Part shown: positions 1 to 64,000 of the stretch, in pieces
Numbering within the stretch: the stretch's first letter is position 1
Layout: the number at the start of each line of letters is the position of its first letter
NCBI GenBank assembly: GCA_963797235.1
Contig: CAWCOX010000009.1
Coordinates: 205,158 to 269,157 of the forward strand
Direction: 5' to 3'
DNA from: an uncultured delta proteobacterium
GTDB taxonomy: Bacteria > Desulfobacterota > Desulfobaccia > Desulfobaccales > 0-14-0-80-60-11
DNA length: 64,000 bases
Position numbers and translations under genes: made by a program
The notes under the pieces: generated by a model
Seen by the model: the letters and a program-made list of their open reading frames with translations, nothing else
The model's database searches: none
Told to the model about the DNA's origin: nothing

Positions 1-2103
1 TGATTTGCTGGTGGGCGAAATGGAGTAGGTTGGCGTTGGCGTCGGTGTCGGCGTGTTAGGTGTAGGTGTGGGTGTAGGTGTGGGCGTGGGTGTTGGCGTC
101 GGGGTAGGTGTTGGCGTCGGTGTCGGCGTTGGTGTAGGTGTAGGTGTAGGCGTAGGTGTCGGCGTAGGCGCCGCGGCGCCGGCTTGAGTCACCGAGAACT
201 GCTGGCCCGCTACGGTAATGGCCCCAGTTCTAGCTGTGGTGGCAGTGTTCGACGCCACAGTGAAGGTCACCTGCCCGGAGCCGATGCCGCCCGTACCCGC
301 AGTGAGGGTGATCCATGAGGCGCTGCTGGCAGCAGTCCACGAAGCGTTGGTGCTAGCAGTGACATTTACAGTGCCTGAGCCACCCGCCGCAGTAAATGAT
401 TGGCTGGTGGGGGAAATGGAGTAGGTTGGCGCAGGTGCCGGCGCAGGTGCCGGCGCCGCTGCCTGCGATTGCACGGCCCCTATGTCTACACTGGATGAAG
501 AAACCGGATCGCCCAGGAAATCCTGAGTCAGGAAGACGTAGAGGCCGGCACCAATGCAGGGCGAAGTGTTCTTCAAATGGTAGTCAGTCCCAGGATTAAC
601 AAACTGTGGGTCCGCGTTAACCGATCTGCCGTCCCAGCCGGTCCCAGACCGCCAGCTAGTAAAGTTAAGAGTGTTGCCTTGGTTGGAAAATAATGCCCCC
701 GTGTTGGGATAATAAGCATTCTGGTCCAGAATATTCTGTCCCAATGAACTATCCACACGAACGTGAGCAATGCGGGGATTGTAAGAGATGTTGTTCTTAA
801 CGATATAAGAATCAGTAAGGGAGAAAAGAAAATAGCTAACATCAGCATTAATAACAACATTGTTGTAAACGCCGCTGCTGATGTTCTGCGCGCGGTTAAG
901 CATGATACCACCATAAGGAAGACCGGCCATCATACAGCCTGGACCGGTACCGCAGTTCTCGATCACGTTGTAGGCAATGGTGACGCTGCATGTGCCCACA
1001 TCTTCACCACCATGAAATATGCCTGTTCCTATTACATCGTGGATATAGTTATAGCGGATGACATTATTTGTGCCTGTAAACCCATTTGAATACCATAGGT
1101 TTATTCCACCATATTGATCACAGCGTCCACTTATTTCATTATGTTCAATAGTCGAGTTTGTAAGATTTTGACAAGAGACGCCGTCCCTATCAGTACCTGG
1201 ATAATCCCCAGTTATCCACTCATTAGAGTGGGTTATTTTGTTCCGTTGGAAGATAACCCCGTCAAAATAACCACCACTATTTATCTCGAAATAGATGTTG
1301 GTACCGCAATAATCAAAGGTGCAGTCCTGAACCACCAGTCCGGTAACGGCACCGGAAGAATTGGTTCCAAACTTGATAGCGGCAGTCATGTCCTTAAAAT
1401 CACACCTTTGAATGGTGATGTTATGGAGGATGGGATTCCCTGCATAACCGCCAAAAATCATGTCCCCGGTGAACATGATGTCTTGAATTATGTAGTTAGA
1501 GGCATTCTGGTAGAAATTGAAACTCGAATAATTTGACCCTATTCGCACCACATGGCTGCTGGCGGCTCCAGTGGTAGGATGGTAATAGAGCTTAGTACCA
1601 GACAATCCCCATTGTCCGACGCCTGGAGAAGTAGCATTATCTGCAGTTCCTAAATAATGCCCATCTTCCAGCAAACAGGTCGTGCCGCCGTCAACGGTCG
1701 CCGTATAGATAGGACCGCTGCCTGACCAACTGCTGACTATAGTATCGGCATTGCTAATGACCGGCTTAGTGCCAACCCCGGGGCTAACCGGACCGGCACT
1801 GTAGGAACCGAGGGTAATAGGATGTCCATCTGAGGTAGTTTGGCTGGCATAGCATATCCATTTGCCATAGACATTCGTGGTCCCGCACTTGAACAGGACA
1901 ATATCGCCTGCGGCCAAGGTGCGGCCACAAGCATAATCAGCAGTCTTCCAGGGACTGGCATAGGTGCCTTTACCAGTAGAATCATTTCCTAGATCGGCGT
2001 CGACATAATAAGTTGCCGCCCAGGAAGAAGTTGCAGATATGGTCAAAAGGGAGAGAAGGATAACAACAAAAAATGAAATTAACGATAAATTGACTTTTTT
2101 CAT
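1..2103 (-). CDS. Secreted right-handed parallel beta-helix (pectate-lyase fold) protein with Ala/Pro and Pro/Thr linkers and tandem BACON-like Ig domains. The C-terminus lies beyond the window edge.
   Basis: My hand translation from ATG 2103..2101 (SD GGAGA upstream) is stop-free to position 1 (701 codons). It is absent from the ORF track, presumably because there is no in-window stop. Signal peptide MKKVNLSLISFFVVILLSLLTISATSSWA. Beta-helix rungs NITIQRCDF, VVQDCTFDYCG, NNVIRYNYIHD, IAYNVIENCG, YIVKNNISYN. End cap DYHLKNTSPCIGAG. Then YSISPTSQSFTAAGGSGTVNVTASTNASWTA...ARTGAITVAGQQFSVTQ (BACON-like), a (PT)n linker, and a second YSISPTSKS copy at the edge. Confidence 0.8.
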   Translation of the reverse strand, partial: MKKVNLSLISFFVVILLSLLTISATSSWAATYYVDADLGNDSTGKGTYASPWKTADYACGRTLAAGDIVLFKCGTTNVYGKWICYASQTTSDGHPITLGSYSAGPVSPGVGTKPVISNADTIVSSWSGSGPIYTATVDGGTTCLLEDGHYLGTADNATSPGVGQWGLSGTKLYYHPTTGAASSHVVRIGSNYSSFNFYQNASNYIIQDIMFTGDMIFGGYAGNPILHNITIQRCDFKDMTAAIKFGTNSSGAVTGLVVQDCTFDYCGTNIYFEINSGGYFDGVIFQRNKITHSNEWITGDYPGTDRDGVSCQNLTNSTIEHNEISGRCDQYGGINLWYSNGFTGTNNVIRYNYIHDVIGTGIFHGGEDVGTCSVTIAYNVIENCGTGPGCMMAGLPYGGIMLNRAQNISSGVYNNVVINADVSYFLFSLTDSYIVKNNISYNPRIAHVRVDSSLGQNILDQNAYYPNTGALFSNQGNTLNFTSWRSGTGWDGRSVNADPQFVNPGTDYHLKNTSPCIGAGLYVFLTQDFLGDPVSSSSVDIGAVQSQAAAPAPAPAPAPTYSISPTSQSFTAAGGSGTVNVTASTNASWTAASSASWITLTAGTGGIGSGQVTFTVASNTATTARTGAITVAGQQFSVTQAGAAAPTPTPTPTPTPTPTPTPTPTPTPTPTPTPTPTPTPTPNTPTPTPTPTYSISPTSKS
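27..171. repeat. Degenerate hexanucleotide tandem repeat (GGYGTR)n encoding the (Pro-Thr)n linker of the beta-helix protein
   Basis: Runs of ggtgtaggtgtgggtgtaggtgtgggcgtgggtgttggcgtc... read directly. They translate on the minus strand as PTPTPTPT... Confidence 0.85.
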
Positions 2104-2877
2104 GGCAGTTCTCCTTGATGTCTGAGGCTGCCAGCAAAAGTCGCATTACCGCTTGGAAATAATGCTTTCGGCGTTGCCTCAGGTTTGGTAACCCGGCCAT
2201 CTTGCCTCAACAGCAAGACCCGTGGCTTTGCGTCCCATCCTTGCGAATGGTTTGCCCTTGTCACCCTGAGCAGTCGTCAGATAATTGCACCATTTGAACT
2301 CTCCTTGTTCGTTAGGTGGGTTATATTAGGAAGGTACTCGTTAGCCGGCTCAAAAGGGGCAATTTTCTGATAAAAAAACTTGCGCCTTATTTTAAGCAAT
2401 CGGTTCTTTTGATTCCCGACTTAAATTTATGATCATTTTTGATTATATCCTTTCTACTCCATTTGAATGGGTCGAGTAAATCAGGGTATTCCCGTTTTTC
2501 CCCCTCCAATTCCCTGGTTTTTGAATTAATTTGCGGTGGAAAACTTGAAAAAGGAATTGAGAATGATTAAAGTAAAATTTAATTTGCTGAAAAATGGCCA
2601 GGCAAAATTAGCTATTTTTCCAGTAAGTTATCTCTTTGAGAGGATTGTCCGACCGGCGGTGGAAAGGGTTCCAGGAAGACGAAATTCCCCTGCGAAACCA
2701 TAAAATTCTTTAGAGATCAGCATTGCGACCCTGAAGATTGCATGGTGCTTTGGCAGCCAATATCGTGGGATAGTGGCAGGATGGGGTGAGTGAGTCAACC
2801 ATAGGGGAGAAGAGAAGCTCAGGGTCCGGTTTCTTAGGCGTTCGCCGGCCTCCAGATACTGCGCAGGCAGTGCCTCA

Positions 2878-4383
2878 TCACTTTTCCATGAACTGGGGCA
2901 GCAGGGGAACTAATAACCTGGTAAAGGAGATGAGCCGTTCCCGGGCCGCTTGGACATCCGGTGTGGCTGGGGTGACCAGTCGGATAAGGGCGCCGTCCGC
3001 CCGGCGGCTAAAGAGGCTATCATAGCTGAGATAGAATTTATTGAAGTATTCGCTGGTCAGCCAGCGCCCGCGCTGCAGGTACCAGTAGTAAACCAGATAC
3101 TTGGTTCCTCCCTGATCCATCAACATCGATCTCACCGGCAACCCCGGGGCCACCTCTGTGATTCCGGATTCCACCAGACTCCAACCGCTCCCGGTGAGGC
3201 AGGTAAAGGGAGAGTGGACGGAGCCGTGGCCCTTCTGGTTTTCATAATAGGCAATCCACAACGATACCGAGCCCTGCGTGGCAGCCTGGAAATCCACATT
3301 CAGATAGGCGTTCGCACTGGTAGCCTCAAACATAGCTGGATCGATATAAGACCGCTTGCCATGCCAGGGACCTAATTCCAGGGGAAACTTATCAAAGCTC
3401 TGCCGCAACGGCACCGGAGAAATCTTTCCTGCAGTCTGGCTGAGATAACCGGCCCCCAGAACCATGAGTATCGCCACCAGCAGGGGAGCGACAAAAGCTG
3501 GCCTGGCGTTACTCAACCTTTCAGTGGGGGGCGCTTCTTGGACAGCGAAGGCCTCGGTCTTGGGCCGGCGCCAGGAAAGGAGCCAGTTCAACAGAGCTAA
3601 GAAGGCGAAACAGAATAAAAAGATGAGCCAGCCGGAGAAGCCATGCCAGAATCCCTCCTGCAGTGCCGGAAAGATCCCCATGGCTGCGACGCGCAGGGCA
3701 TTGGCAACGATCGCCGCCGGAATGAGAGATAACAACAGGAGCGCCGCCTTCCAGGGACGGCGCTGATAGAAGTAGCAAAAGATGATTCCCAGGGCCAAAA
3801 GGGCCAGGATATATCGCAGGCCGCTGCAAGCTGAGACAATTTGCAACTGCCTGACTCCCAGATCAATGACGTTCCCTTGCCGCACTGCGGCTATGCCCAT
3901 CATCTGCAAAATTTCCGTGGCCAGACTGGAAGAGAGCAATTGCAGCGGCAGGGTTACCTGGCGCATCAGAAATTGGGGCAAGGGAATCGTGAGAAACAGC
4001 AGGAGCAGAGGAAATCCAAGGAAGCGAACCAACTTCCAGCCGCCCATAAGCATCATCACGCCGGCAAGTGACACTATGAGTGAGACGGCAGGACTATAAA
4101 TGTCGGTAGACAATTCTCCAAAAATATACAAAGCCAATCCCAGGGCTAAAACTATCAGCCCTACCCATGACGGCTGCCACGAAATCCGGCGAATTTGCGG
4201 CCATTTCAGATAAACGATGTAGGCGCTCACTAACGGCAGTAAGAGCCCGAAAGAATAGTCTTCATCGGTCAGGAGCGTATTAGTCAAAATGCTCAATACA
4301 GGCCAATAAGCCCAAATCAGAGCAATTACCAGGAAGGCGCCGAGGGTTTCTGGAATTGAGAGAGACTTATTCTTGAGGTTCAT
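2878..4383 (-). CDS. Exosortase (XrtA/EpsH-like) fused to a C-terminal EpsI-like periplasmic domain
   Basis: 501 aa with a polytopic N-terminal half. Exosortase catalytic motifs IVSACSGLRY (Cys), ANALRV (Arg) and FWHGFSGW (His). About 190 aa of soluble C-terminal EpsI-like domain. Sits in a PEP-CTERM EPS locus. Confidence 0.85.
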   Translation of the reverse strand: MNLKNKSLSIPETLGAFLVIALIWAYWPVLSILTNTLLTDEDYSFGLLLPLVSAYIVYLKWPQIRRISWQPSWVGLIVLALGLALYIFGELSTDIYSPAVSLIVSLAGVMMLMGGWKLVRFLGFPLLLLFLTIPLPQFLMRQVTLPLQLLSSSLATEILQMMGIAAVRQGNVIDLGVRQLQIVSACSGLRYILALLALGIIFCYFYQRRPWKAALLLLSLIPAAIVANALRVAAMGIFPALQEGFWHGFSGWLIFLFCFAFLALLNWLLSWRRPKTEAFAVQEAPPTERLSNARPAFVAPLLVAILMVLGAGYLSQTAGKISPVPLRQSFDKFPLELGPWHGKRSYIDPAMFEATSANAYLNVDFQAATQGSVSLWIAYYENQKGHGSVHSPFTCLTGSGWSLVESGITEVAPGLPVRSMLMDQGGTKYLVYYWYLQRGRWLTSEYFNKFYLSYDSLFSRRADGALIRLVTPATPDVQAARERLISFTRLLVPLLPQFMEK

Positions 4384-4473
4384 AAGTTAGGTGTCTTGGG
4401 ACAGGGACCACTTCTGAAAGGGTGGACCTGTGGGCTCTTAAGACGCCCCCTCGATGAGCCTTCAGTTAGAGTC

Positions 4474-5607
4474 CTACGTCTTTATCAGCCTGGACCACCA
4501 TCTTTTCCGGTTTTGGGGCTGAGCATTGGGGTCGGGGTTCTCGAACGGTTCGTAACTGTGACGCATATGGTTAGCCTGGATTGGCTGGATTGAGTCAAGC
4601 GGTTGTTTTTCCAGTAATTTAGTTAAGAGCGGCACCAGTTGGCTGGTCATCTCCAAGACCATGCCTTCCAGCCGGGATAGCCGCGCCCCCAACTCGTCCA
4701 CAGTGCTCCGCAACCCGTTATCTGGAATCGAAATCGCGCTACTGGCGGCCTCAGGCAAGGGCGCCAGTTCTTCCTGGGTAGTGGTATCCGTTTGTTCCGG
4801 GCCTTCCAGGCTGCCGCCCTGGGCGGCGATTACCGTATCGATGAATTCTCCGTCGATTTCCTGGCGGCCCTCGGCGAAGCCGGCCACCAGGGCCAGGTCG
4901 CACCAGGCATTCAGGCGTCGGGGCACCCCTTGGGTATATTCGAATAATTTGTCCTGGGCCGACTCCGTAAAGATGCCGCTGCCCCCGGCCCGGGCCAGGC
5001 GAAAGTTGATATACTCTTTGGTTTCCTGCAAATTCAAGGGATTCAGATGATAGTGCACCGACACCCGCTGGGCCAACTGCCGCAGAGCCGGGTGGCGCAG
5101 GCGCTCCCGCAATCCCGGCTGGCCCACCAGGATTACCTGCAAAAGTGGTTCTTTTTCGGTCTGGAGGTTCGATAAAAGTCGGATTTCTTCCAAGGCCTCC
5201 GGGCTCAGATTCTGGGCCTCATCCACCAGCAGGACGACATGTTCGCCCCGGCCATAGGCGTTGAGCAAGAACTGGTTAAAGGCTGACAGTCTGGCGGTGC
5301 GGCTGGAGTAGTGGCCCCGCACCTCGAATTCCCGCAGCAATACTTCCAGCAGATCACCGGCAGCCATGGCCGTCTGGTAGAGCACCCCCAGCCTTTGGTT
5401 TTTTTCCCGGGATCTTAATATCGACTTGAGTAAGGTGGTCTTGCCGGTACCCACTTCCCCGGTCAGCACCACAAAACCCACCCGCTGATTGATGCCGTAC
5501 TCCAGGTAGGCCCTGGCCAGTTTGTGTTGAGGGCTGAGATACAAAAATTCGGGGTCCGGCACCAGATTAAATGGGCGTTCCCGCAAATTGTAAAATTCTT
5601 CATACAT
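4474..5607 (-). CDS. PEP-CTERM-locus AAA ATPase (ExeA/GspA-like secretion ATPase)
   Basis: Walker A LTGEVGTGKTT, Walker B VVLLVDEAQ. It holds the conserved position between the BY-kinase and the exosortase, matching the pepcterm_ATPase family context. Confidence 0.8.
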   Translation of the reverse strand: MYEEFYNLRERPFNLVPDPEFLYLSPQHKLARAYLEYGINQRVGFVVLTGEVGTGKTTLLKSILRSREKNQRLGVLYQTAMAAGDLLEVLLREFEVRGHYSSRTARLSAFNQFLLNAYGRGEHVVLLVDEAQNLSPEALEEIRLLSNLQTEKEPLLQVILVGQPGLRERLRHPALRQLAQRVSVHYHLNPLNLQETKEYINFRLARAGGSGIFTESAQDKLFEYTQGVPRRLNAWCDLALVAGFAEGRQEIDGEFIDTVIAAQGGSLEGPEQTDTTTQEELAPLPEAASSAISIPDNGLRSTVDELGARLSRLEGMVLEMTSQLVPLLTKLLEKQPLDSIQPIQANHMRHSYEPFENPDPNAQPQNRKRWWSRLIKT

Positions 5608-5648
5608 ATTGTTTAGCTATTTAAACAGGGGCAGTTTGAATCTTTTTT

Positions 5649-6548
5649 TCACTTCGCGTCTCTCGGCCGGCGCGGATAGTAATAGCCCAGGTAATGCCCT
5701 GAATCCGAAGCCTCTAAGGTTTTATTAAGAACGAAACCGAGCACCTTGAATTTCTTGAGCATCTCCTGGCAGTGCTGGATACTTTCCTTGGGAGTCTTGC
5801 CGGCTTCAGCCACCAGCACGATGCCGTCCGCCAGGGGCGCGAAGGCCAGGGCGTCCGCATAAACCAATAACGGCGGCAGGTCAAAAATAACATAGCGATT
5901 GGTGTAGAAATGCTTCAATTCCTGGACCAATTCCCGCATTATGGGTGAATTCAGCAATTCCGCGGCCTGGGTGGCCGGCCGGCCCGCGGGTAAAATAACC
6001 AGCTTGCCGAGGCCCTGGGGATGAATCAGGAGTTCACTGAGGGGGACCCCGCTGGTCAGATAATCCACCATTCCCGGCATATTCCCCAAACCTAAATAAT
6101 GGGTTATGGAAGGCGAGCGTAAATCGGCATCCACCAGGAGCACCGTATGGTTCAGTTCATGGGACAGGATAATGGCCAGATTGATGGCTGTCAGGGTCTT
6201 CCCTTCTCCCGGCAAGGCCCCGGTAACCATCAGAGTATTATGGTCTGCTTCGCCAGTGCGCTGCAGGACGTGGGTCCGCAACACCTTGTACTCTTCGATC
6301 ACCGTGGAGCCTGCTTCCCAGCCTCCGGCGATGATCCGGTTTCGGCGTAAAACCTCAGGATCCACCGCCACCGTGCGGGTGACGGTATAGTCGATATCCT
6401 CCGGAACTATGAGGTCCTCGGTCAGACTCGCATCCGCGGAGAAAGGCGGGAGAGGAGCAGGTTCGGCAGATCGGGAAGGAGATTTGGGCTCAGGTTCCTT
6501 TTTCCGAACGCCTTTGGCCTTTTCCAGTGCTTTATCGATAAATCCCAA
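5649..6548 (-). CDS. Exopolysaccharide tyrosine autokinase (BY-kinase, PEP-CTERM locus type)
   Basis: Walker A GALPGEGKT, Walker B VLLVDADLR, C-terminal Tyr cluster HYLGYYYPRR. Confidence 0.85.
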   Translation of the reverse strand: MGFIDKALEKAKGVRKKEPEPKSPSRSAEPAPLPPFSADASLTEDLIVPEDIDYTVTRTVAVDPEVLRRNRIIAGGWEAGSTVIEEYKVLRTHVLQRTGEADHNTLMVTGALPGEGKTLTAINLAIILSHELNHTVLLVDADLRSPSITHYLGLGNMPGMVDYLTSGVPLSELLIHPQGLGKLVILPAGRPATQAAELLNSPIMRELVQELKHFYTNRYVIFDLPPLLVYADALAFAPLADGIVLVAEAGKTPKESIQHCQEMLKKFKVLGFVLNKTLEASDSGHYLGYYYPRRPRDAK

Positions 6549-6598
6549 GATGATCCCCTCAAGGTGGTTGAAAAGTCAGGGAGACTGACTGATCCAAA

Positions 6599-8353
6599 TC
6601 AGGTGTATTTATGCATCAGGCGCAGAAGCCTGGCGGTTAGAACCCAAAGATCCATATATAAAAAATGAAATAGCATTAGTCCCAGGAGCAAACCAAGCCC
6701 GATTGCCGTCCAGATAAATCGCCGTTTATGTCTGTGTGCGCTTTCGTCTTCCGCGATCCCGATCCGAGTTATGCTCCCCAATACCGGGAAGCCGGTGAAA
6801 GAAGCGAGCTCATCGGCATTGTTCAGCGAGTGGTCCATCTGTTCGGCCAGGGCCACCGCGCCCACGCCGGCGCCCATACTCAATACGAAGCCGGCCAAGA
6901 TAATGAGCCACCTATTGGGCTTGACCGGCTTCTGAGGATAGCTGGCCGGATCGATGAGGGTAAACTTTTCCCCTTTCTGATGCTCTTCCATGCCCTCGGA
7001 AATGCGCGCCTCCATGATTTTGTTCATCACTTCCTGATACTTAGCCGTTGAATTGGTGTAGTCCCGCTGCAAGGCAAAATATTCCTGCTCCAATCTCGGA
7101 GCCTGTTCCAGGCGCTGGTTGAACATTTTGAGCTTGTCTTTCAAGGCTTCCCGCTGTCTTTGCAGAGAAGCTATTTCATTTTTGGTGGTCTCAATTTGGG
7201 TGGTCAGGTTGATATAGGCGGGGTTATCGGGGACGTTTTTCACCGCCTTGCTGGGTGCAGACTTATCCGGTTGTTGCTCCAATCGGGCGATCTCATTTTT
7301 AAGTTTGCGGATATCCGGATGCTCGGCGGAATATTTGCCCTGCTTTTCAGCCAGTTCGGCCTTAAGCTGCGCCAGTTTTTCCTGTTTTTGGGAGGAGCCG
7401 CCGCTCTGTGACTTCTCAAGTTTTTCCAGTTCCGCCATCTCCCGCTTGGTCTTGCGAATATCCGGATAGTCGTCGGAGAACTTGGATTGGAGGTCCGCCA
7501 GTTGGATTTGCAAGGCCCGGAGACGGGTCTGGGGGTCCGTGACCCGCTCGCCCGAAGGGGCTACGGGAGTTTCCGGCTTGACCGTAGCCAACTGGCCTTC
7601 CAGGTAGACTCGGCGATCTTCATCAGCCCTGATTTGATTGTCAATTTGTTTGGTCTCTTGGTCGAGACGCACCGCCTGAGCCTGATTAAACCCTTGGAGT
7701 TCGGGCTGATTGCCTTCGTGCTCTTTCTTGAAGGCAGTGATCTTGGCGCCTATGGCCTGAATGCGCTCTCTCAACTCCTTGGATTCGGCTTCCAGAAATT
7801 GGGTGGTGGTCTTGGCCTGAGCTTCCCGAATCTTCAGATTCTGCTCCAAGTACAGGGAGGCCAGGGTGCCGGCGACCTTCTGGACGGTTTCGGGATTCTT
7901 GCCGCGATAAGAGATGGAAAAAGCGATGGTGATCGCGGATTGACCGGGATGGGCTTGCTTTTGCCCCCCCGCACCCACCTCGGCACTGATGGTTTCCAAC
8001 TTGATGTCGTCCCGCATCTTTTCGAGAATTTCTTCTCGGGTATATTTTTCTTGCATTTCGGAGTAGAGCTGGAACTGCTGAATGATTTCCCACAGTTTGG
8101 TTCGGGAGAGGATCTGCTGGGTGAGACTTTGGATGCGTTGGTCGGCAAAGCCGGTTACCGTGGACCGGACGAACTCCGGGGGGATCTGTTGGTCTTCGAT
8201 GAGAATGGTAGTTTTCGATTCATAGATGGCGGGTAATAAAAAGGCGATCGCGGTTGCCAAGATAAGCAGGACCCCGAAAGGGACAACAAAGAACTTTTTC
8301 CTTTTTAAGAAAATAGCCCAAACATCTCTAACATCTTTTACCTGTTCTGTCAT
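6599..8353 (-). CDS. Polysaccharide chain-length determinant (Wzz/GumC-like, PEP-CTERM locus type)
   Basis: 584 aa. N-terminal TM FFVVPFGVLLILATAIAFLL, a long coiled-coil periplasmic region, and a C-terminal TM WLIILAGFVLSMGAGVGAVAL. Confidence 0.85.
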   Translation of the reverse strand: MTEQVKDVRDVWAIFLKRKKFFVVPFGVLLILATAIAFLLPAIYESKTTILIEDQQIPPEFVRSTVTGFADQRIQSLTQQILSRTKLWEIIQQFQLYSEMQEKYTREEILEKMRDDIKLETISAEVGAGGQKQAHPGQSAITIAFSISYRGKNPETVQKVAGTLASLYLEQNLKIREAQAKTTTQFLEAESKELRERIQAIGAKITAFKKEHEGNQPELQGFNQAQAVRLDQETKQIDNQIRADEDRRVYLEGQLATVKPETPVAPSGERVTDPQTRLRALQIQLADLQSKFSDDYPDIRKTKREMAELEKLEKSQSGGSSQKQEKLAQLKAELAEKQGKYSAEHPDIRKLKNEIARLEQQPDKSAPSKAVKNVPDNPAYINLTTQIETTKNEIASLQRQREALKDKLKMFNQRLEQAPRLEQEYFALQRDYTNSTAKYQEVMNKIMEARISEGMEEHQKGEKFTLIDPASYPQKPVKPNRWLIILAGFVLSMGAGVGAVALAEQMDHSLNNADELASFTGFPVLGSITRIGIAEDESAHRHKRRFIWTAIGLGLLLGLMLFHFLYMDLWVLTARLLRLMHKYT

Positions 8354-8398
8354 GATTTTCCTAAAGCCACTGCGTTAAATTTGCCCCCGCCATCGCCT

Positions 8399-9727
8399 TT
8401 AGTAAAGTTGGAAGGGGATTTTGCCAAAAGGCGAAAGGGGCCCAAAAGGCCCAAAAGGCGGTCTTTCTCTCCCGGTCACCGTGGCCGGCTGAGTCCCTAT
8501 GGGGGTGGGTGCTTTCTTTTCGCTGGCCACGGCCAACCGGGTATAGGTCAGCATTAAAAAAACGGTCTGGGCATTGGCGCTTTTGCCTAGGTTTGGATCA
8601 TCCCGCAGGCCGAATTGATATCCGGGCGACAGGTTTATTTCTTCGGTCAAACGATAGGTTAGCTGGGGAGTGACGCCGATAAAATCTCTCTCTAAAGCCA
8701 TTGTTGCTGGGAAATTTGGTTGCTTAGAGAATAGCCTCCGCTCAGGCTTCCGGACAATCTGTCAGTGAAATTATAACTCAGGTTTAAATTAATCTGATTC
8801 GTATCCGAAATGCTCCCCTCGGCAGAAGCGGCTTGGTTTCGAGAATACCCTCCACTCATAGAGAATTTATCAGTCCAGCGGTGAGTGAACGACAGGTTGA
8901 TGAAAGGACTGGGCGTCGTTTGCTGCACCTTTGCCTGCCTTACTGAGGCAAAGAAGGGAAATTGCGAGAAGTCCAGCACCTGGGTATTAAAATCCATGAA
9001 ATGAAATATTGATTCCACCTAAAAGATTGACCTGCCAATCCGGGGAGAATTGATGCGTCCCGCCCAGCTGAAATCCCAAAGACTTAAAATCGTTATCTTC
9101 GGATGGGTACCGCGAATCTTGGGCTGAAAAATTCCCGATCAGCGTAGTCTTCTCGTTTTTGAGTTGCTGCTGCAAAACCAACCCTACCTGCTGCGAATAG
9201 TAATTCGAAAACTGCTGAGCCTGATAGTCAACTTTATTGTAATTATAGTTCACCGTGGCGGACAGGCGCTCGGTCAGGGCATAGGTTAGCCCCGGGCCCG
9301 CTTGGATCGACGTTCGGGGAGTACGGGTCATAATCAGGCCGGAAGTGGCGAACTCCTCTTGTAAGCTGGTATCGGAGATATAGGCGGTGCTCAAGGAAAG
9401 GTTCACCCGCGGCGTCGCCTGGTACCGGCCATTTATCTGAAAGTTTTGGTCAATGTGGTCCAATTGGCCGTTACTCAAGTAATGCCGTCCGGTAAGCCCC
9501 AGCCTGCCCTGTAGTAGGCCTATATCTGTAGTATAATTGAATTCCGCCGTCGGCGCCAGGGTAAAGATATAATCAGCTTTCGGCGCCACGAAGTCGTAAT
9601 TCAAGTTGCTGTTGAACTCGGTTCGGGCGGTGACTGAAGGGACCACGGCCCAATCCGCGGCGTTCCCGACGCCGAGCGTTAAGCTCACCCAGAGCAATCC
9701 CAAGACCAGTCCCGCAGCAGAGCGCAT
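8399..9727 (-). pseudogene. PEP-CTERM-system-associated outer-membrane beta-barrel protein, split by two frameshifts (~9000 and ~8700)
   Basis: Three abutting or overlapping ORFs (8987-9727, 8692-9018, 8399-8701) read as one protein. Signal peptide MRSAAGLVLGLLWVSLTLGVGNA, then alternating beta-strand patterns rich in Y/F/N/S/G. Confidence 0.7.
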
Positions 9728-9736
9728 AGGCGGACC

Positions 9737-10345
9737 TTAAGGCACCACAACCACATCTCCCGGCAGGAGAGTGCGGTTCTGCTCCAGTGATCTACCTTGA
9801 CTCACGTCATTATAGTTAAAAGGCATAACCTCATCCTTGCCCCCTGCCTTCCGCAGTACCACAATCGAACTGGGTGAGGCGAAGGGAGTGAGGCCCCCGG
9901 CTATGGAGATGGCCTGCATGACGTCGGTGGGCCGGCCCACTACGAAATCCCCCGGCTTGTTCACTTTTCCAGTGACAAAGATTTTATAATACTGGGTTTT
10001 CAGCAAGATTACGGTCACGTTGGCATCGGTAACGTACTTCCCCAGCCGTTTGGAGATCTCATCCTGCAGTTGCTTGACCGTCATACCAGCGGCCTGGATT
10101 TCACCTACCAATGGATAGGAAATCTTGCCGTCGGGACGGACCACCAGTTGCTTGGTCAAATCCGGCTCTTTCCAGACCGAAATCTCGATGGCGTCCTCGG
10201 GCCCCAACTGATAGGTCTCCTGGGTCACCTTCGCCACCAACGCCGCCTCAGCTTCGGGGTTGCTCGGGGTATACTGTGCAGAGCACCCCCAGATCGCCAT
10301 CAGACCCAATCCCAGAGACATTAATCTTGGCCAGCGCACTTGCAT
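9737..10345 (-). CDS. Periplasmic polysaccharide export protein (Wza-like Poly_export + SLBB)
   Basis: 202 aa with a lipoprotein-like N-terminus LGLMAIWGCSA. YQLGPEDAIEISVWKEPDL export motif. C-terminal SLBB-like ...LLPGDVVVVP. It is the first gene of the EPS operon. Confidence 0.8.
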   Translation of the reverse strand: MQVRWPRLMSLGLGLMAIWGCSAQYTPSNPEAEAALVAKVTQETYQLGPEDAIEISVWKEPDLTKQLVVRPDGKISYPLVGEIQAAGMTVKQLQDEISKRLGKYVTDANVTVILLKTQYYKIFVTGKVNKPGDFVVGRPTDVMQAISIAGGLTPFASPSSIVVLRKAGGKDEVMPFNYNDVSQGRSLEQNRTLLPGDVVVVP

Positions 10346-10472
10346 AGTCTTCAGTCCCTTTAGTGATTGATAAGAGGTATCCTGATTGAATCAAGTTTAT
10401 TATTTTCTATCGACATAATAATGCCTCAAATATTTTCAATATTCAAGCAATAATTATCATATAGAAACTCTG

Positions 10473-10488
10473 TGCAAGAAATCTGCCA
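10473..10488 (-). promoter_or_regulatory. Sigma-54 (-24/-12) promoter for the PEP-CTERM EPS operon
   Basis: The minus strand reads TGGCAG-ATTTC-TTGCA, against a consensus of TGGCAC-N5-TTGCW with exact GG-N10-GC spacing. It lies ~130 nt upstream of start codon 10345 in an AT-rich gap. Confidence 0.65.
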
Positions 10489-10635
10489 GGACTCCCCAAC
10501 CCGGTTAAAGACTGAATTGTCGGCTATCGGGAGATTTTTGGTCCAGATTAGCACAAAAATAGAGCGCTGGCCGCCAAATAATGGGGGTTTCGGTGATTTA
10601 TGCGAATATCTCGAAATATCAGCAAGATATTGAAT

Positions 10636-10691
10636 CGGTGGGAAGGTTGCTATCCTTGATAAAGGCCAGATGGCTGTCATCCGGTGGGAAG
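10636..10691. promoter_or_regulatory. Two copies of CGGTGGGAAG, 46 bp apart, upstream of the sigma-54 promoter (candidate activator-binding sites)
   Basis: Exact 10-mers at 10636-10645 and 10682-10691, about 150-200 bp upstream of the -24/-12 element. Confidence 0.2.
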
Positions 10692-10909
10692 CCGAAAACA
10701 CTTGGCCGAACTGGGTAACGGAGCGCGTATAACCGCGGGTGGAGCCGCCAACCCGGCTCCGGGGGCAGGAGATCAATCCCTTACCGAGAACCTTCCCCGC
10801 CAGGGGAGGTCGGCATAATCTCAGGGCTTATTCAGCCGCAGTGGAACTCTAACCGCAGTTGGGACGGGGAAGGCTCTCATGACGCTGAGGGCGTGACCTG
10901 GAGGTTGGG

Positions 10910-11200
10910 TTAGTGGGGTATGGGCCGGGTAATCTGTTCCAGGTTGCCATCCATGTCGCTGATGACCAGTTTCCCCGAAGGCAGACGCCAGGCCCGGACA
11001 TCGCCGTCGCCCTGGGTTAATTCCGGGGGCATCGGGACGACTTCGGGCACATTGGCCTGGATCTCTACCATCCGCACGGCGGAAATCCCCGCCTCCCGCT
11101 CGGTGGCGGCCTTGCATTCCTGGTAGGTGACGCCTTCTTTCACCAGGGTCTCGATGAGTTCGAGCCGGTCGGAGCCGTTTTCAGACACATAAATAATCAT
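10910..11200 (-). CDS. Hypothetical small protein (96 aa)
   Basis: Strong SD (GAGGAGG) 6 nt before ATG 11200. Balanced composition (MIIYVSENGSDRLELIETLVKEGVTYQECK...). I recognise no family. Confidence 0.55.
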   Translation of the reverse strand: MIIYVSENGSDRLELIETLVKEGVTYQECKAATEREAGISAVRMVEIQANVPEVVPMPPELTQGDGDVRAWRLPSGKLVISDMDGNLEQITRPIPH

Positions 11201-11403
11201 GCCGTTTTCCTCCTCTTAAGATTAACCGGGTGCTACCCAAGCGACCGCTTTTAGTGGTCCGGCCGTGAATCTTCACGGTCCCGCTTAGCTTAAAAGTAAG
11301 GCGCGAATTGATGATGTCAATAAAAGTGAACGGATTCGGAGGAAAACTCACGGGGGGATTGAAGCAGAGAAGTACGGATAGACGGCCATCTCAGGACGCC
11401 GAT

Positions 11404-11442
11404 GGGGGGCGGACCCGGAGGCCCGCCCCAGCGGGTTTTTTA
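11404..11442 (+). terminator. Orphan GC hairpin plus T-tract (GGGGCGG-N-CCGCCCC agcgggTTTTTT) with no annotated plus-strand gene upstream
   Basis: The hairpin and T6 tract were read directly. Orientation fits a plus-strand intrinsic terminator. It belongs to the GGGCGG hairpin family. Confidence 0.35.
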
Positions 11443-11522
11443 ATCAGCTGCGGCGCGCCGCGGGTCCTCAAAAGGGCAGAAGCGGCGGCTTTTTCAGAAT
11501 TCTCAGCTTTGCCGACAGATCA

Positions 11523-12114
11523 TTATTTAACGGCCTGGCGCTGGGTCTTCATGCGTTCCAACAGGAACTCGAAGCCCTTGGTCCGGATCGCCTGGGCGAA
11601 CTGGGTCCGATAATTCTGCAGGATGCTGACGCCGTCCACGTTGACGTCGTAAAGCAACCAGCCCCCGCCCGCCTGGTGCATGAGATAGGTGACCGGAATG
11701 GACTCATTGGGCCGGACAATGGTGGTGTCCACCCGGGCCTTGCTGCCTTCCAGCTTCTCCTGGTTGTAGGTAATGTTCTCTTTCTTGAGAAACTGGACGA
11801 CCATGCGGGTATAGGAATCCTGAAAAAGGTAGCTGAAGGTGGTGACGAATTCCTGGTTCAAATGGCCAGAGGCGGACCCCAGGGCATCTTTGGCCATGAA
11901 GGGAAAGTCAAAGCTCCTGGCGATGATCTGGTGGATTTGCCGCGGACCGCTGGGCTTCATGCGCCGCCCCCGCCAGGGCCGGGTCCGTCTGGATGGCCAT
12001 CACCTGGTCCAGTATGCCCTTCACAAACCCCTTGGGGCTCTCGGCCAGAGCCGGCACAACCGACCAGCACCAGACCATCAGGACGAGACTCGCTAGACAA
12101 CGTGATCTTTTCAT
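11523..12114 (-). pseudogene. MlaC/Ttg2D-like periplasmic lipid-binding protein, one frameshift (~11955)
   Basis: ORF 11908-12114 carries a signal peptide (MKRSRCLASLVLMVWCWSVVPALA). ORF 11523-11960 carries IARSFDFPFMAKDALG...WLLYDVNVDGVSILQNYRTQF, typical of the MlaC family. SD GAGGAAAAAAAACC precedes the ATG. Confidence 0.7.
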
Positions 12115-14911
12115 GGTTTTTTTTCCTCACCATATGATTGAACCAGCAGACCATCCCGAGGTTGGGATGGCACGAAGGTTCCCGGGGCTCGTAATCCCTT
12201 TCCATTACCCGGATAAAGGCCGGAAGAAAGCTTAAAGAAGCCACCAGGACGCTGAGACTGCCCACCGTAGCCAGCAGACCCAGGCTGAAGACCCCATGGT
12301 GGCCGGAAACCATCAAACTGCCGAAGCCCACCGTGGTGGTCAGGGCAGCCAGAGCCACGCCCTTGGCGGTGCTGGCCGGCAGGGTGATGGACCGGGCCGA
12401 CTCTTCCAACCGCCAGCGCATCAAGATGATGATGCCGAATTCGATCCCCTCCCCCAGGATCAGCGGCACGAACAAGACGTTGGCCTGGTTGAAGGAAATG
12501 CCCAACAGCCACATCAGGTTCAAGGTGAGGCCGGTGCCGACGATCAACGGCAGAAAGGCCAGCAGGGTCATCTTCCAACTGCGGAACAGGACTAAAAGCA
12601 TGGCGGCGATGGCCAGCAGGGCCACGCCCGCGGCCTTGAGGCAGGCATTGCGGAAACCCAGAGTAAAAACGTACAGCAGCACCGGGTCCCCCACGGCGTT
12701 GGGATCGACGCCCCAGAGGCTCTTGACGAAGAGCTTCAAAGGATCGAAATTCCAGATATCCTGGGAGGGGAAGACCCGGAGGAGGAAGGTCCCCTGGTCG
12801 CTGATGAAGCGCTGGCGCACCGCCTGGGGCAGGTCCGCCTGGGTGGGGGCCGGGGTATCCAGGGCCGATTTGACATAACCTTCTACCAGTCCCCACTTTT
12901 CTTGCAGGTCAGCGATGAACTGTCGTTCAAAATTGGCCAGGCGTGCGGCCATCCGGTTTGGTTGGTTGCCATTCAACAAGGGGATGATCCGGTTGATGAG
13001 GCTATGGGTCTCTTCAATCTGCCCGGCGGTGGCCGCCTTTTCTTCTTGAAGACTCCGGGCCGCTTCACCGAGCTTAAAATTGATGCGGCTCAGAATCTCC
13101 GCCAACTCCGCCGGGCTGGAGACCGAAGCCGGTTCCCTGGAGAACTTGATGGAACTCAAAACCGGCCGGAGTTTCTCCAAAAGCGGCCGCTTGGCGTCGA
13201 CCTCGGAGGGGAGAAAGGACAGGATAGACTCGACGTGGGACACCGTGGGCAGCTGTTTCAAGGCCGTGATGCGGTCCTGCAGTTCATCGAGGGAGGAGGT
13301 GGCCACGGCCCCATAAGAAGTGGAATACTTCGAATCCTGGATGAGTTTGTATTCCCAGATCACCGATTCAACCCTTTGATTCTGCAAGTGCAGGGGGTTT
13401 AAATCAAAGGGAACATAACGCCAGGCGGCGACGGCGCCCAGGCCCACCAGGGCCAGACCCAGGCCCACAATGAGCCAGGGCTGGGTCCAATGCAGGTGCA
13501 GGAACGGCTGGGGCGAGCATTCCTCGACCTCGGGGCCGATCGCGCACCGTTCGGAGACGCTGACCAGGGCCGGCACCAATACCATGGTGGCCACCAGCAT
13601 CACCAGGATGCCCATGGTGAGGATCAGGCCCAATTCCGCCAGGCCCTGAAAGCCCATAAAGATCAAGGGCACGAAAGACAGGGCCGCAGCAATTCCGGCA
13701 TAGAAGATGGCGGGGGCGGTGCGCTGGTAGGTGCAGGTCAGGATGGCAAAGGTGCAGGACTTCCCCCCGCTTTGCTCTTCCTCCAGGCGGCATAAATAAT
13801 GGATGCCGTAGTCGATGGTGAGGCCCAGCATCAGCGGGGCAAAAATCATGGAGAGGAGATTCAGGCGCCCCACCACCAGGGTCACCAGGCCGAAGGTCCA
13901 GCACAGGCCGATGATCAGGGCCAGGGTCTCCACCAAAGGACGCCGCAGGCTGCGGAGAAAGAGGAAGAGCAGGGCCATCTGGCCTACCAGGGACAGCCAG
14001 GTGGCCAGGGAGATATCGGCCAGGGAACTGCCCATCTCGTCGGATTCCAGGGCATCCGGCCCGGTCACCCCAGCCTTGATGCCGGGAAAGCGGGTCTCGA
14101 CCCGGTTCACTATCTCGCGCAACAGGGCGACGTCCCGATTCCTGGTGGCGTAGCCATCCGGCTGCGGGGTCACCAGGAAGAGCAGGAACTTGTCATTTTC
14201 GGTGAAAAAATAGCCTTGCTGGCTCAGGTCGCTCAGTTCTTTGGGGAAAAAGGCGTTAAAGGGGGAGACGTAAGGCCGTTCCCCTTCCAGACTCAAGAGC
14301 AACTGCTGGAGCGTGGCGTTCAACAGGGTGACATCCGGCAGCGCGGCCGCGGCCGGCTTGTCGTCCAGAAAACCGGTGAACACCTGGCCGATCATGGTCC
14401 GGGCGATCTGGTCGTTCACCCCCCGATAAAAGGTGAGTAGACCGGGATCGGCCGCCAGTCGGGTCAGCAGCTGTCGTTGGTCCACCAGGCCGTTCTTGAT
14501 CTTCAGGAGGTCTTTCTGCTCCAGATAGAGCAGGGCCCAAGGTTTGAGGATCTCCGGATCGAACCGATAGAAGAGCTCGGGGAAGCGGTCCGGGTAACGG
14601 CGCAGTTCCGTGGCCAGGGCCTCGGCAAACCTGGTGGTTTGCCCGGGGTGGCCGTTTTCCACCACCACCACCAGGCCATCGCGGCCGCCAAATTCCTGGC
14701 TCATATTGTCGCTCAGCTTGACCAGGTGTTTGCTGCTGCCCACCAGGGCATTGCGGCTGGTGTCGATCTTCAGATGGGCAAAGGTATAATAGACCGAGGC
14801 CGCCGCGGTCAGCAGCGAAAGGGCGATGATGGGCCAGGCGCAACACCGCAGCGCCCTCACCCAACTTCGGTAGGTCTTATTTAAGGTATCTTTGGGCCCG
14901 GGTTGCGGCAC
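11957..14911 (-). CDS. RND/MMPL-superfamily lipid exporter (HpnN-like)
   Basis: Two 6-TM bundles, each preceded by a large periplasmic loop. GTG 14911 has GAGGA 7 nt upstream. The last ~50 codons overlap the mlaC-like gene. They are probably read-through caused by the T8/A8 run at 12117-12124, so the likely true stop is ~12111. Confidence 0.7.
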   Translation of the reverse strand: MPQPGPKDTLNKTYRSWVRALRCCAWPIIALSLLTAAASVYYTFAHLKIDTSRNALVGSSKHLVKLSDNMSQEFGGRDGLVVVVENGHPGQTTRFAEALATELRRYPDRFPELFYRFDPEILKPWALLYLEQKDLLKIKNGLVDQRQLLTRLAADPGLLTFYRGVNDQIARTMIGQVFTGFLDDKPAAAALPDVTLLNATLQQLLLSLEGERPYVSPFNAFFPKELSDLSQQGYFFTENDKFLLFLVTPQPDGYATRNRDVALLREIVNRVETRFPGIKAGVTGPDALESDEMGSSLADISLATWLSLVGQMALLFLFLRSLRRPLVETLALIIGLCWTFGLVTLVVGRLNLLSMIFAPLMLGLTIDYGIHYLCRLEEEQSGGKSCTFAILTCTYQRTAPAIFYAGIAAALSFVPLIFMGFQGLAELGLILTMGILVMLVATMVLVPALVSVSERCAIGPEVEECSPQPFLHLHWTQPWLIVGLGLALVGLGAVAAWRYVPFDLNPLHLQNQRVESVIWEYKLIQDSKYSTSYGAVATSSLDELQDRITALKQLPTVSHVESILSFLPSEVDAKRPLLEKLRPVLSSIKFSREPASVSSPAELAEILSRINFKLGEAARSLQEEKAATAGQIEETHSLINRIIPLLNGNQPNRMAARLANFERQFIADLQEKWGLVEGYVKSALDTPAPTQADLPQAVRQRFISDQGTFLLRVFPSQDIWNFDPLKLFVKSLWGVDPNAVGDPVLLYVFTLGFRNACLKAAGVALLAIAAMLLVLFRSWKMTLLAFLPLIVGTGLTLNLMWLLGISFNQANVLFVPLILGEGIEFGIIILMRWRLEESARSITLPASTAKGVALAALTTTVGFGSLMVSGHHGVFSLGLLATVGSLSVLVASLSFLPAFIRVMERDYEPREPSCHPNLGMVCWFNHMVRKKNHEKITLSSESRPDGLVLVGCAGSGREPQGVCEGHTGPGDGHPDGPGPGGGGA

Positions 14912-15354
14912 TATAGTTCCTCAGAATCAAAATGGGCGGGAAGGCCGAGCGCGCAGGCAAACAGGTTGGGCTGATAATCCAACAATCCCCCCGTTGTGCC
15001 GATCCGGATGAGACCTGTCCGGGTTGGCTCCCCGCCATTGTTGAATTATTTAACTTACCACAATTTTAATTTAGTCACAAAACAATCCAGGTGCAAAAAT
15101 TCTAATGCCCTTGGGTAAATTTTGACCAACAATAGTCATGGCTGGCGCGATCGGGATTTTTGAAGATTCACATTAAAATTTCGCTGGCTGGGGAATATAA
15201 AGATCCAGGTGGGTAATGAGGGGCGGGGGAGGAGTATCCGAGCGCTGGACCCCGGCCGAGGGCGGGAGGAGCGCTCTCGCCGGAAGCCCATTTATTGGGA
15301 TTCCGGCGAGTCATTTATTGGGTGCGGCGGCAAAGGCTCTTGGGGTAGCTCACA

Positions 15355-15389
15355 ACGGCAGAGCCCCGAATAATTAGTGGCTCTGCCGT
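15355..15389 (-). terminator. Perfect 11-bp stem hairpin 17 nt downstream of the cytochrome gene stop
   Basis: acggcagagcc-N13-ggctctgccgt. No clear U-tract. Confidence 0.4.
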
Positions 15390-15405
15390 CATTCAGCTAG
15401 ATCGC

Positions 15406-15999
15406 TTATTTGGGAACATCAGTCGCTTTGGATTTGAGAGGATATTTGAGACCCACATTAGCCGGGGTCTTCATCTTGATGACTTTAATGAATTTGTAAT
15501 CCATGCTGTCGTGACAATCATTACATGCGTTAATCACCGTGGTATATTCTTTTTCAAAGGCCTTCCAGTCTTGAGCCTGTATCGCCTTATTGACCGGTGC
15601 AAAGGCCTTTTCGTAGAAATTCTGCCACATTACATATTCGGTCGGTTTGGTTAATGAAGCTGGTTTCATCGCGCCATCCATATACTTGGACATGTATGCT
15701 GCGAGACCCCAGTTACCTTCCTTGGCAGCGAAGTACATGTTTTGGAACCGATCACTCACTTCCCGCATGGGTATGGCAAACTTGGGTATTGCGCCCTTGA
15801 TATCGTCGATCTGTTTCTGGAAGTTTGCCTCCGCGGGCGGTGCTGCGGGTGCTGCCGCGGTCGGTGCCGCGGGCGGTGCCGCGGGTGCCTCCTGCGCGGG
15901 TTGCGTGGGTGCCTGCGCGGGTGCCTGCGCAAGTGCAAATAAGGCCCCAGCCAGCACGAATCCTGCTGCAATGACTGCCGTCAACATCTTACTTTTCAT
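15406..15999 (-). CDS. Periplasmic mono-heme c-type cytochrome (four-helix-bundle, c-prime/b562-like) with an Ala/Pro-rich linker
   Basis: Signal peptide MKSKMLTAVIAAGFVLAGALFALA. A low-complexity linker (APAQAPTQPAQEAPAAPPAAPTAAAPAAPPA). A single CNDCH heme-binding motif near the C-terminus. SD GAGGAGG. Confidence 0.6.
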   Translation of the reverse strand: MKSKMLTAVIAAGFVLAGALFALAQAPAQAPTQPAQEAPAAPPAAPTAAAPAAPPAEANFQKQIDDIKGAIPKFAIPMREVSDRFQNMYFAAKEGNWGLAAYMSKYMDGAMKPASLTKPTEYVMWQNFYEKAFAPVNKAIQAQDWKAFEKEYTTVINACNDCHDSMDYKFIKVIKMKTPANVGLKYPLKSKATDVPK

Positions 16000-16349
16000 T
16001 TAGCATCCTCCTCTTTTTGGTTCCATTCAGCAGGCTCATCCGGCTGAATAATTTGTTGCCTGAGGTTTCCACGACATCAATGGGCCGCTCGCTGCTGATA
16101 GAGCCGACCCGCCATTCAAAGATTCCATCGGCTACGAGCTTTATCCTTCACCTCCCATTTGGCATTTGAGCCACGAGCCCTATAGCTCCGGAGCTGGTTA
16201 TTGTTTCATAAGCAAAAGGTAATCTCTCTTGAAAAGAAGTCAAGTTCCCGAAAATCTGAGTGATTCCTTAATCTAATAAAAGATAATCCATCTTAACTAT
16301 ATTTAGGATAGATCAAATTATGTTGGGAAAAGAATCTTTTGAAAGGGGT

Positions 16350-16378
16350 TTGACAGAGTGCCCCAAACTGGTTTAATT
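16350..16378 (+). promoter_or_regulatory. Candidate sigma-70 promoter (TTGACA-N17-TTAATT) for the CHASE2 cyclase gene
   Basis: TTGACA at 16350-16355 and TTAATT at 16373-16378, about 20 nt before TTG start 16400. Confidence 0.35.
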
Positions 16379-16399
16379 TAACCACCCGTTAACCAAAAA

Positions 16400-18556
16400 T
16401 TGAGGTCAGCCTTGTCTGACGGTTCCAGTCATCTACTCCCGACCAAGCTCAAGGCCGCGGCCTTCATCACCCTGGCAGTTTTGCTCCTCACCTTCTGCCT
16501 GGAGAGCTTCGGAGTCATCGCCCCCTTCCGCCTGAAGACCCTGGACCTGCTGTTCCGCCACGTGCCCCTGGCCAAGGCCTCACCCGAGGTGGTGGTGGTC
16601 ACAGTGGACCAGCCCGACCTGGATTTTTTTAAGAATCAGGGGGTGGTCTGGCCCTGGCCCCGCCAGCTCTACGCCCACATCATCGATTACTGCAAGCAGG
16701 CCGGGGCCAAGGCCGTGATCTTCGACCTCCTGTTCACCGAGGCCTCGTCTTACGGCCCCGAAGACGACCAGCGCCTGGCCCAGGCCGCGGCGGCCGCGGG
16801 CAACGTGGCCCTGCCTTTTTTCCTGACCCGGGAGGAGAAGGGGGCCAACCCGCAGGAGGCGGCCTTGCTGGACAAGGCCGGTTTAACCATCACCGGCCCC
16901 CGGCCTCAGGAGCCGGTGGTTTACCGCTCCATAGTCACCCCGGTCGGTGCTCTGCTGGCTGGAGCCGGAGCCTTGGGGAACGTGGAGTCCAGCCCTGACG
17001 CCGACGGCATCTACCGCCGCGTCCCCCTGGTCCTGCCCTTCAAGGATCGCTGGCTCCCGATGCTGCCCATGGCGGCGTTTCAGCGTTTCGGCCATAATGA
17101 GCCCCTGAAATTCGTCAAAGAGGGGCTGATGGTGGGGAACCTGCGGATTCCCCTGGACGAACGGGGCAACCTCCTCCTCAAGTATCGCGGCCCCAGCCGC
17201 AGCCATAAGCGCTTCTCGGCGGCCAATGTTATTTCTTCCGAGGCGAGAGTTCGCCACAATCTCCCGCCGATCTACCCGCCGGAGGCCTTTGCCGGCAAGT
17301 GGGTCCTGGTTGGTCTCACCGCTCCGGGTTTGTTGGACCTCAAGGCTTCCCCCATGGGCGGGGTTTACCCCGGGGTGGAGGTCCACGCCACCCTGCTGGA
17401 CAACCTGCTGCAGGGGGATTTTCTCCGGACCCTGCCCGGGTGGGCCTTGTGGGCCTGGACCCTGGCGCTGGCGGCGGGCGTCGCCGCGGCGGTCCTCTTT
17501 TCCCCCCGCCTCAGCGTCACCCTGGCCGCTTTCGGCCTGGCCGCCTTTCTCTGCCTGTCCCTGTCGATCCTGGCCTTTTGGCAGGGATGGTGGAGCGACC
17601 CGGTTCTGCCGGGAACGGCCCTGGCCCTGAGCTTCGGGCTGGCCACGGCCTACAGTTATGCCACCGAGGGCCGCCAGAAGCGCTATATCCGCGGCATGTT
17701 CGGCCAGTACATGTCCGAGACGGTCATCAGCCACCTGCTGGCGCACCCGGAAAAGCTGAAGCTGGGGGGCGAGCGCCGCCGGGTTACCCTGTTTTTCTCC
17801 GACCTGGCGGGCTTCACCACCATTTCCGAGCGCCTGGACGCCGAGACCGTGGTGGCCCTGCTCAACGACTACCTTTCCGCCATGACCGAGATCATCCTGG
17901 AGGAGGAGGGCACGGTGGATAAATTCGAAGGCGACGCCATTATGGCCCTGTGGGGCGCTCCCCTGGACCAGGAGGACCAGGCGCTGCGGGCCTGCCGGGC
18001 GGCGCTGCGCCAGCGGGCGGCGCTGGCGGACCTCAACCGGCGCCTGACCAGGCTGAAGTTGCCGCCGCTGTCCATGCGTATCGGGCTGAACACCGGCGAG
18101 GCCATCGTCGGCAACCTGGGTTCCGCCAAACGCTTCGACTACACGGTCATCGGCGACACGGTGAACCTGGCCTCCCGCCTGGAGGGGCTCAACAAATTTT
18201 ATCAGACCGCCGTCATGGCCAGCGAGACCACTGCGGCGGAATGCAGCGAGGCCGTGGCCTTCCGGGAGCTGGACCTGGTGGCGGTGAAGGGCCGGGAGAC
18301 CCCGGTGCGGGTCTTCGAGGTCGTGGCCCTCAAACCGGACCTGACTGTAGAGTTGGAGACCCGGAACCATGAGTTCGCCCAGGCCCTGGAGCTTTATCGC
18401 CAGGGTGATTTTCCCGCGGCCGCGGCGGGCTTTGCCGCGCTCCTGGAGAAGTTCCCGGCAGACGGGCCGGCCGAGACCTTTTTAGGCCGCTGCCGGCGTT
18501 TCCAGGACGATCCCACCCTGCCCCGAGACCCCGTCTTCCGGCCGGATTCGAAATGA
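16400..18556 (+). CDS. CHASE2 sensor-domain class III adenylate/guanylate cyclase
   Basis: 718 aa. N-terminal TM, a periplasmic CHASE2-like region, three TMs, then cyclase core VTLFFSDLAGFTTISE...KFEGDAIMALWGAP...RIGLNTGEAIVGNLGS..RFDYTVIGDTVNLASRLE. Helical TPR-like tail. Confidence 0.85.
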   Translation: MRSALSDGSSHLLPTKLKAAAFITLAVLLLTFCLESFGVIAPFRLKTLDLLFRHVPLAKASPEVVVVTVDQPDLDFFKNQGVVWPWPRQLYAHIIDYCKQAGAKAVIFDLLFTEASSYGPEDDQRLAQAAAAAGNVALPFFLTREEKGANPQEAALLDKAGLTITGPRPQEPVVYRSIVTPVGALLAGAGALGNVESSPDADGIYRRVPLVLPFKDRWLPMLPMAAFQRFGHNEPLKFVKEGLMVGNLRIPLDERGNLLLKYRGPSRSHKRFSAANVISSEARVRHNLPPIYPPEAFAGKWVLVGLTAPGLLDLKASPMGGVYPGVEVHATLLDNLLQGDFLRTLPGWALWAWTLALAAGVAAAVLFSPRLSVTLAAFGLAAFLCLSLSILAFWQGWWSDPVLPGTALALSFGLATAYSYATEGRQKRYIRGMFGQYMSETVISHLLAHPEKLKLGGERRRVTLFFSDLAGFTTISERLDAETVVALLNDYLSAMTEIILEEEGTVDKFEGDAIMALWGAPLDQEDQALRACRAALRQRAALADLNRRLTRLKLPPLSMRIGLNTGEAIVGNLGSAKRFDYTVIGDTVNLASRLEGLNKFYQTAVMASETTAAECSEAVAFRELDLVAVKGRETPVRVFEVVALKPDLTVELETRNHEFAQALELYRQGDFPAAAAGFAALLEKFPADGPAETFLGRCRRFQDDPTLPRDPVFRPDSK

Positions 18557-18725
18557 GGCGCCGCCTCCCTTGCCAAATCAGGAAAAATCTAATAGGTTAG
18601 GGGCACGATTTTTTTGGTAATCGCTGGTGCAGGCAAAGCAATTCACCCTGTTCACCGCGGACCTATTGGGCATTACTTTTTTACCTAAAACTGCAAACCG
18701 GAAACCGCATTAAAAGGAGAGTCTC

Positions 18726-19232
18726 TTGAGACGGCCATTTTTTTGTAAGCGCCCCGTCTGGTGGTTCCTGGTGCTGGCCCTGCTAGCGCTGTGGATGCTG
18801 CCGGGGATCGCCCTGGGGGAAACTATGAAGGTCACCCAGCCCAATCAGTCCCTTTATCCGGATCCGGACTTTGCCGGCACGCCCATCGCGACAGTGCCAG
18901 CGGGGGCTGAGGTCAATGTCCTGCAGCAGAAAGGCGACTGGTACAACGTGGAGTACCAGGGCAAGAGCGGCTGGCTGAATCGCCAGGCCTTCCCCGCCCC
19001 GGCGACCGGCTCTAAATTCGGTCTGCCCTCAATGCTGTTCGGGGCCCCGGTGAAGGAGAGCAGCAGCGACGAAGCGGCCCTGGCCGGCAAGGGCTTCACC
19101 CCGGAAGTCGAGTCTTCCTACAAGCAGAAGCATCCGGAGATGAAGTTCGCCGAGGTGGACAAGGTGGAGTCTTATAAGGTGGATGCCGCGACGCTCCAGA
19201 CCTTCATCAAGGAAGGAGGGCTGAAGCCATGA
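18726..19232 (+). CDS. Secreted SH3b-domain protein
   Basis: TTG start with AAGGAGAG SD. Signal peptide WWFLVLALLALWMLPGIALG. SH3b-like VNVLQQKGDWYNVEYQGKSGWLNRQAF. Its stop overlaps the next ATG (ATGA). Confidence 0.6.
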   Translation: MRRPFFCKRPVWWFLVLALLALWMLPGIALGETMKVTQPNQSLYPDPDFAGTPIATVPAGAEVNVLQQKGDWYNVEYQGKSGWLNRQAFPAPATGSKFGLPSMLFGAPVKESSSDEAALAGKGFTPEVESSYKQKHPEMKFAEVDKVESYKVDAATLQTFIKEGGLKP

Positions 19233-20107
19233 TGAGCCAGAGGCGCTGGATAGCCATGATTCTGCTGGTGGCCTTGCCCGGCGTGTGGGGTTGCGCCGCC
19301 GCTTCCATGAGTATGATCCCGGGAGCCGTCAGTATTGCGTCAACGGGGGCAACCAAGGCGGCCAAGGCCTCCCATGAGATCAATGATTCCGAGGAATACT
19401 ACATCGGTCGGGCGGTAGCGGCCCGCGTCCTCGGCCAGTATCCGCTCTACCAGGACACCAAGGTCACCGAGTACGTCAACGAAGTGGGCCAGACAGTGGC
19501 CCGGAAGTCGGCCCGGCCCAACACCTTTAAGGGCTACCACTTCGCGGTGCTGGACACCAACGAGATCAATGCCTTTGCCTGCCCCGGGGGCACCATCTTT
19601 ATCACCCGGGGCCTGCTGACCACCTGCGCCAATGAAGATGAACTGGCCGCGGTCCTGGCCCATGAGTGTTCGCACGTGGCCAACAAGGACGGTATCAACT
19701 CCATCAGCAAGGCCCGCTGGACCGAGGTGTGGACCGCCATGGGGACCGAGGCCGCCAAACAGTATGGCGGGGTGGGGGGCAATCTCGTCACCCTATTTGA
19801 GGGCTCCATCGATGACGTCTTCAAGACCATCGTGGTCAACGGCTACAGCCGCACCGCCGAAGAGGCCGCCGACGCCGGGGCGGTGACGACCCTGAGCCGG
19901 GCCGGCTATGATCCCGGGGCCCTGGCGTCCATGTTGAAGAAGATGCTGGCCAAGGAGAAACCGGGCGCTCCCAGCGGCATCTATAAGACTCATCCGCCCA
20001 CCAGCGAGCGTCTGGCCAAGGTGCAGGCCGAAGGTGGCAAAGAGCAGGCGGCGTCGCCGGCCGAGGCCAAGCGGACCCAGCGGTTCAAGCAGGCCGTGAA
20101 GGGCTGA
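19229..20107 (+). CDS. M48-family zinc metalloprotease (periplasmic or lipoprotein)
   Basis: HECSHV (HExxH) zinc motif. N-terminal LLVALPGVWGCAA lipobox-like signal. Translationally coupled to the SH3b gene. Confidence 0.8.
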   Translation: MMSQRRWIAMILLVALPGVWGCAAASMSMIPGAVSIASTGATKAAKASHEINDSEEYYIGRAVAARVLGQYPLYQDTKVTEYVNEVGQTVARKSARPNTFKGYHFAVLDTNEINAFACPGGTIFITRGLLTTCANEDELAAVLAHECSHVANKDGINSISKARWTEVWTAMGTEAAKQYGGVGGNLVTLFEGSIDDVFKTIVVNGYSRTAEEAADAGAVTTLSRAGYDPGALASMLKKMLAKEKPGAPSGIYKTHPPTSERLAKVQAEGGKEQAASPAEAKRTQRFKQAVKG

Positions 20108-20138
20108 GGCAGACCCTTAATTGCCCAGCACACCAGCG

Positions 20139-20170
20139 GGTGGTCCGGGTAGCCGGGCCACCTGTTTTTT
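20139..20170 (+). terminator. Rho-independent terminator after the M48 protease gene
   Basis: 10-bp stem ggtggtccgg/ccgggccacc with a GTAG loop, followed by tgTTTTTT. Confidence 0.75.
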
Positions 20171-20468
20171 GGTTTCCAGTTTTCCAGTTACCGAGATAAC
20201 GGCTTGCAGTAATATTTTGCCGGGAATAGACCGACCCGAAGCAATGACCTCTGCGACCGGTCGCACGCCCCTTCGGACTCAGCTCTCGCCATAAAACTGA
20301 CAAAATTGTCCGCAATGCCGCTGTCTTTATTACATCATTGTATTATTTAGGTGCCACGCGGGGCTGGGCCACAACCCGGAGATGGAGATGGTATCTAATA
20401 AATCAGTAATAATCATAAGTTAATCACTGAAGCCCTGACAGGCATATTTCTTGCTTTTAGTTTAGGGC

Positions 20469-22016
20469 ATGGATGCCGACCTTAAAGAACTCCAGATCCA
20501 AGTCATCTTTGAAATTGGCCAGATTCTCGGCCAGGCCCAGAATCTGGATCAGGCCCTGGAGTCTATCCTCGGGGTCCTGTCCAAGTCCCTGACCCTGAAA
20601 TATGCCGGGGTCACCCTCAAAGACCCTGAAACCGGCGAACTGCGCTGCCGGGCCTCTCGGGACCTCGTCCCTGAGGGCCAGCCGCGGCCCGATTGCCGGC
20701 CGGGGGAAGGGATTACCGGGCTGATCCTGGGGACCGCCCAGCCATTCATCATGCCGGTCATGGGCCAGGAGCCCATTTTTCTCAATCAGGCCCGGGCCCG
20801 GCATCTCCACAAGGAGCAAATCGCCTTTATCGGCGTCCCCATTATGCTGCACGGCTCCCCCCTGGGGGTCCTGAGCGTGGATCGCCTCTTCGGGGAAGAG
20901 GTCTCGCTGGAGGAAGACCTCCGGCTGCTGGGCATCGTGGCCGCGCTCATGGGGCAATTTGTCTTTCTTGCGCGGCAGGGCCGCCTCTGGGAAGAGGGGC
21001 CGCCCCCCGGGAATCTCCCCTTGAATCCGGAACTATCGGAGGATTCCAGGAATTTCTTCATCGTGGGTCAAAGCCCCGCCATCCTGGAGGTACAGCAACT
21101 CCTCAAAAAGGTGGCTCCGGGTCGCGCCCCGGTCCTGCTGACGGGAGAATCCGGCACGGGCAAGGGCTTGATTGCCCGGGTGATTCACGAACTGAGTTCC
21201 CGGGCCCGCTACCCGTTCCTGAAGATCAACTGTGGCTCGCTGCCGGAAAACCTGCTGGCCGCCGAGCTTTTCGGTTATGAGAAGGACGCCCTCCCCGGGA
21301 CCGTCAAGGCCCGGCCCGGCCGACTGGAAGAAGCGGACGGCGGCACCATGGTCCTGGAGGAAATCGGGGAGTTGTCCCTCAGCCTGCAGGCCCGGCTGGT
21401 GCGCTTCCTGCAGGGGATGGAATTTCGGCGTCTGGGCAGCAGCCGACCCCGGAAGGTGGACGTCCGCCTCATCGCCGACACCAGCGAGGATCTGGCCGAA
21501 ATGGTGAAGTCGGGCGCCTTCCGGGAGGACCTCTATTATCTGTTGGGCCATACGCCGGTGCGGGTGCCGCCCCTGCGCGAGCGGCGTCAGGACATCGCCC
21601 TGCTGCTGGACCACTTCCTGGACAAGGTTTCCAAGGAATACGGCCGCCGGTTTTATCTAACCCAAAAGTCCCTGGAAGTTCTGGAGGATTACGCCTGGCC
21701 CGGCAATGTCCGGGAAATGGAGAATCTGGTGGAACGCCTGTGCATCGTGGTGGAAGGGGCTGAGATCGGCGTCAAAGACCTGCCCTCCTATCTGGCCCCG
21801 GTGACGAAGGGACAGGCCGCGGACCAGGCCTTTCTATCCCGCTTGAAAGAGATGGAAAAGCGGGAGATCCTGGCGGCCCTGGAGCGCAACCGCTGGATTC
21901 AATCCCAGGCGGCCATGGACCTGGGCCTGACCTTGCGGCAGATCGGTTACCGGGTCAAACAGTTCGGTCTGGAGAAGCTCATCAAGGAGCAGCGCGGGCA
22001 GGCGCGGTCGGTGTAA
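20469..22016 (+). CDS. Sigma-54-dependent transcriptional activator (GAF-AAA+-Fis HTH, NifA-like architecture)
   Basis: N-terminal GAF. Walker A LTGESGTGKG, Walker B MVLEEIGEL, ELFGYEKDALPG loop region. C-terminal HTH NRWIQSQAAMDLGLTLRQIGYRVKQFGL. Confidence 0.85.
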   Translation: MDADLKELQIQVIFEIGQILGQAQNLDQALESILGVLSKSLTLKYAGVTLKDPETGELRCRASRDLVPEGQPRPDCRPGEGITGLILGTAQPFIMPVMGQEPIFLNQARARHLHKEQIAFIGVPIMLHGSPLGVLSVDRLFGEEVSLEEDLRLLGIVAALMGQFVFLARQGRLWEEGPPPGNLPLNPELSEDSRNFFIVGQSPAILEVQQLLKKVAPGRAPVLLTGESGTGKGLIARVIHELSSRARYPFLKINCGSLPENLLAAELFGYEKDALPGTVKARPGRLEEADGGTMVLEEIGELSLSLQARLVRFLQGMEFRRLGSSRPRKVDVRLIADTSEDLAEMVKSGAFREDLYYLLGHTPVRVPPLRERRQDIALLLDHFLDKVSKEYGRRFYLTQKSLEVLEDYAWPGNVREMENLVERLCIVVEGAEIGVKDLPSYLAPVTKGQAADQAFLSRLKEMEKREILAALERNRWIQSQAAMDLGLTLRQIGYRVKQFGLEKLIKEQRGQARSV

Positions 22017-22024
22017 AAAGACTT

Positions 22025-22150
22025 ACCACAAAGGACACCAAGAGCACCAAGTTTCACCAAGAGAAGGAAAATCCCCCTGGCGCTTTCAAGCGCCAGGGGG
22101 ATTACTTGTTCCTTGGTGGTTCTTGGTGTTCTTGGTGCCTTGGTGGTGAA
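22025..22150. repeat. Composite palindromic element: CACCAAG-type heptamer-array arms around a GC hairpin core
   Basis: Left arm accacaaaggacaccaagagcaccaag..caccaagag. Core tccccctggcgc-tttcaa-gcgccaggggga. Right arm ccttggtggttcttggtgttcttggtgccttggtggtg. Sibling at 42598-42720. Confidence 0.85.
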
Positions 22151-22167
22151 TCTCTATCCTCCCGCCC

Positions 22168-23883
22168 TCATCCCAGGGCGTTGAGTTGCAAGGTGATGGG
22201 TTTGGTGTCGGCACAGGGGCCGCTGAACTGGATGGGCCCCGGGAAGCGATAATGGTCCTCCCGGGCCCACTTCTCCCGTTCCCGGGCCAGGAGGCGGAAG
22301 GCATTGGAGTCCAGGTCCACCTTCTGTTTGGCGATGACCAGCTCCAGGCGGCCCTTGCGCTCCTCCAGGTGCATCAGGGGAGGCAGGGGGATGCCGATGG
22401 GCTGCCAGTCCGCCGCCGGTTTATGCAGGTCCTTAATAGCCGCCATGTAGCCGGTGGCCCCATTGGCCAGGAGGGCGTAGGCGGCGTGGCCCAGGTTGTA
22501 ACAGTAATCGCAGTCGAACTGGGTGGGGAAGGTGCCCCGGCCGTCATAACCGTAATAGTGGTTCTGGGTGCGAAAGATCCCCTTGTAAATCCCCTTGGCC
22601 TTTTGTTTGCGCAGGTAAGTGGCCACCATCTCCAGCATGATGCGTTCGGTGTTCACCAGGGAGAATGGGAAGTTGCCGTGGCTGTCCCGGGACAGCAGCA
22701 GGCCCTTCTGGAGCAGGGAGGGAAAACCGAGGAAGACCCGGCTGTCGTAGTCCCGCCAGATGTCGTTGTTATCGATGAGCTGCACCTGGTCTTCGTAGGA
22801 GAGCTTGTGGAAATCCTCCCCTTCGTGGGCCTCGCGGTCGTAGGCCGCAATGATGTAGCTGATCTTGATGATCAGGACATTGATTTCGTGGATGAACTCC
22901 AGGATGCCTTCGGGGATCAGGATGGTGCCGTAATTCATCCCCCGCCGGCCCCGTTCCACGATGACATCGGCGATGAGACGCACCACCTGGTGGATGGTCA
23001 GCTCGTTCTCTTCGATCTCCTCGCCGATGAGGATGACATTGGGATGGGTCTGGAAGGCCACCTCCAGGGCGATGTGGGAGGCGCTGCGGCCCATGAGGCG
23101 GTTGAAGTGCCAGTATTTCAGATCCGACTTGCAGTCGGAATTGAGGTTGCCGATCTCGGTGGCAAAGGCCATGCAGGCGGAATGGTACCCGAAAGGCGCC
23201 TGCAACAGCCCCGGAACCTGGAGGTCGCCGTCGATGGTCTTGGGGATGCCGATGACCTGGGTGCCCAGGTCGCGCAGATTTTCGGCCAGGAAGGCGGCAT
23301 TGGTGTTGGAGTCGTCGCCGCCCACCACCACCAGGCCGTCCAGCTTCAGGGCGGCGCAGGTCTGCCGGCACTGCTCCATCTTCTGGGGGGTGTCGATCTT
23401 GTCCCGGCCGGTGCCCAGCATGTGAAAGCCGCCGGAGTTTTGGTAATGGGCCACCATCTCGCCGGTCACTTCCAGGTGCTTATTGGTGATGATGCCCTTG
23501 GGTCCGGCCTGGAAGCCGATGAGGACGCTGTCGGGATGGTCCTTTTTGGCCGCCTCGAAGAGCCCGGCAATGACGTTGTGGCCGCCCGGGGCCGGGCCGC
23601 CGGAGAGGACGATGCCCAGGCGCCGGGGCTTGGGGGCCGCCTGGCCGCCGGGGGTGATTTCCAGCAGTCGGTTCCGGCTCACGAAGGGCAGTTGCTCCCG
23701 GGCTACCTTGATGACCTCAAGTTCGAAGCCGTCCAGGGGCCGGGTGAGCCCGGGGCCCGCGGCCAGGGCCGGGCAAAGCTGGGGTTGATAGGCCCGGCGC
23801 TCTTCCCGGAACCGGCTTTCGTTACCCAGCAGATAATCCTCTTGCGCTTGAATTGATCCGCCAGTCTGGGGCTTCGCGGCCAT
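22168..23883 (-). CDS. pfp: Pyrophosphate-dependent phosphofructokinase (long PPi-PFK)
   Basis: GGDDSNTNA (Asp typical of PPi-PFK), PKTIDGDL, MGRSASHI. I prefer ATG 23883 (AGGAGA SD) over the ORF-track start at 23964, which reads through a repeat element. Confidence 0.85.
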   Translation of the reverse strand: MAAKPQTGGSIQAQEDYLLGNESRFREERRAYQPQLCPALAAGPGLTRPLDGFELEVIKVAREQLPFVSRNRLLEITPGGQAAPKPRRLGIVLSGGPAPGGHNVIAGLFEAAKKDHPDSVLIGFQAGPKGIITNKHLEVTGEMVAHYQNSGGFHMLGTGRDKIDTPQKMEQCRQTCAALKLDGLVVVGGDDSNTNAAFLAENLRDLGTQVIGIPKTIDGDLQVPGLLQAPFGYHSACMAFATEIGNLNSDCKSDLKYWHFNRLMGRSASHIALEVAFQTHPNVILIGEEIEENELTIHQVVRLIADVIVERGRRGMNYGTILIPEGILEFIHEINVLIIKISYIIAAYDREAHEGEDFHKLSYEDQVQLIDNNDIWRDYDSRVFLGFPSLLQKGLLLSRDSHGNFPFSLVNTERIMLEMVATYLRKQKAKGIYKGIFRTQNHYYGYDGRGTFPTQFDCDYCYNLGHAAYALLANGATGYMAAIKDLHKPAADWQPIGIPLPPLMHLEERKGRLELVIAKQKVDLDSNAFRLLAREREKWAREDHYRFPGPIQFSGPCADTKPITLQLNALG

Positions 23884-23899
23884 CTGAGTCTCCTGTTTC

Positions 23900-23940
23900 C
23901 ATTCGCCGAGGTGTAGCGCCGGCGCCCTCGCCGGCGAATG
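23900..23940. repeat. GC-rich palindromic element containing TGTAGCGCCGGCGCCCTCGCC
   Basis: The 21-mer at 23912-23932 recurs as an exact reverse complement at 36508-36528. Confidence 0.8.
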
Positions 23941-23978
23941 AACCGCCGGGGGCGGCGGTTCCACATTTTCTAAATCCC

Positions 23979-24653
23979 CTACGCCATTAATTCCCGCAGC
24001 CGCCGCACGTTGGCGGCGACGTCGCCGTTCCCGCCGTAGATGCCGGAGCCGGAGACCAGGACGTCGGCCCCGGCGGCCGCGATCTCGGCCACGGTTTGGG
24101 TGGACACCCCGCCGTCCACCTCGATAAGCACCGGCAATTTTTGCTGGTCGATCAACTGCCGCAACTGCCGCACTTTGGGAAGAACGCCCCGGATGAACTT
24201 CTGACCGGAGAAGCCGGGGTTCACCGTCATCAAGAGGACCATGTCCACTTCCGAGAGCACGTATTCCAGGTGGTCCAGGGGGGTGGCCGGATTCAGGGTC
24301 ACGGTGGCCCTGGCCCCCAGTTCCTTGATATTTTGGATCAGGCGCTCCAGGTGGACGGTGGCCTCCACGTGAATGCCCAGCCAGTCGGCGCCGGCGTCCA
24401 CGAAATCTTTGACGTAGCGCTCCGGGTTCTCAATCATCAGGTGGACGTCCAGGGGAAGTTTGGTGGCCTTCCGGATGGCCTCGGTCACCGCCGGTCCGAT
24501 GGTGATATTGGGGACGAAATGGCCGTCCATGACATCCACGTGAATCCAGTCCACCCCGGCCTGCTCGGCCAGGTGAACCTGCTCCGCCAGGCGGCCGAAA
24601 TCGGCAGAGAGGATGGAGGCAGAAAGTTTTTTCAGGTTTTTCATAATTTTCAT
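23979..24653 (-). CDS. rpe: Ribulose-phosphate 3-epimerase
   Basis: 224 aa. HVDVMDGHFVPN, the VNPGFSGQKF motif, and ..EVDGG. Confidence 0.9.
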   Translation of the reverse strand: MKIMKNLKKLSASILSADFGRLAEQVHLAEQAGVDWIHVDVMDGHFVPNITIGPAVTEAIRKATKLPLDVHLMIENPERYVKDFVDAGADWLGIHVEATVHLERLIQNIKELGARATVTLNPATPLDHLEYVLSEVDMVLLMTVNPGFSGQKFIRGVLPKVRQLRQLIDQQKLPVLIEVDGGVSTQTVAEIAAAGADVLVSGSGIYGGNGDVAANVRRLRELMA

Positions 24654-25052
24654 AATTTTCGTAAAAGGTCAGGTCTCCGGGGCTGGGGGATATGGAGAAG
24701 TTACCCCCAATGCCCGGCAAAAATCAAGGGGGAAAGTTAGTCCGGCTGAAGTTCGTGGGTGCCAAAATACCCCGACTAACGTTAAAAAACCGGATTTAAG
24801 ATAACCTTTAAAGGGCCCTTTGGAGCAATATTGTGCCGGCGTCCGAAAAATTACCGCAAGTTTTTCCGCATAGATATCTGATTTTGCTAACTTTGTATGG
24901 TCAATGGCACGCGGTTTGGCCGCACCGGCACCGCTAAAGTACCGCTGCTATGCCGCTTAGACGCCATTTGGTCCGGAGGTAGAGCGGTAAATTTTCCAGT
25001 GAAGCTACCCTGAGAGGAGCGAACTTTCGAGAAAATCATCGACAATTGACCC

Positions 25053-26093
25053 TTATTCAGTCGGATGAAATTCAGCCGCGCCATGGTTGGCCGGCTTGCC
25101 CCGCAGCAGGTCCCAGGCGGCTCTGCCGGCCTTATAGACGAAGATGGGGCCGCCCACGACCAGATACCAATAAAAAGTGAAGGCGCGCCAGACCAGCAGG
25201 GTAAAGGCCATGGCCTGGGCGTCCATGAAGTGCCTCATGGAGGCGGCATAGCCGGCCTCTTCGACGCCGCCGCCGCCGGGGAGGAAGGAAGCCTGGCCAA
25301 CCAGGTGCAGCAACGCCTGGCTTAAGAGCAGGTAGGCGGCGGGCACGCTTTGATGCACCATGTCGATCACCAGAAGCAGGAGAAGGTAGCGGGGCAGCCA
25401 GTAATTAAAGGTGATCAGGAAGAGAGCCAGCCGCTGAGGCCACGACATCTGGCGCAGGAGGCGGAGGGCCCGGAGGAAATCCACCGTGGCCCGGCCCAGC
25501 CGCCAACGGCGTTGGGCCAGCCAGGGGACCCTCACTAGTTGGCGGCCGATAAACCCGCGCATCTGGCGATGGTGGCGCACCAGGCTCCAAAAGGCATAGA
25601 TGCCAATCGCCTCCACCGACAGGCACAGACCCACCAGGCGCAGATTGTGGTAGGTCCAGCCACCCTGGAGGAGCTGGAGGAAGCCGGCGGCGGGCATGAT
25701 CATGGCGTAAAGGGCCAGGTCCGTCACCATGATGAGGCCCACCATGCCCGCGGCCCGGCCCAGGCGCAGCCCCAGGCGATTAAACAGGAAGGCATAGGTG
25801 GCGGCCATGCCCACTGCCCCAGGGGTGGTGACCCCGGCGAATTCGGCAGAGATGGTAATGAGGGCCGCGTCCCGGAAGCCCACCTCCCGGCCGGCGAAGC
25901 TCAGGAGAAATTGGGCCCTGAGGGCGTTAAAAGCCCAGCTGACCAGCTTGAGGAAGATGAGCAGGAGGATGGCCCCGATGGTAAGGCGGTGCAGCAGCCT
26001 GAACTGAGCGAGGCCGCCCAGGGCCAGGGGGGCGGCCAGGCTGAGACCGAGGCTGACCAAGAGCAAAAGAAGCCATGTTTTTCTGGTTGACAT
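25053..26093 (-). CDS. Polytopic membrane protein, lysyl-phosphatidylglycerol-synthase TM-region/flippase-like (UPF0104-like)
   Basis: 346 aa, about 8 TM, PGGGGVEEAGY motif near the C-terminus as in LPG_synthase_TM-family proteins. Confidence 0.55.
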   Translation of the reverse strand: MSTRKTWLLLLLVSLGLSLAAPLALGGLAQFRLLHRLTIGAILLLIFLKLVSWAFNALRAQFLLSFAGREVGFRDAALITISAEFAGVTTPGAVGMAATYAFLFNRLGLRLGRAAGMVGLIMVTDLALYAMIMPAAGFLQLLQGGWTYHNLRLVGLCLSVEAIGIYAFWSLVRHHRQMRGFIGRQLVRVPWLAQRRWRLGRATVDFLRALRLLRQMSWPQRLALFLITFNYWLPRYLLLLLVIDMVHQSVPAAYLLLSQALLHLVGQASFLPGGGGVEEAGYAASMRHFMDAQAMAFTLLVWRAFTFYWYLVVGGPIFVYKAGRAAWDLLRGKPANHGAAEFHPTE

Positions 26094-26120
26094 ATGGTTT
26101 TGGCGTTACCGTGAAAACTT

Positions 26121-26192
26121 CAAATCCCCCTAAATCCCCCTTTTTCAAAGGGGACTTAAAAACCCCGTTGGAAAAAAGGGCAGGGGGAATTG
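26121..26192. repeat. AAATCCCCCTAAATCCCCC/GGGG hairpin element
   Basis: caaatccccctaaatccccctttttcaaagggga...ccccgttggaaaaaagggcaggggg. Sibling at 40526-40616. Confidence 0.8.
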
Positions 26193-26366
26193 CCACCTCG
26201 GCGGGTGGCCAATATTGGCCAAGAACGTTAAGCTTGCCCAGGGCTAGAAATCATTGGCGCTCAGGCTAAGCCCCGGCTAGATTTAAGGGTTAACCTGTAG
26301 AACCGCCATCCGCCGCGGTTCAGGAGGCGGCGAGGGCTCCAGCCGACTGGTTGACCGGGGTTCTCC

Positions 26367-27785
26367 TCAGTCCTGGTCCCATTGGGCGTGGAAGGCGCCG
26401 GGGCCGTCCAGGCGTTCGTAGGTGTGGGCTCCGAAGTAATCCCGCTGCGCTTGAATCAGGTTGGCCGGCAACCGGGCGCTGCGGTAGGCGTCGAAATAGG
26501 CCAGGGTCATCATCAGCCCCGGGGCAGGCAGGCCCAATTCGGCGGCGAGGACCACCACGTCCCGGAGATCGCGCTGCCGCGCCTGGAACTCCCGGGCCAG
26601 CTTGGGGTCCAGGAGCAGGTTGTTCAGGTCGGGCCTGGCCCGGAAGGCCGCCCGGATTTCCTCCAGCAAGGCGGCCCGGATGATGCAGCCGCCGCGCCAG
26701 ATACGGGCCACCGTCTCCAGATCGAGGCCATAATCGTAAGTGGCGGAGGCCTTTTTGAGCAGGGCCAGGCCCTGGGCGTAAGTGGCGATCATGCCGGCGT
26801 AGAGGGCGTTTTGCAATTTTTCCAGCAAGCGGGCCCGATCGCCGCTGAAGGCAATGTCCGGGCCTTTCAAGACCTGGGCGGCGGCCTGGCGCTCGCCCTT
26901 GTAACCGGACAGGTCGCGCAGCACCACGGCGATGTCGATGGTGGGGGTGCCCACCTGTAGGTCCATGGCCTCCCAGGAGGTCCACATGCCGGTGCCTTTT
27001 TGCCTGGCTTCATCCCGGATCTGGTCGACGAGCGGCTGGCCGGTCTTATCGTCCTTCTTTAAGAAGATGCGGGCGGTGATCTCCACCAGGAAGGAGTTCA
27101 GCTCCGTGGCGTTCCAGGCGGCAAAAACGCCGTGCAGTTCTTCCGGAGTCAGGCCCAAACCGCGGTTCATCAGGTCGTAGGTCTCGGCGATGAGCTGGAT
27201 GAGGCCGTATTCGATGCCGTTATGGACCATCTTGACGTAGTGGCCGGCGGAGCCCGGTCCCAGGTAGGCGACGCAAGGATCGCCATCGACCTGGGCCGCG
27301 GCAGCCTCCAACACGGGAGCGACCCGATCGTAGGCCTCCCGGGCGCAACCGGGCATCAGGCTGGGACCGTAGCGGGCCCCGGCTTCGCCTCCGGAAACGC
27401 CCAGGCCCATGAACCAGATGCCTTTAGCCGCCAGGGCCCGGGCCCGGCGGCCGGTGTCGATGAAATGTGAATTGCCGCCGTCGATGAGCAGGTCGCCGTG
27501 GGCCAGGAGCGGGAAAAGTTCCCGGATGACGGTGTCCACCGCCTCTCCGGCTGCCACCATGATCAGAATGGCCCGAGGCCGGCGCAGGGACCGGGCGAAT
27601 TCTTTCAGCTCAGAGCCGGGGCGGATATCCCGAGGTCCCACCTCCTGGGCCATGAATTCCCGGGTCTTGGCGGCGGTGCGGTTGTACACGGCCACGGGGA
27701 ATCCATGGTCGGCAAAATTCAGGGCCAGGTTGCGACCCATGGTCCCCAGGCCGATGACCCCGATCTCACATCCCGGTTTGGGCAT
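26367..27785 (-). CDS. gnd: 6-phosphogluconate dehydrogenase (decarboxylating)
   Basis: 472 aa. N-terminal Rossmann IGVIGLGTMGRNLALN. Full-length conserved 6PGDH C-terminal domain. Confidence 0.9.
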   Translation of the reverse strand: MPKPGCEIGVIGLGTMGRNLALNFADHGFPVAVYNRTAAKTREFMAQEVGPRDIRPGSELKEFARSLRRPRAILIMVAAGEAVDTVIRELFPLLAHGDLLIDGGNSHFIDTGRRARALAAKGIWFMGLGVSGGEAGARYGPSLMPGCAREAYDRVAPVLEAAAAQVDGDPCVAYLGPGSAGHYVKMVHNGIEYGLIQLIAETYDLMNRGLGLTPEELHGVFAAWNATELNSFLVEITARIFLKKDDKTGQPLVDQIRDEARQKGTGMWTSWEAMDLQVGTPTIDIAVVLRDLSGYKGERQAAAQVLKGPDIAFSGDRARLLEKLQNALYAGMIATYAQGLALLKKASATYDYGLDLETVARIWRGGCIIRAALLEEIRAAFRARPDLNNLLLDPKLAREFQARQRDLRDVVVLAAELGLPAPGLMMTLAYFDAYRSARLPANLIQAQRDYFGAHTYERLDGPGAFHAQWDQD

Positions 27786-27795
27786 AAGAACATCT

Positions 27796-27836
27796 CCAGT
27801 GAGCGGTGAGCGGTGCAGTGAGCAGTAAAACCAAGG
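27796..27836. repeat. GTGAGCGGT/GTGAGCAGT array ending ..AGTAAAACCAAGG
   Basis: ccagtgagcggtgagcggtgcagtgagcagtaaaaccaagg. Related copies at 47503-47540 and 56083-56114. An inverted partner lies at 27971-28007. Confidence 0.75.
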
Positions 27837-27970
27837 CTGCCTGGCTCTCGGGCGCTCCGATCTATTTTCATAAAATAAGCAAGTCTGCCAATTTCAAAAG
27901 CGGCCAAGCCGCTCAACTAAACAAAGCGAAGCAGCCACCCCGGTCCTCTCAAGCCCGATGGAAAGCCGGC

Positions 27971-28007
27971 GCTACTGCTTACGGCTCGCGGCTTACTGCT
28001 TACTATT
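27971..28007. repeat. Inverted partner array (CTTACTGCT units), overlapping the tal stop codon
   Basis: gctactgcttacggctcgcggcttactgcttactatt is the approximate reverse complement of the 27796-27836 array. Confidence 0.65.
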
Positions 28008-29128
28008 TCAGGGCCTCCCGGCGCTTGCCCTCCAGGGTGCACATCAGGCTATCGTAGGGCTGATTGAATTTTTCCACCCCTTCGTCTTCCAGCCGCTGGG
28101 TGGCCTGGTTGAGGTCGAGGCCCAACTCCGGCAGACGCTGCAGGACCGCGGTGGCCTTCTCCAGGTCCGCGGCCAGGCGCGGGGCGGGGTTGCCGTGGTC
28201 CCGGTAGGCCTTCAGGGTCTCCACGGGCATGGTGTTGACGGTCTCCGGGCCGATGAGAGGCTCGACGTACTTGACGTCGGGGTAAGCCGGGTTTTTGGTG
28301 CTGGTGCTGGCCCAAAGCAGGCGCTGGGTCCGGGCGCCTTGGGCGGCCAGGGGCTTAAAAGTTTGGCTGCCAAAGATTTGCCGATAGATGGAATAGGCCA
28401 CCTTGGCGCTGGCGATGGCGGTCTCACCCGGGAGAGAGGCCGCGGCCGCGGCCAGAGGCCCGCCGGCCTGGGCCAGCTTCTCCAGTTGGGGGTCAAGCAG
28501 GACGTCGATGCGGCTCAGGAAGAAGCTGGCCACCGAGGCGACGTTCAGGTGCAGGCCCTGGGCGGCCCGCCCCTCCAGGCCGCGGAGGTAGGCCTCGACC
28601 ACCTCCCGGTAGCGGGGCAGGCCGAAGAGCAGGGTGACGTTGATGTTGAGCCCTTCGCTGATGAGCTGCTGGATGGCCGGCAGGCCCGCCTGGGTGGCCG
28701 GCACCTTGATGAAGACGTTGGGCCGGTCCAGTTTGGCCCACAGCCGCCGGGCCTCGGCGATGGTGCCGGGGGTGTCGTTGGGCCAGGTGGGGGTTGACCT
28801 CCAGGCTGACGAAGCCGTCAGCCCCTTGAAGCTGCTCAAACCGCGGCCGGAAGACGTCGGCGGCCCGCTGCACGTCCGCCACGGTCAGGGCTTCATAAAT
28901 CTCCTGGATGCTTTTACCCTGCCGGGCCAGGGAGCGGATTTCGTCGTCATAGTCCCGACTGCCGGCGATGGCCTTCTCGAAGATGGCGGGGTTGGAGGTC
29001 ATGCCGCGCAGGCCGTCTTCGTCGATGAGCCGCTGGAGTTCTCCGGAGTCGATCAGCTGCCGGCTGATATAGTCCAGCCAGATGCTTTGGCCGAGACTGG
29101 TCAGTTTGATCAGAGGATTTTCTTTCAT
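28003..29128 (-). pseudogene. tal: Transaldolase, one frameshift (~28785)
   Basis: ORF 28493-29128 gives MKENPLIKLTSLGQSIWLDY...TSNPAIFEKAI...SLEVNPHLA. ORF 28003-28839 continues ..NDTPGTIAEARRLW..NVFIKVPAT... Confidence 0.85.
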
Positions 29129-29156
29129 GGCGTTAATCCTATTCTGAAAAGTTGGG

Positions 29157-29197
29157 CCTCACGCAAAGGCGCAAAGGCGCAAAGCAAGACGCAAAAA
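29157..29197. repeat. ACGCAAAGG array element
   Basis: cctcacgcaaaggcgcaaaggcgcaaagcaagacgcaaaaa. Siblings at 37305-37348 and 40448-40490. Confidence 0.8.
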
Positions 29198-29257
29198 TAC
29201 AGCCTTATAAAGGCGGCCTATGGCCGCGGGCAGCGCGCCTGGATTGGCCGGGGAAAT

Positions 29258-29277
29258 GGCGGGCACGGAGGCCCGCC
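29258..29277. repeat. GGCGGGC/GCCCGCC hairpin 12 nt downstream of the rpiB stop
   Basis: ggcgggc-acggag-gcccgcc, a member of the GGGCGG hairpin family. Confidence 0.7.
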
Positions 29278-29289
29278 CCACCAACTGTC

Positions 29290-29736
29290 TTACTGCCGTT
29301 CCAGGGCGGCCACCTTGTCCAGGCGGCGCTGGAAACGCTCCGCCTTTTTATAGCGGGCCTTCAGAAAGGTCTGGATCAGGTCCCAGGCCAGGGCGTAGCA
29401 GGTGACCCGGCCGCCCAGGCACATGATGTTCATGTCGTCGTCCTCGACCCCCTGGTGGGCGGAGTAGGGGTCGGTGATGAGGGCGGCCCGGACGCCCCGG
29501 ATTTTGTTGGCGGCCACCGAGGCCCCCACGCCGCTGCCGCAGATGGCGATACCCCGGTCCACCTCACCTGCGGCCACGGCCCGGGCCAGGGGCACGACAA
29601 AATCGGGATAATCGTCCTGGGGGTGGTATTCCCGGGCGCCGTAGTCCACGAGCTCGTAGCCGGCCCCCCGGAGTTCCTCCAGCATCTTCTCCTTCAGCTC
29701 AAAGCCGCCGTGGTCGGCAGCCAGACCGACGCGCAT
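29290..29736 (-). CDS. rpiB: Ribose-5-phosphate isomerase B
   Basis: 148 aa. MRVGLAADHGGFELK..., ICGSGVGASVAANK. Confidence 0.9.
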   Translation of the reverse strand: MRVGLAADHGGFELKEKMLEELRGAGYELVDYGAREYHPQDDYPDFVVPLARAVAAGEVDRGIAICGSGVGASVAANKIRGVRAALITDPYSAHQGVEDDDMNIMCLGGRVTCYALAWDLIQTFLKARYKKAERFQRRLDKVAALERQ

Positions 29737-29772
29737 GTTTTTTCCTCCGAACTAGAGGCAGAGATCAATGTC

Positions 29773-29848
29773 TTCACCACAAAGACACAGAGGCACACAG
29801 AGGCAGATAAATCTTAATTCTCTGTGCTCTCTGTGCCTCTGTGGTGAA
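29773..29848. repeat. Palindromic CACAGAG-array element (variant of the CACCAAG family)
   Basis: ttcaccacaaagacacagaggcacacagaggcag - loop - ctctgtgctctctgtgcctctgtggtgaa. Confidence 0.85.
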
Positions 29849-29853
29849 TAGTT

Positions 29854-31723
29854 TCAACTTGCCGCCAGCTTGAACTCGTGCATCAGGTCCAGCACCTTCT
29901 CGATGATGCCGGTCCTTGGAGATACCCTCGAAATCCAGGAGTTCGGCGGGCTTGCCGGTCCTGGGCTTCAGGTGCACCGCCAGGGAATAGACCGGGGTCG
30001 GGCTTGCGGCCAGGGTGGTGCGCACCGCATCACCAAGGCCGCCTTCAGGATAGTGATCCTCCACGGTGATGATGGCCCGGGTGGCCGCGGCCGCCGCTTT
30101 CAGGGTCTGCTCATCCACCGGCTTGACGCTGTAGAGGTCGATGACCCGGATGGCAAAGCCTTTATCCTGCAAGTCGTCATGCGCCTTGAGGGCCTCGAAG
30201 AGCGTGATCCCGGCGCCGACGACCGTGACCACATCCTGCGGACTCTGACGCAGCACCTTACAGCCGCCGATGGGGAACTTTTCTTCCGGCCCGTAAAGGA
30301 TGGGGGTGGCCATGCGGGAGGTGCGCAGATAAGAGATGCCCACCTGGCGGGCCATGGCCTCCACCAGGCGTTCGGTGGAGATGGCGTCGCAGGGGTAGAG
30401 GACCACGCTATCCAGGATGGCCCGGAACATGGCCAGGTCCTCCAGGCCCATCTGGGAGGGGCCGTCCTCGCCGATGGAGACCCCGGCGTGGGAGCCGCAG
30501 AACTTGAGGTTGGGGTCGGAATACCGGCTCATGCGGATCTGGTCATAGGCCCGGCTGAAAAAGGCCGCAAAGGTGGAGGCGAAGGGGATCTGCCCCCGGG
30601 CCTGGAGGCCCAGGGCGGCGCCCACCATATTCTGTTCGGCGATGTACATCTCGAAAAAGCGGTCCGGATGAGCCTCCCGGAGGATTTCGGCGTAAGTGGA
30701 ATTGCTCACCTCGCCGTCTACGGCCACTATTTGGGGAAACTCCGGGTAGAGGCGCTTCAGGGCGTTGCCGTAGGCCTTGCGGGTGGCCACGGGCTTATCC
30801 GGCGGATAGGAGAGCGGCGAGGCCGGCTGAGACTGGGGCCTGGCCGGTCTCAGATCTTCCGGCGGCGCCAGGGCGCCCCGGACCGACTTATCCACCGGGC
30901 CCAGTTCGAGGAGGGCCTTGGTCAACTGGTCTTTATCCAGGGTCTTGCCGTGCCAGCCGTTTTGGTTCTCGATGAAGGAGACGCCTTTGCCCTTGATGGT
31001 CTTGGCGATGATCATGACGGGTTTGTCGGCCACCAGGGCGGCCCGGCGATAGGCCTCCAGGACCTCGGGTACGGAGTGGCCGTCACTGACCAGGATGGTC
31101 TCCCAACCGAAGGAGGCGATCCGGTCCTCATAGGCCATCAGGTCCCAACCGTACATGGTCTCGCCCCGCTGGCCCAGGCGGTTGACGTCGAGGATGCCCA
31201 CCAGGTTGTCCAGCTTATAGTGGGCCGCCAGCTGCAGGGCCTCCCATTGGGAGCCTTCGGCCATTTCGCTGTCGCCCAGGAGCACATAAGTCATATAGGG
31301 CAGCTTATCGAGATACTTGGCGTTTAAGGCCTGGCCCAGGCCGATGGAGAGGCCCTGGCCCAGGGAACCGGTGGCCGCCTCGCAGAAGCGGAAATTCACC
31401 GTTGGGTGCCCTTCCAGGGCGCTGCCGAACTGGCGGTAGGTCATCAGGTCCGCTTCGGTCAGCCCGCCCGCCGCGGCCCACAGGGTATAGAAGAGCGGCG
31501 AGGCGTGGCCTTTGGAGAAGATCAGGCGGTCGTTATTGGGGTGCCTGGGGTCGTTCAGGTCGTAGCGGAAGATGCCGCCGAAGAAGAGGGCGGCCATCAA
31601 CTCCACTCCCGAAAGCGACGAAGTGGGATGGCCAGAGCCGGCCTGGGTGGTCATATTGAGGATGTAGTAGCGCATCCAGACGGCGATCCTGGTCAATCTT
31701 TCCAACTGCTCGGTAACTGACAT
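29854..31723 (-). pseudogene. tkt: Transketolase, frameshift ~20 codons before the natural stop (~29905)
   Basis: GSGHPTSSLS and LLGDSEMAEGSQWE TPP motifs. After ..LLDFEGISKD a 1-nt shift restores GIIEKVLDLMHEFKLAAS*. Without the shift, the ORF reads into the repeat (..FTTEAQRAQR..). Confidence 0.85.
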
Positions 31724-31847
31724 AAACCGGGTCCTCCTGGACGATGGCTGGCCTGCCGGAATTTTTTATTTTAGCTGTTGCGTCTGCCTAACATCTAAAA
31801 CTAAGAACTAAAGTCAGGTTTGCAAGAGACCGGTTGCGACATTGCAA

Positions 31848-31868
31848 TGGGCGGTTCGAGAACCGCCC
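31848..31868. repeat. GGGCGGTTC/GAACCGCCC hairpin abutting the stop of the cyt-b5/DUF2231 gene
   Basis: gggcggttc-gag-gaaccgccc. Confidence 0.7.
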
Positions 31869-32624
31869 CTACTTCTCTTCGTGCAGGGGAAAGGTCAGGG
31901 TGGCGCCGTACCAGCCGATGAGGCTCACCAGGGGCAACAGGGAGCAGATCAGGACCAGGTAGACCTTGCCGGTCCAGTGATCCAGGGCCGCGAGGATTCC
32001 CGGGTCCAGCCAGCGCCAGATAAAGGTCCCGGTTCCCACGGCCAGCAAGATGGGGGTCAGGGTCAGCTTGATGATGATCGGCCGTAAGGGGCGCCACTCG
32101 TAGTTAAGCCACCAGGTGAGCAGTCCGGTGACCAGGGCCACCGGGGTGAACAGCACCCCGCCCCCCAGGCAGTGCCAGGCCGTGGTCTCGAAGGAAGTAA
32201 CGCCGGTGAGCAGATAGAGGAGCGTAAAGATCGGAGTGGAAATAAAGAAAACGAGCGGGAAGTGCACCACCATGGGATGGGGGTGGCGCCGGAACAGGGG
32301 AAAACGCCTGAGAAAGCGCGCCCAAAATCCCGGCCGCGGCGGCCCGGAGGCCCTGGTCTCCGGGGCGGCGACCTCGGGGCTCACGCTCAACACCCCCACC
32401 TGGGGGTAGCGCGCCAAGACCTCTTCGCCGTGGGGGGCCTCGGGGAACTCGGCGCTGAGGTCGGACCCGGCGAAGTGGCCGGCCATGTGTTCGCCCCCGG
32501 CCCAGAGGCCGCTGGCGCTGACGTCATAGACCCGGCCCCGGTAGGCGAGGTAGACGGGCTTGCCATCGGCGCCGTTGTAATCGGCCAGTTCTTCAGGGGT
32601 AAATTTTTTCAGGTCCTCAGGCAA
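31869..32624 (-). CDS. Cytochrome b5-like heme/steroid-binding domain fused to a DUF2231-type 4-TM membrane domain
   Basis: N-terminal FTPEELADYNGADGKPVYLAYRGRVYDVSASGLW..H..GSDL (cyt-b5/MAPR-like). C-terminal RHPHPMVVHFPLVFF...TTAWHCLGGGV is paralogous to 34982-35492. Confidence 0.7.
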   Translation of the reverse strand: MPEDLKKFTPEELADYNGADGKPVYLAYRGRVYDVSASGLWAGGEHMAGHFAGSDLSAEFPEAPHGEEVLARYPQVGVLSVSPEVAAPETRASGPPRPGFWARFLRRFPLFRRHPHPMVVHFPLVFFISTPIFTLLYLLTGVTSFETTAWHCLGGGVLFTPVALVTGLLTWWLNYEWRPLRPIIIKLTLTPILLAVGTGTFIWRWLDPGILAALDHWTGKVYLVLICSLLPLVSLIGWYGATLTFPLHEEK

Positions 32625-32666
32625 ATCTTTTCCCTTTAAGATGATCTATCCGCCACTCAGCTTGCG

Positions 32667-34953
32667 TCATCGGGCCGGCGCCATCCGCTTCCGTACCAAA
32701 GACCGATAGGTCAGCAAGGCGGCCATCACCATGGGCACTACCCCCAGAAAGATGAAGACCAGGTCCCCGGGCATGCGGCACCATTCGATGAAGCGCACAA
32801 AATCCCGGGTGAGGTATTCCAGCCCCCGGGCGTGCCAGTAGCCATGGGTGACGACGTCGAAAAACTGCAGCACCCCCCCGGGAAAGAGGTTGCCCAGGAC
32901 CATCAGGGCCAGGCCGAGATTCAGGCCCCAGAAGGAGACCCGGATGTATTTCTCCGGCCGGGTCCACTCCTCGTCAGAGAGGACCTGGCGGAAGGCCATC
33001 ACCGTCAGGGCCATGGCCTCCATGCCGAAGGCCCCCATCAGGGCGGCGTGGCCATGGTTGGGGGTGAGGATGGTGCCCACTTCGAAGTAGCTGATGATGG
33101 GCAGATTGATGAGGAAACCGAAGATGCCGGCGCCCACGAAATTCCAGAAGCCCACCGCCATGAGGAAGTAAAAGGTCCATTTATGCGGGATGGCAAGGTT
33201 TTCCCCGCAGGCCTCGCACTCCCTCCGGGTTAATTTGACAAAGTCCCAGGCGTCCAGGGTAAGGAGCGTCAGGGGCACCACCTCCATGGCCGAAAACATG
33301 GCGGACAGGCCCATGTTGACCTGGGACTGTCCGGTCCAGTACCAGTGGTGGCCGGTGCCCACGATGCCGCTGCCCAGGAAGAGGATAGCGTCCAGGTAAA
33401 CCACCCGGGCCGCGGTCTGGCGGGACACCACTCCCAGTTGGAAGAAGGTGACGGCCACCATCACCGTCACCAGGAGCTCAAAGAAGCCTTCCACCCAAAG
33501 GTGGATGATCCAGAAGCGCCAGTTGTCAACGACGGTATAGTTGGTGGTGCTGCCGAAGAAAAAGGCCGGCAAATAAAAGAGTGGGATGGCCAGGGCCGCC
33601 AGGAGAAACAGCCAAGAGATCTCCCGGCGCTCCGGATCCTTCAGGGCCGGGGCCAGGGCCCGGAACAGCAGCACCACCCAAATAATCAGTCCCACCGCCA
33701 GCAAGATCTGCCAGCCCCGGCCCAGGTCCAGATACTCCCAGCCCTGGTGGCCGAACCAGAACCACAGGTGACCCAGGAGCTGGTTGATCCCCAGGAGCTC
33801 TCCCAGGAGGCTGCCCGCCACCACCACGACCAAGGCCCAAAACAGGAAATGGACCCCGGCACCTGGCCCCTGGGCTCCGTCTCCCCCAGGGACCCGGCCA
33901 GAAGCAGCCCGCCGCCCACGTAAGCGGTGGCGATCCAGAAGATGGCCAGTTGCAGGTGCCAGGTGCGCAAGATATTGCTGGGGAAAAACTCGTAGAGGTT
34001 GAGGCCGTAAAAACTTCCCGGCTCCACCCGGTTGTGGGCCGTGGCCGCGCCCACCATCACCTGGACCAAAAACAGCAGGGTAACCACCACAAAGAACTTG
34101 ATGGTAGCCCGCTGGCTGGGGCTGGCCACCCCGGGCAGCATCCGGGGATGGACCGTCGCCGTGGTCCCCTTCCAGCCCAGGTAATCGAATTTTCCAAAGG
34201 CAAAGAGAATGGTCGCGGTCCCGGCCAGCAGGGTGATGAGGCTCAGGGCGCTCCACAGATAGGCCGCGGCCGGCGGGGTGTTGCCCGCCAGGGGATCGAA
34301 GGGGAAATTGTTGGTATAGGAATAGGAGAGGCCCGGACGCCGGGCCGCCGAGGCCCAGGCGGTCCAGGCGAAAAAGGCCGTCAGTTGCCGCAGCTCTTGA
34401 GGGTCGACGATATACTTGGTTTTCAAGCCGCCATTTTTGTCGGGATGGACAAAATATTCGGTCCACTGGCCGATCTGCCGCCGATAGGAGACGATTTCCG
34501 CCTCAGTGAATCCCAGGGCGCCGGTCCGGGAGTCGTAGCGGTTCTCTTGCAACAGTCGTGGCACCGCGGCCCGGACCGCGTCCCGCTGGAGGTTCGTCAG
34601 GGTCGCCGGGGCTCGGCCATAGAGCCTGCGGGACTCCAGGTCGGAGGCTGCCAGGGCCAGGTCGTGCAGGTAGGCGGCGGAGAAGTCCGGTCCCAGGTAG
34701 GCCCCGTGGCCCCAAATGCTGCCGTTCTCCATGAGCCCGTACCGCAAAAAGACCTGCTGCCCGGCCCTAATGTCAGCGCCGGTAAAAATGGTCTCTCCCG
34801 CGGCGCTGACCACCTGTTCCGGAATGGGCGGGGCCTCGCGGTAGGCCCGGACCGCGATCCAGCTGAGGATGGCTAAGCCGATTAAGACGCTGATCAGGAC
34901 CCCCAGGCGCCATCTGGGGGAGAGTTCGAAACTGGTCTGTTCTTGATCCGGCA
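32667..34953 (-). pseudogene. norZ: Quinol-dependent nitric-oxide reductase (qNOR, heme-copper oxidase family), one frameshift (~33880)
   Basis: A long N-terminal periplasmic extension, then HLWVEG, GTGHHWYW and NHGHAALMG metal and heme ligand motifs. ORFs 33686-34972 and 32667-34466 join into ~760 aa. The start is ATG 34953 or TTG 34972. Confidence 0.8.
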
Positions 34954-34981
34954 TCAGGGTGTCCCGGTCCAAAGAGATAAT

Positions 34982-35492
34982 TCAGTCCTGCTCTAAAGGA
35001 AAGGTCAGCATGCCGCCGAAATAGCTGATCACCGTCACCAACGGGGTCACCGCCAGGACCAGCAGGAGATAAACGAAATTCAGGCCATGCAGGTCCTCGG
35101 AGCACCGTCGGATTGAGCAGCCGCCAGACAAAGGCGGCGGCGACCATGCTCCACAACAGAAACGACAGCCGCTTTTCCAGGGTCAGGGTGGGGTCGGGTC
35201 GAGGATAGTTCAACCTCTGGGTGAAGACGCCGGTGGCGATGGCCACCGGGGTGGTCAGCACGCCAGCCCCCAGGCAGTGAAAGGCCGTGGTCTCAAAGGA
35301 CCCCGCTCCGGTCAGCAGATAAAGCACGCTGAAAAAACTGGCGGCCAGCATGAAGACGATGGGAAAATGGGACAAGGCCGGATGGGGGTGGCGTTGCAGA
35401 TAGGGGTAGCGGGCCACCAATCCGGCCAACCAGCGGGGCAGTGGCCGGTCGCCGTCCGGTTCTGCCTGTCCCGGCAGGGGGCTGGTTGCCAT
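34982..35492 (-). pseudogene. DUF2231-type membrane protein, one frameshift (~35090)
   Basis: RHPHPALSHFPIVFM...TTAFHCLGAGV. After the shift the C-terminus reads DLHGLNFVYLLLVLAVTPLVTVISYFGGMLTFPLEQD*, parallel to the 31869 paralog. ATG 35492 overlaps the ubiA-like stop (TGATG). Confidence 0.65.
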
Positions 35493-36472
35493 CACCACCA
35501 CACCGGCAGCACCGCCCTGGCCCAAAGGTTCACCAGGATCACGGCCAGCACCGCCAGAGGATAACAGCTGGCCCGGTTGAACAGGGCCGCGGCGTGATCA
35601 TGGTTCCGGCAAAGCCGCCAGGCGGGCAGCAGCAACAGGTAAGCCCCCAACCCCAGGATCAGCAGCTGCTGGGAGAGGGGGAAGGGGATCGGGGCCAGGC
35701 GCAGGATGGCCAGGCTGAGGACGAGGCTGCCGGCCAAAGCAGCCAGGGCCAGGGCCCCGGCCCGCTTCAGGCCCAAGACCACCGGAATGGTCTTGGCGTT
35801 GAGGTGGCGGTCCGGTTCGACGTCGTGCCAGTCGGCCGGGATGTTTTGGCCGCCCACTTCCCAGAGAAAGAGCCAGAGAAAGAGAACCGCCAGGAAGACC
35901 GGCGAGGGCCCGGGGTCTACGGCAAAGACCGCGGCCGCGGCGCCCAGGCTCTTCACCACTCCGGCCACCAGCAGGCGCAGAGGGCTGACCTTGAGGAGCA
36001 GGCAATAGACGGCCTCCAGCCCGCAGCCCAACAGAAAGATCAGGGCGCAAACCGGGTTGAGGGTGTAGGCGCCCAGGAAGGCCACCAAGGCCCAGGCGCC
36101 GGTCCAGGCCAGGCCGGCGCGGCAGCTCATCCGGCCAGCGGCCAGGGGATGGCGCACGAAGACGGCGTCCAGGTAAGGGGCGGCCTGGGGGCCACCCGGC
36201 AGGCGGAGTTTTTCCCGGTCCACCCGGCAGTCGACCACGTCGTTCAGGGCGTAGACCGCGGTATAGCCGGCAAAGACGGTAAGGAGACCCAGGGCGATGA
36301 CTCCCGGCGGCGGGAAATGCCCCAGCCAGAGCAAGGCCGCCAGGGCCGGGGCGGCCAGGTCCAGCAGACCGTGGGGGGTGCGGGACAGGGCCAGGAAGAG
36401 CTTGAGCCGGGAGAGCCCCAGGTCCAGAGGCCTTGCGGCCATTTCAGCCTTTAATAAAGTTTGATCGCGCAT
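35492..36472 (-). CDS. UbiA-superfamily aromatic/polyprenyl prenyltransferase
   Basis: 326 aa, about 8-9 TM. Asp-rich motifs NDVVDCRVD and DWHDVEPD. Confidence 0.8.
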   Translation of the reverse strand: MRDQTLLKAEMAARPLDLGLSRLKLFLALSRTPHGLLDLAAPALAALLWLGHFPPPGVIALGLLTVFAGYTAVYALNDVVDCRVDREKLRLPGGPQAAPYLDAVFVRHPLAAGRMSCRAGLAWTGAWALVAFLGAYTLNPVCALIFLLGCGLEAVYCLLLKVSPLRLLVAGVVKSLGAAAAVFAVDPGPSPVFLAVLFLWLFLWEVGGQNIPADWHDVEPDRHLNAKTIPVVLGLKRAGALALAALAGSLVLSLAILRLAPIPFPLSQQLLILGLGAYLLLLPAWRLCRNHDHAAALFNRASCYPLAVLAVILVNLWARAVLPVWW

Positions 36473-36500
36473 GGCTCCGGCTCTTCGATCTGATTAGTTC

Positions 36501-36555
36501 CTACGCTGGCGAGGGCGCCGGCGCTACATTTGCCTATAAAAGCCTGCGGCTACCA
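36501..36555. repeat. Two juxtaposed repeat half-elements (GGCGAGGGCGCCGGCGCTACA and AAGCCTGCGGCTAC)
   Basis: 36508-36528 is the reverse complement of 23912-23932. 36538-36555 matches elements at 46251-46262 and 58266-58278. Confidence 0.75.
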
Positions 36556-36685
36556 AATCCTTCTAATGCTCACTTAAGATAAGGCTGGGGGCGGGGCTGT
36601 CAAGCGTCCCGGCGCCGCCTGATCGCGGCCGGCTCCCCTTGATACCTCCCTTGGGAGTGCTGATATATATGGCCAATAACTGCAG

Positions 36686-37353
36686 AGGGAAAGCCATGCG
36701 TCCCAACTATGCCTGGTGGACCGGATTATGGGTCATTGCCGTCTCACTCATCCTGGCGGCGCATTATTTTCCCCGCTTCCCCGGAGATGTGGCGGTGGCC
36801 AGGTGGGTCCAAGCCCTGGTCCCCGGCGACCTGCGTTGGGCCCAAGTGCGTCTCGCGGGTGGTCGATTTTCCCTGGATCCTGCTGAGCACGGGGCTAATT
36901 TTGGCGCTGGCCTGGGCCCTGGCCGGCTGGCGCGGTGCGGTGCTCTCCATCGTTTGCCTGGCGGGGATGTTGGCCCTGGGAATCTGGTTAAGCCCGGTGG
37001 TGGCCCGGCCGCGGCCTTCCCCGGCACTGGTGCGGGTCTGGCGGCCGCTTTCGGGTTATAGCTTTCCTTCCATTTCTGCCTTGGGCTATGCCGCCTCTTT
37101 CGGCTTTCTGGCAATTCTGGCCGCGCTCAAGAGTTCCGGTAAGCTGCGCCTCGCCTTGATGATGGGCTGCGGCGTCCTGCTCGTCCTGTGCTGGGCAGCC
37201 CGGGTCGCCCTGGGGGCGCACTGGCCGAGCGACGTGCTCATCTCTTATTTTTTGGGATTACTCTGGGCGGCGGGGCTCATTCGGTTTTTCCTCCCGAAAA
37301 GATTGGCCTCACGCCAAGACGCAAAGGCGCAGAGCCAAGGCGCAAACCTGTAG
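36686..37353 (+). pseudogene. PAP2-family membrane phosphatase, one frameshift (~36845)
   Basis: ATG 36686 (AGAGGGA SD). Motifs YSFPS and RVALGAHWPSDV. The C-terminal tail ..RLASRQDAKAQSQGANL is encoded by a repeat element. Confidence 0.7.
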
Positions 37354-37371
37354 GCGGGCGAGACGCCCGCC
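37305..37371. repeat. ACGCAAAGG-type array followed by a GGCGGGCG-aga-CGCCCGCC hairpin
   Basis: ggcctcacgccaagacgcaaaggcgcagagccaaggcgcaaacc, then ctgtaggcgggcgagacgcccgcc. The identical hairpin recurs at 41207-41225 and, with a gga loop, at 54639-54657. Confidence 0.85.
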
Positions 37372-37448
37372 CCACGACCTTTTCATAATTTAAGGGTGGG
37401 CCGCAAGGCCCTGAGGAATTTTGCCAGTGCGACTCCCCAGGCCCCAGC

Positions 37449-37477
37449 TTGACAGGTGGAGACGCGGTTCTTAGTTT
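37449..37477 (+). promoter_or_regulatory. Candidate sigma-70 promoter upstream of nuoA (TTGACA-N17-TAGTTT; TAGAAT 6 nt further)
   Basis: Read directly. It lies ~115 nt upstream of ATG 37589. Confidence 0.3.
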
Positions 37478-37588
37478 TAGAATGCGGTTGCCGCTCAAGA
37501 CGCAAGAATAACCATTACTAATGATTACCTTTTTTGAAAATAGCCTCTTGCCATCGAGGCATTTACGGAGCCTTTTCCAGGGGGCTTT

Positions 37589-38014
37589 ATGCAGCCGGTA
37601 AGCCTCAACCCTTTGAGCCCCTGGGCTCCCGGTTTGCTCAGCCTCGTCCTGTATACCGGCGTCGTTCTGGGCCTGCTGGGGCTGCTGTTGGTCCTGACCC
37701 GCTGGCTGGGCGAACAGAAGCCCGACTTCGAAAAAGCCAGGCCCTACGAATGCGGGGTGATCCCCACCGGCGGGGCCCGGTTCCGTTATCCGGTGCCCTT
37801 CTACCTGGTGGCGGTCTTCTTTCTCATCTTCGACGTGGAGAGCGCCCTGATCTTTTCCTGGGCGGTGGCCATCGAGGCACTCAGCTGGCGCGGCTGGCTG
37901 CAAATCTCCTTTTTCATCATCGTCCTGCTCGTCAGTCTCGTTTACCTGTGGAAAAAAGGAGGGCTGGATTGGCGGCCCCAGTTACTACGAAAGGCGTCAC
38001 CACCCCGGAGTTGA
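37589..38014 (+). CDS. nuoA: NADH-quinone oxidoreductase subunit A
   Basis: 3 TM, the PYECG motif, and FDVESALIF. Confidence 0.9.
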
Positions 38015-40429
38015 TCCGCGGTCTGGAATACCTGAACCGGCCTCGTTTTGAGGGCGTCGGCCCCACGAGCCGGGGAATCGAGCGCGGCCTGGACCTGGTG
38101 GTCAACTGGTGCCGGGCCTACAGCTTCTGGCCGCTCTTCTTCGGGCTGTCCTGCTGTTTCATCGAAGAGATCACCGCCTGGACGCCGCGCTTCGACATCT
38201 CCCGATTCGGGGCCGAGGTCATCAGGGGCTCGCCCCGGCAGGCGGACCTGCTGATCGTTTCCGGCACGGTCTTCAAGAAGATCGCCCCGGTGGTGCTCAG
38301 GCTCTATGAGCAGATGACCGAACCGAAATGGGTCATCTCCATGGGCTCCTGCTCCAACTGCGGCGGCATGTACGACTGCTACAGCGTGGTTCAGGGCGTC
38401 GACCAGATCCTGCCGGTGGATATCTACATCCCCGGCTGCCCGCCCCGGCCCGAGGCGGTGATGCAGTCCATCGTGCTGCTCCAGGAGAAGGTCATGTCCG
38501 AGCGGCCGCTGCGCAAGATCCTGCACCGGCCCGGCGGCACTCAGGGCACCCAGACCCCCATCCTGGTGGACGGCCTGACCAAGACCCGGGACCCCCGCGG
38601 CCCCGGCTATTACGGCACCCCGCCCCGGGGCAGCGAAGAGACGCCGCCGATGTTTTGGGACGCCCGGTCCGACCTGATGTGGACCCCGCCGCCTAACTTC
38701 CTCGAATTGAGCGAGACGGACCGATCCCTGGCCCAGTCCCTGACGGCAAAATTCGGGGACGCGGTGGCCCAGGCGGAAAATACCTCGGACATGCTCACCT
38801 TTCAGGTGGCGCCGGCGCGGGTCGAAGAAGTGCTGCGCTTTTTAAAGACCGAGTCCGAGCCCAAATTCTCGCGCCTGGACGACCTGACCGCGGTGGATGA
38901 AACGGCCCGCCGGGAGCGGGAGCAGTACCCGGACTACACCCTGAACTACCAGCTCCTCTCCTTTGAGTCCGCCTCGCGGGTGCGCCTCAAGGTGCCGCTG
39001 CATGGGCCCGGAGCCGGCGATCCCCACCATCACCGGCATCTGGCCCTCGGCCGACTGGTACGAGCGGGAAGCCTTCGACATGTTCGGCATCCTTTTTACG
39101 GGGCATCCCCGGCTGTGGCGTCTCCTCATGCCGCACGACTGGGAGGGGCATCCGCTCAGAAAGAGCTACCCGGACCGGGCCACCGATATGCCGCCCTACA
39201 CCCATTACGACGCCCAGAAGCGCCAGCCGCGGGATGCCGGGGAGTACATGGCCGGGCGCCTGGCCGAAGACCAGTACGTTCTGAATATCGGCCCGCACCA
39301 CACCAGCACCCACGGCCTGATTCGGTTTATCCTGGCCCTCCGGGGCGAAGAGATCACGGCGATCGACACGGACATCGGCTACCACCACCGGGCAGCGGAG
39401 AAGATCGGCGAGCGCCAGTCCTGGCACCAGTACATCCCCTACACCGACCGGGTGGACTATCTCACCGGGGTGGCCAATAACCTCACTTACCTGCTGGCGG
39501 TGGAGCAGTTGGCCGGCATCCAGGTGCCGGACCGGGCCCAATTCATCCGGGTGATGCTCACCGAGTTTTTCAGGTTAAGCAACCACCTGGTCTGGTTTTC
39601 CACCTATACCCAGGACACCGGGGCCATGACCCCCACTTTCTACTGTTTTGCCGAGCGGGAAAAGATCCTGGACATCGTGGAGCTGATCACCGGGGGGCGG
39701 CTGCACCCCGCCTGGTTCCGCCTGGGCGGCGTGGCCATGGACCTGCCCGACGGCTGGAAGGAACTGGTGGACGATTTCGTCAAGGTCTTCCCCCGGCGCA
39801 TCAAGGAGTTCGAGGCCCTGATCACCAAGAACCCCATCTTCGAGGCCCGGACCCGGGAGGTGGGTTATCTCTCCCGGCAGGACGCCATGGAGTGGGGGGT
39901 CACCGGGGCCAACCTCAGGGCCAGCGGCCTGGAGTGGGACCTCAGGAAGAAGATGCCGTATTCGGGCTATGAGGCCTTCGACTTCGACATTCCCTACGCC
40001 ACGGGCGGCGATTGCTACGCCCGTTACCTGGTGCGGGTGGAGGAGATGCGCCAGAGCGTCCGCATCATCGAACAGGCGGCCAACCAGATGCCGCCGGGGC
40101 GCTGGCTCAGCGACGACTACCGTTACATCATTCCGCCCAAGGCAGAAACCCTGACGGACATCGAGACCCTGATTCACCATTTCATCAACGTCACCCGGGG
40201 GGCCAAGATTCCCCGGGGCGAGGCCTACGTGGCCACCGAGCACCCCCGGGGCGAGCAGGGAGTTTACGCGGCCAGCGACGGCCTGCACATGGCTTACCGG
40301 CTGCGTTTCCGGTCGCCCGGCTTTGCTCACGTCCAGGCCCTGCCCCTGATGGCGGTGGGGCACCTGATTTCGGATTTGATCGCCATCATCGGCTCCATTG
40401 ATTTCGTGTTGCCGGATATTGACCGGTAG
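37969..40429 (+). pseudogene. nuoBCD: Fused NADH-quinone oxidoreductase subunits B-C-D, one frameshift (~39005)
   Basis: NuoB: SCCFIEE...[11 protein letters not shown]...PGCPPRP. About 60 aa of Pro/Gly linker. NuoC: ..[17 protein letters not shown]. NuoD: [12 protein letters not shown]...[10 protein letters not shown]. There is no stop between the modules. TTG 37969 has AGGAGG 6 nt upstream; the alternative start is TTG 38011. Confidence 0.85.
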
Positions 40430-40447
40430 GGTTTGAGACACCAGATA

Positions 40448-40616
40448 GCTCACGCAAAGACGCAAAGGCGCCAAGGCGCAGGGTGCGCCCCGGATATTGA
40501 TCGGTGAACCAGATGAAATAAAAAACAAATCCCCCCTAACCCCCCTTTGATAAAGGGGGGGAGAAGAAACGGGAGTCAAAGTCCCCCTTTGGAAAAGGGG
40601 GATTTAGGGGGATTTT
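40448..40616. repeat. Repeat cluster in the nuoD-nuoE gap: an ACGCAAAG array plus an AAATCCCCCC/GGGGGGATTT double hairpin
   Basis: gctcacgcaaagacgcaaaggcgccaaggcgcagggtgcgcc, then aaatcccccctaacccccctttgataaaggggggg...ccccctttggaaaagggggatttagggggattt. Confidence 0.85.
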
Positions 40617-40640
40617 AGGATGCCCAACAGATAAAAACTT

Positions 40641-41135
40641 ATGATCCCAGCGGAATTACGAGAAAAATTGCAGGCCGAAATTGCCGGGGCGGAACACCCC
40701 CGGGAACAGGCGATCAACGTCATGTACGCGGTCCAGGGACACTATGGCTACCTGACCGACGAGGGTCTGGTGGAGGCGGCGGACCTCCTCGAGCTGACTC
40801 CGCTGGAGTTGGAGGAACTGGCCACCTTTTACGACTTCATCTACCGCCGGCCGGTGGGCAAATATGTCATCCACGTGTGCGACGGGGTGGTCTGCTGGAT
40901 GTTCCACGAAAACTGCGTGTTCGATTATCTCAGCCAGAAGCTGGGAGTCGGTGCGGGGGAGGTTTCGGCGGACGGCTGGTTCACGGTGCTGCCCACGGCC
41001 TGCATCGGCTACTGTGACCACGCCCCGGCCATGCTGATCAACGGCAAGATGTACGGCCCGCTCACGCCGGAGCTGATCGACGAGATTTTGGAGAAATTAA
41101 AGACCGAATACTGTGACCTGGTGGTCTGTAAGTGA
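40641..41135 (+). CDS. nuoE: NADH-quinone oxidoreductase subunit E (24 kDa, 2Fe-2S)
   Basis: VCDGVVC...ACIGYCDHAPAM Cys ligand pattern. Confidence 0.9.
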   Translation: MIPAELREKLQAEIAGAEHPREQAINVMYAVQGHYGYLTDEGLVEAADLLELTPLELEELATFYDFIYRRPVGKYVIHVCDGVVCWMFHENCVFDYLSQKLGVGAGEVSADGWFTVLPTACIGYCDHAPAMLINGKMYGPLTPELIDEILEKLKTEYCDLVVCK

Positions 41136-41148
41136 ACAGAATCGTTCA

Positions 41149-41225
41149 GACCGGGGACGGGAGACGGAGGACTGGGGCAAAACCTCGGTCCCCGGCGCAC
41201 CAGGATGGCGGGCGAGACGCCCGCC
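41149..41225. repeat. Repeat cluster in the nuoE-nuoF gap: a GGGAGACGG array hairpin plus a GGCGGGCG hairpin
   Basis: gaccggggacgggagacggaggac...cctcggtccccggc (sibling at 53011-53070), then ggcgggcg-aga-cgcccgcc. Confidence 0.8.
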
Positions 41226-41275
41226 CCATTGCACCGAGGCCGGCCCCACCAGTTATGGTTGAGCCGTAGCTCAGA

Positions 41276-42588
41276 ATGGACCCTATGACTGAAGAAGTCC
41301 TGTTCAAAAACCGCCGGCCCGACCGCCCTGCCACTATTGACGAGTATCGGCAGAGCGGCGGCTATGAGGCGTTGATCAAGGCCGTGAGAGAGCGGACGCC
41401 GGAGGAGGTGCGGCAACTGGTGCTGGACTCCGGTCTCCGGGGCCGGGGCGGCGCCGGCTTTCCCACCGGCCGCAAGTGGTCTTTCATCCCCGCGGATGCG
41501 GGCTTTCCGCGCTATGTGGTGCCCAACACCGACGAAATGGAGCCCGGCACCTTCAAGGACCGGGTGCTGGTGAACCTCGACCCCCACCTGGTCATTGAGG
41601 GTATCATTCTGAGCGGCTATGCGGTGGGGGCCGAGAAGGGCTATTTCTTTATCCGGCCTTCCTATGAACTGGACGCCCAGCTCATTGAAAGAGAAGTGGA
41701 AGTGGCCCGGCAGGCCGGCTTTTTGGGGAAGAATATTCTGGGGAGCGCTTTCTCTTTCGAGCTGATGGTGCACCGCAGTGCCGGGCGTTACATCTGCGGC
41801 GAGGCCACGGCCCAGGTCAACGCCCTCCAGGGTAATCGGGCTCACCCGATCAAGGACCGCCACATGGCCACCGACGGCCTCTGGCACCGGCCCACCATCG
41901 TCAACAACGCCGAGACCCTGGCCTGTGTGCCGGGCATTTTGCGACAAGGGGCGGAATGGTTCAAGGGCCTGGCCCGGACCAAGACCGGGGCCGGCACCAA
42001 GCTTTTCTGCGTCAGCGGCAAGGTCAACCGGCCCGGCTGCTTTGAGCTGCCCCTCGGCCTTCCCCTGAGGGAGATCATCGAAGAGTCGGCCGGGGGGCTG
42101 CTGCCGGGCTCGGAGCTGAAGGCGGTGATGCCGGGCGGGGCCTCCACGGCCTTCATGCCCGCCAAATACTACGACGTGGAGATGGACTTCGAACCCTTGA
42201 GGCAGTGGGGCACCGGCTGGGGACCGCGGCCATCATGGTCTTTGACCATAACACCTGTCTGGTGGCCGCCACCCTGAACCTGATCGAATATTTCGCCCGG
42301 GAATCCTGCGGCTACTGCACCCCCTGCCGGGAAGGGCTGCCGTATATCCGGGACCTGCTGTGGCGGATCGAGGCCGGGGAAGGCCGAGAGGAATTCATCC
42401 CCATGTTGCAGCAGATGGCCCGGCACATGGACAGCGCCTACTGCGGCTTCGCCCCCGGGGCGGCCGAGCCGGTCCTGGGCCTGCTGAAGTATTTTAGCGA
42501 CGAGATCCGGGAGCACATCAGCCAGAAGAAGTGTCCCTTTGGGGAGACCGACCGGCCGCACCGGAAGTTGTGGTACCCGGCGGAGTAA
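41276..42588 (+). pseudogene. nuoF: NADH-quinone oxidoreductase subunit F (51 kDa), one frameshift (~42205)
   Basis: GLRGRGGAGFPTGRKWSF (FMN/NADH site). After the shift: ESCGYCTPCREG (4Fe-4S). Confidence 0.9.
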
Positions 42589-42597
42589 AGCAAAAGA

Positions 42598-42720
42598 TGA
42601 ACCACCAAGACACCAAGAACACCAAGGTTCACCAAGAAGTTTTTCTGGGTCTGGCGCTGCCAGACCCAGAAAACCACCTTCTCTTAGTGTTTCTTGGTGC
42701 CCTTGGTGTCTTGGTGGTGA
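42598..42720. repeat. Composite palindromic CACCAAG-array element in the nuoF-nuoG gap
   Basis: Arms accaccaagacaccaagaacaccaaggttcaccaagaag / cttagtgtttcttggtgcccttggtgtcttggtggtg. Core ttctgggtctggc-gc-tgccagacccagaa. Confidence 0.85.
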
Positions 42721-42729
42721 GAATTTATT

Positions 42730-45226
42730 ATGCCTAAGCTCATCATCGATCAGCGGCCCATCGAGGTCCCGGCCGGGACCAAGGTCATTGCCGCGGCCGA
42801 GCAGCTGGGGATCATGATCCCGCGGTTCTGCTACCACCCCGGCCTGGGATCTTTCGGGGCCTGCCGCATGTGCGCCGTCAAGTTCCTGGAAGGGCCGGTC
42901 AAGGGCATCGAGATGAGCTGCATGGAAGACGCCCGGGACGGCATGGTGGTCTCGACCACCGACCCCGAGGCCATGGAGTTCCGCCGGTACGTCATCGAGT
43001 GGCTGATGATGCACCACCCCCTGGACTGCCCGGTGTGCGATGAAGGCGGGCACTGCCTGCTGCAGGACGAGACCGTCTCCGGCGGCCACGGCCATGCGGC
43101 GTTACCTGGGCCCCAAGCGCACCTACCAGGACCAGTATCTGGGGGCTTTCGTGCAGCACGAAATGAACCGCTGCATCCAGTGCTGGCGCTGCCGCAATTT
43201 TTACCAGGAATTCGCGGGCTACCGGGATTTCGGGGCCATGCAGATCGCCAACCGCATGTACTTCGGGCGCTACGAGGACGGGCCGCTGGCGAGCCCCTTT
43301 TCCGGCAACCTCATCGACCTGTGCCCCACCGGGGTGCTCACCGACAAACCGGCCCGCTTCGTCGGGCGGCGCTGGGATTTCGAGCGGGCCCCGTCGCTGT
43401 GTATCCATTGCTCCCTGGGCTGCAACACCACGGGCAGCGCCCGCTACCGCCAGATGTGGCGCCAGGAAGGGCGCTTCAATGAAATGGTGAACGGCTACTT
43501 CATTTGCGACCGGGGGCGTTACGGCTTTGCCTATGAGAGCCACCCGGAGCGGCCCCGCCGGGCCAGGATTGCCGGGGTGGAAGTGGCCTGGGCGGAGGCG
43601 ATCCAGGCGGCCGCAGCCAGGCTTAGCCACCTGGCGGCAACCTCCGGCCCCGGGGCCGTCGCCTGCCTGGGTTCGAGCCGCAGCAGCCTGGAGAGCCAGG
43701 CGATGCTGAAGCGGTTTTGCCGGACCTTGGGTTGGACCGAGCCCCGCTATTTCACCGTGCCCTCGCAAGAGCGCAAGGTCAGGGCCGCGGTCTCGCGGCT
43801 GGAGGCGGGCCTGGCCGTATCCCTGCGAGAGCTGGAAGCGGCGGATTTTATCCTGGTGGCCGGGGCCGACCCGGTGAACGAGGCCCCCATGCTGGCCCTG
43901 GCCCTGCGCCAGGCCTGGCGTAGGGGCGGGCAAGTGGTGGTGCTGGACCCGCGGCCGGTTGCGCTTGCCCTTCGACTTTGAGCATCTGCCGCTTTCTCCA
44001 GGGGACCTCAATCAGGGTCTGGGTGCCCTGGTCCGTGGGGCTCTGGCTGGCAGAAACTTGACGAATCTCACTCCAAAGACTCGTCAATTTGCCGCGACCC
44101 TGCCTGAAAAGCCTGATCTGGAACCTGCAATTCGTGATCGTCTGGCCGCCTTAAGGCAAAAGCTCGGCCAAAGCAAAAGGCCGGTCATCGTCTGTGGCAC
44201 CGATATTGTCAAGGAGTCCACGCCAGCCTTGGCCGCCGATTTGGCCCTGCTGCTGCGAGAACTCGAGATCAATGCCGGCCTCTTCTATGTCCTGCCCGGC
44301 GCCAATACCTTCGGGGCCAGTCTATTGTCAGCGGAGCATGAGCAGCCATGGATCGAGGCCCTGGAAGCCGGCGCCGTCAAGGCCCTGCTGGCGATAGAGT
44401 GCGACCCCTTCTGGGACTACCCGGACCGGGAGCGCCTGGCCCGGGCCTTGGACAAGCTGGAGTTGCTGGTGGTCCTGGACTACCTGCCTTCGCCACTGGT
44501 GCAGCGGGCGGATATCGTCTTGCCCACCCTCACCGTATTCGAGCGCACCGCTGCCAGCTTCGTCAACCAGGAGGGCCGGCTGCAACTGGCGCCGCCGGTG
44601 CACCTGGGTGGCAGCCCCCTGGCCCAGGTCAGCCCGGAGTTGCACCCGCCCCGGACCTTCCTGAGCCACGTCCCCGGCGGCGAGCCTCGGACGGCCGGGG
44701 AGATTTTAGCGGAGTTGGCCGCGGCCATGTCCCCGCCGGCGGCGTTGCCGGTCGCAGACCTCTGGGATTGGCTGGGCCGGGAGAGTGCCGTTTTCGCCAA
44801 TCTTGCCGCGCTGTTCTCGCCGCCGCCGGGAGCGCGACTTCTGCCCCGGCCGCTACGGCTGGGGCCTATGCCCCGGCCGCGGCGCCGGCCCCGGAGTCGC
44901 CCCCTCCGGACCACCTGGAGCTGCTGCTGGTGGACTCAACCTTCGGGACCGAAGAACTGGCCAGTTATGCCAAATATATCCAGCAGGTGGAAGAGCCGCC
45001 CCGGCTGTGCATGCAAACTGCCGACGCGGCTAAAAACGGCCTTGAAGCTGGGGACCTGGTGGCCTTGCGGCTCCCGGCGGGTGAACTGAGGGTGGCGCTC
45101 CAGGTGGCGGAAAATATGGCTCCCGGGGTCCTGGTGCTGCCCCGGCATCGGCAACTGAACTGGCGCCGGGCGCCGGATTATCAGGTTTCGCTCTCTTCGG
45201 GCGACCTCGTCAAGGTGGAAGAATAG
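42730..45226 (+). pseudogene. nuoG: NADH-quinone oxidoreductase subunit G (75 kDa), three frameshifts (~43090, ~43965, ~44850)
   Basis: CYHPGLGSFGACRMC (2Fe-2S), HPLDCPVCDEGGHC, NRCIQCWRCRNF, CPTGVL, then a molybdopterin-like domain. Four overlapping ORFs read as one protein. Confidence 0.85.
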
Positions 45227-46218
45227 TGTCGGTCTGGGTCCTGGGCATAATCGTCTTGATCGTCAAGCTCCTCATCGTCCTGGTGGCGCTGCTGCTGGTG
45301 GCCGCCTACCTGGTCTACGTGGAGCGCCGCCTCCTGGGGTTCATGCAACTGCGCCTGGGCCCGAACCGGTGCGGACCTCAGGGCTTGCTGCAGCCCCTCG
45401 CCGACGCCGTCAAGCTGCTGACCAAGGAGGATTTCATCCCGGCCGGGGCCGACCGGGTCATCTTCCTCTACGCCCCGGCAGTGGTGGCGGGCACGGCGCT
45501 GCTGATCTTTGCGGTGGTGCCCTTTGCCCGGGGCTGGACCTTCCGGGGCCAGGAGATCCCGGGAGTAATCAGCGATCTCAACGTCGGCCTGCTCTTCGTC
45601 CTGGCGCTCTCGTCCCTGGGGGTTTATGGCGTGGCCCTGGGAGGCTGGGCCTCCAACTCCAAGTTTGCCCTGCTGGGGGCCATCCGGGCCGCGGCCCAGA
45701 TGATCAGCTATGAGCTCTCCCTGGGCCTCTCCCTGGCGCCGGTGGTAATGCTGGCCCGCTCTTTTTCCCTGGTGGACATCGTCCAGGCGCAGGCGCGTTT
45801 GCCGTTCATCATCTTGCAGCCCGTGGCCTTTCTGATCTTTTTCATCAGCGCCGTGGCCGAAATGAAGCGCATCCCCTTCGACATCCCGGAAGCGGAAAAC
45901 GAACTGGTGGCCGGATATCACATGGAATACAGCGGCATGCGCTTCGGGCTCTATTTTTTGGGAGAGTACGTCACCATGGTGATCCTGGGGGCCCTGGTGG
46001 CGGTCTTCTTCCTGGGCGGCTGGCGGGGGCCGTGGCTGCCGCCCCTGGCCTGGTTCTTGATCAAGGTCTTTATCGTCGTCTTTACCCTCATCTGGCTGCG
46101 GGCCACCTATCCCCGGCTGCGCTTCGACCAGTTGATGGAATTCGGCTGGAAGGTCTTGATTCCCCTGGCGCTGCTGAATATCGTCATTACCGGCGGCGTC
46201 ATTTTGGCGATGGGGTGA
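45226..46218 (+). CDS. nuoH: NADH-quinone oxidoreductase subunit H
   Basis: 330 aa, 8 TM. ..LLQPLADAVKLLTKED.., EAENELVAGYHMEYSGMRF. Confidence 0.9.
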   Translation: MSVWVLGIIVLIVKLLIVLVALLLVAAYLVYVERRLLGFMQLRLGPNRCGPQGLLQPLADAVKLLTKEDFIPAGADRVIFLYAPAVVAGTALLIFAVVPFARGWTFRGQEIPGVISDLNVGLLFVLALSSLGVYGVALGGWASNSKFALLGAIRAAAQMISYELSLGLSLAPVVMLARSFSLVDIVQAQARLPFIILQPVAFLIFFISAVAEMKRIPFDIPEAENELVAGYHMEYSGMRFGLYFLGEYVTMVILGALVAVFFLGGWRGPWLPPLAWFLIKVFIVVFTLIWLRATYPRLRFDQLMEFGWKVLIPLALLNIVITGGVILAMG

Positions 46219-46264
46219 GGCAGCCGCAAGGTTAGCCTGCGCAGGCTGAAGCCTGCGGCTACCG
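46219..46264. repeat. GCAGGCTGAAGCCTGCGGCTAC hairpin element in the nuoH-methyltransferase gap
   Basis: gcagccgcaaggttagcctgcgcaggctgaagcctgcggctacc. Siblings at 58257-58280 and 36538-36555. Confidence 0.8.
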
Positions 46265-46295
46265 GGTCAGGCCCCTGCCCGCCAAGGAGACGGAG

Positions 46296-46889
46296 ATGGT
46301 CCATACTCCCGAGGTCTCTGCAACCAGGCCCCCCGGGGCCGGGAAAAGCAGCTTCGACCTTATCGAGCCGGCCAGGCTCCTGGATGAGCTGCCGCTCTTA
46401 CCGGGGATCACCTTCCTGGACCTGGGCTGCGGCGCCGGCAATTATACCCTGGCGGTGGCCGAAGTCATCGGCGCGCACGGCGTGGTCGTGGCCCTGGACC
46501 TGTGGCCCCCGGGAATCGAGGCTCTGGAAGAGCGGGCCGCGGCCGCCGGCCGCCGGAATATCCGGGCGCAGCTGGCGGACATCAGCAAGCTCGTTCCCCT
46601 GGGCGATCACAGTGTCGACGTCTGCCTGCTGGCCACGGTGCTCCACGACCTGGCGGAATTCGCCCTGGCCGAGGGCGCTTTGCAGGAAGCCCACCGGGTC
46701 TTGAAGCCCGGCGGCGCCCTGGCCGTGGTGGAGTTCGACAAGGTCGATGGCCCGCCGGGGCCGCCGAGGCGGATCCGGCTGGCCCCGGAGGAAGTGGAAC
46801 ATCTGGTCGTGCCTTATGGCTTTCAGAAGACCCGGACGGCCCGGGTCGGGCCATATAATTATTTGATTTTATTTACCAAAGAATCGTAG
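46296..46889 (+). CDS. Class I SAM-dependent methyltransferase embedded between nuoH and nuoI
   Basis: 197 aa. Motif I LDLGCGAGNY, post-I VVALD, motif III-like LKPGGALAVVEF. Confidence 0.8.
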   Translation: MVHTPEVSATRPPGAGKSSFDLIEPARLLDELPLLPGITFLDLGCGAGNYTLAVAEVIGAHGVVVALDLWPPGIEALEERAAAAGRRNIRAQLADISKLVPLGDHSVDVCLLATVLHDLAEFALAEGALQEAHRVLKPGGALAVVEFDKVDGPPGPPRRIRLAPEEVEHLVVPYGFQKTRTARVGPYNYLILFTKES

Positions 46890-46913
46890 GGGCGGCTCGC
46901 GAGCCGCCCCTAC
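46886..46913. repeat. Perfect 28-nt palindrome GTAGGGGCGGCTCGCGAGCCGCCCCTAC containing the methyltransferase stop codon
   Basis: Read directly. It is a perfect 14+14 nt palindrome. A related copy lies at 48467-48490. Confidence 0.9.
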
Positions 46914-46928
46914 AGGGGACGAGGAGCA

Positions 46929-47501
46929 ATGCCGGAAGTCAAAGACCCCGGACGGGGTCGGCCTAATATCTTGAGGGTGGTGGGCCGGGGCGTCGCCGGG
47001 CTGTGGCAGGGGCTGATGATGGTGCTGCGTCACCTGGGACGGCGGCCGGTCACCGAGCAATATCCCGAGTACAAGCGCTTCCTGCCGGAGCGGGCCCGGG
47101 CCCGGATCATCCTCACCCGGGACCCGGACGGCGAGGAACGCTGCGTCGCCTGCTTCCTGTGCTCGGCGGTCTGCCCCACCAGTTGCATCTCCATGGTCTG
47201 CGGCGAACGGGGCGGCCGGCGTTTCGCCCCCTGGTTCCGGATCAATTTCGCCCGCTGCATATACTGCGGCCTGTGCGAGGAGGCCTGCCCCACCCTGGCC
47301 ATCCAGCTCACACCTTTTTACGAGTTTTGCGAGCCCGACATCCTGGCCATGGTGGCGGAGAAGAAAGACCTGCTGATGGACCATGGCGGCAAGAACCGCG
47401 AATACAACTTTTACCGCTTTGCCGGGGTGGCCATGGTGGGCGGCAAGGGCAGCCATGTCGACGAGGCCGCCCCGGTGGACCTGAAGAGCAATCTGCCCTG
47501 A
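46929..47501 (+). CDS. nuoI: NADH-quinone oxidoreductase subunit I (2x 4Fe-4S)
   Basis: CVACFLCSAVCP and CIYCGLCEEACP. Confidence 0.9.
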   Translation: MPEVKDPGRGRPNILRVVGRGVAGLWQGLMMVLRHLGRRPVTEQYPEYKRFLPERARARIILTRDPDGEERCVACFLCSAVCPTSCISMVCGERGGRRFAPWFRINFARCIYCGLCEEACPTLAIQLTPFYEFCEPDILAMVAEKKDLLMDHGGKNREYNFYRFAGVAMVGGKGSHVDEAAPVDLKSNLP

Positions 47502-47502
47502 A

Positions 47503-47540
47503 GGCAGTGGCCAGTGGTCAGTAGTCAGTAAAAACCAAAG
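47503..47540. repeat. CAGTGGYCAGT array ending ..AGTAAAAACCAAAG in the nuoI-nuoJ gap
   Basis: ggcagtggccagtggtcagtagtcagtaaaaaccaaag. Confidence 0.8.
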
Positions 47541-47565
47541 TGGGTGGACAAAAGGCTTAAAAAGC

Positions 47566-48064
47566 CATGAATCTGTACGCCGTGATCTTTTACATATTGG
47601 CCGCCTCATCCTGGTGAGCACCGCCCTGGCCGTGACCCGGCGTAATCTGATGCACGCCATCGTCTATCTGGTGCTCTCTTTTTTTGGCACGGCGCTGCTC
47701 TTTTATCTGCTGGGGGCGCCGTTTCTGGCGGTCCTGGAGGTGATCATCTACGCCGGGGCCATCATGGTGCTGTTTCTGTTCATCGTCATGATGCTGGAGG
47801 TCCGGGCCTCGGAGGAGCCGATCGGCGCCTATCTGCTCAGATGGTTGCCCGCCGCGGTTTTGGGAGCCCTGAGTCTGGCCGCGGCCTTCGTGTTGATCAT
47901 GTTCAAGTCCGGCCACAGCCTGCCGCTGCCCTTGGCCGCGGCGTCGCCCCTGGAATTCGGGCCGGTTTCTGTTCCAGAGGTACTGGTTTTCGGTGGAGAT
48001 CGTCTCCTTTCTGCTCTTTGTGGCCCTGGTGGGGGCCTTGTATTTGGGGCGAAGGGAGGAATAG
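47566..48064 (+). pseudogene. nuoJ: NADH-quinone oxidoreductase subunit J, two frameshifts (~47600, ~47965)
   Basis: MNLYAVIFYILAA | LVSTALAVTRRNLMHAIVYLVLSF... | ..FQRYWFSVEIVSFLLFVALVGALYLGRREE* is reconstructed from three frames. Confidence 0.8.
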
Positions 48065-48080
48065 GGGCGTTAGGGACTAA

Positions 48081-48101
48081 GGGCGAACACAAGGTTCGCC
48101 C
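48081..48101. repeat. GGGCGAAC/GTTCGCCC hairpin in the nuoJ-nuoK gap
   Basis: gggcgaac-acaag-gttcgccc, followed by ctac. Confidence 0.7.
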
Positions 48102-48113
48102 CTACGGGAAATT

Positions 48114-48425
48114 ATGAACACTATCGTTCCATATAGTCACGTGCTGGTTCTGGCCGGGGCCGTCTTTTTCCTGGGCGCGGCCTGCGCGGTGGCCCGGCGC
48201 AATCTGGTGATGATCCTCATCGGCGTCGAGGTGATGCTGAACGCCGCCGGGGTGGCCCTGGTGGCCGCCTCACTGCGCTGGCAGCAGTTGGACGGCCAGG
48301 CGCTGGTGATCTTCATCATGTGCGTGGCCGCGTCCGAAGTGGCCGTGGGCCTGGCCCTCATCGTCTATTCCCACCGGCGCACCGGCACCCTGGATGCCGA
48401 CCGCTATAATCTGATGAAGGGCTAA
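48114..48425 (+). CDS. nuoK: NADH-quinone oxidoreductase subunit K
   Basis: 103 aa, 3 TM. ..MLNAAGVALVAAS.., AASEVAVGLALIV. Confidence 0.9.
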   Translation: MNTIVPYSHVLVLAGAVFFLGAACAVARRNLVMILIGVEVMLNAAGVALVAASLRWQQLDGQALVIFIMCVAASEVAVGLALIVYSHRRTGTLDADRYNLMKG

Positions 48426-48466
48426 AGATTCATGGCGAAGGTCGGTTAGTCCCGAGGATTAAGATC

Positions 48467-48486
48467 GGGCGGCTCGAGAGCCGCCC
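48467..48486. repeat. GGGCGGCTC/GAGCCGCCC hairpin in the nuoK-nuoL gap
   Basis: gggcggctc-ga-gagccgccc, followed by ctac. Confidence 0.75.
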
Positions 48487-48499
48487 CTACAAAGGTAAA

Positions 48500-50475
48500 A
48501 TGGAAACCGTTCTCCTGCTCCTGCTGCTGTTGCCCCTGGGCGGCTTCGTGATCAACGCCGTGCTGGGCCGCTTTCTGCCCAGGCGGGCGGTGGAGGCGGT
48601 GGCCTGCGCCGCGGTCCTGGGGGCCATGTTCTGTGCCGCGGCGGCCCTGGTCCTGGCCGGCGACCGGGCCCACGACCTCACCTTCTGGCAGTGGTTCGGG
48701 GCCGGGGATTTTTCGACGGCCATGAACGTCCATTTCGATCCCCTGGCCGCGGTCATGGCGCTGATGGTCACCTTTGTGGCGAGCATCATCCACCTCTACT
48801 CCGCCGCCTTCATGCGGGAGGACGCCGACTACGTCCGGTTTTTCTGCTATTTGAACCTCTTCGTCTTCGCCATGCTGGTGATCACCACGGCGGACAGCCT
48901 GATCTTCGTCTACCTGGGCTGGGAGGGGGTGGGCTTCTGCTCTTATGCCCTGATCGGTTTCTGGTACCGGGACGAAGCCAACGCCAACGCCGGCCGCAAG
49001 GCCTTCATCTGCACCCGCATCGGCGACATCGCCTTCGGCGTGGCCCTGGGCCTGTGCTTCGTCCATTTCGGCAATTTTTCCATCACCCAGATCAATAGCC
49101 AGGCCGCGGGACTCAGTCCCACCCTGATCACCGTCCTGGCCCTGCTGTTGCTCTGGGCGGCGGTGGGTAAATCGGCGCAGCTACCCCTGACGGTGTGGCT
49201 GCCGGACGCCATGGCCGGCCCCACCCCGGTCTCGGCCCTGATCCACGCCGCCACCATGGTCACCGCCGGCACCTACCTGCTCATGCGGCTCTTTCCGTTG
49301 GTGTCGCTCTCGCCCACGGCCATGCTGATCATCGCCGGGGTGGGCGCCGTCACCGCGCTGTACGCCTCTTTCGCCGCCCTGGCCCAATGGGACCTCAAAA
49401 AGATGCTGGCCTACTCCACCATCAGCCAGGTGGGTTACATGTTCCTGGCGGTGGGGGCGGGCGACATCGTCGGCGGCCTCTTCCACCTGGTGTCCCACGC
49501 CTTCTTCAAGGCCCTGCTCTTTTTGACCGCGGGCATCGTCATCCAGGCCCTGGCCGAGGAACACAACATCTTCCGCATGGGCAACCTGCGCCGCCGCCTG
49601 CCCGCGGTTTATTGGCTGTTTCTGATCGGCGCCGTCTCCCTGAGCGCCTTTCCGCTGTTGGGGGGCTTCTTCAGCAAGGACCGCATCCTCTTGGCCACCT
49701 TTATCCATCCGGGAGCCACTTACAAAATCTTCTGGCTCCTCGGCCTGGCGGCGGCCTTTCTGACGCCGCTCTATACCTTCCGGGTCTTCTTCGTGGCCTT
49801 TCCGGAGCGGACCGACGGCGGGGGAGGCGAACCGATCCGGCCCATCCCCCGGTTCATGGCCTGGGTCCTCTGGCCCCTGGCGGTCTGCGCCCTGGGCGAC
49901 GGCCTGCTCAATCTGCCGGGGGGCATCGGCAAAGAACTTTTTGGGCAATTATCTGGCCGTCGTCCCCGGGGCCCGGCCGGACCTGGGGGCTCCCCCGGGG
50001 ACGGAATGGGCCATGGGAATTATCAGCGCCGTCATCGTGGTGGTCTCCATCGGCCTGGCCTACTGGCTTTACCGCCGCCGGCCGGCCCGGGAACCGGCGC
50101 TGGCAGGCTACTGGGGCCTCCTGTTTGCCGGCTTTTATCTCGACCGGCTCTATCAGTTGATCTTCGTCCGGCCTTATCAAGCGTATGGCCCGCTTTCTGT
50201 GGCGGCAGGTGGATGACCGTTACGATCAGCAAGTCATCGTCGGAGGCGCCCGGGCCCTCTTCCGGCCTTACCGGGCCCTGGCGAAATTCTGCTGGCTGCA
50301 GGTGGACGAACTGGTCATCGATGAGGGTGTGGTCAAGGCCGCCGACGGCCTGGTGTCTGTCTCCCGGGGCCTGGGGTATTGGACCACGGGGCGGCTGTCC
50401 ACCTATCTGAAGATGTTGCTCCTGGGCCTGACCATCTTTTTTGCCGCTCTGGGCCTGAGCTGGTACCTGTGGTAA
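48500..50475 (+). pseudogene. nuoL: NADH-quinone oxidoreductase subunit L, two frameshifts (~49935, ~50195)
   Basis: Antiporter-like core ..GKSAQLPLTVWLPDAMAGPTPVSALIHAATMVTAG... The C-terminal amphipathic helix and last TM are recovered from ORFs 49941-50216 and 50185-50475. Confidence 0.85.
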
Positions 50476-50485
50476 TAACGGAGGC

Positions 50486-52002
50486 ATGAATATGCTTCAA
50501 TTTCCCATACTTACCCTCATTATCTTCTGGCCGATCCTGGGCAGCTTTGTTGTCCTGGCGGTTTATCGGCGCCCGGACCTGGTCCGTTGGCTCAGTCTGC
50601 TGCGTCACCCTGGTGGAAATGGCCCTGGTGGCGGCGCTCTTTGGTCTCGACCTCCAGCCCCACGCCACGCCCCAGGGCACCTGGCTGCTGCTGGAGGACT
50701 ATGCCTGGATTCCATGGCTGGGGGCCCGCTACAGCCTGGGCCTGGACGGCATCAGCCTCCTGCTCCTGGCGCTGGTCGCCTTTCTGAATATCTTCTGCGT
50801 GCTCGTCTCCTGGCGGGCCATCGATTTTAAGCACGGCTCCTTCTATTTCTTCATCCTGTTCCTGGAGGGCACCCTGGCCGGCCTCTTTCTGGCCGCCGAT
50901 CTGCTGCTCTTTTACCTCTTTTGGGAGATCCAGATCATCCCCATGTTCTTCCTGGTGGGCATCTGGGGGCACGAGAACCGCATCCACGCGGCCATCAAGT
51001 TCCTGCTGTACACCCTGGCCGGCAGCCTGGTGATGCTCATCGCCCTGCTGATCCTCTACATCCTCCACGGGCAGGCGACCGGGGTTTACACCTTCTCGGT
51101 CTACCAGTTGACGCAGCATGGACCCCTGGGGCGCACCACCGAAGTCCTCTTGTTCGCCGCCTTTCTGCTGGCCTTCGGCATCAAGGTCCCGCTGCTGCCG
51201 GTGCATACCTGGCTGCCCGACACCCATACCGAGGCCCCCACCGCCGGCAGCGTGGTTCTGGCCGGGCTGCTCCTGAAGACCGGGGTTTACGCCATTTTCC
51301 GATTTGCCATCCCGTTCTTTCCCGAGGGCGCGCCAATACCTGGTGCCGCTCCTATTGATCCTGGGGATGGGCGGCCTGTTCTATGCCGGCTGGATCGCCC
51401 TGGCCCAGGCCGACATCAAGCGCCTGGTGGCCTACTCCAGCATCGCCCACATGGGCATGGTGATCATCGGCATCGTCATCTGGAACGCCGTGACCCTGAG
51501 CGGCGCCGTTTTACAGATGATCAACCATGGCCTGTCCACTTCGGCCCTGTTCATCATGGTGGGCATGCTGGACGAGCGCCTCCATTCCCGGAATTTCGCC
51601 GTAATGGGGGGCCTGTGGAGCAAAATGCCGGTATTCAGCGCCTTTTTCCTGCTGTTTGCCCTGTCGTCCCTGGGACTGCCGGGCCTCAATAATTTCGTGG
51701 GGGAGATGCTCATCCTGGTGGGCGCCTTCAAGGCCAACTGGTGGGTGGCGGTTTGGGGCTTTGTCGGCATCGTCTTCGGGGTGATCTACATCCTGCGGAT
51801 GGTGCAGGACTCCCTCTTCGGCGAACCCCGGGCCGAGCACGTCCTCTGGGACGTCAATTCCAGGGAGGTCGTCATCCTGGTGGTCCTGGCCGTGGCGGTG
51901 CTTTTCATCGGCCTGCACCCCGGGCCGGTGCTGCAATGGCTGGATCAGCCGGTGCAGATGATGCTGCACCAGACCACCCAGGTGGCCTGGCTGCCTAGAT
52001 AG
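50486..52002 (+). pseudogene. nuoM: NADH-quinone oxidoreductase subunit M, two frameshifts (~50590, ~51330)
   Basis: GGAGG SD. ..FGIKVPLLPVHTWLPDTHTEAPTAGSVVLAGLLLKTG.. and ..KRLVAYSSIAHMGMV.. lie in successive frames. Confidence 0.85.
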
Positions 52003-52018
52003 AAAATTGGGAGAGACC

Positions 52019-53044
52019 ATGGAATACACGCAAATTCCGGGGACCGATCTCAAGGTGTCCCGTATTGCCTTGGGCACCTGGGCCATGGGCGGCTGGATGT
52101 GGGGCGGCACCGATGAAGCCCTGGCCATCAAGACCATCCATGCCGCCATCGACAAGGGCATCAACCTGATCGATACCGCGCCGGTGTACGGCTTCGGCCG
52201 CTCGGAGCAGATCGTCGGTAAGGCCCTGGCCCTCAAAAAATGCCGGGAGCAGGTTTGCATCTCCACCAAGACCGGGCTGGACTGGCAGGAAGGCAAGGTC
52301 TTCCGCAACTGCTCGCCGGAGTTTATCAAACGGAATGTGGCCGACTCCCTCAAAAATCTGCAAACCGATTACCTGGACATCCTGTTCGTGCATTGGCCCG
52401 ACCCCCTGGAACCTTTTGAGGAGACCGGCAAGGTCATGGCGCAGTTGCGGCAAGAGGGGAAGATCCGGGCCGTGGGGGTGAGCAATTATTCGCCGGAGCA
52501 GATTGAGGCCTTCCAAAAGGGCGGCCCGGTGCATCTGGCCCAGCCGCCTTATAACCTCTTCGAGCGGGCCATTGAGGCGGAATTGATGCCCTTCTGCCGG
52601 AAAAATCAGGTGGCGCTGATGGCTTACGGCGCCTTATGCCGCGGCCTCCTGTCGGGCCGGGTCACGGCCGACCGGCAATATCAGGGTGACGACCTGCGCA
52701 AGATCGACCCGAAGTTCAAGCCGCCGCGCCTTTCGCAGTATCTGGCGGCCGTGAAACTGCTGGACGAGTTCGCCCGGAAACGATTTGAGCGGCGGGTGCT
52801 CCACCTGGCGGTGCGTTGGGTCCTGGACCAGGGCGCCGAGATCGCCCTGTGGGGCGGCCGGCAGCCGGAGCAACTGGACCCGGTGCCCGAGATTAGCGGC
52901 TGGAACCTGGAGCAGGCCGACCTGCACGCCATTGACCAGATACTGGCGGCAACCATTAAAGACCCGGTGGGGCCGGAATTCATGGCGCCGCCGGCCCGGG
53001 AAGCGGAGGTAGACGGGAGACGGGAGACGGAGACGGAGCATTGA
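52019..53044 (+). CDS. Aldo-keto reductase embedded between nuoM and nuoN
   Basis: MEYTQIPGTDLKVSRIALGTWAMGG..., DTAPVYGFGRSEQIVGKAL, ..GVSNYSPEQIE.. (AKR family). ATG 52019 with a GGGAGAG SD, 16 nt after the nuoM stop. Confidence 0.8.
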   Translation: MEYTQIPGTDLKVSRIALGTWAMGGWMWGGTDEALAIKTIHAAIDKGINLIDTAPVYGFGRSEQIVGKALALKKCREQVCISTKTGLDWQEGKVFRNCSPEFIKRNVADSLKNLQTDYLDILFVHWPDPLEPFEETGKVMAQLRQEGKIRAVGVSNYSPEQIEAFQKGGPVHLAQPPYNLFERAIEAELMPFCRKNQVALMAYGALCRGLLSGRVTADRQYQGDDLRKIDPKFKPPRLSQYLAAVKLLDEFARKRFERRVLHLAVRWVLDQGAEIALWGGRQPEQLDPVPEISGWNLEQADLHAIDQILAATIKDPVGPEFMAPPAREAEVDGRRETETEH

Positions 53045-53070
53045 CCTCGGTCCCCCGTCATCCGGTCTCC
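53011..53070. repeat. GACGGGA/GACGGAG array hairpin spanning the AKR stop codon
   Basis: agacgggagacgggagacggagacggag-cattgac-ctcggtcccccgtcatccggtctcc. It encodes the AKR tail ..VDGRRETETEH*. Confidence 0.8.
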
Positions 53071-53110
53071 TGGTCTTTATTAGGTGAAAACCAAGCAATG
53101 GTAACGACCC

Positions 53111-54547
53111 ATGTCCACTGATTGGCCGGGGCTGCTCCCGGTGGTTATCCTGGCCGGAGGCGGCTCGCTCATCTTCTGCGCCGGGGCCTTCTGGCGGCGT
53201 CTGCCCGAGGGGGTGCTCTTCGCCCTGGCCTTGCTCAGCGCCGGGGCCGCCGGGGCCGCGGCCCTCTGGATAACCCCGGCTAACCCCACCTCCGAAGGCA
53301 TGCTGGACCTGGGGGGCTACGCCCGGTTTTTCACCTGCCTGTTCATGCTGATCACCCTCCTGACCTGCCTGTTCCTGCGGCAGTATGCCCGGGCCCGGGG
53401 CTTGGCCGGCGATGAACTTTACGGCCTGGTCCTCTTTGCCGCCCTGGGGATGGTGCTGGTGGCCGGGGCCTTGAACTGGGTCATCTTTTTTTTGGGGTTC
53501 CAGCTCATCTCCCTGTCCCTGTATGTCCTGATCGCGGTGCGCAAGGGCGAGGCCGCCTCCAATGAGGCGGGGCTAAAATATTTCATCGTGAGCGCCGTGG
53601 CCTCGGGCTTCCTCACCTTCGGCATTGCTTTGCTCTACGCGGTGAGCGGCACCCTCCAGGTGGCCGGCTCCCTGGCGGCCCTGGCCCATCCCCAGGACCT
53701 GCCGGTGATCCTGCTGGCCCTGGCCCTGATCCTGGTGGGGATCGGCTTCAAGACCTCCCTGGTGCCCTTTCACCTCTGGACCCCGGATGTCTACCAGGGG
53801 GCCCCGGCCCCGGTGACCGCCTTTCTGTCCACCGGCTCCAAGGTGGCCCTGTTTGCCGCACTGCTGCGCTTTTCCCTGCTGGCGGCCGCACCGGTATGGG
53901 CTTATTGCCTGCCGGCCCTTTGGGTCCTGGCGGCCCTCACCCTGACGGTGGGCAACGTCACTGCGCTCTATCAAACGCAAATCAAACGCCTGCTGGCCTA
54001 CTCCTCCATCGGCCAGATGGGCTACCTCTTCATGACCCTGTTGGCCGTCAAACAGGGCGGCCTGCCGGCCCTGATGTTTTACCTGGTGGTCTATGCGGTC
54101 ATGGACCTGGGGGCCTTCGGGCTGATCGGCAGCTTGTCGCCGGGCCAGGCGCAGTCCGACCTGGACGATTTGGCCGACTACCAGGGGTTGGGTTACTCTC
54201 AGCCCTGGCGGGCGGGCCTCCTGGCCGTCTGCCTCATCTCCCTGGCGGGGCTGCCGCCCACGGCCGGCTTCATGGGAAAATTCGCCCTGTTCCGGGCGGT
54301 GCTGCACTCCGGCTACCTGATCCTGGCGGTCATCGGCATCCTGACCGCCATCATCTCCCTTTACTATTATTTTAAGGTGACGGTCTCGCTCTACATGCAG
54401 CCGGCCGGGCCCGAGGCGGCGGTGCCCAGGGGCGATCTGGCGGTGGGCCTGGCCGGCGCGGTGATCCTGGGGCTGATTCTCTGGCTGGGCCTGGCGCCGT
54501 CGGTCCTGTTCGACCTGGTCGATCGGCTCGCCTCGGCCCTGCCATGA
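53111..54547 (+). CDS. nuoN: NADH-quinone oxidoreductase subunit N
   Basis: 478 aa, about 14 TM. ..GFKTSLVPFHLWTPDVYQGAPAPVTAFLSTGSK.., KRLLAYSSIGQMGY. Confidence 0.9.
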   Translation: MSTDWPGLLPVVILAGGGSLIFCAGAFWRRLPEGVLFALALLSAGAAGAAALWITPANPTSEGMLDLGGYARFFTCLFMLITLLTCLFLRQYARARGLAGDELYGLVLFAALGMVLVAGALNWVIFFLGFQLISLSLYVLIAVRKGEAASNEAGLKYFIVSAVASGFLTFGIALLYAVSGTLQVAGSLAALAHPQDLPVILLALALILVGIGFKTSLVPFHLWTPDVYQGAPAPVTAFLSTGSKVALFAALLRFSLLAAAPVWAYCLPALWVLAALTLTVGNVTALYQTQIKRLLAYSSIGQMGYLFMTLLAVKQGGLPALMFYLVVYAVMDLGAFGLIGSLSPGQAQSDLDDLADYQGLGYSQPWRAGLLAVCLISLAGLPPTAGFMGKFALFRAVLHSGYLILAVIGILTAIISLYYYFKVTVSLYMQPAGPEAAVPRGDLAVGLAGAVILGLILWLGLAPSVLFDLVDRLASALP

Positions 54548-54638
54548 AAAGTTGCCAGTAGCCGGTGACCCAGCAAAGACAGATTGCCGGGTGCGTTTCA
54601 CGCTCCACTATTAATCAGATCGGCGCCCCCACCACGAT

Positions 54639-54657
54639 GGCGGGCGGGACGCCCGCC
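54639..54657. repeat. GGCGGGCG-gga-CGCCCGCC hairpin downstream of nuoN
   Basis: Same 8-bp stem as 37353-37371 and 41207-41225. Confidence 0.8.
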
Positions 54658-54841
54658 CCACCAGCCTCCGCTTAATTTTATGCCTGGGCCGGTTCTGAAC
54701 AGCCAGCCCCGCCATAACAGATTTTTCCTCTCAAAAACTGGTAATTCCTCAATCCCAGACTTAACTTGTATATCGTAACCAGGTGGATCGCCTGGCCTGG
54801 GTTATTCACTAGATTTTTCTAAATCTTGGCAGAGTGTTTTT

Positions 54842-54896
54842 ATGGAGAACAGCCGCCCTCGACTGTTCTTTGCAGGCGAGGGCGCCTGCTCTCCAT
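54842..54896. repeat. 55-bp TIR/hairpin element, copy A (inverted orientation)
   Basis: atggagaacagccgccctcgactgttctttgcaggcgagggcgcctgctctccat is the reverse complement of copies B and C, with a few substitutions. Confidence 0.9.
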
Positions 54897-54921
54897 TTAA
54901 GAATTTTTTAAGGAAATTGGC

Positions 54922-56112
54922 ATGAAGAGCGCCGCGAGCACGACCATCCAACAGGATTTCCAGGTAAGCTTCCGCTACCCGGTCCACTTCACCTCGGGTC
55001 TGTTCGATCCGGGGAATCCCCTGTTGCAGGAGGTCATCCGGGACGGCGGCGGCGACCTGCCCAAAAAGGTGCTGGCCGTGGTGGATCGCGGCCTTTACCG
55101 GCACCATCCCGGCTTGCTGGCGGACCTCGAAGAGTATTGCCGGGAACATGCCGAAGTCATCGTCCTGGCCGGTGCGCCTTTGCTTTTGCCCGGGGGCGAG
55201 GCGGTGAAGAACGAGCCGCTGCACGTCACCATCCTGCACCAGGCCATCCAGGCGGCGGGTTTGTGCCGCCATTCCTACGTGGCGGCCGTGGGCGGCGGCG
55301 CCCTCATCGACACGGTGGGCTTCGCCACGGCCACCGCCCACCGGGGGGTGCGGCTCCTCCGGGTGCCCACCACGGTGCTATCCCAGGCCGACGCCGCCAT
55401 CGGCGTGAAAAACAGCGTCAACGCCATGGGGCAGAAAAACTTCTTGGGGGTCTTCGCTCCGCCGGCCGCGGTGCTCAATGATAGCGATTTTTTAACCACC
55501 CTGTCCCAGAAAGACTGGATCGGCGGGGTGGCCGAAGCCGTCAAAGTAGCCCTCATTAAGGATGCGGATTTCTTTATCTTCCTGGAGAGCCGGGCCGAGG
55601 CCCTGGTGCAGCGGGATTTGCCGGCCATGCGAGAGGTCATTGAGCGCTGCGCCGCCTTGCACCTGGAGCACATCGCCACCTCCGGCGATCCCTTTGAGCA
55701 AGGCAGCTCCCGGCCTCTGGACTTCGGCCATTGGGCCGCCCACCGGCTGGAGCTGCTCAGCGGCTTCGAGCTGGGGCACGGGGAGGCGGTGGCCGTGGGC
55801 ATCGCCCTGGACACCACTTACTCCTATCTGGCCGGTCTATTGCCCAAGGTTGCCTGGCATCGGGTTTTGGAACTGCTGACCAACCTCGGTTTTACCCTGT
55901 ATGTTCCCCAACTCGACCAGCGCGGGGCTATCCTTCAGGGTCTGGAAGATTTCCGGGCCCACCTGGGGGGACGCCTCACCGTCATGCTCCTCTGGGATAT
56001 CGGGCAGGGCATGGAGGCCCACGAAATAGACCAGCAGACGGTCAGGGCCGCCCTGGACTTGCTGCGCCGGATCACTGTTGAAGATAGTGAGCATTTAGCA
56101 GTGAGCAGTTAG
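54922..56112 (+). CDS. 3-dehydroquinate-synthase-family sugar-phosphate cyclase (EboD-like, not canonical AroB)
   Basis: GGGALIDTVGFATATAHRGVRLLRVPTTVLSQADAAIGVKNSVN..GQKNFLGVFAPP. This is the DHQS fold, but AAIGVKNSVN replaces the AroB-type SSVGGKTGIN. The C-terminal tail is encoded by a repeat. Confidence 0.65.
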   Translation: MKSAASTTIQQDFQVSFRYPVHFTSGLFDPGNPLLQEVIRDGGGDLPKKVLAVVDRGLYRHHPGLLADLEEYCREHAEVIVLAGAPLLLPGGEAVKNEPLHVTILHQAIQAAGLCRHSYVAAVGGGALIDTVGFATATAHRGVRLLRVPTTVLSQADAAIGVKNSVNAMGQKNFLGVFAPPAAVLNDSDFLTTLSQKDWIGGVAEAVKVALIKDADFFIFLESRAEALVQRDLPAMREVIERCAALHLEHIATSGDPFEQGSSRPLDFGHWAAHRLELLSGFELGHGEAVAVGIALDTTYSYLAGLLPKVAWHRVLELLTNLGFTLYVPQLDQRGAILQGLEDFRAHLGGRLTVMLLWDIGQGMEAHEIDQQTVRAALDLLRRITVEDSEHLAVSS

Positions 56113-56226
56113 CCAGAAGAAAAATGGAGAGCAGGCGACCTCGCCGGCAAAGAACAGCCGAGGGCGGCTGTTCTCCATCTTGCCTGACCGCTGACCGGAT
56201 AGCTGCTAACCCGCTAAATGCTTCTC
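56083..56226. repeat. Composite element: inverted GTGAGCAGT-type arms (56083-56114, 56184-56226) around 55-bp element copy B (56124-56178)
   Basis: Left agtgagcatttagcagtgagcagttagcc. Core atggagagcaggcgacctcgccggcaaagaacagccgagggcggctgttctccat. Right ctgaccgctgaccggatagctgctaacccgctaaatgct. Confidence 0.85.
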
Positions 56227-56256
56227 CCACCAAAAACCTAAGAGGACGATTAACCA

Positions 56257-57510
56257 TTGCAAATCGGCCATGACGGTTTCTTCCACCTGACTTATTGTAC
56301 CAAGGTGCATCCCGGCCGCGGCTGGGGGGAGTTATTGCAGAATCTCCAGGCCCTGGTGCCGCGGCTCAAGGCCCGGCTGGCCCCGGAGCGACCCTTCGGT
56401 TTGGGCCTGCGCCTCTCCAATGCGGAAAGCCGGGAACTGTTGACCGGGGATCATCTGGCCAGGTTTCGAGACTTCCTGGCCCAACATGATCTCTACGTCT
56501 TCACCCTGAACGGCTTCCCGTACGGCGACCTGACGGGGCAGCCGGTGAAGGAGGCCATCTTCGCCCCGGACTGGCGGGCCGCCCGGCGCCTCGACTATAC
56601 CCTGCGCCTGGTGGACATCCTGGCCTGCCTGCTGCCGGCCGGCATTGATGGCGGTATCTCCACCGTGCCTCTGTCTTACCAGCCTTGGATCGGGGCGGAG
56701 GCCGAGGCCCTGGCGCAGATCACGGCCAACCTGGTGGACCTGACGGCCAGACTGATCCAGGTGGAGGCAGACACCGGCAAGCTCATCCACCTGGACCTGG
56801 AGCCGGAGCCCGATGGCCTGCTGGAGTGCAGCCGGGAGGTGGTGGAGTTTTTCCAAACCCGACTGCTGGAACGGGGCGCCCCGCAACTGGCCCGGGCCGC
56901 GGGGCTGAGTGAGGCTGAGGCTCGCCGCGGCTTGCTGCGGCATTTGCGGGTCTGCCTGGACACCTGCCACCTGGCGGTGGCCTATGAGGACCCGGCCGCG
57001 GCCCTGGAAGCCTTGACCCGAAACGGCATCCAGGTGGGCAAGGTGCAGATCACCGCGGGACTGAAGGTCACGGTGCCGGCCAACGGGCGGCGGGCTGCCC
57101 TGGCCCGGCAACTGGAGCCCTTTACCCACTCGCCCTATCTGCACCAGGTCATCGCCCGGGAAGACGGCGGCCGCGGCCGACGTTTCCCGGATCTCTGGCA
57201 GGCCCTGGCCCTGCTGGACCGCTGCCCCCCGGGCCAGTGGCGCATCCATTACCATATGCCGCTGTTTGTGGAGCGCTGCGGGGCCCTGGCCACCACCGGG
57301 GCGGAGACCCGTGAGGTGTTGCGGCTGCTTAGGGAACAGCGGTTTTGTCCCCACCTGGAGATCGAGACCTACACCTGGGAGTGGCTGCCGGCGGAGTTGA
57401 AGAAAGAGCTGCTGGATTCTCTTACCGAGGAATACCGCTGGGTGCTGGAGGCCATGGGGGAGGAGAGCGGTCAGCCGTCAGCGGTCAGCCAGGGCAAAGC
57501 CTCTCAATGA
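56257..57510 (+). CDS. Xylose-isomerase-like TIM-barrel protein (EboE-like)
   Basis: 417 aa. The N-terminus ..FHLTYCTKVHPGRGWGELL...FGLGLRLSNAESREL resembles the EboE family as I recall it. TTG start with AAGAGGA upstream. Confidence 0.55.
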   Translation: MQIGHDGFFHLTYCTKVHPGRGWGELLQNLQALVPRLKARLAPERPFGLGLRLSNAESRELLTGDHLARFRDFLAQHDLYVFTLNGFPYGDLTGQPVKEAIFAPDWRAARRLDYTLRLVDILACLLPAGIDGGISTVPLSYQPWIGAEAEALAQITANLVDLTARLIQVEADTGKLIHLDLEPEPDGLLECSREVVEFFQTRLLERGAPQLARAAGLSEAEARRGLLRHLRVCLDTCHLAVAYEDPAAALEALTRNGIQVGKVQITAGLKVTVPANGRRAALARQLEPFTHSPYLHQVIAREDGGRGRRFPDLWQALALLDRCPPGQWRIHYHMPLFVERCGALATTGAETREVLRLLREQRFCPHLEIETYTWEWLPAELKKELLDSLTEEYRWVLEAMGEESGQPSAVSQGKASQ

Positions 57511-57528
57511 AAACCCACATCCAGGACT

Positions 57529-57584
57529 ATGGAGAGCAGGCGCCCTCGCTTGCAAAAAAACAGCCGAGGGCGGCTGTTCTCCAT
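57529..57584. repeat. 55-bp TIR/hairpin element, copy C
   Basis: atggagagcaggcgccctcgcttgcaaaaaaacagccgagggcggctgttctccat. Confidence 0.9.
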
Positions 57585-57623
57585 TTTTGCTTGACGTTTC
57601 CCCACGCTGGTGTGAGGCCGGAT

Positions 57624-58226
57624 CTACAGCGGAAAATCCCGCAAAACCTGAAAAAGTTCTTCCTCCCGGCCGCCGAAGAAGTGGTCGGCGCCGGCGATGA
57701 CCCTGATCTCCGGCGCGGCCGCTCCTGCCAACAGCTGCCTCAACTCGGCTAAGGGGCAAAGGTCGTCCTGGTCGCCCGCCACCACCAGGCGCAGGCCGGG
57801 CACCCCGGGCAGCCAGGAGAGATCCATGAAGGCGATGGGCGGGGCGATGAAGACCGCGGCCCGGACCGCCAACCCCTGGAGCAAGGCCCGACCGGCCACG
57901 AAGGCCCCAAAGGAGTAACCCGCCAGGTAGAGGGGGCCGGGAGTCCGTTCCCCCAGGAAGTCCAGGGCCGCGGCCACGTCCGCGGCTTCGGCCTCACCCT
58001 CGCCATAGGCCCCGGTGCTGCGGCCCACGCCCCGGAAATTGAAGCACAGGGTGGCAAAGCCGCGGTGGTGAAAGGCTCGCTCGGCGGTCCAGACCACGTT
58101 GTTGTTCATGCTGCCGCCGAATCGGGGGTGAGGGTGGGTGATGACCACCCCGGGCCCGATGGTGCCCGGCAGAAAGCGGCCTTCCAGGGTGACGTCCGGG
58201 CCGGGGATGGAAACCGTGTCGGTCAT
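57624..58226 (-). CDS. Small alpha/beta-fold hydrolase
   Basis: 200 aa. Nucleophile elbow GYSFG, ..HPHPRFGGSMNN.., C-terminal ..GADHFF. Confidence 0.7.
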   Translation of the reverse strand: MTDTVSIPGPDVTLEGRFLPGTIGPGVVITHPHPRFGGSMNNNVVWTAERAFHHRGFATLCFNFRGVGRSTGAYGEGEAEAADVAAALDFLGERTPGPLYLAGYSFGAFVAGRALLQGLAVRAAVFIAPPIAFMDLSWLPGVPGLRLVVAGDQDDLCPLAELRQLLAGAAAPEIRVIAGADHFFGGREEELFQVLRDFPL

Positions 58227-58256
58227 AAAGAAGCCTTCAGCAGTAAGCTAAGACAC

Positions 58257-58280
58257 GCAGGCTAAAGCCTGCGGCTACGG
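58257..58280. repeat. CGCAGGCTAAAGCCTGCGGCTACGG hairpin element
   Basis: Sibling of 46219-46264. Confidence 0.75.
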
Positions 58281-58491
58281 AAAAACGGCCTTCGGTTTTT
58301 TGTCTAAAAGCTGATTTCTGACACCCGGCGTTAATGCCGGAAATCTACCATGTTCCCGGTTCCTTGACTACTGAGATTGTTGCGAGGTTTAGGCCATTTT
58401 ATCCTTAAATAATCAAATTTTGGCGCCGAAAAGTAATGAAGCGAATTATGAAACTAACTTGGTTTTTCCGACGAAGCCACCCCTCACCCCA

Positions 58492-58516
58492 CCCTCTCCC
58501 CTCGGAGGGGAGAGGG
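58492..58516. repeat. CCCTCTCCCCTC-g-GAGGGGAGAGGG palindrome
   Basis: Read directly in the AT-rich gap upstream of the A2M gene. Confidence 0.8.
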
Positions 58517-58707
58517 GATTACTGATCCCAGGATAACATCATAATTTTATTACAATTACGATGGGCAAATTAAAATGAAAAAAACCTAAACATCTTTCCG
58601 CCATTTTAATGCCGGTAACTATTGGGTTATTGCTTGTTTTTATAAGCAGAAATATTATCTTGGAGACCTGAAGCCAACCGGCGCCACCGTTTAAAAGGAG
58701 CAACAGC

Positions 58708-61700
58708 ATGGATGCGGGCTCAAGGGTACTCTCGTCTGAGGTCCCCCGTTATGCGGGGCGGCGTCTCATCGCCTTGATTGGATTGCTGCTGGTCTCGTTC
58801 TGTTTCCTGGACCTGGGACGGCCGGCCTCGGAGGCCGGGGCTCAAGAGCGCCGGCCGGCCAAGGCGCCGGCGGCCGTCTCGGACCGGCAATTCACCATCA
58901 CCAGGATCGAGCCGGATGCCGGGAAGGAAGAGGTCGAGATTTTTTTCAGCAAGGCGGTCCCGCTGGAGGGTCTGAAGGGCAACCTGCGTCTCCTGCCGCT
59001 GGTCAAAATCGACTGGTCCAAGTCGGCCATGAGTTCGGAAGGCCGACTCACCCTGAAAGGCCGCTTCAAGTACGGGCTCGGCTACGTCGTGAACCTGCCG
59101 GAGAACTTCACCCTGGCCGGCCAGGCTTATGCGCCCACCGTGACTTCTTTCTTCATGCCCGACCGTCCGCCCAAACTGGAGTATGTCGAAAAGAAGAGCC
59201 TCATCGAGCTGGACAGCCGCGAGCTGCTCCATGTTCGGGCCGAAAACGTCAAGTCCCTGATGTTGGAAGGCATCCGGATTCCGCCCCTGCTGTTGCCCCA
59301 GGCCCTGGTCGTGGAAGACATCCCGGCCGGACTGGGACCGGCTCCTGCCGGACCTCCAGGCTGGAGCGGAGCAACTGAAAAGCCTGGCCAAAGACAATAA
59401 GGCCCTGGCCCCCTTCCTGCGGGAGCCTTTTACAAGAGAAGCAGCTCTTTCCGGCGCCGGGCCAGAAGAACAAAGCCCTGGCCGTGTCCCTGCCGCTCAG
59501 TTTCCGCCGAGACAAGGAAGCCGGGGCCCTGGAGCTCATCCGGGTGAGCCAGGATCAGGAAGGCGGCCCCGCGGCCACCGACCCCCGGGTCTTTCGCATC
59601 ACCGACCTGGGCCTGACTTATAAATCGGGGGCCAACCAGTTGCTGCTGTGGGCCACCTCCCTGAAAAATGCCACGCCGCTGGCCGGGGTGCAGGTAGTGG
59701 GCCTCACCAAGGATATGGAGGTCTTTCCCCTGGGGCAGACGGATCAGGACGGCATCTTCATCTTTCAACCCAAAGAATTGGACGGGCTGAACCTGAAGAC
59801 GCTGGGGAATTTTCAACCGGTGAAGCGGCGGGTGGAGCAGGGGCAACTGGTCTGCCTGCTGGCCGGGACCGACAAGGACGTTTCCTACATCCTGCTCAAC
59901 CCCGCCGACAGCCTGAAACCCCAGGATATCTGGCAGGTCCGGACCGGCGAGCAGGTCCGCAGCCTCAAGGGAGAGGTCTTCACCGAGCGGGGGGTCTATC
60001 GTCCCGGCGAGACGGTGCACTTCAAGGGCCTGGTCCGGGAATACCGGGACGGCCATATCCTCTCGCCCCAGGGAGAGGTGTGCACCTTTGAAATCACCAG
60101 CCCCAAAGGGGAGCAGGTCTTTTCCGGGGAAGGAACCTTGTCGGATTTCGGCGGTACTGCCGCCGAGGTGACCGCGGCCCGCTATTGGCCCCTGGGGACC
60201 TATAGCCTGAAAATGGCCTATGGCTCTAAAGAAGAGGCGAAGCCCTCGCCCAGCCCTAAAGTGAAACGGTCAGAGGATGAGGAGGAGAACAGCAATGGCA
60301 ATGATCAGGGCAATAACGGCGGATCCAGCGCGGAGGCCCCGAAAAACGAAGCCAACTGCACCTTCCAGATCCAGGAATTCAAGCCCCCCCGCCATTTTGT
60401 GGAGATCGACTTTAAGCGGCTGACCCGGAGCGAAACCGGCTATGTCAACCTGAAAAGGGAGCAGGAGTTCGTCAAGATCGGCCTCACCGGGGCGTACTAT
60501 GCCGGCGGGCCGGTGAAGCACGGCCAGGTGCGCTGGAAGGTGCACAAGGCCAAGACCAGCTACCAGATGCCCGGCTACGATAATTTCGTCTTCGGCTATA
60601 CCCGGGAAGAACCGGGGGAGCTGATCGAGAGCGGCCAGGCCATCCTGGACGAGAAGGGCCGCACCGAGTTGGAATTCCCCCTGGACCGGCAGGTTCTGGC
60701 AGGCGAGTCCGGCTACCTGGTGATCGCCACGGTGCTGGATTTCGACGGCCGGGCCGCGTCCGACAGCAAGAGCTACCAGGTGGAGCCCGACTATCTGGTG
60801 GGCTTCAGCAGCCACCCCGAGACAGTGCGCCCCGAAGAGGACCAGGTGGTCAAGGTGGTGGCCGTGAGCAAGGACGGCAAGAAGGTTGCCAAGGGGCAGA
60901 TCCGGGCCGAAGTTCTGGAGCGCAGCTATGCCTACGTGCCCAAGCGCAACGAACAGGGCGACCTGTACTGGTCGGATCAGGAGTCCTGGCGGAGGACCTA
61001 CGCCACCGACCTGCCCATAGAGAAAGGCGAGGCTTCCTTCAAATTTGGCTTCGGCTGGTACGGCCGCTACCTGGTGGCCTTCACCTATACGGATGAACGG
61101 GGGCGCAGCTTCGCCTCGGCCACCGCCTATCAGGTGGAGTCCGCGGGCGGCCGCTATGAAGGGGCCGAGGGCAAGGAACAGGCCTATCAAATCCTGCCCT
61201 TGAGCGCGGACCGGCCGGCCTATGAGCCGGGCCAGACGGCCAAAATCAGCCTCAGGCCCAAACGGCCGGTCTCCTGCTACCTGGTCACCCTGGAGCAAAA
61301 CGGCCTGCTGCAGCACCGGGTGGTACGGGCGCAAAAAGACTTGAAGGACCTGGAGATTCCCATCCAGGGCGAATATGTCCCCAATGTCTACGTTTCAGTG
61401 TTGGCTATTACCCCACGCGGGGACTTCCCGGTCTTTTCCGGCCGCTACGACACCGAGGCCCCGGGGTTCTTCTGGGGCAATCTCAATCTGCCGGTGCTTC
61501 TTAAGGTGGAGCAGTTGCAGGTGCAGATCAGCCCGGCGATCAAGGAGCTGCGGGCCGAGCCGGGCGCCAACGTCACCCTGGACTTCGTGGTGCACAACAA
61601 GAAAGGCCAGGGAATCGAAGCCGAGATGGCCGTGGCCGTGGTGGACGAAGCGGTCCTGGCCCTCACCGGCTTCAAGACCCCCACCCTGGACCGGCTGACC

Positions 61701-63936
61701 CGCTTTGACGGCCCCCTCGGGGTCTTTACCGGCGACTTGCGGGCCTTCTTGTTAAATCAGACCCCGTTTTACCTGGCCCGGAACGACATCCTCACCGGCG
61801 GCGGCGGCCTGAATGCCGCCATGTTGGCCAAACTGCGGCGGCGCTTCGAACCGGTGGCCTTTTTCAACCCGGCCGTACGCACCGGTCCCGATGGCCGGGC
61901 CCAGGTAAGCTTTACCCTGCCGGACAACATGACCAGTTACCGCATTTATGCCGTGACCGCGGACAAAGGCAGCGGTTTTGCCAGCCCGGAGCGTCAACTG
62001 GTGGCCACCAAGGATTTTTATGTGGAACCGGGGATGCCCGGCTTCTTTAATCAAGGGGATAAATTCAGGTTCCAGGTGGCCGCCTTCAACAACACCAGCG
62101 CCAGCCGGGCCGGTGAAATTCAAGGCTACGGCCGAAGGCGGCCTGGTCCTGAAGGCCGAAGAGCCGAAGCAACCGCTGCCGGCGAAAGACAGCATGAAGC
62201 TCAACGTCAGCGGCGAGGCCACCCAGGCCGGACCGGCCACGGCCCGGTTCGGGGCGGAATTCCAGGGGCACGCCGACGCCGCCGAACTGAAGCTGGAGAT
62301 CAACTCCGGGCACGTCCGGGATACCTCGGTCACCTCCGGCAGCGTGTCGGGGCCATCCCAGATCAAGGTCGCCCTGCCGCCCTATCTGAGCGGCGCCTGG
62401 GCCCCGAAGCTCAATCCGGGCGAGGTGCAGGCGGTGCTCACCCTCTCGGGGTCGCCCTTTTTGCGGCTGAGCGACGCCCTGCACTATCTGCTCACTTATC
62501 CCTACGGTTGCGTGGAGCAGACCAGTTCCGGGGTCCTGGCCCTGGCCGCCTTGCGGGGCGTGGTCCAGGACGGTCAGGTCCCGAATCTTACGGTGGAGGA
62601 GGTGGATAAGTACCTGAGCCGCGGGGTGCAGCGGGTCTTGAGCCTGCAGGTCGAGGGCGGCGGTTTCAGCTATTGGCCGGGCCAGTCCGAGGCCAGCGGC
62701 TGGGGCTCGATCTACGCCGGCGCGGCCTTGAGTATCGCCAAGAAAAACGGCGTGGAGGTCCCCGAAGGACCGTTGGGCAAGGCGCTGGACTATTTTCACG
62801 AGCAGATCAAGAACCCCAAGACCCCGGACCACGCCAAGGCCTTCGCCGCCTATATCCTGGCCCTGAATGGGGCCCTGGATCGGGCCGAATTCCAGGGGCT
62901 GGGCCAGAGCTACGCCCGGGTGGGCCGGGAAGGCAGGCTCCTGCTCCTCCTGGCGGCCAGGGAGGCTAATCTGCGGTCCCCGGCGGACCTGCGGAAGGAT
63001 CTCAAATCCCTGCTGGGACCGGATATCGCCAAGGAGACCCAATGGGGACGGGATGAATTCAACGCCCTGAGCCGGGGGCCGGCCCTGGCCCTGCTGGCGG
63101 CCAAGGCCATCATGCCGGAGGACCCCCTGACCAAACAGACGGCCCTGCTGCTCTTGGGCGGCCTGGACCAGCAAGGCATCTGGACCTCCACCAGCAGCAC
63201 CGGCTGGGCCCTGGTGGCCCTGGGGGCCTATTTCCAGGGTCAGAAGCTGGGGACCGAACCCGGGGAGGTGACCGTCAGCCAGCCCGGGGTGACTGGCAAG
63301 CAGCAGGTGAAACTCGATCCCAAGGGCTTCCGCACCGTGGGCCTCGAGGCGCAGGCCCTCCTGAAAAACCCGGTGGTGGTGGTCGAGGCGAAATCCGGCC
63401 CCACCTGGCTCTACAAGCTGGAGCTCACCGGGCCGCGGCTGGATCTGGCCGGCGCCGGGGCGGACCAGGGCTTCAAGGTCAGCAAGACCATGCAGAATAC
63501 CGACGGCTCGGCGGAGATCAAGGTGGGCGACCTGGTCAAGGTCGTGGTGGTGATCGAGGCTGCCAGGCCCCAGCGCTACGTGGTGCTGGACGACCCCCTG
63601 CCGGCCGGATTGGTGGCGGTCAATACCGCCCTGAAAACCGAGCAATACCTGGCGCCGGGTGCGGAGGAGCCGGAGGGGGATGAGGATGGCGGGTCTTTGG
63701 GCTACGCCATGGCGGACGGCACCATGCTCTTCTATCCCAATTTCTTCGAGATCCGGGAGGACCGGGTCCTGGCCTTCCGGGATCAGCTCTATTCCGGCAA
63801 GTACCGCTTCGAGTACTACGCCCGGGCGGTGTGCGAAGGCCAGTTCCTGGCGCCGCCCACCAAGGCGGCGGCCATGTACTCGCCGGGGGTGAATGGTTTC
63901 ACGGCCTCGAGCGAGTTGACGGTCAAGGCGCGGTGA
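58708..63936 (+). pseudogene. Bacterial alpha-2-macroglobulin (thioester-containing), three frameshifts (~59325, ~59445, ~62105)
   Basis: AAGGAG SD. N-terminal membrane anchor LIALIGLLLVSFCF. MG-domain repeats. Thioester site YPYGCVEQTSSG. C-terminal receptor-binding-like domain. ORFs 58708-59400, 59484-62609 and 61978-63936 read as one ~1740-aa protein. Confidence 0.85.
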
Positions 63937-63942
63937 TCTGGA

Positions 63943-63995
63943 TTAGTGGCACAGGCCTCCGGCTGTGATTATAGGCTGGAAGCCTGTGCCACTAA
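63943..63995 (+). terminator. 14-bp perfect stem hairpin immediately after the A2M stop
   Basis: ttagtggcacaggc-N25-gcctgtgccactaa. The window ends before any U-tract can be judged. Confidence 0.35.
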
Positions 63996-64000
63996 AGGGC

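Follow-up and report, generated by a model that had tools for sequence, protein, structure and literature searches.

Heme o synthase genes are classically located within oxidase operons, and CtaB and CtaA are encoded by adjacent or fused genes. The characterised quinol-dependent nitric oxide reductases (qNORs) contain unmodified heme b. The crystallised proteins of the cytb5M (MAPR-like prokaryotic cytochrome b5) family, 6NZX from Hadesarchaea and 6VZ6 from Methanococcoides burtonii, were produced as soluble domains of ~78 aa, and the terms DUF2231 and UbiA are both absent from the text of the paper that defines this family. As for prenylquinones, the late steps of the futalosine pathway are, to our knowledge, poorly assigned. 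This pathway is the main menaquinone (MK) route in Desulfobacterota (PMC13386864), and atypical UbiA-like genes have been proposed for missing MK prenyltransferases elsewhere (PMC3551663). We found no literature on a module that combines a UbiA-type prenyltransferase with a cytb5M::DUF2231 fusion, which is the combination described below. The locus lies in a 64,000-nucleotide stretch of DNA (the window) from a Desulfobaccales bacterium and comprises the following features, given in the order of transcription.

36576..36603, minus strand: sigma-70-like promoter candidate (TTGACA-16-TATCTT), ~100 nt upstream of the UbiA start; consensus match only
36508..36524, minus strand: 17-nt GC-rich element GCGCCGGCGCCCTCGCC in the UbiA leader
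35492..36472, minus strand: UbiA-superfamily prenyltransferase of a distinct subfamily, 326 aa (Pfam PF01040, 86.8 bits)
34982..35492, minus strand: small DUF2231 membrane protein, ~169 aa after removal of one extra base (PF09990, 40.7 bits; intact ortholog in the relative L001)
32667..34954, minus strand: qNOR/NorZ, ~760 aa once a missing base near 33862 is restored (Pfam NorB_cytochrome_c-like and COX1)
31869..32624, minus strand: fusion of a cytb5M domain with a four-TM DUF2231 domain, 251 aa, TTG start (Pfam)
31846..31866, minus strand: GC-rich hairpin directly 3' of the fusion stop codon, ahead of tkt

The preliminary description had reported four co-directional genes with tiny gaps, and Pfam searches and coordinates confirmed all of them on the minus strand in the order UbiA, small DUF2231, qNOR, and cyt-b5::DUF2231. 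The TGATG overlap claimed for the first two genes is also present: the UbiA stop codon (35494-35492) shares a base with the ATG of the small DUF2231 gene (35492-35490). The stop codon of the latter (34982) and the qNOR ATG (34954) are separated by 27 nt, and the qNOR stop codon (32667) and the TTG of the fusion (32624) by 42 nt. The four genes are probably co-transcribed as a single tight unit. The promoter candidate was the sole promoter-like match in 31600-36800, where 0.6 is expected by chance. The element GCGCCGGCGCCCTCGCC has three matches in the window versus 0.11 expected, and the same element fills the vacant qNOR slot of L011 and L013, two relatives that lack this gene. The hairpin (-17.4 kcal/mol, z = -1.7, without a T-run) is weak evidence of termination, and the operon may end there.

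Both DUF2231 domains scored above the PF09990 cutoff of 26.4 bits (40.7 bits for the small protein and 51.5 bits for the fusion), and a profile built from the two paralogs retrieved 1125 clusters at 50% identity. The two DUF2231 motifs given in the preliminary description were found in the small protein (QRHPHPALSHFP and FETTAFHCLGAG) and in the fusion (RRHPHPMVVHFP and FETTAWHCLGGG). Its suggestion that the His of the HCLG motif is a heme ligand is not supported by the comparison with relatives, in which Tyr, Ile, or Arg occupies this position; only two His are conserved family-wide, at the cytoplasmic start of TM1. In the AF2 model of the fusion, the TM helices (residues 117-140, 143-175, 181-206, and 217-244) are predicted with pLDDT above 90. 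The TM domain gave no significant structural match in the PDB; the heme-handling proteins CcmC and CcmF appear among its weak Foldseek neighbours, with E values of 0.05-1.1 that are not significant. We infer that the DUF2231 domain is a four-helix bundle whose family-wide conserved residues (the two His and one Lys) lie at the cytoplasmic membrane face.

The N-terminal domain of the fusion matched cyt-b5 (PF00173, 39.6 bits), and its assignment to cytb5M was given by an E value of 2e-25 against 6NZX and by Foldseek TM-scores of 0.87-0.89 with 50% identity to 6NZX and 6VZ6. The axial residues His42 and His61 of these proteins correspond to H46 and H65 here, which are invariant among 31 sequences. 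The cytochrome-b5-like heme domain of the preliminary description thus appears, from sequence comparison, to be a genuine bis-His heme domain of the cytb5M type, with both axial His conserved and a match to heme-containing crystal structures. In contrast to the crystallised soluble domains, it is joined to a four-TM DUF2231 domain. Since the fusion has no signal peptide and an Arg-rich linker precedes TM1, the b5 domain is expected to face the cytoplasm.

The prenyltransferase clearly belongs to the UbiA superfamily (86.8 bits versus the PF01040 cutoff of 34.2). Its Asp-rich motifs, NDVVDCRVD and DWHDVEPD, are intact, and N77, D78, D85, D214, D217, and D221 do not vary among 29 subfamily members. 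The protein reached none of the NCBIfam equivalog cutoffs, scoring 57 bits with ubiA_other (cutoff 181), 23 bits with MqnP_Cj_Hp (cutoff 375), and 29 bits with ubiA_proteo (cutoff 275). The subfamily falls far below all three NCBIfam MqnP models, and MenA-type models gave weak matches in just 3 of the 29 members. The quinone-pathway equivalogs (MenA, MqnP, and UbiA) match the window protein no better than those of archaeal lipid prenyltransferases or chlorophyll synthase. Among PDB entries, 4TQ3 and 6M31 come closest (E ~5e-5). Heme o synthase (CyoE/CtaB, TIGR01473) was rejected as an identity of the window protein, which gave no match to this model at E<0.01.

The preliminary description had treated the UbiA gene as a mere add-on, whereas it proved to be the conserved partner of the fusion. 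We collected 80 species-level loci carrying the cytb5M::DUF2231 fusion, 75 of which could be evaluated for an upstream UbiA gene; in 64 of these 75, the gene immediately upstream and on the same strand encodes a UbiA homolog. According to database labels, the pair is spread over several orders of Thermodesulfobacteriota and occurs in Desulfobaccales, Syntrophobacterales, Syntrophales, Desulfobacterales, Desulfomonilia, and Syntrophorhabdus. The two genes are separated by a median of ~35 nt, and the flanking genes vary among loci. The second DUF2231 paralog, which lacks the heme domain, is found in Desulfobaccales; elsewhere a single DUF2231 gene is paired with UbiA. Quinone-dependent complexes flank the pair, namely nuo in Desulfobaccales and molybdopterin/NrfD-type complexes elsewhere. 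A UbiE/MenG quinone C-methyltransferase gene (TIGR01934, 237 bits versus the cutoff of 158) was found within 3.5 kb in 19 of the 46 evaluable loci outside Desulfobaccales (41%) and is absent in Desulfobaccales; this neighbour is convergent and not operonic.

Further domains are attached to the fusion in relatives. Flavin_Reduct-b5-DUF2231 was observed on seven contigs, with three cluster members all of 462 aa, and REC-b5-DUF2231 and b5-DUF2231-TM-cytochrome c architectures were also found. These fusions are consistent with an electron-transfer role of DUF2231 in the membrane, and the added flavin-reductase, receiver, and periplasmic cytochrome c domains suggest a chain from the cytoplasm through b5 to the membrane. 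One MAG encodes b5-DUF2231-UbiA as a single polypeptide (P0430) with the motifs of the same UbiA subfamily. This fused protein is a singleton located on a 3.8-kb contig.

The qNOR gene product combines an N-terminal NorC-like domain (PF22085, NorB_cytochrome_c-like, 188 bits) with a COX1-type core (PF00115) in a single polypeptide. The intact protein of L001 aligned over its full length to PDB 3AYF (residues 20-747, E 1e-172), and other NO reductase chains of known structure were matched as well. The window translation contains the motifs WHLQLAIFW, HLWVEG, GHHWYW, and NHGHAALMG, with the ligands of heme b, heme b3, and FeB (His residues and the Glu of HLWVEG), and its N-terminal domain has no Cys and hence no CXXCH. 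Like the Geobacillus stearothermophilus qNOR (3AYF), the protein has a COX1 core, the ligand motifs, and a NorC-like domain that lacks heme c; judging by these features, it is a standard quinol-oxidising NO reductase. What differs is its setting: it is embedded in another operon, between two DUF2231 genes, whereas neither DUF2231 nor UbiA adjoins the characterised or sampled orthologs.

In the window sequence, 1-nt indels disrupt two genes of the operon, a point missed by the preliminary description: an extra G at ~35098 frameshifts the small DUF2231 gene, and a missing A at ~33862 breaks qNOR into two ORFs. Taken as genuine inactivating mutations, they would indicate a decaying operon, which is very improbable. 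Conserved protein is still encoded on both sides of each frameshift. Isolated 1-nt indels of the same kind relative to L001 affect five further genes within 17 kb (tkt, tal, nuoB, nuoCD, and PAP2), and relatives of 92-96% identity have intact genes. L001 (96% identical) and L010 (assembled from Illumina data) both have a small DUF2231 protein of 169 aa and a qNOR of 760 aa. L006, a sister assembly of the same ENA series, likewise has fragmented housekeeping genes. Because five other indels hit nearby genes and two close relatives are intact, both frameshifts are most likely assembly or sequencing errors and not decay specific to the operon. A second alternative, close to the original proposal, makes the DUF2231 proteins an accessory or electron-input module dedicated to qNOR, in which the NO reductase would receive electrons from a cytoplasmic donor via the b5 heme and cofactors in the membrane, instead of or in addition to those from quinol. 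The insertion of qNOR precisely between two DUF2231 genes, 27 and 42 nt apart from them, the retention of this slot in divergent Desulfobaccales loci, and the fusions in relatives that fit b5-DUF2231 as a cytoplasm-to-membrane electron conduit all favour this proposal; the constant slot could reflect a functional tie. However, recurrent co-occurrence with NOR, the test named in the preliminary description itself, was confined to a single order. Six of the 80 species-level loci contain qNOR, all from Desulfobaccales and always in the same slot, and the 74 loci without it include that of L011, a relative of 89-93% identity. Every qNOR-positive locus has a qNOR-less sister, and sister lineages differ by at least four gains or losses of the gene. 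Neither DUF2231 nor UbiA was found nearby in any of the six contexts sampled for qNOR orthologs elsewhere (69-77% identical), and outside Desulfobaccales the lone DUF2231 gene has UbiA as its partner. The end-to-end alignment of the locus qNOR with structurally characterised quinol-dependent NO reductases also argues against a dedicated module, which we regard as quite improbable.

Two other explanations concern the chemistry of the pair itself. The pair may tailor heme in the manner of CtaB/CtaA, with UbiA prenylating heme, the b5-DUF2231 bundle binding or oxidising the modified heme, and qNOR being one client. This is in keeping with the CtaB/CtaA precedent of location in oxidase operons and of adjacency or fusion, with the conserved His in the four-TM bundle, with the non-significant structural resemblance to CcmC and CcmF, and with weak matches to TIGR01473 in 17 of the 29 UbiA subfamily members (best E 6e-12). 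The subfamily nevertheless scores higher on generic UbiA-like and archaeal models, the window protein itself lacks a TIGR01473 match, most loci have no nearby heme-copper oxidase while many have a quinone methyltransferase, and the heme b of characterised qNORs is unmodified; we therefore consider heme tailoring doubtful. Alternatively, the coupling may be loose: b5-DUF2231 would be a self-sufficient oxidoreductase, comparable to MsrQ or ferric reductases, that takes electrons from a cytoplasmic donor and delivers them to quinone or carries them across the membrane, and UbiA would be the menaquinone prenyltransferase of the lineage, co-regulated without shared chemistry. The fusions with flavin reductase or periplasmic cytochrome c are in line with such a conduit, and the predominance of futalosine-pathway menaquinone in Desulfobacterota (PMC13386864) and the atypical UbiA-like genes proposed for missing MK prenyltransferases elsewhere (PMC3551663) fit such a prenyltransferase. 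On the other hand, the pair stays adjacent with tiny gaps in several orders although its surroundings are shuffled, the fused polypeptide and the TGATG coupling argue for more than co-regulation, and the subfamily lies far below the MqnP models. Loose coupling is accordingly unlikely, though it keeps appreciable weight.

The explanation that we prefer, and that we consider an even bet, is that the core of the operon is the pair of UbiA prenyltransferase and cytb5M::DUF2231 fusion, acting as a prenylquinone-linked redox module, with qNOR as a facultative cassette and the frameshifts as assembly errors. A cytoplasmic reductant would donate electrons to the b5 heme, from which they would reach the DUF2231 domain, a route that fits the relatives in which a flavin-reductase domain precedes, or a periplasmic cytochrome c follows, the fusion. 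The fusion would act on or with the prenylated aromatic product of the UbiA enzyme, for which a menaquinone-type quinone is the likeliest candidate; the fusion could hold the head group reduced for prenylation, or reduce or redox-tailor the product. The heme-domain-less DUF2231 paralog of Desulfobaccales is probably a partner subunit. In some Desulfobaccales, qNOR would be co-transcribed with the module and tap the same quinone or electron supply without depending on the module. A bolder version, which we put forward only tentatively, is that UbiA and cytb5M::DUF2231 form a physically coupled, undescribed membrane enzyme system of anaerobic Thermodesulfobacteriota that produces a prenylated cofactor or tailors it by redox chemistry, the cofactor being either a variant quinone or a modified heme; DUF2231 would then represent a novel type of membrane domain that binds cofactors and transfers electrons, and the output would feed the embedded qNOR in some Desulfobaccales.

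Compared with known systems, the locus resembles CtaB/CtaA in that a membrane redox protein with a His-bearing helical bundle accompanies a UbiA-superfamily enzyme, at times in fused form, beside an enzyme of the heme-copper-oxidase family. It differs in that the UbiA protein is below the heme o synthase threshold, DUF2231 does not belong to the COX15/CtaA family, and most loci lack an oxidase. The proximity of UbiA to UbiE/MenG in the 19 loci mentioned above recalls late menaquinone biosynthesis (MenA/MqnP and UbiE/MenG), whereas its scores lie under every MenA, MqnP, and UbiA equivalog threshold, and we know of no MK pathway that includes a b5-type membrane hemoprotein. MsrQ/ferric-reductase-type conduits belong to another fold family than the DUF2231 TM domain, which has no PDB match; the logic of a cytoplasmic flavin reductase, a heme domain, and a membrane domain in series is the same as in these conduits and in b5-fused or b5-reductase-fed oxidoreductases, as seen in the Flavin_Reduct-b5-DUF2231 relatives.

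Four genes with a common orientation, on the minus strand of the window, make up the operon, and Pfam confirms each assignment:

36472-35492, minus strand: UbiA-superfamily prenyltransferase, 326 aa
35492 (ATG) to 34982 (true stop), minus strand: small DUF2231 protein
34954 (ATG) to 32667, minus strand: quinol-dependent nitric oxide reductase (qNOR)
32624 (TTG) to 31869, minus strand: cytochrome b5-DUF2231 fusion

The start codon of the small DUF2231 gene at 35492 overlaps the UbiA stop codon as TGATG, and the remaining gaps are 27 and 42 nt. The tight spacing, the overlap, and the two DUF2231 motifs quoted in the preliminary description were all borne out, as were its assignments of UbiA, two DUF2231 proteins, qNOR, and cytochrome b5. 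A match to a sigma-70-like promoter occurs ~100 nt 5' of UbiA, a GC-rich hairpin is located 3' of the last stop codon, and a search for intrinsic terminators within the cluster gave matches not above chance. The cluster is therefore likely to be a single transcription unit.

As sequenced, the small DUF2231 and qNOR genes are both interrupted. Alignment with L001, a relative's locus 96% identical to the window, traced the frameshift in the former to an additional G near 35098 and that in the latter to an absent A near 33862. Isolated 1-nt indels were also found within 17 kb in tkt, tal, nuoB, nuoCD, and the gene of a PAP2-family phosphatase.

Single-nucleotide indels in the window relative to L001
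28777: tal
29911: tkt
33862: qNOR
35098: small DUF2231
36847: PAP2
38650: nuoB
39000: nuoCD

L001 and an independently assembled locus, L010, encode intact small DUF2231 (169 aa) and qNOR (~760 aa) proteins. In addition, housekeeping genes are fragmented in the same pattern in a sister assembly of the same ENA series. We rejected a pseudogene reading because five housekeeping genes carry indels of the same type and the two genes are uninterrupted in the relatives, and we conclude from these comparisons that the two frameshifts are best read as assembly or sequencing errors, not operon decay. The window assembly appears error-prone and is probably long-read; any ORF-based reading of it should allow for frameshifts.

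Clustered at 90%, relatives of the fusion protein number 1198. Scanning a single genome from each GTDB species gave 242 relatives, and the neighbourhoods of the best 80 of the 242 loci were compared by tblastn and ORF clustering. Of the 75 among these with sufficient upstream sequence, 64 have a homolog of the window UbiA directly upstream of the fusion gene and in the same orientation, with a median gap of ~35 nt where no gene intervenes. According to the record titles, the lineages are Desulfobaccales, Syntrophobacterales, Syntrophales, Desulfobacterales, Desulfomonilia, and Syntrophorhabdus. The genes around the pair vary by lineage (nuo, a molybdopterin/NrfD complex, fumarase, PrkA, and an ABC-class ATPase among them), and the UbiA-fusion adjacency thus looks selected rather than inherited as synteny. 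Loci without an upstream UbiA had unrelated neighbours (a MORN-repeat protein, NAPRTase, a CHASE2 cyclase, and PAP2) and no alternative conserved partner. The small DUF2231 paralog is present in 26 of the best 80 loci, and in 24 of these, which are Desulfobaccales-like, it adjoins the fusion gene.

The preliminary description suggested that the DUF2231 pair is an electron-input or accessory module for NO reduction and proposed a co-occurrence check, which we ran. qNOR is present in 6 of the best 80 fusion loci, always between the small DUF2231 and fusion genes. The related locus L011, with UbiA, small DUF2231, and fusion proteins that share 89-93% identity with those of the window, is devoid of qNOR. 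On neighbour-joining trees of the fusion and of UbiA, every qNOR-positive locus that they include has a qNOR-negative sister (the window and L010 versus L011, L018 versus L013, L024 versus L025, and L032 versus L037), which implies that qNOR was gained or lost at least four times at a single fixed position. None of six sampled qNOR orthologs (69-77% identity, about the range of the in-module qNORs of more distant Desulfobaccales) has UbiA or DUF2231 within 4-5 kb. The enzyme aligns over its full length with PDB 3AYF (E 1e-172) and has all the ligand motifs. By these comparisons, qNOR is a typical enzyme whose operon position is unusual, and within Desulfobaccales it behaves as a presence/absence cassette. 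The suggested role of the DUF2231 pair in NO reduction was largely not supported, and for NO biology the result is mostly negative. We regard it as highly probable that the operon anatomy is as described and that UbiA and the b5-DUF2231 protein form the conserved core, qNOR being a passenger.

A GC-rich element of 17 nt, GCGCCGGCGCCCTCGCC, occurs repeatedly between genes, with three matches in the window against 0.11 expected:

window 23916-23932, plus strand
window 36508-36524, minus strand
window 54875-54891, minus strand, two mismatches
L011 9961-9977
L013 9960-9976

It is found in the leader upstream of UbiA in the window and close relatives, and in inverted orientation in the exact slot of the missing qNOR in L011 and L013. 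Candidate explanations are a REP-like element, a site for a regulator, and a scar left by cassette exchange.

The N-terminal 80 residues of the fusion constitute a cytb5M domain, sharing 50% identity with two crystal structures that contain heme, 6NZX and 6VZ6 (TM-score 0.87-0.89); both of its axial histidines, H46 and H65, are invariant across 31 homologs. The AF2 model has four confident TM helices, for which no significant PDB match was obtained. The absence of a signal peptide, six Arg residues before TM1, and three Arg/Lys residues in the TM2-TM3 loop suggest that the heme domain faces the cytoplasm. The DUF2231 family is large, with 1125 clusters reached at 50% identity; among 86 representatives, only two Gly residues and H116, H121, F122, P123, and K186 are nearly invariant, the latter five being located at the cytoplasmic membrane face. 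The "HCLG" histidine, put forward earlier as a candidate heme ligand, is replaced by Tyr in many small paralogs and by Ile or Arg elsewhere.

Other domain architectures were found among the relatives: flavin reductase-b5-DUF2231 (seven contig observations, three cluster members of identical 462-aa length), b5-DUF2231 followed by a fifth TM helix and a periplasmic cytochrome c, and a singleton 572-aa polypeptide joining b5, DUF2231, and a UbiA with the same subfamily motifs. These fusions suggest an electron path from a cytoplasmic reductant via the b5 heme to DUF2231, and a direct functional tie to the prenyltransferase. A receiver domain precedes b5-DUF2231 in three cluster representatives (P0438, P0449, and P0499), which suggests phosphorylation-controlled electron transfer and echoes a report that cytb5M-type (cytb5MY) genes are co-located with two-component systems in CPR bacteria (bioRxiv 10.1101/2021.11.17.468889).

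Both Asp-rich motifs are invariant in the UbiA subfamily. It reached no NCBIfam equivalog (MenA, three MqnP models, UbiA, heme o synthase, chlorophyll synthase, and DGGGP synthase), and the nearest solved relatives are AfUbiA and MjDGGGPS (E ~5e-5). Assignment to a known pathway was therefore rejected after the NCBIfam and PDB profile searches, and the sequence does not reveal the substrate. Among contextual clues, the best is a bona fide UbiE/MenG quinone C-methyltransferase, which lies convergently at up to 3.5 kb in 19 of the 46 non-Desulfobaccales loci that could be evaluated and is often accompanied by a second SAM methyltransferase. Quinone-dependent respiratory complexes also adjoin the pair. 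The late steps of the futalosine pathway are poorly assigned. Desulfobacterota produce menaquinone mostly by that pathway (PMC13386864).

Three Desulfobacteraceae loci (L058 1960-3249, L061, and L077) carry a gene of the U32 peptidase family in the same orientation as UbiA and three genes upstream of it. This gene was considered as a hint of anaerobic quinone hydroxylation and dismissed, since its best match is the prephenate-dependent tRNA hydroxylase TrhP (UbiU being second-best) and only three loci carry it.

Further features were noted around the operon and elsewhere in the window:

window 23475-31723, minus strand (L001 8905-16756): pentose-phosphate/sugar-phosphate cluster directly downstream (tkt, rpiB, tal, 6PGD, rpe, PFK)
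window 36709-37353, plus strand: PAP2-family phosphatase, divergent from UbiA here and in close relatives
window 37589-40429, plus strand (relative L002 3293-5647): divergent nuo operon
L069 7666-8850 (Olavius Delta-4 symbiont locus): second PAP2 gene, two genes upstream of the fusion
window 2183-2265, minus strand: c-di-GMP-I-GGC riboswitch aptamer (RF03167, 71.6 bits, gathering score 59), the sole Rfam match in the window

Synteny of the sugar-phosphate cluster is conserved across Desulfobaccales, and in relatives it includes G6PD and pgl; should the b5 chain draw on NADPH, the presence of NADPH-generating genes next door might be more than coincidence. Most relatives encode a fused NuoB-C-D polypeptide (784-819 aa), and L001 has NuoB plus NuoCD; the window copy is broken by indels. 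PAP2 could be a polyprenyl-diphosphate phosphatase, matching the prenyl-lipid theme. The GC content is 51-55% in window 1-12000 versus 60-66% elsewhere, and this segment could be foreign or otherwise distinct.

We propose that the pair is a prenylquinone-linked redox module. UbiA would prenylate an aromatic head group, and the b5-DUF2231 protein, as a homo-oligomer or, in Desulfobaccales, a hetero-oligomer with the small paralog, would give or take electrons at the cytoplasmic membrane face; it could hold the head group in reduced form for prenylation, or act on the product by tailoring or reducing it. The quinone-specific part of this chemistry is put forward tentatively, as possible rather than probable. 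An electron conduit that is self-sufficient and shares only its regulation with a menaquinone prenyltransferase seems unlikely, and a heme-tailoring pair, which would be analogous to CtaB/CtaA, more unlikely still. A dedicated qNOR accessory module is much less likely. For DUF2231 in the UbiA-linked subclade, the fixed partner, one Rosetta-stone fusion, and the redox-domain fusions make the hypothesis concrete, namely that it serves a prenyltransferase as a membrane redox partner fed from the cytoplasm.

Action on quinones would make the module relevant to menaquinone biosynthesis in sulfate reducers and syntrophs, and to the prokaryotic use of cytb5M, the proposed ancestor of eukaryotic MAPR/PGRMC proteins. 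A literature search, full text included, found no functional paper on DUF2231, PF09990, or COG4244, and no title or abstract on cytochrome b5, prenyltransferase/UbiA, menaquinone, or sulfate reducers concerned the pair; the text of the paper defining cytb5M mentions neither DUF2231 nor UbiA. The pair is a well-defined, widespread, and testable uncharacterised module, and its components are members of known superfamilies, a prenyltransferase with a putative dedicated redox partner.

Follow-up and report, generated by a model that had tools for sequence, protein, structure and literature searches.

Known systems closest to the locus

The canonical ebo cluster (eboABCDEF) is found in Bacteroidota, Cyanobacteria, Pseudomonas, and eustigmatophyte plastids. 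In the literature, the activity giving the EboD product has been demonstrated for the enzyme family, and EboE was predicted to be a dehydratase or isomerase. The canonical ebo genes were linked to thallusin in a 2026 preprint, which also provides a chemical precedent in its proposal of a cyclitol-derived trihydroxy aromatic ring (10.64898/2026.05.21.724671); the original prediction, which treated the ebo product as uncharacterised, is out of date on this point. The isoprenoid benzoquinone clusters for ubiquinone (ubi), plastoquinone (plq), and methyl-plastoquinone (mpq) combine a UbiA-family prenyltransferase, a UbiE-type C-methyltransferase, and a second methyltransferase. Their ring comes from chorismate/4-hydroxybenzoate, with UbiD/UbiX decarboxylation and ring hydroxylases. 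The polyketide quinones of Mycobacterium and Streptomyces, encoded in type III PKS clusters, reportedly have a non-shikimate ring and serve as alternative electron carriers beside menaquinone.

The DNA analysed here (the window) is 64,000 nt of a Desulfobaccales bacterium (GCA_963797235.1, contig CAWCOX010000009.1, positions 205,158-269,157, forward strand). With the canonical ebo cluster it shares true EboD and EboE orthologues (48-56% identity), and probably the principle by which a UbiA-superfamily enzyme attaches a prenyl chain to a ring of cyclitol origin. However, eboA, eboB (TatD), eboC, and eboF (alkaline-phosphatase family) were not found in the window, nor within 10 kb in its relatives. 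The prenyltransferase belongs to another UbiA subfamily; SAM methyltransferases are added in these loci, including a UbiE/MenG enzyme; and the genes lie in respiratory operons, not in scytonemin or free-standing clusters.

The benzoquinone clusters share with these loci the prenyltransferase family, both kinds of methyltransferase, the co-location with quinone-using respiratory enzymes, and, near some loci, a UbiB/ABC1 kinase. Nevertheless, none of the genes for their ring formation, decarboxylation, or hydroxylation were seen here, where the ring would derive from a sugar phosphate via EboD and EboE. By NCBIfam scores, the prenyltransferase is also no orthologue of UbiA, PlqA, or MpqA. The polyketide quinones are a precedent for a respiratory quinone with a non-shikimate ring, but a type III polyketide synthase builds their ring, whose side chain is alkyl and not prenyl; a PKS is absent here. 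The complex I operon resembles the deltaproteobacterial NUO12-type operon in its fused B-C-D subunit, already known in the phylum Desulfobacterota, and its full NuoEFG module. It differs by an interleaved methyltransferase, a nuoM-nuoN slot of variable oxidoreductase content, and a trailing eboD-eboE pair, none of which are mentioned in the complex I surveys searched.

Prenyltransferase and complex I operons of the window

Gene families were assigned with Pfam and NCBIfam profile HMMs, using the curated cut-offs of NCBIfam. All seven genes of the original prediction were found at or very near their predicted coordinates, and their families agree with the profile HMMs. Frameshifts break nuoBCD, nuoF, nuoG, nuoL, nuoM, qNOR, and transaldolase in the window. 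The counterparts of these genes are intact in the relative L036 (NuoBCD, 819 aa; NuoF, 437 aa; NuoG, 833 aa), and the frameshifts are probably assembly indels.

The UbiA-superfamily prenyltransferase (35492-36472, minus strand; PF01040, 86.8 bits) contains both Asp-rich motifs (NDVVDCRVD and DWHDVEPD). Its top NCBIfam match, PRK12884, gives 68 bits, below the cut-off of 269. An EboC-like function had been suggested; this is contradicted by the lack of any match to NF035940, on which canonical EboC scores 375 bits, and by BLASTP against EboC (E > 0.01). The cut-offs for MenA, UbiA, and heme O synthase were not reached either. The homologues are few, with 71 representatives at E<=1e-30 among 1.84 billion. 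By these scores the enzyme is assigned to a small distinct subfamily, which is not EboC, MenA, UbiA, MqnP, or heme O synthase.

The placement of UbiA and PAP2 directly upstream of nuoA was correct, although UbiA is transcribed away from nuoA, and the PAP2 start at 36686 is out of frame with both candidate ORFs. The real PAP2 phosphatase ORF is 36709-37353 (plus strand; PF01569, 42.5 bits). UbiA is the first gene of its own minus-strand operon. It is followed by a DUF2231 membrane protein directly downstream (34975-35525, minus strand; PF09990, 40.7 bits; the mechanical ORF extends to 34773), the quinol-dependent nitric oxide reductase qNOR (32667-34972, minus strand; from translations, split by a frameshift near 33900), a cytochrome b5-DUF2231 fusion membrane protein (31869-32624, minus strand; homologues with PF00173 and PF09990), and then pentose-phosphate genes. 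UbiA diverges from nuoA in seven relatives, and the UbiA-DUF2231 pair is kept in five. Among 80 metagenome loci scanned, 32 have a homologue of the cytochrome b5-DUF2231 protein after UbiA. The qNOR gene is a variable passenger: an intact 764-aa NorB/COX1 protein takes its place in L031, and it is absent from the UbiA locus of three other relatives. PAP2 occurs only in L033 and L036, the nearest relatives, and is absent in five others; it is therefore not counted in the conserved set, being limited to a sub-clade.

On the plus strand, translations identified nuoA, fused nuoBCD, nuoE, nuoF, nuoG, and nuoH (37589-46218; nuoH, 45226-46218) as the first part of the NUO12-type operon. It continues with nuoI, nuoJ, nuoK, nuoL, and nuoM (46929-52002; nuoI, 46929-47501; supported by translations and tblastn synteny) and nuoN (53111-54547; relatives 65-95% identical). 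A SAM methyltransferase and an aldo-keto reductase had been placed inside this operon, and both are there. The aldo-keto reductase (52007-53044, plus strand; PF00248, 227 bits) occupies the nuoM-nuoN slot, whose content differs by lineage: a WrbA NAD(P)H:quinone oxidoreductase, a Zn-ADH with an AKR, an AKR, or nothing. The small class I methyltransferase (46296-46889, plus strand; 197 aa; PF08241, 69 bits) lies between nuoH and nuoI. It matches the UbiE-family Pfam model PF01209 partially (57 bits) and reached no NCBIfam cut-off, including that of curated UbiE. Its closest solved relative is 3dh0, an uncharacterised SAM methyltransferase. The nuoH-nuoI position is shared by 13 related loci and is kept throughout the Desulfobaccales clade.

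Mitochondrial NDUFAF5 and NDUFAF7 modify complex I subunits. The methyltransferase might act on complex I in the same way; UbiA with DUF2231 and cytochrome b5-DUF2231 might form a membrane redox or cofactor-prenylation module, and EboD and EboE might make a cyclitol with a protective or regulatory role in oxidative or nitrosative stress. The fixed clade-wide position of a generic class I enzyme without a curated family, whose best solved relative is 3dh0, fits such accessory factors. So do the widespread pairing of UbiA with cytochrome b5-DUF2231 in the absence of eboDE, the gathering of the detoxifying reductases WrbA, AKR, and ADH in the nuoM-nuoN slot, and qNOR as an occasional neighbour. 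We regard this explanation as improbable: the likeness to NDUFAF5/7 is a presumed one, the substrates of the UbiA superfamily are small molecules rather than proteins, and the nuo operons of Desulfobulbales lack a nuoH-nuoI methyltransferase and have a UbiE-family quinone methyltransferase in the eboDE operon instead.

EboD, EboE, and their conservation in two classes

The gene following nuoN encodes a DHQS-family cyclase (54922-56112, plus strand). It scores 563.8 bits on PRK06203 (cut-off 333), similar to EboD of a canonical eboABCDEF cluster (572.5). Assignment as AroB was rejected, with TIGR01357 at 207.9, under the cut-off of 305. The cyclase is thus EboD-like and non-AroB, as predicted. 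The predicted EboE-like TIM barrel (56257-57510, plus strand) proved to be a genuine EboE, with 440.1 bits on NF035939 (cut-off 250) and 48% identity to canonical EboE. No terminator-like site was found in the nuoN-eboD interval, and the GC hairpin of this spacer recurs between nuoE and nuoF. A terminator-like hairpin with a T-run lies 3' of eboE (57559-57578). From this layout, eboD-eboE are probably on the same transcript as nuoN. Beyond eboE, the small alpha/beta hydrolase of the original prediction was confirmed (57624-58226; PF12697, PF12146, and PF00561), on the minus strand and convergent with eboE. It is found in seven loci and absent in seven others; the 3' flank of eboE varies among the Desulfobaccales sub-clades.

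The synteny check revealed recurrent linkage of these genes with nuo. The order nuoH-methyltransferase-nuoI...nuoN-eboD-eboE is found in about 15 loci (EboE, 63-91% identity), with the nuoN-eboD junction kept in 15. L035 carries the entire set on a single contig: DUF2231-UbiA, nuoA...methyltransferase...WrbA...nuoN-eboD-eboE. In total, about 20 related genomes have kept UbiA divergent from nuoA, the methyltransferase between nuoH and nuoI, and eboD-eboE after nuoN. Judging from this recurrence in some 20 related loci, the arrangement is not due to chance. PAP2, the aldo-keto reductase, the hydrolase, and qNOR are, by their distribution, lineage-variable passengers and not core parts; the first three had been counted as members of the gene set, but their presence differs between lineages. 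The idea of a dispersed ebo cluster was therefore replaced by that of eboD and eboE with a different prenyltransferase, because UbiA is not EboC-like and PAP2, the nuoM-nuoN slot, the hydrolase, and qNOR are variable.

Conservation within Desulfobaccales could be partly vertical inheritance. The compact set in Desulfobulbales, from a second class (Desulfobulbia), is the decisive evidence from gene order. L118 has the order nuoF..N-UbiA-eboD-eboE-MT233-MT200-cydAB, with 4-nt overlaps among eboD, eboE, MT233, and MT200, and profile scores of 547 for EboD and 409 for EboE. MT233 is a true UbiE/MenG according to its profile scores (TIGR01934, 232.9 against a cut-off of 158; NF001244, 224 against 216), and scores 187 bits on the MpqE model. 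The window methyltransferase has 31% identity to MT233, and only 23-31% to the Desulfobulbales pair. L058 contains nuoN-UbiA-eboD; L119 and L120 contain eboD-eboE-UbiE-methyltransferase-cydAB with UbiA nearby, and L119 additionally has a cyo-like oxidase and a UbiB kinase. The linkage in Desulfobulbia thus reaches cytochrome bd and a cyo-like oxidase. The window itself contains neither cyd nor cyo genes, and it lacks UbiB and a further methyltransferase. In NJ trees, the EboD and EboE proteins of the two classes are not sister groups; canonical ebo-cluster proteins branch between them. The loci of distant UbiA relatives contain a full-length UbiE-family methyltransferase and a methyltransferase of about 200 aa, with UbiB in L047, and this combination is, by family membership, a signature of isoprenoid-quinone clusters. 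At most of the distant UbiA-subfamily loci, no eboDE was present within 10 kb.

These genes might also have separate functions in a shared neighbourhood, a reading that we consider possible but rather doubtful. The eboD-eboE pair would be a remnant or scattered part of a canonical ebo system, with eboB, eboC, and eboF elsewhere in the genome, and would yield a soluble cyclitol or the product normally made by ebo genes. UbiA, UbiE, and the second methyltransferase would act late in the synthesis of menaquinone or of some other known quinone, and the order beside nuo or cyd would reflect vertical inheritance and hitch-hiking. Scattered ebo genes occur in some phyla, and core genes have been reported in Desulfobacterota. 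In the NJ trees, the Desulfobaccales EboD and EboE group with canonical ebo-cluster proteins. In L013, eboDE occur in the absence of nuo; eboE is alone amid housekeeping genes in L015 and L016; and L034 has UbiA, nuo, the methyltransferase, and WrbA, with no eboD-eboE after nuoN. MT233 exceeds the cut-offs of models shared by MenG and UbiE, and UbiE could serve menaquinone, since menaquinone made by the futalosine pathway is reported for most Desulfobacterota (PMC13386864). However, the futalosine route needs a UbiD/UbiX-type decarboxylase after prenylation, and none was seen near the Desulfobulbales loci. Menaquinone synthesis offers no role to a second non-radical-SAM methyltransferase, and UbiA is far under the MqnP-, MenA-, and UbiA-type cut-offs. 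Moreover, the same partners occur in another gene order in two classes, UbiA is flanked directly by nuoN and eboD in L058 and L118, and the genes that overlap in L118 are co-oriented with cydAB in three Desulfobulbales loci.

A proposed route to a quinone-like lipid

Gene order in two classes of Thermodesulfobacteriota defines a recurring set, consisting of UbiA of its own small subfamily, EboD, EboE, and one or two SAM methyltransferases. As mapped here, the set is always within or beside quinone-dependent respiratory operons: complex I, cytochrome bd, cyo-like haem-copper oxidase, and sometimes qNOR. In the window, by its gene order, the set is divided around the complex I operon. The recurrence near respiratory enzymes in a second class suggests an undescribed route to a quinone-like membrane lipid; no description of such a pathway was found in the literature searched. 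These results strengthen the original prediction, in which a prenylated, quinone-like compound is linked with the respiratory chain, because EboD and EboE are genuine by profile score, the cyclase and the prenyltransferase fall below the cut-offs for AroB and for MenA, UbiA, and heme O synthase, respectively, the genes are recurrently linked to nuo rather than scattered, and the linkage extends in the second class to cytochrome bd and a cyo-like oxidase.

We give about even chances to a pathway in which EboD and EboE make the ring from mannose-6-phosphate, followed by prenylation and methylation to a quinone-like respiratory lipid; its basis is gene neighbourhood and enzyme-family chemistry. 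EboD would cyclise mannose-6-phosphate. EboE, a xylose-isomerase-like TIM barrel, might then convert the product by dehydration and aromatisation into a polyhydroxybenzene, for example 1,2,4-trihydroxybenzene. UbiA would add a polyprenyl chain, and the methyltransferases may O- and C-methylate the ring. The pathway would end in a membrane electron carrier of the benzoquinol type, or in a redox lipid closely related to it. If this is true, these bacteria would make such a carrier without the shikimate pathway, oxygen-dependent hydroxylases, or a UbiD/UbiX decarboxylase.

Gene map of the region and reading of its frameshifts

The original prediction, made from the sequence, proposed an ebo-like prenyl-cyclitol or quinone-like gene set around the complex I (nuo) operon. 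The ORF map, translations, and profile searches of the window showed that all of the genes it named are present. The nuo operon extends from nuoA (37589) to the end of nuoN (54547). Two of its spacers hold non-nuo genes: a 197-aa SAM methyltransferase between nuoH and nuoI (46296-46889), and an aldo-keto reductase (AKR) between nuoM and nuoN (52007-53044). On the nuoA side lie a quinol-dependent nitric oxide reductase, qNOR (32667-34972, minus), a UbiA prenyltransferase (35492-36472, minus; PF01040, 86.8 bits), and a PAP2 phosphatase. The PAP2 start was first placed at 36686, which matches the reading frame of neither candidate ORF; the ORF map and profile search give 36709-37353. Beyond nuoN lie a DHQS-family cyclase (54922-56112) and a TIM-barrel protein (56257-57510), followed by a convergent alpha/beta hydrolase gene (57624-58226, minus).

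Frameshifts break nuoBCD (38960-39050), nuoF (~42200), nuoG (43000-45200), nuoL (~49900), nuoM (~51300), qNOR (~33900), and transaldolase (28000-29130). Since the counterparts in the close relative L036 are intact (NuoBCD, 819 aa; NuoF, 437 aa; NuoG, 833 aa), the breaks probably reflect assembly indels rather than pseudogenes. Comparable gene fragmentation occurs in L031 and L033, both contigs of long-read MAGs. NuoBCD is a single polypeptide of 798-819 aa with the domains Oxidored_q6, Complex1_30kDa, and Complex1_49kDa, unbroken in four relatives (L029, L034, L035, and L036). The gene content, a single NuoBCD plus NuoA and NuoE-N, is that of a NUO12 complex I; the window copy of NuoBCD is colinear but frameshifted.

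Some features lie outside this region. A c-di-GMP-I-GGC riboswitch (2183-2265, minus; RF03167, 71.6 bits, gathering score 59) adjoins an exosortase/EPS export locus (EpsH exosortase, Wzz/GNVR, Poly_export); the riboswitch falls in a stretch of lower GC content (1-12000; 51-55%, against ~63% in the remaining window). A large alpha-2-macroglobulin-like protein (59484-63936, plus) is split by a frameshift into two overlapping ORFs, and is preceded by a 230-aa protein with no family match (58708-59400). This pair is common only to the window and the locus L009.

Family assignment of the cyclase, the TIM-barrel protein, and the prenyltransferase

The cyclase had been proposed to be a non-AroB enzyme, and this holds: its score on the AroB model TIGR01357 (207.9) is under the equivalog cut-off of 305, which rules out a shikimate-pathway AroB, and it reaches 563.8 bits on PRK06203 (cut-off 333). 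The canonical EboD of L018, a complete eboABCDEF cluster from Rhodothermaceae, scores 572.5 on PRK06203; therefore, this model is tied to EboD. The TIM-barrel protein, described originally as EboE-like, is a true EboE (NF035939, 440.1 bits; cut-off 250). A phmmer search with EboE gave no match in the PDB.

The other members of the ebo cluster were not found. The tblastn searches with EboA, EboB, and EboF of L018 gave no match in the 64-kb window or the Desulfobaccales loci. None of eboA, eboB, eboC, and eboF occurs in the window or near the eboDE genes of the relatives, and a search for further ebo genes inside the window or in the adjoining DNA gave none. Profile searches placed the PAP2 phosphatase and the alpha/beta hydrolase in families other than those of EboB (TatD-like) and EboF (alkaline-phosphatase family). 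The Rfam search of the region of interest detected no riboswitch or RNA element.

The UbiA prenyltransferase, originally regarded as EboC-like, turned out otherwise. It has no match to the EboC model NF035940 at E<=0.001, on which the L018 EboC scores 375.5 bits, and both tblastn and BLASTP gave no significant similarity to EboC. It also scores far under the cut-offs of ubiA_proteo (28.9; cut-off 275), MqnP_Cj_Hp (23.1; 375), and ubiA_other (57; 181). According to the model scores, it is not orthologous to UbiA, MenA, MqnP, PlqA, or MpqA; its top curated models are archaeal-type prenyltransferases, again far under the cut-offs. Both Asp-rich motifs (NDVVDCRVD and DWHDVEPD) are present in the translation and invariant in the UbiA-subfamily alignment. 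Of the 1.84 billion cluster representatives scanned in full with HMMER, no more than 71 count as relatives at a threshold of E<=1e-30, and 317 at E<=0.001; phmmer found no relative in the PDB. On these sequence comparisons, the enzyme is assigned to a small, separate subfamily within the UbiA superfamily. A DPPR-synthase/phosphatase-like role of the UbiA-PAP2 pair was also considered and rejected: there is no such family match, and most relatives have no PAP2.

A cytochrome b5-DUF2231 fusion (31869-32624, minus) and a stand-alone DUF2231 protein (34975-35525, minus) adjoin UbiA in the window. In the metagenome scan, which was queried with the UbiA-subfamily alignment, such proteins accompany this UbiA subfamily on many unrelated contigs (32 of the 80 loci scanned; L037-L110). 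The only mention of DUF2231 found in the literature was in a cysteine database paper. The UbiA-DUF2231 fusion protein P0091 was discarded as evidence; it is probably an indel artefact, because split genes abound on its contig.

Conservation of the gene order in two classes

The synteny comparison proposed with the original prediction gave a recurrent linkage to nuo. A genome scan queried with EboE assigned the window to Desulfobaccales. The order nuoH-methyltransferase-nuoI...nuoM-[slot]-nuoN-eboD-eboE is retained in ~15 related Desulfobaccales loci, whose EboE proteins are 63-91% identical; the slot is the variable nuoM-nuoN junction. In every relative examined, UbiA-DUF2231-[qNOR]-cytochrome b5/DUF2231 and then a pentose-phosphate operon are divergent from nuoA. 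The qNOR is present in some relatives and absent from others, and PAP2 occurs in the nearest relatives only. The entire set lies on one contig in L035. The locus L034 has no eboDE 3' of nuoN but still carries WrbA, UbiA, and nuo with its methyltransferase. At least four unrelated contexts were found 3' of eboE among the relatives.

AKR is the sole occupant of the slot in the window and in three other loci; Zn-ADH plus AKR fill it in two loci, and it is empty in two. The more distant members carry the NAD(P)H:quinone oxidoreductase WrbA there (PRK03767, 228 bits in L035). The junction (window 52002-53111; L010-L012, L014, L025, L034, L035, L002, and L020) is a lineage-dependent hot spot for NAD(P)H-dependent oxidoreductases. 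The oxidative pentose-phosphate operon is complete; it lies directly downstream of the UbiA-DUF2231 genes (26367-31723, minus) and is conserved in L029, L031, and L121. It encodes transketolase, RpiB, transaldolase, 6-phosphogluconate dehydrogenase, G6PD, and lactonase, with a HAD hydrolase in the relatives.

No terminator-like site was found between nuoN and eboD in the window; one with a T-run lies 3' of eboE. The nuoN-eboD spacer is ~100-340 bp in the relatives (mostly 160-185 bp), and reaches 375 bp in the window because of species-specific repeats. Its GC-rich hairpin (GGCGGGCGrGACGCCCGCC; 54639-54657) recurs in the PAP2-nuoA spacer (37353-37371) and, inside the operon, between nuoE and nuoF (41207-41225). 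Other repeats are a 24-nt palindromic pair after the methyltransferase gene (46886-46909) and after nuoK (48467-48490), and an inverted repeat with 37-nt arms of ACCAAG-like units between nuoF and nuoG (42601-42718). A 57-nt imperfect palindrome (ATGGAGAACAGCCGCCCTCG...CGAGGGCGCCTGCTCTCCAT) flanks eboD and eboE in three copies (54842-54898, 56122-56178, and 57527-57587), and a weaker half-site is located in the UbiA-PAP2 spacer (36510-36531). Its half-sites gave seven matches versus 0.01 expected. The closest relative (L001) has a single copy and the others none; a conserved operator is thereby ruled out, and the palindrome looks like a young REP/MITE-like element.

A similar partnership was found in Desulfobulbales, of the second class, Desulfobulbia. 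The short contig L058 carries nuoN-UbiA-eboD on one strand, with a UbiA of the Desulfobulbales type (Desulfopila, Desulforhopalus, and Desulfobulbaceae). The L118 locus has the order nuoF...nuoN-UbiA-eboD-eboE-MT233-MT200-cydA-cydB, in which eboD, eboE, and the two SAM methyltransferase genes MT233 and MT200 are joined by 4-nt overlaps; its EboD (547 bits) and EboE (409 bits) are both above the cut-offs. The loci L119 and L120 retain the order eboD-eboE-MT233-MT200-cydAB, from which UbiA is separated by a few kb. A UbiB kinase and a cyo-like oxidase are additionally encoded in L119. MT233 of L118 is a genuine UbiE/MenG (TIGR01934, 232.9 against 158; NF001244, 224 against 216); MT200 shows weak likeness to O-methyltransferases. 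The nuo-embedded methyltransferase of the window is not a TIGR01934 member (45.6), and its phmmer matches in the PDB were generic methyltransferases only.

The gene that immediately precedes eboD in L120 (18376-19884) encodes a DAO/FAD-Rieske fusion oxidoreductase. A 38%-identical homologue is found close to UbiA and DUF2231 in L048 (~5873). This oxidoreductase may be an extra pathway enzyme.

In L112 and L117, UbiA adjoins nuoA and/or a cyo-like oxidase plus cydAB. The loci of more distant lineages have cytochrome b5-DUF2231 after UbiA, along with a full-length UbiE-family methyltransferase, another methyltransferase of ~200 aa, and in some cases UbiB; no eboDE were found within 10 kb of UbiA there. 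The main alternative to a joint pathway is that separate functions coincide, namely canonical ebo chemistry with its remaining genes elsewhere, scattered as in Planctomycetota, and late steps of menaquinone synthesis; we regard such a coincidence as less likely than a joint pathway. In neighbor-joining trees, the Desulfobaccales EboD and EboE adjoin canonical ebo-cluster proteins, and those of Desulfobulbales form a separate, deeper branch. Therefore, a single recent inheritance does not account for the partnership with UbiA.

A candidate benzoquinone route and its significance

EboE is predicted to be a dehydratase or isomerase with a xylose-isomerase-like fold. A 2026 preprint (10.64898/2026.05.21.724671) proposed that a cyclitol-derived trihydroxy aromatic ring is prenylated by EboC towards thallusin. 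The gene content described here comprises a cyclase, a TIM barrel, a prenyltransferase, an O-methyltransferase-like enzyme, and UbiE, with no decarboxylase or hydroxylase. Such a set fits the formation of a prenylated, methylated benzoquinol from a sugar phosphate in few steps. A demethoxyubiquinone-like product is plausible from general chemistry, because deoxy-inosose yields 1,2,4-trihydroxybenzene by two dehydrations (the loss of two waters), and the benzoquinol substrate of UbiE is 2-methoxy-6-polyprenyl-1,4-benzoquinol.

In such a route, EboD and EboE would convert mannose-6-phosphate to the trihydroxybenzene ring; the new UbiA subfamily would prenylate it; the O-methyltransferase and the UbiE enzyme would complete a demethoxyubiquinone-like carrier. 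Its partners in these nominal anaerobes might be complex I, cytochrome bd, cyo-like oxidases, and qNOR. We therefore put forward, as a tentative proposal that is less probable than not, that Desulfobaccia and Desulfobulbia may use a respiratory benzoquinone made by this shikimate- and oxygen-independent route.

The gene set might be a variation on ebo chemistry and isoprenoid-quinone clusters, both already known. In the literature searched, no description was found that links EboD/EboE to respiratory operons, respiration, or quinones, or that reports this arrangement in Desulfobaccales with complex I. A 2026 survey (PMC13386864) described Desulfobacterota mainly as menaquinone producers, with ubiquinone confined to one class. 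This survey and other 2025-2026 work, on methyl-plastoquinone, address the origin of high-potential quinones and the oxidase equipment of anaerobes. The rise of these quinones, and the way in which anaerobes equip their oxidases when confronted with oxygen or nitric oxide, are under active study.

If the benzoquinone proposal is true, this would be a fourth independent ring origin for isoprenoid quinones, and a new and simple five-gene solution without a chorismate-derived ring, decarboxylase, or hydroxylase. The pathway is testable; cultured members are known in at least one of the carrier lineages (Desulfopila and Desulforhopalus). If it fails, there would remain the conserved insertion of non-nuo genes into the operon for complex I, a feature not described before in these bacteria, which are widespread in soil and sediment. 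If it holds, the widespread EboD/EboE pair would gain a role in primary metabolism, and might be a portable ring-making module employed in more than one pathway, which bears on the debated function of ebo.

Follow-up and report, generated by a model that had tools for sequence, protein, structure and literature searches.

The window, which is the whole 64,000-nucleotide stretch of DNA analysed here, carries a nuo operon on its + strand (37534..54547). As assigned by Pfam and tblastn, the operon consists of a fused nuoBCD followed by nuoE, nuoF, nuoG and nuoH, a gene for a class I SAM-dependent methyltransferase (hereafter MT), and then nuoI, nuoJ, nuoK, nuoL, nuoM and nuoN. The preliminary description of this DNA had assumed the canonical 14-gene layout, which does not apply in its plain form: nuoB, nuoC and nuoD are joined into one open reading frame of ~800-820 aa in the relatives as well, and this fusion is clade-wide (window 37534-40429; starts of loci L001, L004 and L005). 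The two genes that flank MT are intact. nuoH (45226..46218, + strand) encodes 330 aa and matches PF00146 with an E-value of 6.7e-125 as well as the NCBIfam NuoH equivalogs. nuoI (46929..47501, + strand) encodes 190 aa, is preceded by a GAGGAG Shine-Dalgarno sequence and scores 237.7 bits with NF004536 against a cut-off of 212.

In several other genes of the operon, comparison with intact relatives shows frameshifts. Using the Nuo proteins of L001 in tblastn searches, such breaks were found in nuoF, nuoG (three), nuoJ, nuoL (two) and nuoM (two). The frameshifted stretches of the window lie at 41276-45226, 47614-48117 and 48500-53044, with short runs of G, C or T at the junctions. The nearest species representative, L007, is an ‘MFD’ MAG that is comparably fragmented. 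These frameshifts are consistent with long-read indel errors and are read as such rather than as decay of the operon.

The MT gene itself (46296..46889, + strand) begins with ATG, 7 nt downstream of an AAGGAG Shine-Dalgarno sequence, and encodes a predicted soluble protein of 197 aa with a pI of 5.35. Residues 41-50 read LDLGCGAGNY. Pfam matches to Methyltransf_11, Methyltransf_31 and Methyltransf_25 have E-values of 5e-19 to 6e-17, the Methyltransf_11 match reaching 69.1 bits against a gathering score of 21.2. In the AF2 model (pLDDT 87.9) strands and helices alternate, and a fold search of the PDB matched more than 1,000 methyltransferase structures. Motif I, the acidic residue that ends strand 2 and the fold together place the product among the class I SAM methyltransferases; the earlier claim of a co-oriented 197-aa enzyme of this class between nuoH and nuoI is borne out by the open reading frame, Pfam and NCBIfam alike. 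Within the family, D42, G44, G46, G48 and D68 of the SAM site are invariant, as are K149, R161, H117, D118, S18 and S19, and the sole invariant cysteine is C45, within motif I. The median dN/dS of MT is 0.26, compared with 0.19 for nuoI and 0.17 for nuoH. Its GC3 (0.81) and codon usage agree with those of the adjacent nuo genes; on account of this agreement and of a position that is fixed clade-wide, a recent horizontal insertion was rejected. Because the SAM residues are invariant, dN/dS is ~0.26 and the composition resembles that of its neighbours, MT is best regarded as an active, selected and long-resident gene. Judged from its sequence, the product is apparently a catalytically competent soluble enzyme of ~21 kDa.

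The spacers on either side of MT had been described as gaps of 78 and 39 bp, both filled by hairpins. The downstream figure is right, while the upstream gap is in fact 77 bp (46219..46295, + strand); besides the Shine-Dalgarno sequence of MT it contains a REP-like palindromic repeat at 46238..46262. Of the two hairpins the downstream one stands. It is a perfect, GC-rich palindrome of 28 nt (46886..46913, + strand), with the MT stop codon inside it, a folding energy of -26.4 kcal/mol and a z-score of -2.6, and is thus non-random. The upstream fold, in contrast, is no better than shuffled sequences (z -0.95). The palindrome has the same sequence in L008 and L009, and variant GC-rich palindromes occupy the site in L014, L001, L020 and L026. 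Lineages with MT-nuoI spacers of 3-15 bp have no palindrome, and in others the spacer is made up of 135-317 bp of MITE-like repeats of the CCCCC/GGGGG type.

Palindromic MITE- or REP-like repeat families are dispersed through the window (40528-40643, 22036-22137, 42634-42680, 46238-46262 and 58253-58278). Two of these families can be named, one of the type AAATCCCCC...GGGGGATTT and the other CGCAGGCTnAAGCCTGCGGCTAC; the latter is the repeat in the nuoH-MT spacer, with a second copy at 58253..58278 and a half-copy at 36541. The dispersed repeats sit in intergenic spacers, also inside the nuo operon, and members of these families likewise occur in the MT-nuoI spacers of relatives. Rfam searches returned nothing above gathering scores. 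The palindrome at 46886..46913 lacks a U-tract behind it on the + strand and therefore does not qualify as an intrinsic terminator for this operon. A role of the hairpins as terminator or attenuator was discarded, given that the coding strand has no U-tract and that they are missing or replaced across lineages. From these sequence comparisons, the hairpins are variable REP- or MITE-like spacer passengers and not conserved features of the MT gene, although the palindromes may stabilise the mRNA.

The preliminary description had proposed that the nuo operons of related taxa be surveyed for the same insertion, and such a survey showed that it is widespread. A scan of GTDB species with MT returned 80 homologue loci, on which Nuo proteins were placed by tblastn. 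The order nuoH-MT-nuoI was found in 24 of the 80, with MT 58-95% identical to the query, and all 24 belong to MAGs classified as Desulfobaccales, as ‘Syntrophobacterales’ or as unclassified delta-proteobacteria. The same order was seen on metagenome contigs for P0024, P0054, P0071 and P0108, where each of the MT homologues (81, 70, 65 and 60% identity) has nuoH on one side and nuoI on the other. A second sample was drawn blind to MT, using five NuoH homologues of 78-88% identity (among the best 120 NuoH homologues, identity never falls below 78%). MT follows nuoH in all five of these NuoH-selected proteins, including 24 contigs for P0147, and nuoI comes next in four of them; a nuo operon lacking MT was not found among the five. 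In a neighbour-joining tree nearly all of the nuo-embedded MTs form a single clade, with L022 just outside it and L033, which is not embedded in nuo, inside. The carriers of MT found here are uncultured MAGs throughout. It would appear that the insertion goes back to the ancestor of a Desulfobaccales-type lineage, in which MT became a fixed additional cistron between nuoH and nuoI.

All nuo-embedded copies of MT are co-oriented with the nuo genes. The nuoH-MT spacers range from a 4-nt overlap (L094) through 9 bp (L014) up to 303 bp, and the MT-nuoI spacers from 3 bp (L017) to 317 bp. A scan of the window's own spacers and those of L001 and L020, with a promoter consensus of the sigma-70 type only, detected no promoter- or terminator-like sites on the + strand. 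MT therefore combines the properties by which a cistron is recognised, namely a shared strand, short or overlapping spacers, a conserved position and no detectable internal promoter or terminator, and its co-transcription with the nuo genes is strongly implied by this gene arrangement. Because the position is conserved, the spacers are short, no promoter or terminator is seen and dN/dS is ~0.26, MT is probably a co-transcribed and selected cistron. As no promoter of its own was detected, it would be expressed by read-through from the nuo promoter, and translational coupling to nuoH is probable in some relatives, as the overlap in L094 suggests. The preliminary description had counted it against its proposal if MT proved to have its own promoter and terminator and to be absent from the nuo operons of close relatives; neither was seen, and MT can be counted as a conserved cistron.

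That MT forms a transcription unit of its own, or that it is an insertion now in decay and without function, is very improbable. The spacers of 200-300 bp in some relatives could hide a promoter, and the scan covered only sigma-70-type sites. Against this, the open reading frames are intact clade-wide, the SAM motifs are invariant and dN/dS is ~0.26; where spacers are not overlapping or as short as 3-9 bp, the long ones consist of palindromic repeats with no conserved promoter blocks.

By far the best match in both profile and fold searches is PDB entry 3DH0, an uncharacterised structural genomics target from Aquifex aeolicus (hmmsearch E 7.8e-28 over residues 18-189; Foldseek E 7e-18; TM 0.82-0.85; rmsd 2.0 Å; 29% identity). 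The two proteins have in common a compact fold of ~190 aa and the motifs LH(D/E)L and (W/F)-K-K...GPP, whereas the N-terminal AGKSSF motif of the MT family is not present in 3DH0. By its length of ~190 aa, its full-length similarity and its LH(D/E)L and K..GPP..R motifs, MT belongs to a 3DH0-like compact family. At E<=1e-30 the MT family comprises 246 clusters (50% identity). The structural matches that come after 3DH0 are small-molecule methyltransferases, namely TleD, MitM, RebM, Rv0560c (TM 0.70) and AtmM.

The two kinds of known enzyme with which the preliminary description had proposed to compare MT, NDUFAF7 with NDUFAF5 on the one hand and UbiE/MenG on the other, did not emerge as its nearest relatives from structure and sequence searches, which led instead to the uncharacterised Aquifex protein and then to generic small-molecule methyltransferases. 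NDUFAF7/MidA and NDUFAF5 are mitochondrial complex I biogenesis factors with a SAM-methyltransferase fold, and no specific relationship of either to MT was found. MT is not a member of the NDUFAF7/MidA family: PF02636 (Methyltransf_28, DUF185) is not among its 13 Pfam matches, and no NDUFAF7-type chain is among its sequence or fold matches in the PDB. NDUFAF5 carries a Methyltransf_11-type domain, and this generic domain is all that it has in common with MT, which is about half its length. No NCBIfam model reaches its cut-off. Membership of the UbiE/MenG family of quinone methyltransferases was not supported by these searches either. MT matches Ubie_methyltran (PF01209) with 57 bits (E 2e-15), but through the Rossmann core only (profile positions 46-158 of 233), and the curated models give 45.6 bits against 158.35 for TIGR01934 and 45.8 against 216 for NF001244, with partial coverage. 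UbiE and MenG proteins are also longer, at ~230-260 aa. MT is therefore like UbiE, MenG and COQ5 in its Rossmann core while, at 197 aa, it falls below every curated equivalog and subfamily cut-off. The Coq5 structure 4OBW is matched with an E-value of only 6e-4 in the profile search. When an approximate E. coli UbiE query was run against 1.16 Mb of fetched loci, it matched only the Rossmann core of MT itself, a result of little weight that applies to these loci and not to whole genomes. An identity as the arsenite methyltransferase ArsM was likewise rejected, as PRK11873 scores 56.5 bits against 263 and the sole invariant cysteine lies in motif I.

Homologues of MT are also found away from nuo genes. 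In 56 of the 80 returned loci the MT homologue is 46-60% identical and has no nuo gene nearby; the labels of the MAGs concerned include Desulfobacterales, Geobacteraceae, Nitrospirota, Chloroflexota, Actinomycetota and Aminicenantes. Forty-eight positions are conserved at 85% or more in both the nuo and the non-nuo group, including GxGxG, D68, H117, D118 and the EFxKxxGPPGPPxxIRL motif, so that every recognisable motif is covered. P13, R80 and R86 are the only positions peculiar to the nuo group. No specific neighbour recurs among the 56 non-nuo loci. The neighbour clusters that do recur there are generic histidine kinases, sigma-54 activators and ABC ATPases, while genes for rubrerythrin, rhodanese, ABC-3 and cupin proteins each lie beside only 3-4 of them. 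Being generic, the recurrent neighbours give no functional clue of the kind that a conserved neighbourhood might have provided. Members of the family are fused to NifX-like, Pro_CA_2, TrmO_N and HD domains and to a second O-methyltransferase domain, and these fusions are too heterogeneous to serve as a Rosetta stone. Since the 48 positions are common to both groups, the non-nuo contexts are unrelated and the fusions are heterogeneous, the simplest reading is that of one enzyme function which moved into nuo in one lineage.

Locus L033 provides a natural control, in that MT has been kept while the flanking nuo genes have been lost. Its positions 1-7118 match window 22984-31760 and end with a transketolase gene, and positions 8883-9555 match window 57625-58279, the alpha/beta hydrolase gene. 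Between these flanks lie only an intact MT of 198 aa and then what is left of nuoI, 35 codons from its 5' end. Missing are ~14.5 kb upstream of MT, including nuoA-H and the cytochrome b5/COX1-like/UbiA block, and ~10.7 kb downstream, comprising nuoI-N, eboD and eboE. Because the flanks are collinear with the window and a stump of nuoI is left, nuo must have been deleted on both sides with MT spared. The MT of L033 is 89% identical to that of its nuo-embedded sister L030, with a dN/dS of 0.31, and carries F20Y and P138A at sites that are otherwise invariant. At the level of sequence, this suggests selection for MT without its flanking complex I genes, although the deletion may be a recent event, or another nuo operon may be present elsewhere in L033.

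Other rearrangements are seen within the clade. In L007 an IS1595-family transposase and a DUF3800 gene lie between MT and nuoI (8600-10780), and in L017 genes for a YHS-domain protein and a heavy-metal (Cu-type) P-type ATPase lie between nuoI and nuoJ (9200-11700). Together with the MITE-like spacers, these cases show that the nuo operon of the MT clade tolerates other passengers. In L091 (2501-6002) nuoH and MT are followed by a MITE-like repeat and then, on the opposite strand, by PCC-domain genes and an acetyl-CoA hydrolase gene; the operon is broken directly after MT and no remnant of nuoI is left.

Three readings of the function of MT have to be weighed. The one tentatively preferred here, with somewhat less than even confidence, is that MT is a general-purpose small methyltransferase of a widespread family that has become a fixed passenger of the nuo operon and is expressed along with it. 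Its chemistry would be the same as that of its homologues outside nuo, which, to go by the structural neighbours, is likely to be methylation of a small acceptor. Its usefulness would not depend on complex I, and it would be a selected, long-standing passenger and not a maturation factor of the NDUFAF kind. Set against this reading is the fixed slot of MT, clade-wide, in a tightly packed operon devoted to a single complex, which is a classical sign of functional linkage. It is conceivable that MT is a complex I maturation factor that methylates a Nuo subunit, or a supernumerary subunit, and that its place in the operon serves stoichiometric co-production; our analysis makes this unlikely. Such a factor would account for the strict position between nuoH and nuoI, for the probable translational coupling in L094, for the retention of MT with nuoH in the split operon of L091 and for the restriction of R80 and R86 to the nuo group, and there are precedents in CI-PIMT of Paracoccus (PMC11522691) and urf7 of the R. 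capsulatus nuo cluster (PMC9036352). It is opposed by the lack of PF02636 and of any NDUFAF7-type PDB match, by the occurrence outside nuo, in many phyla, of homologues with the same conserved positions, by the retention of MT in L033 without flanking nuo genes, and by domain fusions in the family that are unrelated to complex I (NifX-like, Pro_CA_2, TrmO_N and HD). The sequence after strand 4 of MT, ATVLHDL, also speaks against it. NDUFAF7 methylates an arginine of NDUFS2; amino-group N-methyltransferases have a (D/N)PPY motif and PRMTs a double-E loop, and ATVLHDL is neither. Because the 56 non-nuo homologues share the 48 positions and L033 has kept MT, the gene is, on its sequence, probably not a dedicated complex I factor. 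Even so, R80 and R86, the invariant extra surface arginines of the nuo group, could form a docking patch. That MT is a true complex I factor of the Desulfobaccales, methylating a Nuo subunit or a bound cofactor or docking through the R80/R86 patch, is quite unlikely; were it so, either a further nuo operon or the recency of the deletion would account for the retention of MT in L033.

The third reading, that MT is a respiratory small-molecule methyltransferase, is likewise unlikely. It would act on the quinone pool, in a MenG-like step or to give a modified menaquinone, or it would detoxify inhibitors of the quinone site, as Rv0560c does with HQNO. Any quinone-dependent chain would profit from a function of this type, which would therefore be retained without nuo; this fits both L033 and the spread of homologues over MAG groups. 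The partial Ubie_methyltran match, the presence of MenG, UbiE, MpqE and RquA models among the weak NCBIfam matches and the place of Rv0560c among the structural neighbours (TM 0.70) point the same way. The curated UbiE and MenG models, however, lie far below their cut-offs, it is the SAM-binding core alone that aligns, and the protein has only 197 aa. The match to Coq5 is marginal, and domain annotation of the neighbourhood of MT revealed no men or mqn genes. The invariant K149, R161, H117, D118, S18 and S19 may, moreover, form a polar acceptor pocket.

Open reading frames other than nuo genes have been known within alphaproteobacterial nuo operons for decades. To these MT adds one that is deeply conserved and clearly selected, in a different phylum. 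A literature search found no published description of MT between nuoH and nuoI. The novelty that the preliminary description had expected of an operon-encoded methyltransferase holds to this extent, and is weakened by two precedents. The first is urf7, an open reading frame in the nuo cluster of Rhodobacter capsulatus whose function has been predicted in silico only (PMC9036352). Like MT, it encodes a methyltransferase-fold protein inside a bacterial nuo gene cluster, but it belongs to the Methyltransf_24 family and to another phylum, and BLASTP of urf7 against MT gives an E-value of 4.4, which amounts to no similarity. The second is CI-PIMT, a supernumerary subunit of Paracoccus denitrificans complex I that was seen by cryo-EM and is a catalytically dead member of the PCMT family with the PIMT fold; in the same complex Arg65 of NDUFS2 is dimethylated (PMC11522691). 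CI-PIMT and MT are both class I methyltransferase-fold proteins linked to a bacterial complex I, MT through gene position alone. They differ in that CI-PIMT is dead and of the PCMT family, whereas MT is of a different family and has intact SAM motifs. If MT were a true complex I factor, it would be the first methyltransferase with its catalytic capacity intact to be part of a bacterial complex I operon in such a role. More broadly, if MT acted on either complex I or the quinone pool, this would mean that anaerobes have a previously unseen layer of respiratory-chain maturation; if it does neither, it offers a clean example of an unrelated gene locked inside an essential operon. The operon link is in any case the only functional lead obtained here for a methyltransferase family that is widespread, structurally solved and uncharacterised.

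The surroundings of the operon contain further genes that may be noted. Just 5' of it, on the opposite strand, lies a gene for a UbiA-like prenyltransferase (35492-36472). The adjoining region (31869-35525) encodes a divergent COX1-like protein (PF00115, 132 bits), which no NCBIfam model matches at E<=1e-6, with cytochrome b5/DUF2231 membrane proteins on both sides of it. Directly 3' of nuoN, at 54922-57510, are genes for a PRK06203-type 3-dehydroquinate synthase and an EboE-family TIM-barrel protein (NF035939, 440 bits), both of which are components of ‘ebo’ clusters. Further downstream, a large bacterial alpha-2-macroglobulin gene with MG2, A2M and bMG10 domains occupies 59484-63936 and is apparently split over two frames.
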